NCBI RefSeq assembly: GCF_037042905.1
Contig: NC_087251.1
Location: 9,922,001 to 9,986,000 of the forward strand
Source of the DNA: Lytechinus pictus
Taxonomy: Eukaryota
Reading direction: 5' to 3'
Length of the DNA: 64,000 nt
Part shown: positions 1 to 64,000 of the stretch, piece after piece
Layout of the letters: each line of letters opens with the position of its first letter
Numbering within the stretch: position 1 is the stretch's first letter
Position numbers and translations under genes: made by a program
The notes under the pieces: model-generated
What the model was told of the DNA's origin: nothing
Databases searched by the model: none
What the model saw: the letters and a program-made list of their open reading frames with translations, nothing else

Positions 1-125
1 TTTTATTTTATTTTATTTTATTTTATTTTATTTTATTTTATTTTATTTTATTTTATTTATTTATTTTATTTTATTTTATTTTATTTTATTTTATTTTGTT
101 TTATTTATTTTATTTTATTTTATTT
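1..125. repeat. (TTTTA)n pentanucleotide microsatellite
   Basis: Directly visible tandem array running off the left window edge. Confidence 0.97.
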
Positions 126-928
126 TTGGGAGGGGGATGCAAAATTAAAAGACAGGAATTTGTTGTCCATCAAAATATAGCAACGTGCGGGGATGAGAGA
201 AATTGATCTAGAGATTATAACATTTGCAGAGAAATTGTCAGCATCGCCCCATAATTTCATAATAATATAGGTTTGTCAGGAGATCTTTGTGTGCTTGTGC
301 GTGTCTGTGTGTATAGGGAGGGGGTTCTAGTATCGACACAAGTGGTATGCATGCAGTCTGAACTGAAAGTTGTTAAGGGGATAGAATAACGATCCAATGA
401 ATTTCAAAGCAAAGTTGAGACATTGTGATTTATCGTTATTACATATGCTCTTTGACTTTTTTATTTTAAGGAAGTTTCTCTTCAGGAATGTTATCTGCAT
501 GTTCGGGAAACAAAAGACTTACAGAAAGATTGTAAACATTGCAATTACCAATCGTAGTGTCAATTTAAAACCATGAATCATTTTTTGAAGTGCGTGTTGA
601 TGGTAATAAATTTAAAACGGATTGCGTGAAACTAATAAAAATATTTGCCTGTTTACTGCAATTTTGGATGATGTATAACCTCCCCCTGAGTCGTATTATG
701 TAAAACAAACAAAAGAAAACAAGATGTGAGTGGATACAGAGATACCCGATTCATCGTGATGCTCCGTTCTGCGTATATAGGCTCTGCAGAAAGATCTCCA
801 TATTATTCCGGCGGAGAGGGAGGGGGATGGGGGCTTTAAGTGTTTAGATGGGCGTGGATATTAGTAATGATAATGACCTATAACTATTCATACATGATTT
901 TTAAACTCAAATAGTCACTTAATTTTAA

Positions 929-1838
929 TTTGTCTCGCCTGCATAGCAGAGCTAGACTAAAGGCGCCGCTTTTCCGACGGCGGCGGCGTCGTCAACATTG
1001 AAATCTTAACCAAGGTTGATTTTTTGAAATGTCATCATAACTTAAAGTATATGGACCTAGTTCATGAAACTTGGACATAGGGTGATAAAGTATTACTGAA
1101 TATCCTGCTTGAGTTTTAGGTCACATGGCCAAGATCAAAGGTCATTTAGGGTCAACGAACTTAGACCATGTTGGGGGAATCAATATTGAAATCTTAACTA
1201 AGGTTAAGTTTTTGAAATGTCGTCATAACTTAGAAAGTATATGGACCTAGTTCATGAAACTTAGACATAAGGGTAATATGTATAACTAAAGATCCTGCTT
1301 CAGTTTCAGGTCGCATGACCCAGGTCAAATGTCACTTAGGGTCAACGAACTTTGACCATGTTGGGGTTTTTGTGGAATTGTCATCTTAACTTTAAAAGTT
1401 GGTGGATCTAGTTCATGAAACTTGGACATAAGAGTAATCATGTATCCTTGAATATCCCGTGTGCGTTTTAGGTCACAATGACGGCCAAGATCAAAGGTCA
1501 TTTAGGGTCAATGAACTTAGACCATGTTGGGGGAATCAATATTGAAATATTAACCAAGGTTAAATGTAGTTCATGAAACCAAGTAGTAGGTCCATGATGA
1601 AACATAGACGTAAGCATGGCAAGGATAATCAAGTACGGTTTGCACACATCTTGGGTCACATGATTATTGTCAAAGGTCATGTTCATTGTTGGATCAATGG
1701 ACATGCATGTTATTTTATTATCATTTGAGTGTTTTCTTTTGTGAATAATTATTCAATATATAGCTGTTTTCAAAGTCAGCACTGTTACTATATTTAATCG
1801 CGTAACGCAGGCGAGACTGTCAGAGGATTTCCACTTGT
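929..1838 (+). mobile_element. Non-autonomous Helentron/DINE-1-like element (HINE), copy 1
   Basis: T-run, subterminal IR GTCTCGCCTGC (932-942) / GCAGGCGAGAC (1807-1817), (GGC)n microsatellite, internal ~160-190 bp tandem repeats, 3' end CCACTTGT. Homologous to 32291-33250. Confidence 0.8.
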
Positions 1839-2245
1839 ATTATAATAGACTAGATGATGATGATGATGATGATGGACAGAGCAATGCAACCCCTTTCTCA
1901 GTTCTCGTTTTAATTTTTAGTGTAACTTTATGTTCTTCAAGACATTATTTAGGTATATATAGCCTATAACAAATTCTAACATATTCGACTTTGCGCGATG
2001 CATAATTATCCAAGCATGCAATCATACATATCCATCGCGAAGTCTTTTATGCTATTGAAGGCCTATGTTGTAATCTCAAAATTATCTTTATTGAAGTTAT
2101 TTGCTCCTGTATACTGTATCTTCCTTTTTTCTCAAAAATTCCCTCCTAAAAAATTAAGGTAATATATAACAATGCGTACAATTTTTTATTGCATTATACA
2201 ATATATACATTACAACACATTATTGTATACATCAAATCTTATATA

Positions 2246-3229
2246 CAGTGCGTATCAAAAAAAAGTTTACACTTAGAAAAAATCCTGTAAAATTATACAT
2301 TTGTAATATCCTGAAGATTTTTCCACATTTTAACATTGGTACAGATCTATTTAATCAAATGACGATATAACTGTCGAAAAATATTTCCGCTTGAGTGAGC
2401 ACCACTTACTTTTGAAAAGTTAGTGAAAATGTTATGCGCAGAACTTTGAAATAGTTATGCAAATAAAAGTAGACCTTAATCATGAAGAACACGTGAAATT
2501 TAGCTAGTAAAATTGATTTGAAGATCTCTTTAACCTTTTTTAACTTGTTTCCTTTCCCAAAACCCTTCGGAGAGTGCATTGCGCCCCACCCCACTCCCCT
2601 ACACACCGAGGCCATCGTGACGACATTTGCTTTACACTGAGCTGTGAATTACATGAAATAACTTAGGCTTGATTTACATTGTGTTAATCATTTTCAAGCT
2701 TGGGAAAAGAGTGGAAAAACAAGTATTAAATGAAAAATAAAAATGTAAACCCACTTTAAATGATAAAAACTTAGTGAAAAAATGCTGGAGATGTCTGATA
2801 TAAAATTTTGTTCAGATTAAGTTATGTCCTCAGATCCAGCTGGCACAAAAATTGTAAAGGTTGCGCTTACTAAGTGTTGAAATTTCAATTTGGGTGGAAA
2901 ATTGTTACAAAATGGTTGAATGTATCCGTTTTATTTCAATTGACTGAAAGTGCAAGGGAAATGTATGAGAAATGTTTCACAATAAGTTTGATTTCGCCCA
3001 TTCCCCTTGACACAGCGTGAAAACGAGCGTTTCTGCGCAAACAGATTTCTGCGAGCTTTACAAAAATGGACAGTGCTCACTCAAGTGTAACATTCTGTCA
3101 AAACTTTTACTTTCATTTGATAGATGACACCCAAACCCAGGATTATATGTCAAAAAATTACCCACATGTTGTATATTTTTTAATTCCCAGAGCTTTTTCA
3201 AAGTGTAAACTTTTTTTTGATACGCACTG
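2246..3229. mobile_element. Tc1/mariner-type non-autonomous element (984 bp)
   Basis: Perfect 29-bp TIR CAGTGCGTATCAAAAAAAAGTTTACACTT, flanked by TA at 2244-45 and 3230-31. No transposase ORF. Confidence 0.9.
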
Positions 3230-3231
3230 TA

Positions 3232-4330
3232 TAGGGACGTCCGTTCCAACTAAGCTTAATTTGAATAGCAAAGCAGACAAATAAAAACTTTCTTCCAAAT
3301 CAAATGTAAATAATGTATGTAAGAAAGCTTTGACATTTTAAAATTTCACTTATTCTCACGAAATAGTTTGTACAAAACAGTGACATGCAGATATCGAGTC
3401 GATGATAAATAAATACTCGATCATAATTTCTTTCGTATTTAATTGTATGATATAAACTTTTGATTAGATAATAACAAGTTCTTCATTGAGTCGCAATACA
3501 ACAGTGGCAATTACATATTCTAAGTGAGGAATCAAATTATGGTTCACATAATTATTATAGGAGGAAATGAATTATTTCATAATTTCGTAATTTTAAATGC
3601 AAAAGAAGTAGTAAGTGGGTAACGTCATCGGCTCTCATTTCATACCGACGAAGATGTGCATTAAGTTTTGTGAAATGAACCGAAATTGAAATAATGCCAT
3701 AATTTTCTTATATTACTTCCGAGTTTGAATAAGTTTTCGGGGTTATGTTTGTTTGATTTTGGTATTTCAATTCAAATCAGCTTCTTGCTTGGGTAGACGT
3801 GCCTTTTAAATGGCCAAAACCTTGAAAATTTCAACGAAATCGGATGAAATAGTAGCCTTTTAGAATTTCGCTTTATTTAAAGATCATTATGAATATGTCA
3901 GAAATGAACTGGCGACATTTTCTCCCCGTACTATAAGAAACAGGGAAATGAAACATGAAAAATGTAATTTCAAGTATCAAATTTTATCCTTCAAAATTTA
4001 ATTAAAAGAATATAGACGATTGATTTAGTGTGGGATGGTAGGACTACTGCAACTTTTTTTGGTACAAGGGATATGATTTCGTACACACTGTATAAAAATG
4101 AAATTTATATTTAATAAGAAAATCATAAAAGTGTGGACATGGCATCATCAGCTCATTGATTGCTTAAAAATACTATAGACCTGTAGTAAGTCCATAAAAA
4201 TATAAAAGACGTCATGCATACAATAATTCTCACCTAAATGATAATGTCAAACTTACAAATTCAACAATTTGGCTATTTCTATCCGATTTTGATGAAATTT
4301 GCCGTATTTTATGTTTCAAATCATACTATT
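3232..4330. repeat. Two adjacent decayed copies of the TTAAAGG-type palindromic MITE family
   Basis: Motifs shared with 15534-15835 in both orientations (GAAAATTTCAACGAAATCGGATG at ~3825; ATCCGATTTTGATGAAATTT at ~4281; right-end-like GTAGACGTGCCTTTTAA at ~3793-3809). Confidence 0.5.
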
Positions 4331-7300
4331 TTCAGCCTGCAGTAACAAAGATGTGCATAACATTTACAAAGAATTCTAACTTGTATATATTTGCTCACGG
4401 GTCAGATTCAATAATATTTTCGTACTCGGTAGAATAATGCGTCCAGATCACAGGAAAGGGGGATAGAGGAAAGGGAGAAAACATTGAGTACAGTGAAATA
4501 CACAGGATTAAAGATTTATTTGTCATAGTCAATAAAACTAGCGGAATGCAAAATGTACCTGGTTTTACGTCAAAGAATAACTTTCAAAGTTGTTTTCTTT
4601 TACTTTATAACAAATCTCTGACAAACAAGAATTCTTTAAATAGGACGAAAGGAATGTTTTTCGCTTGATTTCATGATGATGACGGGTGTTTGAATGAAAG
4701 AAAACAAGGTGCAGAGAGTAAACACAAGAACTATTTACAAGAAAGACAATATGGTCCCAAATGTACGGTTGCATTTAACACGTGAGTGCTTTTGTGAACA
4801 ATAATTACTATACTCATAAAACAAGTGGCACCATGGAAATGATCCCTATTTGGTTTTATCATGGATCTAATAGCAGATGGGTTTCAATGTATCCAAAGTT
4901 TACTTTATTGATGAAATCTATGAGTAAGTGGGTGTGTGGCATTGAATAAGTGAAAGCAAGATTGGTGAATTGACTTAGGTCTTTATTTTGGAGCTATTTT
5001 CACAGTGAGATCACATCATATTCTTCTCTTTGATTTCGTAAGCTATCAGTATAGTTGAAGGCAGAAGGATATATACAGTCAAAACCATTTTCAGTGCTAT
5101 CTCACTTGTTATTTTCAAACTCATTTCGAAAATTAAGAGTTATATTGTATAAAAGGCTGTAAAGTATACGGCCGTTCTAAATAGTACTATCTTAGATCAT
5201 GATGAATAATTTATTCATTAGAAATACACTCCAAAAATGAAACTGTGTATGGTCGAGGAGGGAGTATTTGCGTTTTTAGAAGACGCTGTCTCCCATTGAC
5301 CCTCTACCCTGAGTAAAGACCTATTTAATATCTGACATAATCAAAAGGGATGTTCATCCTTGCCAAAGGTTGTTGTGAAAATACCAGATAAAAGTAATGT
5401 AAAATGTTGGTGAAGTTTGAGGAAATCAATTAAAGATGAAGAAAGTTCTTAGAATTTAAAGTTTTTGATTTGTGATTTCATATACAAGCAGCCTTTCCAT
5501 GCGTGATGTATTATAAAATGCATAAATTTCAATTCATTAATTTATTGTTCATAATGACTAAAACGCATTTCTTTCACGAGCGGATGTGACATGATTTGTC
5601 TGTTGATATATATATAATAAAGGTACAATAAAAACCTTTTTAATTTTTTTTCGAGAAAATTACATTTTCAGTGGTTTTTTTTTGTTTTTGTTACTACAGA
5701 ATATATGGAGAAGCTGCTCCCATATGACTTCACATATATAAATTCTAATAATTTGTTTAATCTTTGATGGATTTTCCTCAAACCTAATTCACTAACATTT
5801 TGAATTATTATTTTTTTCTGCCCTTTTACAAGAACCAATGTTTATAGTAACTATATTCAGTAACTTCTTGACTTTTATGTTCGTTATAATTTTGTATATA
5901 TAATATGCTCCTGTTTTGGCACATATCCTTTTGGTGACTCTTTCATTTTTTCTTTAAGAAGGAAAAGTTCAGAGATCTGATATTGACTAAAAGGCTCAGA
6001 CATAGATTTGCATATGGCAAACAGTGGTCACCAACCCATGAGAGCAACACCGGGCTCAACCCTGCAAACAAGCAGTGAAATGTTAGTGTTTGGGCACTTC
6101 TATATAAACATGATAAAGAAATGTTGTTCCCTTCCAAAATGGCATCTCCATAAAGGGATTTCTTAGACCATGAACCATCCACATCTTCTTTGTTCAACTG
6201 AGCTATAATTATATCGAATACTGTCGTATGCTTCTTGCATTTAGCTTCGTATTGTTGAAAAAAGTCAGTTTATCTGTAATGTCCGTTATTATAGAATTGT
6301 CCATTATACAGCGCATAAGCAAAAATAATGATATAATTTCAACAACAACAACGGAACTTGATTTCTGAAATACTTCACAAAATATAATAGCAAGTAATTA
6401 TTTTCAGGTCACTCCATTCATTTTATTTTTATAAGTTCAATATACGTTGTTTTAGGATTTGTTATTTTGCACACAGATTCCACGGACTTCAACTTGAGGG
6501 GTCATTTTGATCTGTTGTGCCTCGGTCATAACTCAAAATCATACCTGACAAATTTAAGCTCGGGGGACACAGTATAGGTCATGGGGCAAGGATTATTATG
6601 GACAAACTTGTCTGGCAAAATAACTTTATCTTGACTTGATCATTCAAATAGACGGGTAGTTGTAGGCCTATATGGCCTATAAAGGTTAATGGAATTACGT
6701 TTCTGCCCTTTTCTCTGAATGAATCGAGCTATGCTTTCAGAATTACACAAGGCTACTTTCAAGATTGTTATGAAGAAAGAATATTTATATTATAGCAACC
6801 AATTTTCATGATTTTAATGAACTTGGAACTCATTGTCATGTATACTGGGAGACAACAGTACACAAACAAGGTGATGCTTTTTTTTTTAGTTACATCTCAA
6901 TGCCATTATCCAGATGATTGTTTACCATAATGAGTTTGCCTATATACATACAAGACTGAAGTTTTGACATTTTTGCTGTTGATCTATACCGTATACTTTT
7001 CTATACATTAGTATTGTCGGCATAAACACAATACACGAGTTTTAGTTTGTAAAAGCTTACAACTATAATATAAACAAAATACAATGAACTGAAAAACTAG
7101 CATGACCAACTCGTATTAAACAAATGACATACCCATATCTGTTGTTTTCAAACAGAGTTAGAGCCGAGGATGTGTGAAGTACGAGCTCGACGGTTCTGCA
7201 CATTTCTTATCTGAAGTACATGATTATAATGATAATGATTATATAGGATAGTGAATCCTGATATGCAGATTCTCCATCGCTGCTTGTTAGACAACACCTT

Positions 7301-7470
7301 GTTGCATCCGATTATACAGGGAAAGGGTAACTTGATTCGATGGGATTGGCTGGAAGCTGATCACAGGGGTAAGGAAAGGGGTATTACAATCAAGGGGAGG
7401 GGGAAACTCTCTTCCCTCTATGGCAGACACACCCAAATTCTGTAGACGAGTTTCTGGATGTTGCAGCAAG

Positions 7471-9423
7471 CAGGGGCGTAACAGGGGTCGGTGGCCTCTA
7501 TTCAAGAGCAAAAATATTTCCCGGTCACATTATGGTTTGAAAATTATTGTGCCCGAGCATTAGGGCGAAGCTCAATGCGTGATATAAAAAAGGGGGGCAC
7601 AGCATGGCACGCGTGGCACAAAAAGCTGCTTGATAATAGTCCCGACCAGCGAGAAAAAAAAATCTTTGCATGAGAATGTAACTTTGAGATTGATTTTGAC
7701 ACGACATTCTTTTCTTTTTTTGTTCTTTTTTGTTGTAGAACTTTTGGGGCCAGTGCTATGCGGATCAGGTCTGGGGCAGTGCATGGCGGCACCAGGATTT
7801 TCAAACTATAAGGGGAGGCAAAAGAACATTTTTTTGGGGGGGAGGGGGGGGGGGGCGGGCAACACATAACTTTTTTGCCCACTTCACAAAATCGAGCAAG
7901 AAGCGCGAGTTAATTTTTTAATATAGGTCCTATTGACTTGGAAAGGGGCATTGTATTAAGGACTATCCTGTATATGCATTGGGTCATGAAGATGATATCT
8001 CACCAAATAAATGATGCAAGCGCTATATGCGCGAGCTGAAAAATTTGATATCCTGAGATGATAACTGGACGTTCTAAGCACTTTTTGTAATCATGGACTG
8101 GATGGCTATCTAACTAAACAATTGATGCGAGCGTGTAGCGCGATCTGAAAATTCTTGATTTATGAAAATTATGAATGCGCAGGATGTGTATCTCTTTAAA
8201 ACGAATAATGAAAACTTTAATCGCGAGAAACATGTTGACTTGAACACTGGATTTTTAAGCCCCATGTGAACAGATAATTTAGTTATCCCTGTCAACAGTC
8301 ACTGGGAGCGCGTAGCGCGAACAAAATTTGGAATTTTATATAATGACCTGAAAGATTTATGTTAGTGACTAAAATTGTTAGGAGCTAGCAGTGAATGGAT
8401 TAGAAAATTTCCAAAATTTAAAGAACGAAAATGCTGTTTTGGATTTCTATCCTCTATACGTTTCCCCTTCATTTTCTTGGGGGGGGGACTAACTGGGGGC
8501 ACTGATGTCCCCGTGCCTCCCCCTTTGGTGCCGCCACTGGTCCGGGGCGGAGTCCCCTGAACCTCGCGATATTTTTTTTAAATGCAGAGTGGCCACTTTT
8601 TTAAAATCAAATCGCGGGTATGGCCTATATAGGCTACAACACATAACTTTAACGCAGTTGCGCGGATAATAAACGAAATATTTTGAGGCAGCACAACATA
8701 GCAAATGTGATAAAATTTGTAAAAAGCCGCCATAGAGCGAAGCGCGAGCCAGAAAAATGTGACGTTTTGAAATGATTTTTAAATAACAATAATAATAACA
8801 TTTAGGCCTATATGGCACATTATATACGGGTGTTTGAAAGCGCACAGGTGGGCTGACTAATGTAAACAATGAATAATATTAAAAAAAAAAAAGACTATGC
8901 TAGTGTTGAAAAAGATTCTAATTATATGTGATCATATCTTTGGAAATTGGGCCAAAGTAAGAGGCTTTTTAAGGTAAATCTAGCCAGCCTATAGCTTTAG
9001 GTTAGGACGTTATATAGGGGGATATAATTAGCCCTAGGTAATGGATTTTGTGTGTGTCCTGATTGCGACCATTATTTTTTTCCAGCCATTCTAGCCCATG
9101 CCATTGAGCCTCTTTTCAATTATCCCTCTCTTGCTAATCATGCTAATATATATTTACCTATTTCAGGATATTTTGTAGGCCTACTTTCCCACATGTTCTT
9201 TCCGTTCCTTTTTCCACTTTCCTTCCGCTTTCTCTATTTATGTCCTTTCTTTCTCTCATTCTCCTTTCTCCAGGACAGCGTGTACGCTTTCCGGGAGAGT
9301 ACTTCTTCAAGGTTCAAAGTCCTTTGTCTCTTTTTCCCGTTTTTGTTTTGTTTTATTTTCCCGGTTAAATCCGCCAGCTAGGGGGTGGGGGCAGCTTGCA
9401 TGCCCCCGCCTGTTACGCCACTG
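7471..9423. mobile_element. Outer hAT-like non-autonomous element hosting 7777-8539
   Basis: Ends CAGGGGCGTAACAGG / CCTGTTACGCCACTG (14/15 inverted match), GC-rich subterminal tracts and GCGCGAGC-type motifs. No matching TSD seen, so the ends could belong to different copies. Confidence 0.5.
7777..8539. mobile_element. hAT-type MITE nested within another repeat
   Basis: Ends CAGTGCATGGCGGCACCA / TGGTGCCGCCACTG. 8-bp flanks GTCTGGGG (7769-76) and GTCCGGGG (8540-47), 7/8 identical, consistent with a TSD. Confidence 0.75.
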
Positions 9424-9559
9424 ATCACCCCCACCCACACACACGCACCCTCACATACACACAAGTTATGCTCAGCCCTCCGATCCGACCCTGAGCTGAG
9501 CTGAAGATTTGGTCCAGTATTTTCCCATTTGGGGATTTTTAGTTGTTGTTGGTTAATAT

Positions 9560-9850
9560 AGCCCAATTCGGGCCAATCTTAAAATAATGTAGGCATACGG
9601 TACCGGTACCGTACTCCCGTATTGCCTTCCTGTCTATTTTCTAACGTTAAATCTGACCACTATCATTTTGCACTTTGAAGGGTGCCAGTTCTTGCTCGAC
9701 TCTAATTCTCGAACTTGATCTGATGTCTGGGTTAGATCTCGACACTTTGGTTGGTGTGAACGATATTTCAAAGGGGACTCTCTTATATGTTGTTGACGAG
9801 TCAAGATTTTGTGGAATAATTCACTAGTTGGTGCTTTGGTGAGTAGATCA
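9560..9850 (+). promoter_or_regulatory. Probable promoter and non-coding first exon of the RhoGEF gene
   Basis: Non-repetitive CpG-retaining segment (CGGTACCGGTACCGTA near 9598-9613; CTTCC ETS-like core near 9627) and a donor TTG|GTGAGT at 9839. CpG becomes scarce downstream of ~10.5 kb. Inferred; no transcript data. Confidence 0.35.
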
Positions 9851-10371
9851 ATCAAGTGAACGTAGGTCTGCAATCTCATCTGGGTTGGTTTGACTAGACC
9901 TGCACGATATTTTCATACACGGACGACCGGAAGAGTTCCTTTCAATGCGACAGCCACACATTATTGTAAATATAGGGTTATCATTACTACTTTTAGGATG
10001 GGGGGTCGGGTGTCCGGACACTTTATATTTTTGAAGCCTTCTTTTTTGTCTTTGGATTACACTAAAAATATGAATTCAATAGTTGTAATCATCTTCTATT
10101 TTGTTCTCTATAATATTTCCTAACATTTTTTACTAAACATTTATGAAACTTCGCTTGTAAATTTTTCCAAATGACTTTCTAAAGCTGATCGTCCGGACAC
10201 ACAACCTGTCCGGACACACAACAACTGGGTATATAATAAGAGAAGGTCAGGGTTTTGGGGTGGCTGTCGCAAAAGGAACTCTTTCCAGATTTTGTCTTTA
10301 TAAATGTACAAGGCCCATGGAGGATTTCATTGACTATACCTGCATAGACTCGGAGCAAATTTTGTCAATCA

Positions 10372-10445
10372 TTCATCCTTCTCCTTAGTTCGGTATCTTC
10401 CAAGCTAGACTGCTATGAAGATACCTAACTAACGAGAAGGATGAA
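10372..10445. other. Compact stem-loop (34-bp stem, 6-nt loop)
   Basis: TTCATCCTTCTCCTTAGTTCGGTATCTTCCAAGC-tagact-GCTATGAAGATACCTAACTAACGAGAAGGATGAA, 30/34 positions complementary. Confidence 0.85.
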
Positions 10446-10501
10446 GGACTTGAACTGGAAGCACGACTGCTGGGATCATCAGCATTCTTCCAGAATCTTG
10501 G
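10441..10501 (+). CDS. Putative upstream-most first coding exon (MKDLNWKHDCWDHQHSSRIL)
   Basis: ATG 10441, 20 open codons, then G|GTAAAG G|GTAAAG G|GTAAAA: three tandem donors (10502, 10508, 10514), all phase 1. Possible acceptor ctctttccAG at 10287-88. Confidence 0.35.
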
Positions 10502-11483
10502 GTAAAGGTAAAGGTAAAATTGCTTCATGAAAAAAAAAACATTACCAAAACTTGATTAGAATTAGATTTAGATAAAGGTAAGACTAAGAGCTCTGGGTAA
10601 GAAATCAAGTTTGGCCCTTTAGTTTTATATGACATAGCGTACCAATCAATTAGGTGCATGTGATAGCATAGACAGAATTCATTACTAATTTGACGACATT
10701 GGTCTACTATCGCCATGTAGAAGTAATTAAGGGGAGCCCCATTGTGTACTGTGCATGTTCATACTTTGTAGAGCAACCAATGATGCAGTGCATGTCTGAA
10801 GCTATTGGTCAATTATCAAATGCAAGAGATATGACAAGTTTGAAGTTGTTGTCACTATCAATATTGTCCTTCAGCTTGTGAAAAGACAACAATGTCACTA
10901 CAGGTATAGGCCTACATACATGTATATCTCCAACTTAGTTTTTATTGTGATGTTAAATGGGCTCCAGATAGATTTACACAGTTTGGCATAAAGTTGTTCG
11001 TAAGTTTGCTTGACTTTATGAATGATGGGAAACCACGGTTCTTGGGTGCCAATGTGCCATTACCAGATCAGATTTTCAGTCATTTCGGGGGTCATTTCCA
11101 TCATATCAGGTTGGTCTATCCAAATTCTTGTTAATAGCAATGGCTCATTTAAATGCAAAGTTAAACATTTGTCCAAATTTGATAAGAGTAAAGTCACCTA
11201 TAGCATTCTGTGATGTATTAGGGTATCAAAATATTGAGCATAAGAATCAAGGATCACCAGTTATGGACAGCAGCTGTATGAAATAGGTCATTTCTCAAAG
11301 CATATGATAAAATTTTTAATTTTAAGGTTTGAATACCAGTCTCAGTCTACACCTCTAATTCATGAAATATTAAGAATAATCTAATATTGAAAAATATTTC
11401 GAATATTGAAAAAAATCATGCTAGACTCTTGTTTATCTAATAATGAAGAGGTTGATGTAATACAGATATTCTATTGAGGCATA

Positions 11484-11863
11484 TACCCCTTTCATAAACC
11501 CAATTATGCGGCTAATAGCAGCATAATTTGGTCGTAAAATCGGAGGAGGACCAGAGTTATCCGCATTATTTTGATGCTGCAATTATCCGCATAATAGCAG
11601 CATCGGGACAAGATTTTGAGTTTATGAACGTATTTCCAAATAATGCGGATAATTGCCATGGTGCGGTCACAAGGTCACCCTTTTCCAACACAACCGCATC
11701 GGAGGGGGCGTGTCCAGTTGTCATGACGATTATCCGCCTTTTTCAGGACGGGCGCTCGTAAAAATAATGCGGATAATTTTCGGAGTTTGTGAACGCAATT
11801 TTTATTGAATTATCCGCATTACTATTAGGCGGCTAATTGGAGGATAGGTTTATGAAAGGGGTA
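11484..11863. mobile_element. MITE (380 bp), Harbinger- or mariner-type
   Basis: Perfect 17-bp TIR TACCCCTTTCATAAACC / GGTTTATGAAAGGGGTA, flanked by ATA on both sides (or TA, if the element starts at CCCC). CpG-rich interior with repeated ATTATCCGCA/TGCGGATAAT motifs. Confidence 0.88.
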
Positions 11864-13164
11864 ATAGATGAACTACCGGTATATATATTTTTTTCTGTGT
11901 ACCTGCACTGTTGCACTTGTGTTTGCTGGATACGGCCTTACACCTGTTAAAGTGATGGAAGTTGTGCAGTCTTTCAGGACAGGGGTCATGATCTTGACTC
12001 AACCTTGCTCAAAATACCTAGTTGTATACCCAGGCATAATGTTTGCATTATAATTTGATGTTTACAATGTCCCAACCCAAAGATGACCTGGAGCTCACTT
12101 TATATTGTAACTACCATGGAAACCTTAATTTGATTGGCGGTTGAGCCATGCTTCCATTGTAGTTATTACTGTAATTGCAAAGTTACCTTAATAGTGAGTT
12201 GTATCATACATTGGAAATGCTTTTTAAAAAATGATCGCAAATTATGCATTTTGATATTGGAGAGAAGATGAGACTTAAGTAACATTACAGGTTAACTTTT
12301 TTGATCAAGTTATTTTGACAAAATATTATTCTTCAATATAGTTTAGTGTAAGACTGTTAACTATATTTTATACAGACTGTATTCAAAATTTACAAAATTG
12401 AAAGGTGTTCCGAATACAATAATTTAACTCTCTCTCTCTCTCTTAGCCTTTACCTTTCTCTTATCCCCCTCTCTCCTTGGTTATAGCCTACATGTACATG
12501 TAGATATTTGTTAAAATGAATTTCAGAGTTAATTTACATGGTACTTAAGACTTAATATTATTTTATAACATAACAATATATTTTAAAAGATTAACTCATT
12601 CCTTTATAAAACTGGTATTGCATTGTACACACAATCCATTTTCCATTTTACAGATAGGGCTATAATAATGTGACTATGGTTATATTATGAACAACTTTGA
12701 AATCATTATTTGCATGAATTTACTTTATCATAAAATAAAAAGCAAGAAGAAAAATAAGTAAACAAGCATGATCAACCATGCCTCTACTTATGTTTACAAA
12801 TAATGCTTGTCATAGAGGGTGATCACTTAACCTTTTTACCTCTTTCTGTGTGCCTCAAGTGACAAGAATCAATTTGTCAATAAACTGCTTGCTTTTAGCT
12901 CCTTTTAGGTTTTGGGGAAATGTCACTTCATGCCTAATTTAGATTTCTCCCATTTTCCCCACTTAAAAGGATTATGGAAGACAATGACATGACAGGTGAT
13001 TGTTACTTGGAGAGGAGTTTAAGGAAGGGAGCTAATAGTGTTTAGGAGGATCTACCTTGCAGATATTGACTTTCTTAAAGGCATTTATCAAAGTAAAAGG
13101 TAAGTTGTTTGTTACAGTACCTCTTTATATTTTACCAATAGCCTATAGGGGATTGTCACTAAAC

Positions 13165-13186
13165 ATGTATGCACGCACAACCACAG
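13165..13186 (+). CDS. Putative short alternative first coding exon (MYARTTT)
   Basis: aaacATG TAT GCA CGC ACA ACC ACA G|GTAAGT: favourable start context and a perfect consensus donor in phase 1. A second strong donor AAG|GTAAGT lies at 13100. Confidence 0.4.
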
Positions 13187-15533
13187 GTAAGTACTTCTGA
13201 TTTTTAAAAATTATACCATATTCCAGTTTTCCCATGTGCTAATTCCTGTACAAAATATAAACCAAGAAAGGCAGGGGAAAACACACTTTTTATTTGGTAT
13301 GACGATACTCCAACTAATGGTATAAATGCAAAATAACTATAATTTGTACTTTAGATTTCAGTATGACTGCTTTTTACAGTGAAATGTTTTATGTTGTTTA
13401 TCCATGCATATCATAATGATTGATAATTAAAAAAAAATCTGCTATTATATTTATTTACAATATGTTTCTTGTACAATTTCATAAATTGTGTTGACATAGA
13501 ATAGTAATTGTCCACCATAACCACTTTTTAAAACCAGAGTTAGATGATGAGAAGGACAGGGGGCTGCTGCTATTAGTAATTTAAATAAACAAAGACAACA
13601 AAGCTGCGATATATAGATTGATACATTCTGAGAAGCAGCAATTATTTTCTTCACAACTTCCTTAATGCAAACTCCTCATTATCGCTTTTGTTTTGCTTTG
13701 TAATCCCAAGGAGCTACAAGTGATTTATCAATAGCACACATTGCGTGATACTTTCACATACATTATGACAAGTACTTCATTTGATAAGGGCCAGGGAAGA
13801 AAGATTGCTAGTTTAGAACTACTCATGTAACAACTTCTTGGGTACAAATGTCATATTCTCAAGCAGAAGAAGCTCTAGTGATGAGAATTAAGCAAAAGTT
13901 CTAGCTTTCAACTAAGAAGTATATATTCATAACTTTTAGTCACTGGATAGTGGATACCATTAAAAAAAACCTGCCATTTGTTTCATACATAATTTACATT
14001 TTTTCCATACACAGCTATTTTTGTATTCTATTGCATATACTTTGCAATGTATAGGCTGTCATCCTAAATATTGTTTTGAATCATCCTGAGTAAATATAGT
14101 ATTTCATGGTGTGTTTGAACCATCTTCCATCTATATAGGGAAGTAATGATGTCATGTAGAGAATGTTTTTACTGGAATTAAACTGAATTCCCTCTGTTCT
14201 CGCCACATCCTTTTGATGCCAGCGAAGATGGAGATCAATTTCAACGTTTTAATACTAGATGTCCTTCATCAGAGTTTACTATTTCCCTAGGCGGAAACTC
14301 TGCGGAGGACCTGGGCTATTTTATGACATTCACATTGACGTCATACTCAATGACAGAGCCAAAGAAATCCAAATAAATCATGGATTAATGTAATGCAAAA
14401 CTAAAGTTCATTGGTATTATTAGCATTTTACCTGTCCTTGTTTCGCATAATGTTTCAGGAAATTTTTGTTGATCATGGATGACATAGATGTTAGTAACAT
14501 AGTGTAGGCCTTGTTAATGAATGTTTTTTCAACTCCAGAAACAGGATTTTCAAAGACACCCAGTTTAAACCTTTGTTGCATTTACTCATTTTTTATTGGT
14601 TGTGAAAAATAAGATGTCTTTCTGAAAAACAGTGTTTCAAGGGCCATTTTGGAGATCAACAGCGGCTAAAAGTTGATCAATCACAACGGAGATTGCAAAC
14701 ATCATTCTTTAGGCCTCTTCTAAATCGGATGTGTATTGCATATATTCATAGTCAAACTTTAATACTGCATTGTCAGGCAATAGGTGGTGGATGGGCTTTA
14801 AAAAGAAGGGAAAAAATTGTGATTGAGTGCTATCCCCAAGTGATTGAGTAGTATGTTTGTGTTTTGACATTTGGGATTCTCTTATTCTACATGTAGCCCA
14901 AGAAAGCACCCTATGATATGCTACCTGAATAACTGAGACAAATTTATATTTTGTGTTTGGGCCTTGTACATGTAACTTATGATACAGATCCCTCAAAATC
15001 ATCTTGAATAAATTTGATGAAAGAAATAGCATATATATGTAATGGATATCATGCCCATTTTAATACTTCAGTTTCTCTTGTGGAATTGTATTAGAATTAT
15101 TTCTAATTTAAAGTTAATCCCCCCTGTTCACCATGAGAGCATGAAGCTTATTTTAGGTAGATTTGGGTCATTATACATTATTAATAGCTATTAAACTTCT
15201 ATTTATTCTTTTCTTTCATGGTTTATTTTCATCTATTTCCTCAGTCTCTACAATCTTCAGTAATCTGCTTAAGTGTGAAAGCAAAGTTAACAGATTAGCA
15301 AGATAAGAAATTGGATTTGAGGAGAGATAATCAGCTTCAATGAAATAGGGGTTTTTGTTGCACGAAATTGTTTTCTTTTTTCAAGGATATTATGAGGAAT
15401 ACAAAGCCACTGTTTGGATTCTTGTATTTATTCTCAAGTGGACATTATCACTGATCTTATTACCTTTGATTTAAGAAATTTATACAAATTAAGAAAGAAG
15501 AAAAGCAATGCCTGTCTTTGTATCAAACTGAGT

Positions 15534-15835
15534 TTAAAGGACAAGTCCAGTTGATTTGAATAAAAAGAGAAAAATCCAACAAGTATAATGCTGAAAATTT
15601 CATCAAATCGGATGTAAAATAAGAAAGTACATGTAATGACATTTTTAAGTTTTGCTTAATTTTACCGGTCTGTATGCAAATGAGGGAACTGATGATATCA
15701 CTCACTCACTCGCTATTTCCTTTGTATTTTAATATGAAATATTCAAATTTTCTCCTCATTGCCCTCTGAATCAAAGTTTTATTCCTCCCTGAAGATGGTT
15801 CAGTCAAGTTTATCCTTATTGTCAAATCTGTATCA
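15534..15835. mobile_element. Truncated older TTAAAGG-type (Kolobok-like) MITE
   Basis: Starts TTAAAGGACAAGTCCA and carries GAAAATTTCATCAAATCGGATGTAAAATAAGAAAG. Similar decayed motifs occur at ~3232-3810, ~3820-4330 and ~45300-45504 (right end GGACTTTCCCTTTAA). Confidence 0.6.
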
Positions 15836-17470
15836 AAGAATAAAAATTTTACAAGAAAAATGAATTACTATTCAAATGCAATTTGATTCCAAAAGTCATA
15901 ATTTGTGAATTTTAGAATACCATATTTCATTTTATACCTGTAGCCTGGGTAACATACTTGCCCTTACATTGTGCAACAGATAGATTAAAAAGAGATAGAA
16001 AAAAGTAAATAAGATGTCAGACAAGACTTTGTTGATCTGTAAGAAGCCTGTATAATGTGTGGTTTCACCCAAGTCTATTGTTCCTAAATAGGTCTATTTG
16101 ATTGATCATTTGAAGCAGACCAGTACGAACAAACAGGCTTCTAAATCTTGCATTCCATCCTAACCTCAATCAATAACTTCAACTTTATTTTTGGTCAGTG
16201 TTTGCAATCTCATCATCATAATCTGCATAGGAATTCAGCCCCATCAATATGCAGAAACTTTTAAAGTGAGTTTGTCTGCGTACTAGTACATGTATGTATA
16301 TGCTTTCTTTTCCAAGCTTTCAAGTTGAAAATCATTGTAGAATTCATATTGTGTTTTATTTAATGATAATAGCAGCAGTTCTTATTTAGAAGTTTCATCT
16401 TCAAAACAACATTAGCGTCATAGCATGAGTGTTGGTGATTTTTTGTTTTACATGTTTTACAAGAAAATAAAAAGAGGTTCTATTGAGTGATAAGCGAAAA
16501 AGCCACCACTTTAGCCAAAGCCTTGTTATCCTCTTGTAATCCCATTATAATGGTGGGACCAAAGTTGTGGTGATATTGATTTAATAAGGACAGGAAATGT
16601 TATTGATGTAATGTTTTTATGTAAAGTTGATGGTATTCTATTAGCCCAGAATAATGGAAAATATGATGAACTGGTTGTAAAGAAAACAAACCCTGGACAA
16701 TATAAATAGCAGGTCCTTTAAATGGCCCCATATAGTTCCAAACCATAAGCAGCTCATAGCTGTGCTGGGTCAATACCCGATAGAGCCAACTTTCTGGAGT
16801 GCATGAGTGGCCTTGAGAATCTTGTAACACCATTACAATAGGATGCTATTGTTATTGGTAGAGGTAAATACCCCTCTCCCAGCAGACGACTCTGAATACT
16901 CTCCACTCACTCTCATGTGCAGTGGCATACTCCCTGAACCCTAGGATTTTGAACAATAGGAGACTGCACACACAGCCTTGGTGTGCTCAGTGGTAGAGAT
17001 CGTGATGCAGGTTGTTTCCCACAGCTTCTGTTCCGATTAGATCTGGTGTAGCAGCGCAGTGTTCGCCTTGGAGCTGTCATTAGTAGCTTTCAGCACTCAC
17101 CGTGCAGCGGCCTACATACACGTACCTCATTTTCTCAAGCTTTAATTGCTATACACATCTGTGGAATCATTCAACAAAGGATGGCAAGGCAGACCTGTGT
17201 AATTTACTTCCAATTCTTGTAATTCCATCACCCAAAATTAGATGCTGAAGTGATTTTGGATTAAAACTGCAGTAATGCTGAGAGTGTGTACATATGACCC
17301 CTCGGAAGTGCTCATGGAATCTTTCATTTGGAATACTCCAAGCATCTAAATGTTTTCTATTCTTCATTTGATTTGGTAATTAAGAAATATTCAGGTCAGT
17401 ATAATTAATGATATTTATGAAATATTTGTAGTAATACATGCACAGCATGTATGTACATTGTTATTTCTCT

Positions 17471-17666
17471 ACATTTTAATAGATGAAATGTACAATATAT
17501 AATGGATGAACATATGTGTGTATTGTAGATTCCTTAAACTTCAAATAAATCATTCAGCTTCACATAAAATATGAACATTTCATCCTCTAATTTGAAGTTT
17601 AAGGAAATCTACAATACACACATATGTTCATCCATTAAATATTGTACATTTCGTCTAGTAAAATGT
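17471..17666. repeat. ~76-bp near-perfect inverted repeat with 43-nt spacer
   Basis: 17471-17546 is the reverse complement of 17590-17666 with about 4 differences. Confidence 0.9.
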
Positions 17667-20600
17667 TTCATTTTTTGAAACATTAATATTATGGATGCAA
17701 AATACCAGTTGTCAAGTTAGACTATTATCAAGGTAAAGTATGGTTGGATTACATTCATTAGAGGCATGGAGTGATACAATTACTCAAGCAAAAGCTTGAG
17801 CATTTATAACCAATGTTATTTTGAAGAGACGTTAAATGTAGTCAGTGATTTGATATGTACTGTCGAAGAATGTTGTATTGATGTTATTTTTCTTTTGGTA
17901 TTTATTGGCAATTTACCTGTAATAATTTGCAGTGTGAATTCCAATTAAGAATGACATTTATGAGGACTCCAAGATTTCAGTGCAATCTCTCAAACACTTC
18001 CTCTTCCTGAGGTGAAAAAATGACAGTTCTTGTTATTTGATCCACCTCCATCAGGGATTAAATAAATCCAAGGACACCTAAGGTCATGGCTGCGGATGCT
18101 CTGTTGACAGGCTACAGTGCCCTTTCATTGGCTTTCAATGTACCCTTTTGTATTTTTCCTGTTTGTGATAAAGTGCCCATTTAAAAGTGGCATTACTTTT
18201 TAAATGTATAAAAATAAGGCCTGCACCTTTGCAGTTTATGTCAAAAATATCCATGCTTAAATGCATTTTTAACTGGACTTTCATGTTCAGCTATTACATT
18301 GAATTAGTTACGACTATAATCAAGTTTGTTGATCAGGGAAATGTATGTATTGCCAATAAATTGTTATTTCTGTTTATCCTGTTTTCGATTCAGCAGCTTG
18401 CCAAGCATAAAGGTTTGATATTGTCACAGTCATTGCTAATTGAGAGGGTACTCTCTCAAAGGCACAGAGCATACTGTACGTAATCTATTTTCAAATATAA
18501 GTTTTGGCTCATTTCTTGCTCAATAGCCTTTGGTGATATTCAGTGACCTGTTTGCTATGACAAATATGCAGTTCCAGTTTAATGGCTTGACCACATTTAT
18601 TTCAAGAAAAAAATCTTTACTCATTCAAACCATTATTTTACCATTGATTATACCCTTTAAGTCGACATGGGCTTCTAACTACAGATCCCCGATCAATATG
18701 AATATAAACAGATCAATTGAAATGTTTTTCAATTGCATGCCTGATACTTTGCATATTTAAATCATTGTTCTGTTGTGTAGGTTTGGAGAAAATTTGAATG
18801 CATTTTTGACTATAGAATAGAAACTATTTTGTAATATCTGTTGTATGGGAATCCTTACACTATTACAGATAGGAGTAATGGTTTCCCTGTCTCCATAACA
18901 TCATATACTTTCAGATCAATTGTTCAGTGTCCTTCATTGATATTACTTTTCTAGCATTCTTGGAGAATAGATACAGACCTTGCAGCTATTATCAGTAATT
19001 ATTGATGATTAGTTTATCTTCATTGATTGTTACTTAGGATTCTTTGAAGCAGGAAATTAAGCCCCCTTATGTCCTGAAATGATAGATTTAACTAGTCTTT
19101 CTCAATGTCCAGGTACTTGTTATAAATTTACAATTGCCGCTGTAGGGAAAATCCTTGCTCAATTATTTTCATTTTCGTTAGCTTAGTCCAGTGAGATGTT
19201 TTCTTTATCTATTTTTTGATTGAAACTGAAGATTGTTTAAAGCAAATACATGTAGATCTCCAATAGAGAGGTGTTATTGCTAGTCAGACACCGAGTGAAA
19301 CCAAAATCATGTTACATCAAATATAAATACCAAAATTTTTTCATACCTGTACAAGGAAAATATGGTAGTGTTAGTTTTACATTTTTCTTTTGAAACAGAT
19401 TGTCTATTGCAGCATACTGCATATACATAATGATCTTTCATTTTTTTTAATGCACATGCATGGAGCGACATGCAGCATGCATAAAAAATGTCTTTGTGCT
19501 CAGGCACGTGTGTGCATCTGATCATTGAACAATGAGGTATAATTCACCCCCTGATGACGGTTTGGCAGGCGCTTCAGATCAACTCCAGCATGGAACTGCA
19601 TCGCCTGTATACCCTGCTGCTGTCGCTCAGGGAGATGATTTCCGCCCGAGAATCAAAACCGGTCTCCATTGTTATGCCGTAAAATGATGGTATTGGTACA
19701 GTGAGTCATATCCGTGGAATCCCCCATGTATTCAATTATTTACCTTGCTCTGTATGAATGAGGAGTTGTGATGAGAAATATTAGGAATAATGAGAGCACA
19801 AAGGGTATTCATTTCATCCATGGTAAAGCCATTGCCCTCTATCATACGCTTTTCAATTTCCACACCTAATTGATTCATTTATATTTGATCAGATTTCTGG
19901 GCTTGATGTAAAGCCATTCAGGCAATAGCTTTTTATATCATCCATCACATTTTCAAACTTCATTTTTTCCCCACTTGTACATGTTTCCAATAATGCCAAA
20001 TATTCACATGCAATAAAATGCAATCAATTCAATGAATTCATGATTTATTAAGCTACAGTATCATTGGCAGAAATATCTAATTCTCATTTAGAAGTCATTG
20101 TCCAGATAATGATATGTTTTCCCTCATTAGAGCTCTACTGCCTGTTTAGGAAATGAGGAGAGAGAAATGCTATTGAATATTAAACAAACAATGGTTTAAT
20201 GGAAAATTAGTAATTTGATATTGAACGATCATAACTAATGGATCTAAAAACCAATCAAATGTGACAGAATTGTGATGAGTTGAGCAAAAAGAAAGAAAAG
20301 AAGAGAAAGAGAGAGGTAGATGGGGTGGGAGGCTATGGTTTGTGGACTCTGTACCTCAATGCATTACACTACAGTGATATTCTCTGGTTAATGAATAACC
20401 AGACTGAAATATCTCTGTAGATGCTACTGATGGCCATACTTGCAAGTTGCTTTGTTTTTATTTGATTCAAATGCAAATATATGTATCCTGAACTGATATA
20501 CGATGTGTTGAAGTCAATTCAAATCTTTATACAGAACAGGACTCTTTCTCATTCAGAATATTTACCCGATGCTGTAGCGTTCAAATCTGGTGTCTGTCTA

Positions 20601-21183
20601 CATATATCAGGGATATTCATTCATCATTGCTATGAATTGAATTCTGCAATATTTGAATTTGTTATGGATTGGTGAAAACGCTTCTCTGATACTGTTGATT
20701 AAGATATCCAATGGTTTATCACAGCAAATCTGTGAAATGTGTCATGTGGATTAATCAATTTGGTGGATATGCCTAAACCAGTTCCTTTGTAATGGATTAG
20801 GGAAGACTGTATGTGTTGTATGTGTGAGTATGGATTAATACTTGGATTAAACCATGGCCCGTCTGCATCCATTTTCACAGAACTGGGGAGGCCTCCAGTT
20901 ACAAGGTCAGTTTTAGTAGCACAGTCTTATTCATTGATTGTATAGATTTCATTTTGTGTTTGTCACCTTTGCTGTTGTGTTAGTAGTGATCTGGTTGTAA
21001 GCAGCTTGTGAACATTCCCTTTTCGCATAGGTGTTTATCCATGTAGGCTTAACAGATTATATCTGTCCCTCTGTCCCAGATGTTATAAATATAAATCTGC
21101 ATGTACATGCAGGCCTAGATGTTTTGATGGAGAGACACTCAAAGAGACTGAAAGAGATTATTTAATTTTGTGCTTTAGTACTG

Positions 21184-21337
21184 GTGGGTGTTTCATAAAG
21201 CTGTTCGTAAAGTTACGCACAACTGGAACATGTTCTTAGGTCATAAATCAATTATACAGGGATATCATTTAGCACAAGAAAGGATCACCAGTCGTGTATA
21301 AAGTCATTCGTATCTTATGAACAGCTTTAACACCCAC
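21184..21337. mobile_element. Short PIF/Harbinger-type MITE
   Basis: TIR GTGGGTGTTTCATAAAGCTGTTCGTAA / TTATGAACAGCTTT-AACACCCAC with a small deletion on the right. 3-bp CTG duplication (21181-83, 21338-40). Related decayed pieces near 10985-11040 and 11240-11285. Confidence 0.75.
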
Positions 21338-21634
21338 CTGGTAGCATAATTCTCCTCATTGAAGTATCAAAGAAGCCAGAATATTTCTTCCATGAGCAAT
21401 AAAATTGATGATATTTCACAAGTACAAAGACAACTGAAGCATTAATTTTTTTGATAAATGTTATTTCAGTTAAAAATTTAAATCTTCTATAAACCATGCA
21501 AACAACTGTAAACATGTGCTTATGATCCTGGTTTTCATCAATTTTGATCGAAATTTTATTCATTATTTATAAAAAGAAGTGCAATCCAGCAACTACTGGA
21601 GTGGATCTCCTATTGTAGGTTTATCCTTTTTAGA

Positions 21635-21665
21635 GGGGGGGGGGGGGGGGTGGGGGGGGGGGGGT
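21635..21665. repeat. Poly-G tract (G-quadruplex-capable)
   Basis: About 30 G interrupted by one T. Confidence 0.85.
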
Positions 21666-23777
21666 AGGTCATTTGAAGGTTGGTTTCTCATAGATATAGA
21701 ATAAATTAAGTTATTATTCACCTAATCACCTGCATGGGTCAGTTCCTCCTATCAAGTTGAAATTAGGTGAAGTCATTAGCTAAATTAGGTGTGCAGTCAG
21801 ACATGATTCCCTTACTCTACTAGGTCTATTTAAATCCAGAAATCTTTGTAACAAGTTAGATATTATTTTGCAACCATCCTCCATGAGAAATTTCACAGTG
21901 ATACTATATCATTGGTCAAATTTAAAGAAAAAAAGGCATTATGAGCAAATAATTTGAGAAATAACCAGGTTGACATGTAATACAAAGGTAAATTGATAGC
22001 ATGGTGGTAGGCCTAATTACTACGGAAACAACCAAGGAGTATTTTGGATGAAATGCTTTGAATAGGTTACACACAGCAATGCTTTGGATATTTTCTTCTT
22101 ATGAGAGAAAATATTACAAATACAATATTATTTTTAAAGTACATCTCATATGTTTTTGTGATTTTTTTTCAGGTATCAGAATGAGGATTTTTTTAAAATA
22201 CAAATATTAACCAATGACTTTAGCTGTATGAATTATGTCTTAAGAAAATATGGACTATTGAAAGGACAAGACATAACCATTCATTGGTTTACACCCAACC
22301 TTAAATTATTTACTTGTAAGATAAAGTGGGTTACTAGTATGTGAAGTATACATGTTATGTTTTTTAAATGACTACATCCTTATTTCATGTATAGATGTAA
22401 TAAAATAATATTTTCCTTCAATTGCAGAAATCAGGTTTTGGAATCATGCTAAATTTGAATACAAGCCTGTAACAGCTGTGAGGTTTATTCAGTCCACAGT
22501 TCATGTTGACATGAGGGTGGTATGACTGATGGTTATATTGATTCATAACATATTCCGCTATTAGAGCCAGTTGAAGAGTGCGATGATCTATCGCTCAATA
22601 CACCCTCTGGAGGGAATCCTCCTCATCAATACTGAATATTGATAGTTCCACGCTGAATCTTCCATCGTAATAACTTCCACCGTGGCATGCTTCTCGCCTG
22701 CGGGCAAGATGCAGCTTTACGCATTAAGATGCGTTTGAATAGCGTTGTGTGTCCATGTGGAGTCATGTGAGGGTTATGCACAATATTGTGTATATATATA
22801 TATATATATAAATATATCTCTCTCTACAGTTTTTCAGTCATTTGCTTTCTAGAGTAGATGTAGAAATGTTGCATGTACATGTTTGAATCACATCAGTAGG
22901 ACTTTCTCTATGACTAATTGTCTGCTGCGATGTATTCAAACGGCATATTTTTGAGAATTGAAAAGAAGTAAAATGGGATTCATCATGCTTCATTAAAGAT
23001 GTGATGGAATATTGTGCATATTGGATTGATGGACTGAGTCATCTTGTGTTTCTTTGCTTTCCGCATCATTGCTCATTTTCTCTGTCATTCTCTCTCTCTT
23101 GTTCATCTGCAGAGAGTAGGTGCATGTCACCAATCTACATGTAGATGTTTGTATGAAAGTTTATTTCTTTATACCAGATTTTTACACCTTACTGGAACAA
23201 AAACTGACCTTTTAATAATCAATTAGATATGAGAACATGTATGTAGCCAATGGAAGTTTACTGCAGTCAACATATTAAGCGTCTTCATGTTGGATGACCT
23301 GATTATTTCAAACTTGGTTCTTCTTGACTGATGAATACAGTTTGCTCGATGATTAAATTGACAGACTGAAATACCTTTAGACAGCTGGCTGGGATACCTC
23401 ATCCATTAGACTCCCTCTGTAGTTTCATATCGAGTTTGACTTTATTACAACAATGAATACATGTTTTAAAATGATACTCTGGTGATTTCATAATTAAGAC
23501 ATGATTTTTATCTTCTAAAATTTCAAATGTTTATGAACCAGTGTTTGATGATTTGCTGTTTACAATCTGCATAGTGGTGTTTGTCCTCACCTTTGATTTC
23601 ACGTTGTTCGTGTAATCTCATCACACAAACCATATGATTAAAGGTCCCTTGACATTGTCCAAATAGAAAACTTTGGGAGTGGAACTGTAGAAAGTTGAAA
23701 TGAACCTGAAATCAAGTGGAACTTGGGATGATAAGTGAGGTCTTTGGCTCCCTGTGGGGACTCCTGACTCACACTCT

Positions 23778-24078
23778 ATGACATTTCTGCCTCCTTGCAC
23801 ACCCAGTAGTCACTTCTCGTTTCCTGGAACCCCCGGCACCATGCTCCTTATTATCAAGTCAATGAAAGTCTTAGGGAGACCGCTGTCGTTGGGCAGTCGT
23901 AGGAAGAAGACATCCCATGTGTGTGTGGGGGAGGGGTGCAGCATCCACCTGTCACAGGTGCTGTGTAAGGATGACATCATAAAGAAGTGCAGTGATGCTC
24001 GAGAAAGACTTGTTGAAATGAATTTAATAAACTCAGCCTACATGTTTAACAGCTGTCCAGACTTGCCATCACCCATTG
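23778..24078 (+). CDS. Putative alternative first coding exon of the RhoGEF gene
   Basis: In-frame TGA at 23736, ATGs at 23778 and 23841 (ggcaccATG), ~100 open codons in a locally GC-richer island. Ends ATT G|GTGAGT, a strong phase-1 donor that joins AT at 46617 to give GAT-ATG in frame. Encodes RPLSLGS. Confidence 0.62.
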
Positions 24079-25684
24079 GTGAGTTTCTTTAAAGTCATGG
24101 GAGAAATTTAAACTTGTTTTTGTGAGTGGTTCTTATTTACGAGGTTATCATTTCATCAAAAGGAATACATAATTATTCAAGCATCAGAAGCCTAATTTGT
24201 AGTTTCACACTCTTCATTGTTTGTGAAATCTATGTATTTTAAAATGAGCATTTCATTATAATTTAATGAATTTCAAAGTTGTAGCTATCAACATAACAAT
24301 TACTTTTCATTCAAAGTACCTGTTCAGAGTCAGAACATATTTTCATGATATTGTATATGACAAAGGTGTATATAATCCTGAAATAAAGCAAAATGGAATC
24401 CTCCATCCATCTGCAGTCAATTGTTTGACTTTCACAAATACATTGCAAAAGTAAACAGAAACAGTGACACACCCAGTAGATAAGAAATGATTGGGGAGCT
24501 GCAACACCAAATGTCCTGATTAATGTAAAACAGGATAGACATAGCTCAAGTAAGGAGTTTTGATATGGCAATTTACTAAATTTGCTGAATGAATTTAGGT
24601 CATATTCTCAGAGAGATAAAGCAGCTTTACATCAAATAAGCAAGAAGCTACTTTAGAATTATAACAGCCAGACAGTCTAAAGTGTGTATTATGTGCTCTT
24701 GGACTAGATTTGGTTCATATGTAATCTGCCCCCTCCCACCCCATCTACGCAATCGAGAGCGGGTAGGATAAAGTACGCCCTCGCTCTCTGATCCAAGCGC
24801 CAACCTTGGCCTAGAGTGAGATAGCCTAATACTCTGATGAAATGTTCTTACCTTTCTCCCTTCCTTAGACCTTGTTTACATATCACTGCAGCTATTTTGA
24901 GAATGTTCCATCTTCCCTGTATACAGCCCTCATAAAATCATGTTTACCAGTCATGGTACTAATAAATATTGTTAAATTGTTGAAGAAGAGCGTGATAGTG
25001 TTCTATTCCTTCTCTATTAATCATCTTGTAATTACATTGTGCATTTTTTCCCCACTAAAACACTGCATTCATCCTCATCAATATGCATGAAAACTTGCAG
25101 AATAAGGTGCAGTTTATATATTTGCAATTAATAAGGCTATAGCTCTTGTCTGTTTCCCTTTTTTATGTGAGGCAACCACAGACATATCATGGTCCTATTA
25201 CGAAATAGGCCCATGGACATATTAACCTGAAGAAGAAAGAATCTTGTGCATCTAGGTGATGTCTCTGGTGCTTTGCCAGACTGTTTATACCTTGTCTCTC
25301 ATGTGACGAGTTCATCTGCCATTAAGGTTCAAGGTTAAGCAGCCATGTGTTAAAAGCAATGTTTTATTTTGGCGAACTTTGTCTGTCCTTTTTTCTTTTT
25401 TTGTTTCAGTGTGCAGGATCATTCTGTATTTTGTGCTTTCTTTCCCCAGTTGTGAATTCCTGTCTCCTTCTTTCAAGTCACTGCTTTTTTTTGTTACATG
25501 TATGTTGTTCATATCCAATTTCTACCCTACATGTAGGTTCTGTTGTTGACATGTAATTTATGGATCGGAATAGAAAGTCTTGCTAATTTCCTTTCAATAT
25601 TGTGCCTGTCTTCTTTGTACTCATGTATGTACCGTAAACAGCATAAAGCTAATTAATGATCTGAAGTCAAAGGTCATATATATA

Positions 25685-26505
25685 CAGTGCGTCCCATAAA
25701 AAACGAAACCGAGATTTATCAATGATTTATCATAACTTAATCACAAATACAATAGACAAATGACCTACCATTGTAAAGCTTAGAATCTCCTCTTTCATCT
25801 GAAATTACTTAAATTATTTCTCATTCACGCATGAGTGAGCAAAAACAATTTGAAGAGGGGATACCAAAAAGTCATTTGGCGGGCTGTATCTGGGTTTCAA
25901 AAAGAAAACCACATTTCTAAAAAGTTCAATATCTGCTCTTTAATTTGATACCTCAATTACAGAAACTGGTCAAGAAATAAGAAAAGTTCTGGTTATTTGA
26001 AATAAGGCTTGAATTTCAATAATTTCATAAAATGAAGAGGTTCTACAGGCTAGCTTTCAAACTCACTCGACACTCCGTTTTGTTGACGATCAGCCAAGCA
26101 TGAAGTCTTTTGTTAACCATGCGATAGCTTCTGTGGGAAACCGGTGAAAACACGTTTATTTGATGAAATTATGGAAATACAAGCATTGTTTCGAGGGAAC
26201 GTAACTTTTTTACTTCTTGACCATTTTTTGTGATTAAGGTATCAAATTAAAGAGCAGATATTGAACTTTTTAGGCATGTGATTTTCTTTTTAAAATTCAG
26301 ATACCCCCTGCCAAATGAGTTTTTGGTATCCTTTCTTCAAAATGTTTTTGCTCACTCATGCGTGAATGAGGAATAATCTAAGTAATATCAGATGAAAGAG
26401 GAGATTCTAAGCTTTACATTGGTAGGTAATTTGTCTATTGTACTTGTGATTAAGTTATGATAAATCATCGCTAAATCTCGGTTTCGTTTTTTCTGGGACG
26501 CACTG
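25685..26505. mobile_element. Tc1/mariner-type foldback MITE with ~350-bp inverted arms
   Basis: Ends CAGTGCGTCCCA...TGGGACGCACTG with TA on both sides. Arms ~25685-26035 and ~26155-26505 align as reverse complements along their length. Confidence 0.92.
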
Positions 26506-29205
26506 TATATAGCAAAAAAAAAGAGGTGATGGTTAGTCACAATAACTTATAGATCCAATATTAGATAAAATCAGAATAAAAAATTATTCTGGAATATATA
26601 AAAGTTCAGTGTGCATTGTGCAGTATCATATTTTACAGCATTCAGTTGAGAAATCATTTGATTTTTCTTTGTGTTTTTCAACTTTTTGATAGTATAGGTT
26701 TTTATGATAAATAAAAAACCCCACTGAGGTAATGATTGACTTATGACACTGTGAACCTCAATTCATTAGGTAATCACTGGTTACCATCCCCTTCAAAGTG
26801 TGATGTACATCCTCATTATAATATCATTAATAAGACCCAAGCCTTTCAGTCTGGTGAATTTTCTCAATTAACCCAATTAACCAATTCTTAATGAGTCTGA
26901 TTGCATGTTTGTTTGTTTTTAGAAGGAAATGATTGGACTTACAATTTCCTTGTGATAATGGAGCTGTCTACTCATCTTGATAAGAATGCACTTGAAGAGT
27001 CCTAAATTCCTTTATTAACCCAAAGTTCATGCAGTCACTGAAAAGTCTACTAAGTCATACCATGGTTTTTTTTAATATAAAGATTGTCTTTCTACAAGAA
27101 CACTGAAACAAGAACCAGCCTTGATGACTTTTTGAATTTTGATGATTCCATCTGCAAAATATGAAAAAAAAATATATAAAACCACAAAGTAATTGTTTTC
27201 TCTCTGCAGACCTATAGATATACTGGAGAGTTTTATATTATTCATCAATTTTCACATCCTTTTAATTAGTAAGGCCCATTTCAGTTTGATGGATTATACT
27301 CAATTACATGTATCTATTCTTAATTAGTCTAATATATGATGTTTGGTGTAGAAGGAAATAAAGGAAGTAAAGGAAGACATTCAATGAGTCAATTCTTGAA
27401 CAGAGTTCACTCACTCTTTTCAAAAGTCACATGTTATTTTCTCCAACTTAAAATCACTTTCTGTGTGATTCTGGATAGAAGAGAATTAGGATTGTTCAAT
27501 ACACTATGAACACAGGACTTGGGGCTTTAAAAATTTAATTGAAAAAAAAAGAGTCAAAGATAGTAATGAAAACAATAACAAGATCGGGAAGTGAAATGTG
27601 CGCACACATCTGGTCTGGTGCATCCTTTATGGTGAGCAAAAACAATATTGATGGCTGATGCATATCTGAATACACAAAAAATATCACGCAATGACTTGTC
27701 TGTGTTATAAGGTAGAAGAATATTGGTTTGATGATATAATTATTATTAGCAATTCAAAGGAAATATGCTCACAGATTATTTGTAGAATTATGGTATGACT
27801 TTAAGAAAGGTTGTACATTTGAAAGGTGATAATTTTCTCACTTTTCTCGCATATACACGTAGCTTGACGACAGGATCAGGCATTCATTGTCATCGCCTTG
27901 CTGGCAGAAGGGCATTAAGACTTGTGCCAATTCTTGTTTGTGAGGTACTCTCACATGCAATGTACATTTCGTATAGTTCATGCTAGAGCCAACTCCGTTC
28001 TCCCTGCCAGGCAATAATGTTGTTTAACTCTAAGGAGAGTCAGATACATGTTGGTGTTACCAAATGTCCTTTGTGTGAGTATAGACTTATGCCCTTATGA
28101 CTATGAGATGAAATCTTAATGGAATTTATCTATTTCATTGATGGTTCTCACAACAAGGCTTTGTGATACATGTATATTTCTCATTATATAATATTGATAT
28201 TTGCAAAGATAATACATTATCACAATGATCATCTGTAGTTCTCTACCTTTCCAATCACAAAATTGTGGTTTTATCATAAATATCAAATAGGATTTCCCAT
28301 GAATTCCATTGCAATGACGTTGATTGCCTGAATGGAATATTTGTTTCTTAAAATAGATTGATTAAAACTATATCTATTCGAGGAAAAACACTGTCTCGGC
28401 CTGGTCTGTTTCTCAATCAGACAGGAATCATGAGGATGTGATAGAGTTCCTGTATTGCCCTGGCCTACGCTCTAAACAAACTTATGTTTTCATTCATAAT
28501 GACTCTCATTCCTCTACCTCAGACATATAAATGTAGACATAGCGGTATCATTACTCATAGCAGAGGATTTGTAGACTGGGGTGATTGGCATTGCAGGGCA
28601 ATACTCAGATCAAAATCTGAAATAGGATTTGTTTTCCTGATCTGTGCAGATAAACGTTAATTACATAGGATACATCACTGTCAGAAACAAGGCTAGTTTC
28701 AACTGTCATATACCTTCTATGTTTTCAGGAAAGGCGAGCTATAAAGAATATTAATGATGAGGTATACACCACAAAGTACATGTAAGTTTCATATGCTTTA
28801 CTAATAATGAAATTAATTGAACATTTAAAGTAATTTAGATAACATTTAGTTGATTACATCTTACCATTCTTTAAAAAAGTACAAATTAATCTTCTTTACA
28901 AAATACTATCTGCTGAAAATGGAACTATATAGGAAGCTTACCATTAAACTTAGAAAACAAAAATGGGAGCAATGTATAGTCTATTGGGACAATTCAAGTT
29001 TTAACAAATCCTGATCCTTGATACATAAGTTGTGATAGCAGTTTAGAAATAAGGATCATTATTTGGCACAAATCTGACAACATAACAGCATGTTGTAAAT
29101 GCTGCATGAGATTTGTTCTGGATATTCATTTAATTTCTTTTCTCTTGATGATGGAAATATATTTCAATCCATGCCCCAGTGAGGTTGCACTCATTGAGAT
29201 CTATG

Positions 29206-29548
29206 AGGCCATTCTCATTACGCTTTCTAAAACTAGTTTACTGGAAACCGATTCAGGAAACCAGTTTGGAAGATCGCTTTGCTAGCGTTCCCACTTGATC
29301 ACACGAAAGTGGTTTTCAAAATCACTTCACGTAAAGCGATCTTGTTGCTATGGAAACGCTCCCAGTGGGGTGACACGTTTCACGCGAAATTCGAAACCGC
29401 AGTGTATAGGCATTCTACACCTGTCGTGTGGAGTAGCGCGCTTAAAATGTGCGAAGATCGCAATAAGCCCGCTCCAAAGCCCCCGTTTTTTGTCTCGCCA
29501 ACGGCACATCCTACCAATTTTTTGGTCGAGTACCCCCCCCCCCCCGGT
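29206..29548. repeat. CpG-rich composite repeat fragment ending in GAGTAC-poly(C)-GG
   Basis: Abrupt CpG-rich island inside a CpG-poor intron, with repeated GGAAACC motifs. No matching second terminus found. Confidence 0.45.
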
Positions 29549-32290
29549 GAAACCCCTTTCACTGTTACTTTCTGAATAGAAGTGGTTCCCATCAAACTGA
29601 TTTTAGTGGGAATTGGTTCACAGTGAACACCGACTCCAAGCTTTACTTGGAAGCAGTAGATTTTCAGGATTGCTTTCTTTCCTATGTGAACAAGTTAAGG
29701 GGTCCATTGCAGAAAGTGCTGTGATCAAAGCATCTCCAAAAACCAAACGCAGTTTGATTTTCAACTAGTGAAAAGCATGCATTAGGAACTTGCGCTTGAA
29801 GCATTCCCATGGTAAGAAGATTCGTTTTGGTGTAGTTGGAACGGCCTAAGAAAAGAGGCTGAACACGGTAGGATTTTTCTGAAAGGCACCCTAAACAGTG
29901 ACTTCAGATCTCTGTCTAATATTGTTATTTGGATTGATTTGGAGTTTAGAGTTTAAATTAGACTTTGCTTGACTCTTGTCAAGACATGTCCTTCCAATAT
30001 ATCTGGTTTTATTACTTTACAACATGCCCTTTAATTTTTACACAGAAACTGAAAGATATTTGTTATGAAATAATTGGTATAATGATGGTCTTTATAGGCT
30101 ATTATTTAAAGTAATGTCTTTACTTTATCTAATCACATGTGAAGTACTTTTTATTAGATTCTCTGTAATCAATCATCAAAATTAAGACTTTTAGAAAGAA
30201 GACTGTCTTATTTCAAACAATGCAAAGCTGCATATTTTCATTTATGCTGGCCATATAATTTTTTCTTATGCCAACTTAATAATCTAGGGATGCGATTCTG
30301 ATGCCAGTGTCGTAATTTCACTGAAGAGTCTAATCTTTTCAGCCTCTTCGTTTACAAGTTTCAGACTTTGCATATAACAAGCATACATGTACATGTACCA
30401 CTGGAGTATGCATGCATACAATATTTTCTAGAAATCTGATTTTCAATTGTTGTGTTCTTCAGACTGGTTACAGAGCAAGTTCAGGGAGAGTTCACTCTTG
30501 GAATATTACTTAGTCTAAATGGATAGGCACCAGTTGCAAGAAATTTATTGTATTTATCACTCTGCAGAATGGTATCTAATTGATGATTTGTTCAATTTAT
30601 TGGGGGGTGAGGGATGGGGATTGGCCCTTCCCCAGTCGCAGGAGCTACCTGGATGGGTGTCCAAACTTCCAAAGTGATCCAATTTGTTTAGTTGAAATGT
30701 TTTCAGTTCAGTTATAAATAAAGTCCTGAGAAGAAAAAAATCAGGTTATTTCTTGAATGGATCTTTTCTTGGAAGTTGGACAATATATGAAAATATTTTT
30801 AAATCAGTTTCATGCTAATTTTCATTTTGTTTTCATTCTTGAACCTTCACTTTAATATTTTCAATTTGGACTCCAGCTTCCTTTCATGAAGGTTCAACTG
30901 TACCTTGACCTTGTCACCATTGTTCATATAATCCACAGCAGGCAGAGGCATGTGCTTCTCTTATCTTCCAACTGACTCAGAAAATGTATCCTTACTCATG
31001 TTTAGTACCAGAAAACTGTAAAATGACAGTCACATAGCATGAATGAAGGGTTCATGTAATTTCATGTGACAGAACGGAAGATGAGTAGTGTGGCTTATTT
31101 ACATGTATGTGTCTTCTTTCCTATTTTGCTTGAACAAAATTTTGCTGGATCTATTCATGTGGAATTAATTTAGTGTCTGATTTCAAAGAAACTGGAATAA
31201 AGATCAAGACAATTCATTAATTGAGAATTTTGAAAACCCAGTGATTTTAAATGTTATAGTATGTGCTTGTAGTTTATCACTCACCCTTCAATTTAAAGAA
31301 CATTATCGTTATTATATCTTTCTTCATACTTTTAAAGATTTCTGGAAAGTGAGAAGTGTGAAACCGTTTTTGAGAAATATGAGTACTACTTGAAGCCATT
31401 TATTTTTTTGGAATAAAGTCTTTCGTCTTCAATATCAGGAATTGTATCAAATTCTGAGAGTGTGAATGTAAGACTTGAGGGAGGTCAGACTGATTTTATC
31501 ACATTGACTTAAAGGATTATGACAGTGGGTGTAGTAGGGTGCGTGATGTCTTCATAATACTTCTAAAATATTCTTATGAACTAAGTTGAGTCCAGCCGTG
31601 CACACCACCATAGTTTTAGGGAAAGTCAGATCCCTGTTGTTTTGTTGTTCCGAAACAACATGGATGTGATTTTCGGCATTCTTGCGTGGACATCCGATAT
31701 CATCTTGGGATTGCATCCCAGAATTGGTGGTGACATGGATGAGGTCTTTGAGATGTTGACAGGAGAGTGAAACTGAGAATTTCCTGAGTTTCTGTGATAG
31801 AAACATGAGGTGAGTTTGAGGATGTGTTCAGGCTTCAAAGACAAGGTGGTGGACATTGCAGGTTAGAGTCAAGAGGGTCCTTATTTCCCAATTACCAATC
31901 GCCAAGTGTAACCTTATGCATTTATGCAAGGAATATATCCCTCCTGTGTTTTTAGAAGAAAAAAAATCAAACACCTTTTGACTGGCATCAATATGAAAAT
32001 AATATTCTTTGAAATGATTTAAAGCGTATGCAGGGCTCACGATTAACGGTGGCCTTGGGGCCAATGGCCACCCAAAATTGCACCGGGCCACCCAAATATG
32101 TAGGAACAGTGGCCCGGGTGGCACCCCAAAAATAACAAAATGAAAAAAATTACTATTTATTTGGTAAAATGAAAATTACATAAAGAATACATGCAAATAT
32201 CAAAGAAAAATATAAATGAAAATTTTGAAGTTGTAATTCCGTCAAACTGCGTCTTATTCTGTATCATGTGTGCAGCAGCTATACTCCGTC

Positions 32291-33250
32291 TTTTTGTCTC
32301 ACCTGCATAGCAGAGTGAGACTATAGGCGCCGCTTTTCCGACGGCGACGGCGGCGGCGGCGGCGTCAACACCAAATCTTAACCTGAGGTTAAGTTTTTGA
32401 AATGACAGCATAACTTAGAAAGTATATGGACCTAGTTCATGAAACTTGGCCATAAGGTTAATCAAGTATTACTGAACATCCTGCCTGAGTTTCATGTCAC
32501 ATGACCAAGGTTAAAGGTCATTTAGGGTCAATGAACTTAGACCATGTTGGGGGAATCAACATCAAAATCTTAACCTAAGGTTAAGTTTTTGAAATGTCAT
32601 CATAACTTAGAAAATATATGGACCTAGTTCATGAAACTTATACATAAGGTTAATCAAGTATCACTAAACATCCTGCATGAGTTTCACGTCACATGACCAA
32701 GGTCAAAGGTCATTTAGGGTCAATGAACTTTGGCCGAATTGGGGGTATCTGTTGAATTACCATCATAACTTTGAAAGTTTATGGATCTGATTCATGAAAC
32801 TTGGACATAATAGTAATCAAGTATTACTGAACATCCTGTGCAAGTTTCAGGTCACATGATCAAGGTCAAAGGTCATTTAGGGTCAATGAACTTTGGCCAA
32901 ATTGGGGTATTTGTTGAATTACAGCCATAAATTTGAAAGTGTGTTGGTCTAGTTCATAAAACTTGGACATAAGAGTAATCAAGTATCACTGAACATCCTG
33001 TGCGAGTTTCAGGTCACATGATCAAGGTCAAAGGTCATGTAAGGTCAAAGAACTTTGGCCACGTTGGGGGTATTTGTTGAATTGCCATCATATCTCTATA
33101 AGTGTATTGGTCTAATTCATAAAACGTGGAAATAAGAGTAACCAAGTATCACTAAACATCTTGTGCGAGTTATAGTAGTTTTCAAAATCAGCACTGCTGC
33201 TATATTGAATCGCGTGATGCAGGTGAGACGGCCAGAGGCATTCCACTTGT
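32291..33250 (+). mobile_element. Non-autonomous Helentron/DINE-1-like element (HINE), copy 2
   Basis: TTTTT then GTCTCACCTGCAT (32296-32308) / ATGCAGGTGAGAC (33217-33229). 5' stem-loop GTCTCAC..GTGAGAC, (GGC)n, about five tandem units (~192 and ~163 bp), short 3' hairpin GCCAGAGGC, ends CCACTTGT|T. No TSD. Confidence 0.85.
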
Positions 33251-36200
33251 TATATATTATGTAGGCTTTATACATGTGCTCCGCGATCCTGCAGATACAG
33301 TTTTTCCACATACATATATGTATCGGTATGAGAAAAAAAGGGTAATTATAGGCTTAACGTTAGGCTAGGATTTGCTTGTCAAAAGTATGTATTTTCTAAA
33401 AAAAAATTGAACATGAACACACTCTGATTCAATGCACCCTATATGGTTGAAACCATTCTTGTCTCCCGCTATGAATATGTTTCAAGTACATTTCTCATGA
33501 GGTACCTAACAAACTGACCTGTTGACTGCATTAGTTTGACATAACTCTGCAGTTGGTAAAAAATGGCAGAACCTCCCAAACAACCCCTCTATTATCTTCC
33601 CTGAAGGAGTTCAGCTTTCAAAGTGAAAGCAGATGCCATTTCATATTATCAAAGACATATTTATGCCTTGAGAATAACAGCAAACATGCATCAGATCATT
33701 ACTGTGGTTGTAAGAAATTGATTTGTTGACTTGAATACATTTGAAATTGTATATGCACAAGGTGCAATAACCGTAGCAATTGTGAAATATGGTTCACAGA
33801 GACATCATTATCCAGACATAAATTGTACATCATAGATCTCAAGTCCTTCATATTTGAGGGTCACAAGACCACCCTCCCCTGGAAAGAAACCAATTTCATA
33901 TTTAAATTTAGAGAGCAATAACATGGCATACTTTCAACTGTGTAAAAGGTTTTCACTTCCAGATTTCCTGCAATAAATTTTGAGCTGGAATATGCAATGA
34001 ATTTGCCATTTCCCCCTTCATTTCATTTTTCAATTCAACGGCAACCTGAGTATAATGGTATTTCTATGAGCTTGTATTTGATCACGTAAATGCGATGTCA
34101 AATCATGTCTCTTTGTCATGATTTAGTAGCTTGTTGTTTGTTCAGAGTGAACTTTTTCTTTTTCATGCCTTCCTCTGCCTCTGATTGTTTGCTTGCATAG
34201 CCAGTGCCACGGGGTTGAAGGTGAATATCCAAATGCCCTTTTACACATCCATATAGATGTAACTGTATTTTTGCACTACTAGTAAAGTAGTATTAGATTT
34301 GTAGACACCGTCTTGTATGGGCGATGAAGGCTATACAGGCTAATGTTTAGATCTACTTTAAAAATAAATCATGTTATTAATTCATTTATTAATTCTTTAT
34401 TTATTTAATTTAATTTAATTTTTTATTATTATTATTATTATTTTTTTTTTTTTTTTGGGGGGGAGGGCGGGGAGACCCTTTGCAAAATAATATATCCAGC
34501 CAACTTACAACTTTGTACTATGAAGCTGTCTTGCAAGTTACATTCAACATTTATGTACATGTATGCATTTAAATACAAACCTTAAAAAAATATGTTGTAT
34601 TAAAGTTAGAATATTAAGTATTTTTCCAATTTTTGTCCCCTTTTTTTAAATTAAAAAAAAAGTTGTTTGAAAGGTCCTTCATTTATAAAGGCCTAATCTT
34701 TATTGTGGATTTAGAATTAAAATGTATTTTACCTTAGAACTAAGTTGGTAAATGTCACTGAGGGGAAAATTAGCAAGTAGGTAGAAATATTATTATTACG
34801 GTAACCACTAAACTGCTCAATGACCTTCAAATTGCTTTGATTGAGCATAATGATTCCAACAAAATGTTTTTAATCTCATGCTTGGCTTTATCTGGATTGA
34901 ACAGTTCAGTTCATGCCATTTATAAGGTTTCTTCCAAACTAAACAGACAAATGATTTGTTTTCTTCTCCATGTTATGTTTGCTAATGTTGACAACATTTT
35001 ACGGCCTCTGTTTAAAAAATAAACATGAAACACATGAGCATTTCCTCAGGATTGTTGCTGTTGTTGCCAAAATATGGCAGTTCATTGATGCCAATGCAGA
35101 GATTAAATTTCAAATATAAATCCATCCTATTTTCATTTTATATTTCCCATTTGCAATTGACATTACACCTGTAGTATAATTAAATACTGTATGTGGTGAA
35201 TTAATAGACATGTCTGCAGTACATTGATAGATACCAAGTAGGCCTACAGAGTACATTACCTGACTGCCAGTGTCAGGTGTTTTGTTAAATAGGATCATTC
35301 TTGTTTTGGGGAAAAGAATGTTTAATTAATTTTAACATATGCATTCGTAGATGTATTTTTTGTTAAAAAAATGAATAGGAAATTTAAGAATGTTCCTAGC
35401 TCAGGAAATTAATTATTTATTTGTTCTATTTCTTTGCTGTCAGGGTTGGCAGGTATATAAAATTATGGTAACATAAGGAGGTGAATTTGGAAAACTGCCA
35501 CATTCAAAGTATGTGGATTTATTATACATGTGAATGAAAAGCAGCATAGGTATTGTATGGTCAATTCCAACATATTATCCAATTACAGTCCCATTGCCCT
35601 TGTATGGAAGCCCTTAAAATGATTGCCCCTCCCCTCTCTCTATTTACAGACCATGCATAGTCTAGAAAAACGTACTGTGATAGCAAATAAAACTATGTCA
35701 TTTTCTGTTTACGCTTTGAATTATAGGCTAGATGTTTGTTATGAATGGTCGTCTGGTCTAACTCATTTTTTTCTCGTAAATTCATTATGCAAATGTCTGT
35801 AAGGTTCCATGAATACTAGACTGAGTATATTTTGCCACTTTTGACCAAAAGAATATACCTGTATCTGTATCTAAAGAGATGAGGAATGGTACCTATAGTT
35901 GACTGTCTGGTATTGAAAAATGATTTTTTTTCTTCATTTTACCAGTACACTATGAGCTCTTGGTGTATAGATAAAAAGCTTTCCAATCTTGGCATTTCAA
36001 GTATATTTAAATTAAATTCATTATTTGGTAAAGGTAACTAACAACAATGTTGGAATAGAGATGGGTTTTAGATAAGATCTTTGTTGAGGGAAAAAGGATG
36101 TGACTTGAGAAGCCACCTTGAAGTGAAAATTGGAAATTAAAGCGACTGCCTCGTAATGACAGCACCAGACCCTAAACATAGGTCTGAGGATGGAAAGGGC

Positions 36201-36790
36201 AGGTCCATTGGGACCATTCGGAAGTCAGTCTGAAGAGCCTAGACCAGCTCCTCTTCCAGATTGATGGCACAGCACAAGACCATCTCTTGTATCCAGATAC
36301 AGAGACCTATTATCTTGTGGTTTCTCTTCCTCCCAATCATTCACCCTCACCTCACATGCGCGCACACACACACAGAGTGTGGTTTGTCTATTGGGGGTGT
36401 AGATCAACTCCCTATGACATCACTTTTGCGGCTTGAAACAAAATCATTTGGTATGCTGGGTGCACTGCTGGTATGGCACACATATTGGAAAGGTGCACAT
36501 TACAGACTGCAGATCTCTTTTGTGATGTCACTGGAGCATGTAATGTTCATATAAATGGGAAATGTGAGAGAATGAAGGCTGAATTCTGTATTTGGAGGAT
36601 CTATGATTTGTGGAACTGTAATGTGTCCCATGGTATTGTCATACAGGATGCTGACATTCAGTGAGAAGTCTTGCTTCAATGATGCATAGTCGATATTTCA
36701 TTATCGCTCTATCATTCGTTTGAAATGGAGCGCTAGAGAGAGAGATAGAGAAGAAGTATGTAACTCTCATGTAGTAAAACAATTCTTTGG

Positions 36791-36935
36791 ATGGTCCAGA
36801 AAAAAATTTCTGGAGAGAAAATGGTGGATTTTGTGCGTGGTTGCAGTACCAGAGATGTCATTAAAATGGATTCTATAAATTTGGATAATAATCTGGATTC
36901 ACTCCTGGATCTAGACGACTTCAGTTTCATGAGTG
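36791..36935 (+). CDS. Putative alternative first coding exon of the RhoGEF gene
   Basis: ATG 36791 gives MVQKKISGEKMVDFVRGCSTRDVIKMDSINLDNNLDSLLDLDDFSFMS, then G|GTATGT, a phase-1 donor in frame with exon 46617. Confidence 0.5.
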
Positions 36936-39385
36936 GTATGTATCATGACATTCTCTAAAGAGACATGGGCCTTAATGGTGATCATGTGGCACATAGGGGC
37001 TGGGATAAACCTAGGCCAATATTCCTCCACCAGTGTCACACCGAAGTAATATTTTATCTTCAAGAGCATCTCTGCATGTTTTTATATTTTGTCTTTTTTA
37101 ATATATTTCCCCTCCACAAATATAGGGGCTTCTATGAAAGAGTTTCCAGCTCAAGTACTTGACTGGTATTTTAAAAGAGAATGCCAATGATTTTTCACAC
37201 AATTAAATGGTCAATTATCCAACATGAATTTTTTTTATACTGACATAATTCTAGTGTCGTCGACTCGTCGTTATTCCTAATCTTCTTCAAAAGCCTGATA
37301 ACCTGATTTCATTTTACTCATGGTTATATGTATAGCCTAGGCATACCTGCCAATTGGAAATAGAAATAGTCTGTATATAGGTCTACTCTAATTTACAGGG
37401 GTTCATAAAAGAAGAATCCATATTAGCTGTGATTTTTGACCAGTGTAACTTTGAATTTAGATTTGCATAATATCATGATGTGAATGTAAGTAGTTCAAGA
37501 TATATCTTTAACTAAGAATTGAATCCAAACCAAGAGTTTTTACTAGTTGCCAGCAACAACCATTTTTAAATTCATGAAATTTAGAGTATTGTTTTATTAA
37601 AAGAATCATTGCAAGCAGGTTGATTGCAAGGAAAACTAGATGCATCTTCAAGGAGTGACTTGAGGTCTGGTTCAAGCCTACACTGTAGCAAGTTCATTCC
37701 ATTTTGATTGCTGTCAAGATCATTCGGAAACCACAAAGTTCACATTAACTACATCCACATGGTCTTGAGAGTCCCCCTCATCCTGCAATGATCTAAATAT
37801 AACATTTCAAGAGGAATCGCATCAGAATATTCACTTACTTTTGGATGGATTATTTGATGGGGAAAGGGAATTCATATGCTAATTTTTGCCGAAATTCATT
37901 GGAAAAAGGTTAGGTCTACTCTATTTTGCCTTTTTAGAAAGGATTTTGTATACATTATGTAATTAACCTCATTTATACTTGAATGTTGCTGTGAGAATTT
38001 GATATCTAGCACTAATAAATTGGAGGCTGTTCAAAGTGCTATGCACCTCCATATGGTATAGCCTATACATATAGGCCCTTTATAATATTCTTAAGTTTTT
38101 AGAATTTTTTTAAATTACGGAAATTGAAAAAGCATGTCATGAACTTTCTTCTGGTACCATTCTCTACCCTAAAAGTGACGTCATTATGGCGTAATAAGCA
38201 AAAACATTCCAACATTCTTAATGCACATGGATGCGTCCTTTTTCTGTTAACTGGATCGCGCATTTCATGCCCGGAAAAAAGACATTTCTTTGTTCAACGT
38301 GATTACGCACTAGCGGCCTTCTTTTGGGAACTTGATCAGTGGATTGTGTATTTTTCTTCCCAGAAAAAGGGCATATGGTATTCATTCTTAAAGATTAGAA
38401 AGTGTTAAAATATCATTATCAATTAAGAAGATATCTTGCTTTGTCAGAAAGTTTGATAAATAGGACAGAAAATAATACACTAGCTGCTAAAAGCACAAAA
38501 ATAAGGTCAAAACATAATTTGCACACTAAGTCCCTTCTTGCGAGAAGCCAAAAACTGATATACAGGTATCACCATCATCATTGAATTGAAAGGTTGAACA
38601 ATAAAATCATAATAGTGTGAAAGAGGTTCTCTTTTTGGTTGGGTGAAGGAAGAAGGAAGGGTATATCAAAGAAGTGGGGAACTGACTCATTTTTAGATGA
38701 TTTCTGATAATAGTTTTGATTTCATTGCCTTACTGTGCAATTATTACAATCATGTTTTATAATCTGTTTATCTTAAAGCTTAGGTACAGAGTTTTTCCAT
38801 TATGAATATGATATGATTTTTTTTAGGCCTAAATAATTATGATGATAAAAGGAGAAAAGGATCTGGATGAATAAACTTAATGAAAACATACACAGAAAGA
38901 GCATATTAGTTTATAGTTTATTCTGATCTTGATAAACTATTGGGTCATTTTTTTTTGTCTTCCTTGACATTTATTTCCTTAATTTCCTGATTTAGTATAG
39001 ATTTCACAGATAATCAAAAGCATAAATCGGTTGAACTCCAATCTACCTATGCAATTCGACTACAGATATTGCAAACAGGTGAAGTGGGCACTTCCATATT
39101 GCACAAAGTAGTGTACACTGAAAGGTTAATAAGGGTTAAATGGACCCTGCTTTAAGTTTTTACAGTCCTATTCTTAGATACCCCAAGGGCTTCTTATTAT
39201 TGGTTTGAGCCCTTTCACTGCCAAGTTCTAATTTGTTTCTGCCTCTGATGTCCAATTTTGGTTTTGGACTAATCCCTCACTTTTACACTATTGAACCAAA
39301 AGTGGAAATGTTCGATGCCTATTATTGTTTTGAATCATCGAACTCAAAGAATTTTGTATCAAAGACAATCAGATTATTCTGATAC

Positions 39386-39612
39386 CAGTGGCATACGCAG
39401 GATTTTTTTTAAACGGGGGGAGGTTTCAAGCTGAATGAAATGTGGACAACGCCCCCCCGCAAAAAAAAAAAAGTCTTTACCACAATTTGTAGGTCGTTTC
39501 ACTTTCATACCCAAGAAACATTTGACAAGCAACAGAATTTTAGGGGGGGGAATTTGAATTCTTGGGGGGGGGGGGGTTGAACACCTGTAACCACCCCCTG
39601 TGTACACCACTG
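39386..39612. mobile_element. hAT-type MITE (227 bp)
   Basis: Perfect 8-bp TSD TCTGATAC (39378-85 and 39613-20). TIR CAGTGGCATACGCAGG / CCTGTGTACACCACTG. Confidence 0.9.
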
Positions 39613-42600
39613 TCTGATACTAAAGTATGATGGAAATCATGGAACCATATATTATAACAGATACTACAATGATATTTGAATGATGATTAATGACACCCGT
39701 AGTTGTGTTGTGAATAATAATTATGGAACCTTAAAGTTAAACTGAGTTAATTGTACAGTATCTTCATCACCAAATTTTCTTGTGTATATTGAGCCATTAC
39801 AATTCATAAAATAAATGAATTCCTAAAGTAAAGTATGAGATAAGTCAAAATATTTTTAGGGACAGTATAGCTGTCTTAATTTCAATAGTAAGTTTGATGC
39901 CTGTACATATAGGCCTACACATATTCATACATGTAGATGCCATGTAATTGTTCCCAACCCCTTAATTTCCATACTTGATTGTAGTCATAATCCCTTTCTA
40001 AAAGGAGATTGTAATTATGATACTTCCTTCATATTCTAACCTCAAAGGAAAGTTACTGGGGAACCTTGGGTTTTCTGGTTTTCCTATCTTCTCTTTTGAG
40101 GCTGAATTGGGTGGGAATGTCAAACAATGTTCCTGTCATTTCAGTGATCCCCAAATTTATGAAGTCACAGTGAGCAATAAATTTGAAAGAATTTCTTTAT
40201 ATGTTCAAGGAGAATTGTTTCCATGTCATTGAAGAAAGTTCTGAAATTAAGCAGACTGAATTCGAAATCATGAAAACAAGTTAGAAACTTATAAATGCTG
40301 ATAAATTCACTGACACTCACCAAGGCAAGTAATGATGGGCATACCTACATGTAGGCCTACTTGTGTCTTGTGAGTTGTGTATTGTGTATTGATGTCCTGC
40401 TTTAAAGTTCTGAGCAAAGCTCATTTTCAACCAAAATCAATTTGACAACTGTAATGTGTGTTTGTCAGATTAATTCAGAATTTATTTTCCTGATCAGTGC
40501 AACAAGTAAACTTTATTTTGAACTTAAAATAAAACCCCTTTTTGCTCCTCAGCTATAAAGTTCCAGTGTGTCTGATGATTAAGCAATTTTATTAGTGAGT
40601 CATTATTATGCATTCCTATATAGTCTTTGGAAAGTTCTGTGAATTTTTTTTTTTTTCGTCAATATAAATATTCTTTTTTTTGCACAAAAATGCTAATGTA
40701 AATGCATGTTGTTATTGACTCATTCATGAGTCCTAGAAAATAAAATCTGATGTTAGTCATATTTTGTTGAAAGTAAAAATACATGCTGTTGTAGGTACAT
40801 TCCACATGAAGTAGAAATAAATACTCATTGTTTCTTTATATTTTCTCATGTATTTGCACTCCTCTTTTTAGCGCCCTTCACTCACAGCCTCCATGCCCAC
40901 TCTGTTGACATTTCTACTATTCATAATACTTCCGTTCTCTGCAGATAAACAAAAATGTAAGAAATCAAATATGTACAAGTTGACTGACGTCTTCAAATAC
41001 TTCAAATATTTCTGTTATTTGAACTATGAAGAATGCTCATGACTTCCATATTTATCTTCCTGGTTCATATGGAACATATTTGTATTAGTACAGATATGTC
41101 TTGTTTCATCATAATTTTACACTTATATTGTCAATTTCATACAGAAATAGTATTAATGATCAGAGCACTGTATCTTATGGCAGACATAACCAGAGGGGGG
41201 GGGGGGGCTTCCAAAGAAGAATAAACATTGGGTTAGCCTATGCCATGAGTTATGTGTGTTGCTATGTCAGTGTATAGGTTATCCTGTGTTAGGCATACTT
41301 GAAGCCCCCAGTTAAATAGCTCCATGCCAAAACCAAATCAGTCCATATGCATATACATGCATGTAATGCAACATTGTAGTCTGTACACTAATAGAAACTT
41401 CATGTGTTATACACAGATGACATGTATTTCACAGAATATTCTTTGGTATTCATCTCAATTCTCTTGTTTCTGTCAACCCTGCCCTTTTGTGTGATTGTCT
41501 CTTCAATCTTCTTTTGAATTGAAAAGACCAAACAATGTTCTTCCAAAAGTACTGTAAGGGATAATACTTTTCACTTTATTACCTTGACTAGAGTAGAGTG
41601 TGATGGTATTTCAGAATTAAAGGAACAAATGTGGTTGAAAAAAAAGAGATATTCTTATTCATTTGATAAATACCAGTTTAGTTTTTGATACAAAATGAAC
41701 CTGTCAGCAATCAATTGCATTGTATTGCACTGTACATCAATTTAAATAGATGTAACCATGACCCATCAAACTTATAGATGGAAGAATTATTTTCATTTAT
41801 AAATGGTTATTCACTTGTGTTTCGTGCATAACCAGCCATTTGGAATGACTAATGATTTAACAATTCAGACTATTGTGGTAGTAACAAATCTGTCTCTTGA
41901 ATTGTTTCTTCTGTCTTCGCTCATTTCTGTCTAGGTTAATTCATATTGTCCCCTTCAAGGTCGATCTTTTGACCTGATATAACCCAAATCTGAGGTCGCT
42001 GAGTCAGAATCAGAACAAGATATTGTGTGAAACATAAGATAATTTTGAGCTAGGCATGTCCAGCTTTTGTTTCCATGCTGTTCACTTGTATGATAACTAG
42101 TTACTGTGAAAGATGAATTTAGCACCATCAAGTTATTCTTGTTTCATTTTTTTTTTGGGGGGTATATTGAATCTTTGATTTGATGAAATCTTAATTGCAT
42201 TTCACTTTAAACCCAGCTCTACATCATTCTGAGTTATTCTCTACCATAGTACCATTAGTTATTGTATTTTGTTGTACTTTGTGACTGGAAAATGAATGAA
42301 TCTCAAATCTCAATTGCGGAAGAATATATAGATCGTAAATACATATAGTGGAAAAGTTTGGAAGAACAGGGATAAAGGGCAGGGTAAGGTTGAAGGATCT
42401 ATTTGATGAGATGTATTAAGCCACAAAGTTCATTGAGAAGGTGAACCTGTCTTTACAAAATAGTCAAATGAAATGGCAATGGGATGTAGGTCAGCATATC
42501 TTGAGTATTGTCCTCTATTCTTCCCATCAGATCTACAATAGGCTTTTATTAACCCATGTCATTCATAAACCTGATTTACAGGAGCTCTAAGCTGGTTTAC

Positions 42601-45600
42601 AAACCACAAGTCAAGGGATGGATAGTAGTAACAAACAATGATCTAAATTGTCATATTTATTCTCCCTTCCTTGTCAACATGTCCTACCACAGTGGATCAA
42701 TTGTCTACCAATACTCTGATGTAGGATGGGCCTCTACATTCTCTTTTATTTTGAAAACCACAGAAATATGTGGACTTTAGAAACTCATTCTTTTGGAAGT
42801 AATTGTTTATTTGTATTTATTATTTACACTTTAGAGCTGGAAGGTAATTCTTTTCATCAAAATGAGGGCAAGGCAACTGAAGCTGACGTGTTTGGCAAGC
42901 TCAGATTAATGATATAATGTACATGTACATGTAGAAAAGAACATGTACAATTTTGGGAGTGCCTTAAAGTGAGAAACTTACAGCACAAATCAGTCCGAAG
43001 AATTAAATCTCTTCATTAGATATATGTACTGTAGATATATATCTGTCAGACTGTGCCACCCTATGCCAAGATATGGATCTGAATCCATTTTATAAACATT
43101 AAACGTTGGGTGTAAAGTCCATTCTTCAGTTTGGTTGATTGTGAAGTGAATTGATGATATTGATCTTGTCTGTCATGTGGTTTAATTCTACATTTGTCAA
43201 TTTGTCTGGAACACTTGTATTAGAGTGCAATTATTCATGATGGTAGATTGATAATCTTCTAATAGTCCCAAGTTTCCAAGCAATGAAATCATTAAAAAGC
43301 AAATTTCCTCTTAATAGAATGCAGAGTGAATTTATTTATTCCTAGTTTCCCACAGTCCCTACATGTAGAGCAGGCATTCATTGTGAGTTGTATGATATTA
43401 ATCAGTTATCAGGCCTGTTTGTTTTTTTTATCATTGTGTTATGATATGCAATCGATCTGTAGAAAAAAGATGATTCTTAGTATTGGTATTGTGTGTGTTT
43501 TTTTATTAATATTTTGTAATTTGTTTAAGTAATTGTATTGATGCAAATTAACTTCTGTTCTACCATATGCTCTACATAAACCAATCCATAAAGCTTTAAG
43601 ACCTGTGGCTGTCAAGTAATTTAAGCATAAAAAAATCCTGTTGGTACAGAAAAAGTTGTATAGGTCAAATGAACAGCCTCCAAATCATAATAATTTGTTC
43701 TACAAAGAGTTCAATGCAGAGCATTAAAAATTATTGATCACTGGAAAAATATACATCAATCACTAGAATTTTAATTCTGCTTTATTTTATCCATTGCCTT
43801 GTGCCATTAACCATGAAACACCTGACCAGGAAATATAATCAGCCGTGTTCATTTCCACTTAACTAATCAAATTACTTCACTTTGAGTTGATGGTTGTTAC
43901 ATTGGATTAATCTATTAATTGACATTTGGTTAGGATCCATTACTATTTCACAGTGTAATTAAAAACAAGGGAATGTCAGTTGGTGGTTTTGTAGTACTAT
44001 TAAACGTGGCTATCGTGTAAACAAGGAAAACAAATGCAAATGACAGATTAGTGGTTTAATCATCAACCTGTGTTTTGCCAAATTATACCATCAACAAATG
44101 TGATTTTTGGAAGCCTGGACACCCTCCATCACATCTATGATATGCACAAAATATTTTGATTGTTTGTTTGTGGCCATTGGTTTGGTGTATGAGAACCAAT
44201 ATAAAATATAATTGGAATACAAAATGTATATTGTGTTTGTAATGAGATCTTGCAGAGTTGTTTGATATTGGATTGTGAGTTGGATGGTGAAATCTTTTTA
44301 TGAAAATGAGTTTTTCAATGCAATCTTCATAACCAAGATTTTATAATTCAATTTTGATCCTCTGTATTTGCAGAAATTTTGCAAAGTTATAATTTTCTTG
44401 CCGATTAAACCAAACAATCCTGTTAAAGTGGATTGAATTTTGGGGAGTGGTTTCTCACCAGACATAGGCTTTTTTCATGCAGTTGTTAATGTAGCATTTA
44501 TAGTGCATTTATTTATTTTCATGGATAGATCAAGAGAAATGCAAAATGAATTTAAAAAAAATCCAAATGTGTCTTCAAAATTATCGCTACATATTTCACT
44601 TGTACAATTCCCGATGGATTTTATATCAAAAATTGATTACCAGTGTTTCAGTCATCAGTCCCATATATAGTTGATGATGTTGTGCTGGAATAGTTCCCTT
44701 TGCATGTAATGTTTATATGAAGGGCCTGACATCAATCAGGTCGAGCTTTGCATCTGGCTTCATGCAACTGCTGCATAAATATACAATGTTATCTGACAGT
44801 GATAACAAGTTCTTATACTGTCTTTGTTCAATGTCCTGAATATTGAAGGCAATACAATAAAGTCAGGAATAAAGCTACCGAAGGCAGCGGCCTGTTGGGG
44901 TGAATGTGAACACTGAATAGAATCAGAATAAAGGTCCACTTATCTTCACTATTTTTTTTTCAATCATCATCATAGCCAATGCAAGTGCGATTATTTACTT
45001 CTAATGGTAGATAAATGTTATTTGATTATTGTAATTTCCATCGTATATTTATAGGTGTATTTTTTTCAGAATGTAAAACATTGTAGTGACTCTTGACTCA
45101 TTCAGTCCACTGTAAACATGATCTATTATATAGGCATGGAATGTAAACCTCAGTATTTGCATTGATCAATCAAAACATCAAATAAAATTAATGTAATAAT
45201 AACACTTAATTTCTACATATGGTTCTCAGTATCACACATAATAAGTTTAGCCTTTAGGTCTAATTATTAATTGCCTTGTTATACATTACACTATCAGTCA
45301 CACATTTCATACACCTTTTCATGATGAAAATTCAAAGAAAATGACAATTCAATTATTTTTTGTATGTGAGATATGGAAGAACAACTTTCATGTGACATTA
45401 CAAAAGTTGAATTAAATATCATAACTCTTTAAAGCTTGACGGTCATTTTTGTCAGACATTCATTAATATGTTTGTCTGCCTTTCAGGGTGGACTTTCCCT
45501 TTAAACTTGAATACATTATTTTTTCAAAGTTTTTGTTGGCTTGATTTTGAATAAATCCTGATAAGTTTACTGCTTCTGGTGTTTTTTATCTGTTTTGTCA

Positions 45601-46616
45601 GGTCTCATTACTTCCTATTGCACTGGTTTGCAATAAGCCAGATAATTGAAATCAGTTGTATTGATATCCATTTCCTGACTAGAATGAACAAGAGATCTCA
45701 ATGTAATCCTATGTCCGCTGGGTTGTAAATATAGTCATTGAATAGCCTTCTACTATTCATGAATGACCTCTATTGACAAGCCCATTGACCTTCTGTCTGT
45801 CTGGACCATTTGCTGACCAACTGACCAGAAACCCAAACATTGGTCATTTGTGAAGTGGAAAGAGAAACATCAGAAGCATTGATATTATTGTGAACCATTA
45901 GGGAATAGTGGAAGTAGAGATGGCAAAGATATCTGAGAAGGAGTGCTAATTACATTAGGTGAGGTTGTAAAGGAAATTGAATCATTTAAACTAACATTAT
46001 AGTTGGGTGGTCCTAATGTGTGCATTTTAGTCGAATGTGTCAATTTTAGCACTTGTGAAGGAAAATAAATGAATGGAAATACCTGCTGTATTTTCCCTAC
46101 AATACCTTCATGTGTGTATGACCATTGTGCGTGGGGACAACATACTTTGATCACACTTCTGAAGGATTTTATAGAAGTGAATCATTTATGCCAAATGTAT
46201 ACTACCATTTTAAGTTATTGCTATTTACATGATTGTGTATATGCCAATGTTTTGTCAAGTTGAATAGTGATGAAATATAAATATAAACGGCTGCACACCA
46301 TCTACGAATAAAGATGAAGTTGAAAGTGACAGAATCATCTGTTGTTTCCGTATATCAATCTATCTTCACATGGTAGACATTCTGTGGCCATTACTGTGAT
46401 CTACCAATGAGAGAAAGTGAGTCACTAATTAAGTGATAATTTTCAGGAAGTATTCAAACTTCACTGAGTCTGTCAAACTATATTTCACCTTCTACTTGCT
46501 TTCAACATAATGTGAATCATGTTCAAGAAGGTGACGATTTCTGATCGATACCTTCATTTGCAAATTATGTTTGACCAGCTGGATAATTATATCTTTCATA
46601 TTTTGAAAATCCACAG

Positions 46617-47665
46617 ATATGTCGATGGACATTGCGCCTACCCTCATCACATTGTACGACTCGGTAGCAGCAAATGGCCAAGTAGATGAACATCCCCATC
46701 AAGGAGAGGAGGAGCGTTTGCAGCCGCAGCAGGATTGTGAGTCACATGACCAGGAAGAGCCAATTGCATTTGTGCCGAGCGCAACTACCCTGGCTGCGGT
46801 GCGCTTGGGAGACTCAGAAGGAAGTTTGATTGCAGTGGATGATGTCACGCAAGAAAACAAGGGAAAATGTAGCAAAGGAGAAAGTGATAACAGGGGTAGG
46901 GAAGGTTGTGAGAGCTCAAATGCTGCAGCAGAAGAGCAGAGACTAAACAACCACCCTGCCAATCATAGTTACTTACATGCTGCAGGAGGAAGGGTGCCAT
47001 TGGTAGACAGTGCCGCAGTAGATTCATACCTTGATAGAACTACCCAGGAGAAACAAGATAACGCCCAAAATGGCGGCGGCGATAGCAATAGTGTTTCAAG
47101 TGCAAATAAAGAACATTTGACTTCATGTGGGAAGGTGAACCTGCATGGAGCTCGTGATAACAACTTCAACGTAGAACATTCCAGTAGGATGGTTAGTAGC
47201 GACAATCCAGGAGAAAACATGGCAATAGATGTAGACTTCAACAGCAATAGCAATAATGACTGCAGGCCACGGGCCCACAGTGCGGACCTGCTGTCAGACA
47301 GCAGAAGATGGAGTCAGCGGCAGCGTCCAGCAAGTGCGGAGATTACGACCACGGAGTATCTTGAGAATGGTGCTTGCTCACCGGTTCTTCAGCAGAAGCA
47401 TGAAGAGGTGCAGCAGAGCCATGCCCCTATCAGGCAGAACTCATCCCGCATCAACCCTCCAATCATTGTCACCACAACTCCTATGACAAATGAAGCCATG
47501 TCACCACCTACATCACCACCAACATCACCTCCGATGAGTCCTACCTTCCAGAGACCTAAACCAAGTATATTCAGCATGCAAGGAAGGACCTACCTGGACA
47601 GGATAGTAGATGAAATCATTGATACAGAGAGGAGTTATGTTGGAGATCTTGGAGACATTATAAAG
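46617..47665 (+). CDS. PLEKHG1: PLEKHG1/2/3-like Dbl-family RhoGEF, large coding exon (disordered N-terminus plus start of DH domain)
   Basis: Acceptor ...ccacAG at 46615-46616, then AT ATG (ATG at 46619). Open frame with raised GC content. It ends in YLDRIVDEIIDTERSYVGDLGDIIK, the first DH helix (E-x-x-x-T-E-R-x-Y-V-x-D-L), followed by a phase-0 donor GTAAGC at 47666. The symbol denotes the family; the vertebrate paralogue cannot be resolved. Confidence 0.92.
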
Positions 47666-50600
47666 GTAAGCAAAATTGGAAGAAAATTGAAGATATACTG
47701 GCTATATTACTGTACCTGTATTGGGAATCTTAAAAAAAGATAATTGTATGTGGCTTCATACATTGCTCTGTGCTATGAATTGGGTGTGATTTTAATTTGA
47801 ATTCCTGAAGTGAAAGTTTGTGAAACAAATATTTTGTAGGAATCCCTTATTGGATTGATTGATCGAACAGCATACAAGATCTTGAAGTGACTCCCTCTCA
47901 CTTCCCTGGTGAATTGTAGACATAAAAGAAGTGTCCACAGTTTGTCTGGTGATAGAACTACAAAGCTGGAAACCAAAATACCCATGACTTTGCACTTTAG
48001 TTTAATTCAAAGCTAACTTAATAGTGATTAGGAGATTAGGTACATGTAGGTATTGATGGGTCAATGACAATTAGCAAGTTTATTCAGTTGATCATTTACC
48101 TCTGGCCTTCAAACAAATGAGTTGTTTATCCTTGCTGCTGCCAAGAATCAAGCAAGTAAACAAACCACCATGGTAAATTATCATTTCTTGTCACTGTTAT
48201 AAGTGAATGACCACATTGTTGTATGTGTACAATTTATTTGTCATTTTGTTAAATACATGTACATGTATAAAAGCCAAGTCCATCCAATAGCAAGTTGATT
48301 TGGAAGGAATTTTTTAAGATTAGAAAGAAAGTCTAAGAAATTTCTAAATTTGCAGTTTTGAAAAAGTCTGAGAATGTGAGAGCTGATGATTTGGTGTATA
48401 CTTGGTATTTCTTTCATATTTTGTTTTCAGGATTATGTTTTGACTTAGAAAATCATCATCATTATTTAAACAATTTAATACTTTACCAGTATGATACTCA
48501 AGTGGAATAATGTTATGTCCCAAAAGGCTGGAAATTCTTTACATTTTACAACTACAAGTATTCATTCAGTCATTTCAGTGCAATGTGCATTTGATCTGTT
48601 CAGTTTGGATGGACTTGTTCTTTTATTGTTTTAGGATTTGATTCTGGCACCATTATGTTTTGTAGGCCATTGGAAATCAGTATTATGTTTTATTTTGGCA
48701 CTCTTTCTGTACCTATTTTTTTTTTTTTTGAAGCCCAGATTCTGACACTATTAATTTTGGGTGGTCAATTGACTTTTTCATTGAAAGTTTTAATTTTGGC
48801 TCTATCTGCTATTTGTTAATGGATTTTATTTGAAGCCAGGTAAATTTGGCTCAGATTAGAAACATTGTTGTGATTGCTAAATGAAATTCAGGTAGTATGG
48901 AACCTATTGATACAAATAATTTCTTGCAATAATCAGTACCTCAGTTTGAAATAGAAAGAAAAGACCGAAAGGTAAATCTTTGGGCTAAATCACAGTGGTT
49001 AAGTTCATGGATCAATCTGATTCATCAAATAGGCAAATAGAAAATAGAGTTTGACAATCACAGTGAGAAGGTATGTCACAGACCCATCTTGTGAGCAAGA
49101 ATCAATTGAAGAAGTGAAACTTGTTAAATGAAACTTCTAAAAAGTGAAACTTGTGTTTTGTGAATGCATAATGATATTCTATGAAATGATAATCTTGTGA
49201 AGCCAACACACTTTGTGAAATTTGTATTCTCTTTGTTTGTTGCTCACAATTCTGACGTTGAACAATAATTAAAAAAAAACTTGTGTGTGGATATAATTTT
49301 ATTGTAGTCACTTCCTGGTGCCAAAACAATCATAATTTTCAGATGAATTTGAAGAAATTGCACAGTGCTGCATTAAAAAAAAATAGGTTAAACAATTCTA
49401 GTACTGTGTACGATCTTGATTTTATATTCCTGTAATTGATACTGATAGTCTGCCCATGCATTGCTATGTCAAATTTTAGAGTTGATCATGATTCTGTCTA
49501 CGTGCAATATGCTTGTAAAGGTACATCTAAGAATGAGAACAGATAATTTAAGAATAATCTTTGGTGTTATATGGGGCTATAGTAAAGACCTTCTGTCACT
49601 GACATAGATCAAGAAGATGGACTGAATGCTTCTCACCTGAAGGCTCAAGGTTACATATGTCCTCAATTTAGAATGTACTTGAAATTGTGCAGTGTAACAT
49701 CTCAAAAATGAAAGGAAAGCTTACCTTTGAATAGGATCATGGGCATAATCTTTTTTCACACCTTTCTGTAATCGACCCTTGCATTCATTCAACCAGCAAA
49801 TCTTGCAATCTCTTTATTGCTATGATGTAAAGATTGGTGTATTGCCTTGTAGTGAAGTGCCAGGTGAGTGGTATTGAATCAACACTATGACAGAAAAATG
49901 AGAAAGGGTCACCAGGTTGGTAATGAAGTTTGCAGACTGAGGTGGTAATAGCATAATCATTTAATGCTGCTCTTATTTTTCTAATTGAGTAGAGTAAAGT
50001 GTGTTGTTGATTGACAAGATGGAGAGAGGATTTAGAAATTAGGCCTACACTGTTGCAATGAGTGATGGATGGTTAGACTTAGACCACTCACTAAGATCTG
50101 CATGAATGTCAACTTGATGAAACTTTTTTCTCTCTTCTACTCTTTTCCCCTTTCTTTCACTGTTTTATTTTATATTATTTCCCTATTGCTTTCATACATC
50201 CTTTCTCTCCCCTTTGTTGTCAAATCACACTTGAAACATGCACAAAGGTTTCCAAAGCACAGTATTATTGACTTCCCAAGTTGGCAGAATCCTATAAAAA
50301 ATTATCAATACATGTATATAGGTATTTTCTTTGTTATGTGTGAAAACCACAGTAAAGTTCAAATTTGTTTGAAGTTATTTTGAAGGCCTTGTATTCATAA
50401 TGTGCTTGTTCAAACGGAATTAAAATTAGAGAATTTCACTAGGCCCTCAGACAAAAAGGGTTCAGGGTATGTATGCTTTCTTCTCACCACATCCTATCTG
50501 TTATGTACTTAGCCTGTACTGGTGTTTAGGAAGTTTATGTGGTTTAATCAGGGAATTGTTAGACAATTCCATAGATTCAATAGAATAAGAACAAAGCATT

Positions 50601-50944
50601 TGATTAAATTTTAGATGCTGACGTTCTTTATGCTATGAGAGGAAATGTTTATTTAAAGAACTATGAAATAATGGTACTTGCATGTACCTTTTTTCCTTAG
50701 AGACATTGTGCCGGCTAACCCACCTAATAGAATGTAATGTTGACAATTATAGTCTATACACCCATGCTGTAGCAGCAGTAGTAATCATAGCAGTGGTAGT
50801 AGACTAGTGCACTGCTCTTGCTAATGTTTATCTGTTTTTTAAAATGCTTATAGGCCTACATGGACTCTTTTTCATATAACATGACCTTACTTGCCTTTGC
50901 ATTATAAACAAGCTCAATAATTTGATATTCAAATTCCTATCCAG

Positions 50945-51045
50945 GGTTACAACCAAGCTATGAAGAACCATCCTGACATCCAACTTAGCCAGGAGAAGTT
51001 TGACACTCTCTTCTGCAATCTAGAGGATATCCATTCTTTTAACAG
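50945..51045 (+). CDS. PLEKHG1: PLEKHG1/2/3-like RhoGEF, DH-domain exon
   Basis: Acceptor ttcctatccAG (50943-44). Reads GYNQAMKNHPDIQLSQEKFDTLFCNLEDIHSFN+AG, containing the DH LF-x-N-(I/L)-x-D-I-x-x-F-N motif. Donor GTAAGT at 51046, phase 0 in and phase 2 out. Not in the ORF track. Confidence 0.92.
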
Positions 51046-51308
51046 GTAAGTAGGCGTCTCTTTCTCCCCCTCCCTTCGGCTTGATGACAGGCCTGTCAGG
51101 GGGTAACCATTATGGTATCCATTTTGTCTTATTGCCTCTCCAGTCTCCCCTCAAATTTCCGTGGTGGGGTCATGGCTTCCCCCTCTTAAACGTGTGACCC
51201 AATAAACCCACTTCTATCTGCTTGGAGTTTTTTTTTAATACTGTCTCCATCTTTTTTAGTAAGAGGCAAGAAAGAGGTAGAAGGATTTCAAATCTGTACC
51301 TATATTAA

Positions 51309-51892
51309 AGGAGAATGAAACCCTTGAAACCAGCTGAATCCATATCAAAGAGAAAAATCAAAGAAACATATTGTTGAAAGTTTGAGAAAGATTGAATGAA
51401 TAATAAGAAAGTTATGAGCATTTGAATATTGAGATCACTAATGCCATGTAGATCCTCCTATTGGCAATGCGACCAAGATCTGTGATGTCACACACGTACA
51501 ACTCCCTCATTACTTTAGTACATATTTCACTTATTTTCTCACTTTTATAGAGTCTATCACATGGTGAGGTGTTCTCTTTATGAGAGGACAAGTACCGAGG
51601 TTTCACAACATTATATCATTGATGAATCATTTGTCATATGATTAGAATGAGCAAAAAAAGATGTTTTGGGGTATATTTTCAGCATCCAAAAGGGGAGAGT
51701 TGTTTATCAGTGACATCATAGATCTTGGTCGCATTGCCAATGGGAGGATCTCCATAGCATTAGTGATCTCGACATTCAAATGCTCATAACTCTTCTATTG
51801 CTAGTCCTATTTTACTCAAACTTTTGTTGATCTTATTCTTTGATTTTTCTGCTTTCACAAAAGCTAACTTGCTCCAAGAGTTTCATTCTCCT
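51309..51892. mobile_element. Kolobok-type MITE, copy A
   Basis: TTAA|AGGAGAATGAAAC ... GTTTCATTCTCCT|TTAA (TTAA TSD, RR..YY ends). Long imperfect internal palindrome. Near-identical to 55730-56314. Confidence 0.88.
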
Positions 51893-54800
51893 TTAAGTGC
51901 TTTCCCATCTCTTTTCATCAAGAAAATTGAACAGAGAGCCTTTCCGGCTTTGATCTTGCCTGTCTTGTTATATTCTTTGCTTCTCCCTTTCTGAGTGTTC
52001 TTTCCATCACCATCTCTTTGATTCTCTACATATTTTTGAACTCTATCCTTTTGAATTTTGATGATTATTACTTTACTGAGAAGTGAAATAGACACATTCT
52101 TGAATATCAGATCAATTTATACAAACACTGCACTAAAGTCAAATGAAAATTAACCTCCTTCACCTTGCTAAACTCAAAACATTTATATCTTTAGTAATTT
52201 TCATGTAGACCTACATGTTAACAAAGAAAGTGGATGAAATATACAATTGAGAAGATATATGAATAAATATATATATAAAAATGCAAAATTCACATTTTGT
52301 CTCTAGTTTATAATGGTACATGAGCAATATCCTCATATTGGAGTTCAGATATTAGGAAATATGCAAGAGAATGCCTAATAGAAAATAATTTAAAACATGA
52401 TTTCTTAATAAACACAAAAACATTTTAAAAGAGTGGATGAAATATATAAAATGCTTTACATATTGGGTGCAGGTAGAAATCCATGAGATCCCTGATGATC
52501 AAACAATGATTAATCTAGTGAGTCTCCCATCACCCCTGGACAGTATCTACAAAGAGCTGGTGACATTGATTAGCTTGTTAAGCAATTACCGAATGATTCG
52601 TCATTGTTTTCTTTGTCCATGTAATATCATCTTGATCATTTTAATCAACAGGTCATAATGTCCGTCTGCAGCTAAACTCTCTCTTGAAAACCTTTGAATT
52701 TAGCGCTTTCTTGTTCCAAACAGAGAGTAAAGAAGTGTCCTGGTAAAGGTCAGGATATGACTGAGGTTGTCTGCTGTGATGGTCTGGTGTAAGCCAGAGA
52801 GCATTGACCAAACAGTCATAGATTGCTCATCATTAATTTAATTCAAACAGTGATTCACTGTCTTTTCTAATCATCCAAGCGAGTGTTTGATCATCAACAA
52901 CCATTGTACGCATTCAAAACTGCTGAATAATGATCATTATTTGTTTTATAAGTATTGTATTCATGTGAGATCAGCAGAGAAGAATAGACCAATGAACAAT
53001 AACTGTTGTTGGCTTGATATTGAAATATGTGATAGTAAGGGTTGAAAAATTACTTAGAGAATGGAAATGGAAAGTTTGACATTTTACTTTATAGTAAAGA
53101 TCATGATGTGAAGATTTCAAATCACAGTTTACACATAAATGAAGGCAGTACACGTTTTTCCAAGGAGCTCCTTGGTTTTTCATACAATTCAAGTATCCAA
53201 ACACCTGTGACATACCATTTTTTAGTACACCAATAGGCATAAAAAATGGGCAGATTTGACATCAAACATAGAATGTGCAATGTTTGGAATGCAAACCAGG
53301 CTATGAGAAGTTCACCATGCACCTGTTTTAATCAAGGCCACACTGCTTAATCTCATAATTTCCAAATTACTAACATGATGATGACGAGGCAGGAATAGCC
53401 ATTTGTGAAACGAGCAGAGCTCTGTTAAATTTGAATTGAAGAATGTACTTTCAAGAAGGGCAGACAAATTATTTGTAATTGGATTAGTAATAGTAATTTC
53501 ATTTTTCATATTGAAAATTGTAAAGGTAATGTATTTAAAGGACACTGCATTCACAAATGAATAATTACAGACATTTTCATGATGATCCCCTTTTTCTGTC
53601 AGATATTTAAATATAGGTCTAGATACAGCTCTAAAAGATTTCTATTATTACACAAAATGATAAGGGAATTAATTATGTACAAAGGTTTGAGTTAATTCCC
53701 TTTTGAATCAAAATATTTCCAGACAAAATATCATGAGTCAAGCATTTTTGTAACAAGATACAGCATGTTCAATTGTGTTTTAATGTGAAATTTATAAATC
53801 TCCTGGTTCTTGATTGATATACAGAAACTTCAGTAACTAAGTAAAGTAAATTGTACAGTTAAATTGACTTTTAAACAATACTTTGTATTTTATGTAAATT
53901 TTACTGATTAAATTTGTGAAAATTGTTTTTCTTTTTGATTGGGTAAAGTTTTGAAGACATAGGATGTTGAAATTGGATCCCAGTTACACTGGCCACCCCC
54001 TCCCAGGGCTTAACCCGGGCTGGGGAGATATTATCAAGATTAGGAAATTACAAAATTACCTGATAAGCTGAAAGATAAAGATTTCATGATTTTCTAATTT
54101 TGGGACACTCCAAGAGATTCCTGGCCTAGGGTTGGATTTATTGGAAGGAAAAGGAAATCCTTTTTTTGGAGGAAGGATGGAAATTTTAAGAGCAACGTCT
54201 GGTGTCTGGTCAGAAGCTTTTGCTTAACTGGACGAAGTGAAACCAAAAATAAATGTTGATTTAAAAATCTTCAAAGCTTCTAAACTAGTTTTTAGGGCCA
54301 AACAGAAGTTAGCATGTCTGAGCTTTGGCTTTACTACCAGACTTAATGTGGCTTATATATTCAGCAGCTTAGAAACAACCTCTGCAACAACTACACGCAT
54401 GTCATCCAACTAGAGTAGTCAGGAACATGTTCTAGAATACATTTCCTGAATTGATAGTCAAACTACATGACTGCTTAACTCAAGAAATGGTATGACTCTG
54501 ACAGGAGTTCATGCTACCCAACTGCCAAAAGAATTGGGTGGGATTTGGGAAAAAGTGTGGTAATCTTGATTCAGCACATATGATACACTTGAAAATTAGA
54601 TCATTTGATATAATAGCCTTCCTCTCTTTCCATAAAATGACATCACTTAAAATCACTTTCTAGTTATTCAACAATACTCATATTCCCCAGATTAGACTGT
54701 CACAAGGGCATATAAATCCTGTCAATTAATACAAAGGAATAGGGTGATTATATGGGGTTTTGAGAGATTATATTCCATTTATGTCTTTCTTGTTTTTCAC

Positions 54801-55729
54801 CATAGTGTAAAACATTTTACCAGTTTATCTCTTCCTCCTAATTGTGTACACTGGAAGATGTTGAGATATAAGCTAACCTTCTCCATTTGTATATTTCTCC
54901 ATGTTCCCCCTTTTCACTCCTTTAGTACATATTTACAGGGTTAGATTAACATTCTTCTCCTAAACAATAACACTTGGATAAATGTGAATAGTCAAGTAAA
55001 TATATAATAGTTTGGATTTCTTTTGATGATTTAAAACAATGCTTGATTGAAATTATACCATTATTTAGCTCCACTTGTTTATGTCTTTGATCAGTAGATC
55101 GTGCCTCATCATAGATAAGATGGAAATAAAGGAATCATGAACTAGTAATGACTAGAAATAGATCATGTGGTTTCTAGACTGATTGGGCTTAGTATAGACT
55201 TCCTTTTGAAAGATCAGTTGCTTAAAGCAGTTGCAAGGTCATTTACTCTTGTTTCATTTAGAACTTGGTTTTCAATGGTCATGCTGGTAGTAATTATTGC
55301 TTATAGCAACAGTTACATAATATTGTTTGATCTTATAAACATCCTGTTTGATGATGATGACATTGCTCGCTGTTAAGGTCACTACCCAGACACCAATGAA
55401 AATTTCAAAGGTTTTGAATTCTAGAGCATATTTTTGTATATAATTTATATTTGAAAAAAATATTTTAAAATAATTGTTTGCAATTTACATCCTAATTGAA
55501 TGGTTTACCTCTGGTGACAGGGGAGAATTGATTTGAAAATAAAAATGAAACAAAGATTTTTACAAATCATGTACAAAGAGAACTTCAAATTGCCCTGATC
55601 CCTATTTGGGGCTAAAACACATTTTGTAGCTACGTTTCCTCCACATTTCATTCTCTTAATGGAATAATTGCCTGGTTTTTAATTTACCAAGAGGTTATCT
55701 TCCACCAGCTGATGAAAGATCCACATTAA

Positions 55730-56314
55730 AGGAGAATGAAACCCTTGAAACCAGCTGAATCCATATCAAAGAGAAAAATCAAAGAAACATATTGTTGAAA
55801 ATTTGAGGAAGATTGAATGAATAATAAGAAAGTTATGAGCATTTGAATATTGAGATCACTAATGCCATGTAGATCCTCCTATTGGCAATGCGACCAAGAT
55901 CTGTGATGTCACACACGTACAACTCCCTCATTACTTTAGTACTTATTTCACTTATATTCTCACTTTTATAGAGTATATCACAAGGTTAGGTGTTCTCTTT
56001 ATGAGAGGACAAGTATAGAGGTTTCACAACATTATATCATTGATGAATCATTTTGTCATATGATTAGAATGAGCAAAAAGAGATGTTTTGGGGTATATTT
56101 TCAGTGTCCAAAAGGGGAGAGTTGTTCATCTGTGACATCATAGATCTTGGTCGCATTGCCAATAGGAGGATCTCCATAGCATTAGTGATCTCGACATTCA
56201 AATGCTCATAACTCTTCTATTGCTAGTCCTATTTTACTCAAACTTTTGTTGATCTTATTCTTTGATTTTTCTGCTTTCACAAAAGCTAACTTGCTCCAAG
56301 AGTTTCATTCTCCT
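55730..56314. mobile_element. Kolobok-type MITE, copy B
   Basis: Same termini and TTAA flanks (55726-29, 56315-18). Same orientation as copy A with only scattered substitutions. Confidence 0.88.
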
Positions 56315-58549
56315 TTAATGTAGGAAGTATCGAGTGTCATATATGCTGTGTTTCCTAGGTTGAGGCCTATCTTTTCAGCACAGGAATATCAAGAAGGGAT
56401 ACCTCCCTGAATTTCTTCCCCCTCCCAAGTCATTTCCAAGGCCACTCCATGGACTTGAAAGATATTATTATTTATAGATTCTACTTCTTTTTTAATTTCT
56501 ATTTATACTGTTTTTAGTAGGCTATTTTTTTAGTTTGGTCAATGGACACATGCTGATAGATTTTACAGTTTTTAAAGAAACAGAGTTTTATGATGATTGA
56601 TGATTTTATTTCAAAATATCAAAAAGTTGACTATATTTGGACTTAATCTTGTGAGGTTCTATTGGTTAATGTAAAAATGTATTACAATAAGATTTATGGG
56701 ATTTACAAGTAATTAATCAATTTTAACAGATTATGTTTAAGTATGGTGATGCTTCCTGAACATATATGAAGATTAAATATTCTTCAAACGGAAAGCAATT
56801 AGAAATTTTTCTTTTGTACAATATTGAGAGCAAGGGATAGTATTATTTTTATATTTAATTTTTTTTTTTTGTTGTTGTTTATTTATTAAATTTTTTGGAA
56901 GGGGGGGGGGGGGGTGCACTCGACTACATCGCTATACACACATGCAACCAAAGAGATGCATAACAAGCAAGATGTGTTTGAGATGTCAATTATTCTCCCC
57001 CCCCCCTCTCAAAAAAGGTTTGTTTTTTTCATAATTGATCAAATTTCATTTTGGTTATTTTCCCCATATTTCTTGATTTTCTTGTAAACAATAACCTGAT
57101 TGCGAGCATGTTTTATTGGGGTTATATTAGACAGGCTTCAGGGTAAATTTGACAGAGAAAGCATGTGAAAATACAAGCTCTTTGAGTATACTATAGATTT
57201 GAACAATCAAAATGAAAAATGTTGTGGGGGTGGTTTTGAAAATCTTTGGTCACGTGTTGTACAATGTTCAATAAATTCCTGGCGTCGTTAAAGAGGCGAA
57301 ATTACAAAAGTAAAAATAGAATAAACTTGGATGTCGAGGAGTGAAATCTTTCACACATTTTTAATTTTGTTGATAAGAAACGGAAAATATAAAGAGATAC
57401 CATCTTTATACATGATGGAGGTCAGGTAAAAAAAGGAGGATGTTGAAACTTCCAGGAAAGACCCTAATCAATGTAGAGAAGTTTTGAGTTTGAGCCAATA
57501 TCTATTAACTAGTTCTTTATCAAATATTGTGTTTCCTTTCTAAATTAAGAAAGGGGAGGCCTCTTTTCATGGATAATTAATACACGTCAGTTTTGGTTTT
57601 GGAGAGTAGTATGAATGAACTTCCAGAAATGCCAAAATGGAAAGAACTATAATAACCGAAAATTGATATTCTTAACAGACCTCAAGTACTTTAGATTGAG
57701 TTTAGAGTAATTAAGATAGATATACTTAAAAGAAGTGTTCTTTTCTTGTTAATGTCTAAAAGGACTTTTATTTAAACTGAAGTTACCATGTTATTTAAAT
57801 TCAGCAATTTTTCCATTAAATATAGTAACTATGTGAATGGACAGAGCTGGACAGACAACTGTTGTCTATTTTATTTCTATACCAGATGATCTATAGTTAG
57901 TGTATGACCAGTACTCCTTATGGATGTTTTTAAATTGGTTTCTTCCTTTCCTATATCTTTCTGAAGGATAAACAATTAAGCATCCTTGTACACTTTAATA
58001 GAAAGCCTGTGTATGAAGTAGACTCATTTCTTTTGTAATATGTATTAGAATACTGGAAAGAAAGTCAGAATTAGACTCCAAAACAGATATTTTTTATAAC
58101 AAATATTATAAAGAAGTCTTAAAAGGCCTTTTCTACTTTTTTTCTTCATTAGAACCATGTAACATGTAGGAGGTTGCTTAACAACTTGGCAATACGTTTT
58201 GTAGATATGTCTTTTTGAGCATTCATCAGTAACCACATAGTGTGTGGTAGCATAAGTAGCACTCTTTTGTGTATTCTTTGCATATTATATAAGGATGACA
58301 CAAAAGGGTGGTAATAACTTTAAAATCATGTTTTTTATCCCTTTGTTTTTAGTTAACCTTTATGATAACATGTATAGCATTTATCCTGTTAGGCTTTTAA
58401 CTGTGCTAGATCTGTGATTGTAGCATTGCTTATATGAAGCAAATTTTGTAATATTGTATTGGTCTCTTAAATAGATCAAAGCAATTATTGATAAAGAAGT
58501 TGTAACACTTTCTTAATTGATGAAATTCTTTTTTTTTTTCATTTTGCAG

Positions 58550-58619
58550 GGAACTACTAGCAGATCTTGAACAGAGTGATGAGGATCCTGTCAAGTTGGC
58601 CGATTGTTTCCTAGAAGTG
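58550..58619 (+). CDS. PLEKHG1: PLEKHG1/2/3-like RhoGEF, DH-domain exon
   Basis: Long poly-T tract then ttttgcAG (58548-49). The first G completes AGG (Arg), then ELLADLEQSDEDPVKLADCFLEV. Donor GTGAGT at 58620. Phases fit both neighbours. Confidence 0.92.
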
Positions 58620-61600
58620 GTGAGTGCTCTCTACTGGCTCATTATTTATGCAATCTTTTCATCATTACCCAATCACAATGCAGCTTTCAACAATTCACAG
58701 TTGAAAAAATAATTTTGATTGGTTGATATGTGGGACAGTTGCAGAGTTGGGAAGTGCCTTTAGAAACCTCTTGTGAATTTACCGGAAAGACATCTCCCCA
58801 CTCTCCTACTGGCAAAGTATCACTTCTTCAAGTTTAAATTTTCACTTTCACACTCAAATGTAAATGTTATTGTTTTGTTAGTATGGAAGTATTGATAGGT
58901 GATGATCCTTTGCCACAGGCTATGCAAATTATTTCTTGAATTCTATTTATAGGCATTTGATAACAATGTAAAACTATACTTGAAAAAAACACATAATATT
59001 AAATATAAATAGCCCAAATTCAAAAGAAATGCAAAGCATATAATCGTCCTAAGCAAATTGATAAAATAGTTTCTAATAATAGTGTTCAAATTTGTTTTTA
59101 AATTTTAAATTTATCTAGTTATTATTAAACTCTTTATTTATTAATTATCATACTTATGAAAACCAAATCTGTTTTATTTACATAATATCTAGTCCAAGGT
59201 AGCTGTTGAAAAGAGGAAGTTGTTGAGAGCATATAATTAAGACATGTGTCCTTAATTCAAAATGATTTGGGTTGTTTATGACCTTTTTGATTTGGTCCAA
59301 GATCAAAATTGTTAAGAAATCAAAATGGCATTCCAAATAATGAAATTAAATTTCTGTGACAGCAAGATTACTCACTGAATTGCACAGAAGCGCTTTTTCA
59401 GGAAATTGTTGATTAACTCTATGACTTATCACTCATTTTTACTCCTATATTGATTGCACTTTCACCAGACTGTATTGGGAGTTGTATGAAAGAGTTGAGT
59501 ATATTAGTTCATGGTATCTATCGGCACTTGTCGCCTGTAGTAATATTTGTCCCCTCCGGTTGGTCCCGTCCCTTGGATGAATATGGCCTGCCGACCCAAC
59601 CTGCCAGAGTGTGGCATGATGAATGGACTTGACAGTGATGGGCTTATAATGCCTCCCAGCTGGTCACTTTGTCATATCTATAACTCTCATATATTTTATG
59701 ATATCATTAAGGTCAAGAATGGGAGGGGACTGAGGAATGGATGCACTTTGTCACAGGGGTCAAAGATCCTTGTTTGTGTACCGCAGGCGGCCATTTTGAA
59801 ACAAAGAACAGAGTGCTATATTGTGACAAGATAGAATGTGTCTATTCCCCCAAGAAATTAAGAAGACTGATGAAATATCCAACAGAGTAAAAGAAGGATG
59901 TTATTTAAGGAATATTTGGTGCATGTATTGACAGATATGGTAGCAAATATTTTTGTATTTTTTGTTATTATTTTGACTAATACATGTACTGCATGTGTGA
60001 TCTGTGAAAAATATGTACCTAGTGTCATAAGAGATATCAGTTTATTAGGAAAGTTTCAATATGCATTTGTCATTCCAACCTCAAGCAAAACAACAACAAA
60101 ATGAAAAAAGAAATGGGAACAAAAGAAAACATGGATAGATAATTCAATCTCTGTTTCCCATAGCTTACCTTGGAATCAACATTCTAAAGTGACCCCTGTA
60201 AAATTTTGAAATGTTGATGCAAAAGAAAACTTTGAAATAGAGCTTTTATCCTGAAGCAATGACCAACAGTCATCTCTTTATGATATTACAAGGTGAGGGG
60301 AACTATTAAAAGGTTCAAAGGCAGTAAATAAGGTTCTATTGTGATTGTAGATCCTTTACCAGGAAGATGATTATATTGCACCTTGAGGGGTAGTAGGTCT
60401 AGGTTGAGGATTTGAGCTCCTCTTGACCTGTTTGTTGTTGAAGGTGTCACATATAAATGCTATGATAGACATCAAGCTGATACATATCTTGAGAAACTGA
60501 ATTTCCTCTCCTGAATTTAAACCGCAAAGACTGGAGCTGAAGAGTGAGAACTAGAGCCTAAGGATGTATTTGCCACCATCTCGTGATCGGTTCTCCTTGC
60601 TTCTATAAATCTTTTGGTTCTCTTTACACCTGCCTTTGTACTCACAAAACTATTGACACCTCTTCCCCTTCACCTGAAGATTGGTTTGTGGCATATGAAA
60701 GAAAAATGTTTCAAGTACAAGTGGATTGTAAGGGAAATTGAAACATTTTATTTTCTGAAGTGTTTTATTGCTTGCAGAGGCAAGCTAAAATGAAAAATAA
60801 ATGTGTCTATGACAAAAATGTTCACCGGTCTCAGTTTCTGTATTTTTTCAAAAGTCTCTTACTTAAGAGAAGAATCTTACTCCGGAAGAATCATCAATTT
60901 TTGATACCTTTTTTATATTTCACTTATTCCTTCCTTCAGAAAGAAAAAAACAAACATGCTATTCCTTTCATGGGTAGTTACCGTTCCACCTTTACACCAC
61001 TCCTACTCGGTATAATGTCAAAATACATTATCAGCTTTGAAAGATATCAATTAACACCCTTGACTCAAAGTGATTAATACTAATTTGGTGTCCATTAATT
61101 AGATTGTTGCGCCCACAGATTGAACCTGAGCAGACACCGCCATTGCTCTGCTGAATGAGTAGAGGGTACTTACTGAACTTGACAGGTCTAAAATGTTAGG
61201 TATTCAAGACATGGTTGCACTGACTAATTTGTGGTTGGTTTATGCATGGACCTATTACGATAGGTCCATGGTTTATGGAAGAGCATTGGAGGAATAAAAT
61301 AACCAAAAAAAGCTAATATATCCTGGGAAACTTGAAAGAGTTTTCTCTGTCTCTGTTTCACAGTCGCTAATGAACTTAAATCGAAAAACCACAACGTAAT
61401 TACTGCGATGACATTCTTTGGATAGAATTGATTCAATATTTAGAAGTGAGGGAAAAAGGTTGTGTGGGTACACACAAATTCCATTCAATTAATTAATTTT
61501 CTGGGTTGCAATGTGAGTGAATGCAAGGGCATTGACATGGTCAAGTGTATTTTGAAATGTGTTATTTTAAATATTTTTTATAATTGTTGCTACAAGAACT

Positions 61601-61728
61601 TCTACTTGTACTTCTGCTTGTGCTTCAGTTGCTTCTGTTGTTATTGTCCGTTTTTGTTCTTCCTTTTTATTAGTTTTTTTTTTGTCATTCTGTCAAAGAC
61701 TATGATCACATTTTCCCTTATATTACAG

Positions 61729-61926
61729 GAGGATGAGTTCTGTATCTACACCAAATACTGTACCAACTACCCCAAGGCGGTGGATGTCTTGACAGAATGT
61801 ATGCAGGATCCTGTAATATCAGACTTCTTCAGAGAGCAGCAGGCACAGCTCAATCATGGTCTTGCCCTTGGTGCCTATTTACTCAAACCAGTACAGAGGA
61901 TACTCAAATACCATCTTCTCTTTCAG
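61729..61926 (+). CDS. PLEKHG1: PLEKHG1/2/3-like RhoGEF, DH-domain exon; gene continues beyond the window
   Basis: Acceptor tattacAG (61727-28). 66 codons [72 protein letters not shown] and [15 protein letters not shown] are typical of the PLEKHG1/2/3 DH domain. Donor GTAATG at 61927. Confidence 0.95.
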
Positions 61927-64000
61927 GTAATGAAATAGTACAGGTCCATTTTACTAGGTAGATTGAAGAGCACTCCTAATACTCATTTGCCTTCTGCCCT
62001 GCAGAAGGAGATTGACTTTGAAAAAAAAAAGTCAACCCCAAATTGTAGCTGACTTTTGATTGTCAAAACTGGTTTTCAAAAAGCTTCTTCCTTTTATTTA
62101 TGACATTGCAGACAAAATGGTATAAATTTCTCACTCATGTCGAATACATCTTTTTTATGAGAAATATTGTAAAGTCATATTTTCAAAAAGATGAATGAAA
62201 ATAGATTGAGTTTTTTTTTGAAAATCATTGTTTTAATGAATTATAACCTTTTTTTATTAACTGAAATATTACAACCCTATTTGAAGTTCTTAGCAGATGG
62301 TTGTGCTTTACAGAAATCGTGATTTTTGTAAATTTATCAAATGCCCCTTGATATTTTTAAGAAAGAAAGATAAAAATATGTCACATCGTGATGTCATCAT
62401 CAAATTGGCACGACTACCAAATATCCAGGGTGGTATATTTTTGTAAGTTACCCTGAGGGTGTAGATTAGATAATGATGATGATTAATTATTCCATCATCG
62501 CTGAATGTCTCTCTTTGTCACCATTTTCAATAACAACATACCTGGGCCCATTTGTTGAGCAGGGGACATGAAGGGAAATTTCAAGGTGAACAATTCTTCC
62601 TTCTTTTGTTGAGTTATCAAACCTTGTGATGATGAATATAAATCATGTTTAATGAGGAATGTTTTCCTTTGATGTAGATGTTATGATTCATAATGGTTCA
62701 TAGTCCTGATAGCCTACTGGGAAGTAAGTGCACAGAAAAAAAAATTATACTACGATATAAATCATTTGATATTTGTAAAGGTTTATTGTTGTATTTTCTA
62801 AGTTTGATATCGGATACAGAATTGATTTGATATAAGACCATTTAGACTTTGCAAATGTATTTTACCCTTTTCATGATGCATGATAAACAAGTATGTAAGA
62901 AATATAAGGAAGCATGTAAGAAATCTAAAGTATGTCACTCCTGTCTGTTAGATATTATACTAACCAGACTCCTAGCAGTCAACAATAATTACTCTGACCT
63001 TAGTTCAGCATAGCTGCTTAGTGGTTCTATTGCATGTTCTGGGTCATATTTGGCAAATCCAGACCAATGCATTGCCAAAATACTTAAGAGGGATTTGAAC
63101 TATGTATATTCAAAGACCATATTGTTATCTACTAGACCAAGACACCATTACATCTGATTCTCGGTCAACACAAACCTATGTCCAGGTATACTCCTTGATT
63201 AAGAAGTCCTTTGACATTTTTCACTCTACACTTTCTATTCTTAGAATCCTATATGAGGTAGTTGTATGCACCCATGAGAGTATCTCTGTCATCCTAAAGA
63301 CCCATTGTTCTTAAGTTTCCTTTTTTTTCATTCTCATACCTACATGCTAAAGGCCAGAGATCTTGTCAGAGTTTCCCCTTCTAAATCTTTCCTCACTCTC
63401 CCATCTCTTTCCCATCTACATAATGGATCAATAGTAGTAAGTATTTAATCCCAGGTTCCGAAGTGAATCCAGAGTTATTCTCATATTCTCTATCTTGGTG
63501 TTAAAATCAGTTGAAAGTCGATTTGTAAATTATCAAATAGTGCAAGACTTTGCATTACAGGTTGTTTCTCAAAGATTTTTTTTCTTCCTTAATTTTGTCT
63601 GAATTTGTTATGAATTTCAGATATCTATGATTTGTATCCTGGCAGAGAAAGTGCTCTACTTCAAAGCGTATTCCTGTGAAGATTAAGTTTGCCTTGATTT
63701 TCCCCTTTCCCCTTTCAAATAATTCTGGGACAATGTTAAAAGTGTTTGCTCACACTAGAGAGGTATCCTTTTTTTCTTTCGCTCTTATATTTCTTTGAAT
63801 TTTATAAAAATAACCTTTCCCTTTCTTCCTGTGTGCTAACAACTTACCCTAGGTGAAACACCTTAAAAACTCAGGTGGCTCTTTATCTTGGCTTACAGCC
63901 ATATTTGCTCCAGTTTGGATTAATCTTTTTTTTCGGCCTTATGATTTTTGTGGTTTGTTTTTCAATATTGGAAAGTAGAAGTTGTGTGGTAAAGAAAATC

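Follow-up and report, generated by a model that had tools for sequence, protein, structure and literature searches.

The long 5' region of a RhoGEF gene in the sea urchin Lytechinus pictus raises the question of how many first exons feed its constant exon, and which stretches of DNA these exons occupy. The window analysed here is a stretch of 64,000 nucleotides, and it contains the 5' part of what is, judged from the encoded protein, a predicted Rho-activating DH-PH RhoGEF gene. A sequence-only reading of this DNA had proposed that four ATG-initiated open reading frames (ORFs) act as alternative first exons and attach different N-termini to a constant GEF. The general idea of several N-termini on one GEF is supported by RefSeq isoforms and by contig ends, but the list of exons proved largely wrong. 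Specifically, we consider it very probable that at least three, likely four, upstream exons are each spliced to acceptor 46617, each probably with a promoter of its own. The exons and candidates are listed in the table.

Coordinates in the window of the upstream exons and candidates, the constant exon and the DH-domain exons
Feature	Position	Strand	Remarks
Candidate of 20 codons from the sequence-only reading	10441..10501	+	weakest donor (0.63)
Candidate of 7 codons from the sequence-only reading	13165..13186	+	strongest donor of the region, CAG/GTAAGT
Likely non-coding 5' exon	16756..17394	+	donor CAG/GTCAGT; translation would begin at ATG 46619; 5' edge approximate
Alternative 5' exon	20406..20905	+	coding 20854-20905 (17 codons + G); donor AAG/GTCAGT, phase 1; 5' edge approximate
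Likely unannotated 5' coding exon	23778..24078	+	donor TTG/GTGAGT; 100 codons, 79 from ATG 23841
Alternative 5' coding exon	36791..36935	+	donor GTG/GTATGT, phase 1; 48 codons
Constant exon	46617..47665	+	acceptor tccacag/ATATG, ATG 46619; a long part outside any domain precedes the start of the DH domain
DH-domain exon	50945..51045	+	
DH-domain exon	58550..58619	+	
DH-domain exon	61729..61926	+	gene runs on past the window end

The identity of the gene was established from a spliced model and from protein comparisons. The model 36791-36935 + 46617-47665 + 50945-51045 + 58550-58619 + 61729-61926 agrees with the L. pictus RefSeq protein P0007 at all 521 of its residues. Like every RefSeq model, P0007 is a prediction, and it may have been made from the very assembly that contains the window. 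With the constant exon as query, three protein clusters were obtained among 7139 candidates (27 members compared: 9, 14 and 4), with identities to this exon of 98% in Lytechinus variegatus, 86% in Strongylocentrotus purpuratus and 62% in Diadema setosum. The DH domain (RhoGEF, PF00621) scores 150 bits in P0007 and 147 bits in the orthologue P0004 at a cut-off of 27.6, and the region of exon 61729 in the window reaches 60 bits to the same profile. In P0004, the DH domain occupies residues 370-543 and is directly followed by a PH domain (PF22697; residues 570-666, 41.5 bits at a cut-off of 27.7), which is encoded beyond the window; long low-complexity regions flank the pair. By its DH and PH content, the protein is a Dbl-family RhoGEF, with predicted nucleotide exchange on a Rho GTPase.

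Within the Dbl family, the gene likely belongs to the PLEKHG1/2/3 subfamily, a putative assignment on which the names in the databases disagree: older RefSeq entries are called PLEKHG3-like and newer ones RhoGEF 25-like, and Atlas clusters and PDB matches name other Dbl proteins first. The fly member of the PLEKHG1/2/3 group is Drosophila GEFmeso. One S. purpuratus PLEKHG1 is included in a published supplement, under an accession not tied to this gene (PMC5499878).

Several further features of the gene were noted. The L. pictus RefSeq models (P0007, P0008 and P0010) split it in two, with P0007 ending after the DH domain and P0008 beginning inside the PH domain; the corresponding protein of the relatives is a single chain of 1660-1700 residues. 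An 8-residue segment near position 745, encoded beyond the window, is present or absent in the isoform pairs P0004/P0005 and P0012/P0013, and is, as far as predicted proteins tell, a small splice variant conserved in L. variegatus and S. purpuratus. The introns between the DH-domain exons contain two near-identical copies of an interspersed element of about 600 nt, seen by eye at ~51300-51900 and 55730-56320.

The four proposed ORFs have the properties ascribed to them. The segments 10441-10501, 13165-13186, 23778-24078 and 36791-36935 start with ATG, measure 61, 22, 301 and 145 nt, end in phase 1 at G/GT, and all translate in frame into the Asp-Met-Ser(-Met-Asp) of exon 46617. The accompanying rule, according to which an upstream exon must be coding and end in phase 1, is true for coding exons but incomplete, as ATG 46619 permits a non-coding first exon. 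Isoforms with a start of this non-coding type are found in the RefSeq annotation of L. variegatus and S. purpuratus.

The same reading had cautioned that short phase-matched ORFs can arise by chance, and controls on the reverse strand, in the other phases and in simulated sequence bore this out. Donors in the region 1-46616 were scored with a generic donor matrix, using the weakest candidate donor as threshold. On the plus strand, 58 of 218 such donors close a phase-1 ATG ORF, compared with 49 of 185 on the reverse strand; the numbers for phase 0 and phase 2 are 63 and 50. When the donor classes of the sequence-only reading itself are applied, 10 phase-1 ORF/donor pairs are obtained, and simulated sequence with the same classes yields a mean of 8.7 ORFs, with at least four in 59 of 60 runs. 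No excess of phase-1 ATG-to-donor ORFs over chance was therefore found in 1-46616 by the strand, phase and simulation controls. An ORF of at least 48 codons appeared in 17 of the 60 simulations and one of at least 100 codons in a single run; length singles out the 100-codon ORF alone. Taken by itself, a phase-matched ATG-to-donor ORF carries no weight, dozens being expected by chance in a 46-kb intron, and since chance yields as many of them, each exon requires evidence of its own.

For the exon at 36.8 kb, this evidence is provided by annotated N-termini. RefSeq models of four urchin species start in 36791-36935, and the exon corresponds to the N-terminus of isoforms X1/X2 in L. variegatus (97% identity), isoforms X1/X2 in S. 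purpuratus (81%) and the D. setosum protein (59%). Together with the identity to P0007, these N-termini give the segment good support as an alternative exon. The conserved start is likely ATG 36821, the methionine where the relatives begin, which leaves 38 codons. In the peptide from this ATG, acidic residues outnumber basic ones by 8 to 3. The DNNLDSLLDL motif of the exon does not vary among the four aligned sequences. A predicted complex between residues 1-60 and the DH-PH unit of P0004 scored 0.00 in two runs, which speaks neither for nor against binding.

Two better-supported exons, 20854-20905 and the one ending at 17394, had been missed by the sequence-only reading. The peptide encoded by 20854-20905 is identical in 17 of 17 residues to the start of L. 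variegatus isoform X3 (P0001) and in 14 of 17 to that of S. purpuratus isoform X3 (P0014). At the level of predicted proteins, two or more different 5' exons feed acceptor 46617: RefSeq isoforms of L. variegatus and S. purpuratus map to both 36821 and 20854 and run on into exon 46617. Isoforms that begin with MSMDIAP are found in three species, and the start of isoform X4 at ATG 46619 implies a non-coding upstream exon. In 16756-17394, none of the 10 ATGs is open to the donor, so this exon is likely non-coding and of the X4 type.

Sequencing runs add evidence for the ends of both exons. Four of 24 listed runs were aligned to 6001-26000 at a likeness of 88, a range that has acceptor 46617 and the 36.8 kb exon outside it; the run pieces described are among the 24 listed of 16321. 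Run X24 consists of raw RNA reads, with a depth of a few reads per exon, the contigs of runs X2 and X7 are guessed to be RNA, and run X15 consists of contigs of a kind not on record. Two sites mark the exact point where contigs stop or depart from the genome: 17394 (runs X15 and X2) and 20905 (run X15). Record 5 of run X15 spans 20406-20905 and carries 28 off-stretch letters beyond the donor. At 17394, record 2 of the same run (16756-17394) stops exactly at the donor, record 3 starts 30 letters back at 17365, and record 11 of run X2 (17109-17394) continues with 29 off-stretch letters. If contigs are assembled from 31-letter words and converge on one acceptor, an overhang should measure 30 letters less whatever suffix the exon end has in common with another; for the ends considered here this predicts 28 and 29. 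The overhangs thus lend indirect support to splicing of 17394 and 20905 to 46617, where the contigs probably continue. No junction letters into 46617 were found among the 24 of 2168 loose ends listed, all of them at repeats, and the 15 of 381 joints listed.

The candidate at 23.8 kb is a more delicate case. On balance, we favour 23778-24078 as a real 5' exon with a candidate junction to 46617; the long ORF and a frame conserved in one relative speak for it, but a second relative is frameshifted and the join to 46617 was not seen. The alternative is that only starts of the RefSeq type (36.8 kb, 20.9 kb and non-coding) are real. The block at 23.6-24.1 kb would then be separate from the GEF and owe its conservation to something else, for instance a role as enhancer, a transcript that is unspliced or independent, or descent from an exon now in decay. 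Only the 23.8 kb exon is at stake here; the remainder of the preferred explanation stands either way. Against this alternative stands the Logan protein P0028, which is 75% identical to the ORF. All four indels between the two keep the frame, Met1, Met22 and the Gly-Glu reading at the donor are retained, and identity falls after donor 24078, whereas a frameshift and a stop occur only upstream of the ATG. On the other side, P0029, the only relative besides P0028 among 1.84 billion representatives, has Ile in place of Met1 and a frameshift near 23991, and DNA similarity reaches about 120 nt upstream of the ATG of the ORF.

The transcript evidence at this site is likewise divided. The region is covered by contigs of runs X15 and X7. 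Record 6 of run X15 (23227-25215) crosses donor 24078 unbroken and P0028 is itself an unspliced read-through of it, both in keeping with a block that is not joined to the GEF; record 21 of run X7, on the contrary, stops at 24081, only 3 nt away from that donor. A spliced protein with the 23.8 kb ORF was not found, neither in the searches that returned only P0028 and P0029 nor among 57 short candidates, and an Atlas search with the ORF gave no usable match. This result would also favour the alternative. Against it counts that contigs drop rare variants. Taken together, we regard restriction to the RefSeq-type starts as a credible though somewhat doubtful account, and retain the 23.8 kb segment as a likely exon. 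The first 30 residues from ATG 23841 include 7 basic and 0 acidic ones.

Two intronic stretches, 17672-20285 and 23227-25684, are covered by single contigs of run X15 at a depth of 13-22, above that of the neighbouring exons; nascent RNA and a separate transcript are candidate readings. Inverted-repeat elements lie at 25679-26511 and 17471-17666, with arms of 306 nt and 68 nt that are 91% complementary. The match of record 7 of run X15 stops at 25684 with 855 letters left over, and the larger element (25679-26511) may be absent in the X15 haplotype.

In a second alternative, the upstream exons are not first exons but internal cassettes, used one at a time, and a single promoter farther upstream serves them all. 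This arrangement could account for acceptor-like sites upstream of five of the six candidate exons, a count made with no chance control, for the 13 unaligned letters at the 5' side of record 21 of run X7, and for the two accessions of L. variegatus isoform X4, which imply that a further 5' variant exists. Records 2 and 5 of run X15, however, extend over 500-640 nt, past the acceptor-like sites, and carry no off-stretch letters at their 5' ends, and no joint among the upstream exons is present in the 15 of 381 joints listed. A shared promoter appears improbable to us. For the preferred explanation, we infer an own promoter for each exon, mutual exclusion of the exons and a function of the resulting N-termini. 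Each RefSeq isoform carries one upstream exon.

CpG-rich patches at 0.5-1.5, 7-10, 11.5, 29.2 and 32 kb are candidate promoters, of which those at 1, 8, 11.5 and 32 kb were set aside because they fall on repeats or on depth of a repeat-like kind. An element built from tandem units of 160-190 nt occurs twice, at 929-1563 and 32293-33171.

The two remaining candidates of the sequence-only reading fared differently. The donor of the 13.2 kb candidate scores 8.98 and is surpassed by none in the region, the second-best being the donor at 13099 with 7.9. Apart from these two, AGGTAAGT occurs nowhere in 1-46616, whichever strand is read; they are separated by 87 nt, and such an AG/GTAAGT pair was reproduced in 0 of 60 simulations. 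The pair hints at a real exon with two donors, which is perhaps non-coding. The 7-codon ORF itself gains from this donor and its twin, but the depth in its bin is 0.03, 2.87, 0 and 0 in the four runs, near zero in three of them, and it has no matching N-terminus among the 27 cluster members.

The 10.4 kb candidate is unsupported as a first exon: it combines the weakest donor with an ATG inside a hairpin, repeat-like depth and the lack of a matching isoform, and the ORF likely arose by chance. Better-scoring donors are present at 10507 and 10513, 6 and 12 nt downstream of 10501. The hairpin, 10369-10448, is a near-perfect structure of 80 nt with 37-nt arms, a 6-nt loop and a z value of -8.7, and ATG 10441 sits in its 3' arm. 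Depth in the 10441 bin reaches 4141 in run X15, with 22-24 contigs at 10138-10142 and 93.5 at 10425. Rfam returned 0 matches in the window, hairpin included, and no second copy of the hairpin was found in the window; that the genome has further copies is suggested by the contig depth and by a variant with a 6-nt insertion. N-termini from the 10441, 13165 or 23778 ORF occur in 0 of the 27 cluster members. We thus consider it most improbable that each of the four ORFs of the sequence-only reading is a genuine first exon driven by a separate promoter: the shared frame, the supported 36.8 kb exon, the conservation of the 23.8 kb ORF in one relative and the twinned top donor at 13186 speak for it, but chance gives as many such ORFs, 10501 and 13186 have the weaknesses described, and the N-termini from 10441 and 13165 are absent from the cluster members.

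In the preferred explanation, separate promoters in the long 5' region would each transcribe a short exon whose donor joins acceptor 46617. Coding exons would have to end in phase 1, and non-coding ones would use ATG 46619. The 36.8 kb exon would add an acidic N-terminus of 39 residues and the 20.9 kb exon 18 residues. The non-coding 17.4 kb exon would add 0 residues, since ATG 46619 would then serve as the start of translation. If real, the 23.8 kb exon would contribute 80-101 basic, Cys-rich residues. Over 300 residues would separate all these differences from the DH domain. Promoter choice would likely act mainly on when and where the GEF is made, with the short extensions possibly tuning its location or stability. 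The N-terminus of a D. antillarum model (P0026) is a different one again and has no match in the window.

A bolder version of this mechanism can be formulated. Five or six promoters (13.1, 17.4, 20.9, 23.8 and 36.8 kb, perhaps more) might serve as a switchboard by which one GEF receives different, unrelated targeting tags, among them an unannotated, urchin-restricted basic, Cys-rich N-terminus of 80-100 residues, and the DNNLDSLLDL motif, present from Diadema to Lytechinus, might bind a partner or restrain the GEF. We consider this version unlikely; if true, the site of Rho signalling within the embryo cell would depend on promoter choice.

The arrangement can be compared with existing annotation and with known gene architectures. 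LOC121419177 of L. variegatus and LOC100891485 of S. purpuratus, each with isoforms X1-X4, are the same gene, annotated with three N-terminal types: the 36.8 kb exon, the 20.9 kb exon and the MSMDIAP start, the first two of which map to the window. For L. pictus (XP_054758953), the listed RefSeq proteins show only the 36.8 kb and MSMDIAP starts. No literature on the isoforms of this gene was found, locus identifiers included, in searches whose coverage had most subscription papers and bioRxiv supplements outside it. The meaning beyond annotation is limited, as alternative first exons are common and the three start types are known for two species. What is added is a corrected exon list for L. 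pictus, a 100-codon exon that is likely real but missing from the annotation, and a short conserved motif open to testing in a tractable embryo.

Clustered protocadherin and UGT1 arrays consist of variable exons that are paralogous copies, each encoding a folded specificity domain. The locus resembles them in that several 5' exons feed one constant region. A search with blastn for copies among the six exon regions, run against the window, gave self matches only, and no Pfam domain reached the cut-off in the ORFs of 100, 48 and 20 residues; the other exons give 17, 7 or 0 residues. Since the exons are not copies of each other and have no Pfam domain, and are moreover short and about four in number, an array of the protocadherin or UGT1 type was rejected. 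The locus is instead a case of ordinary alternative first-exon use that is largely in RefSeq already, with the 100-codon exon as its likely unannotated part. According to one review, 50% of human genes have more than one promoter (PMC13082882). In such multi-promoter genes, unrelated short 5' exons, coding or not, are joined to one constant exon, and the gene described here is the same in kind.
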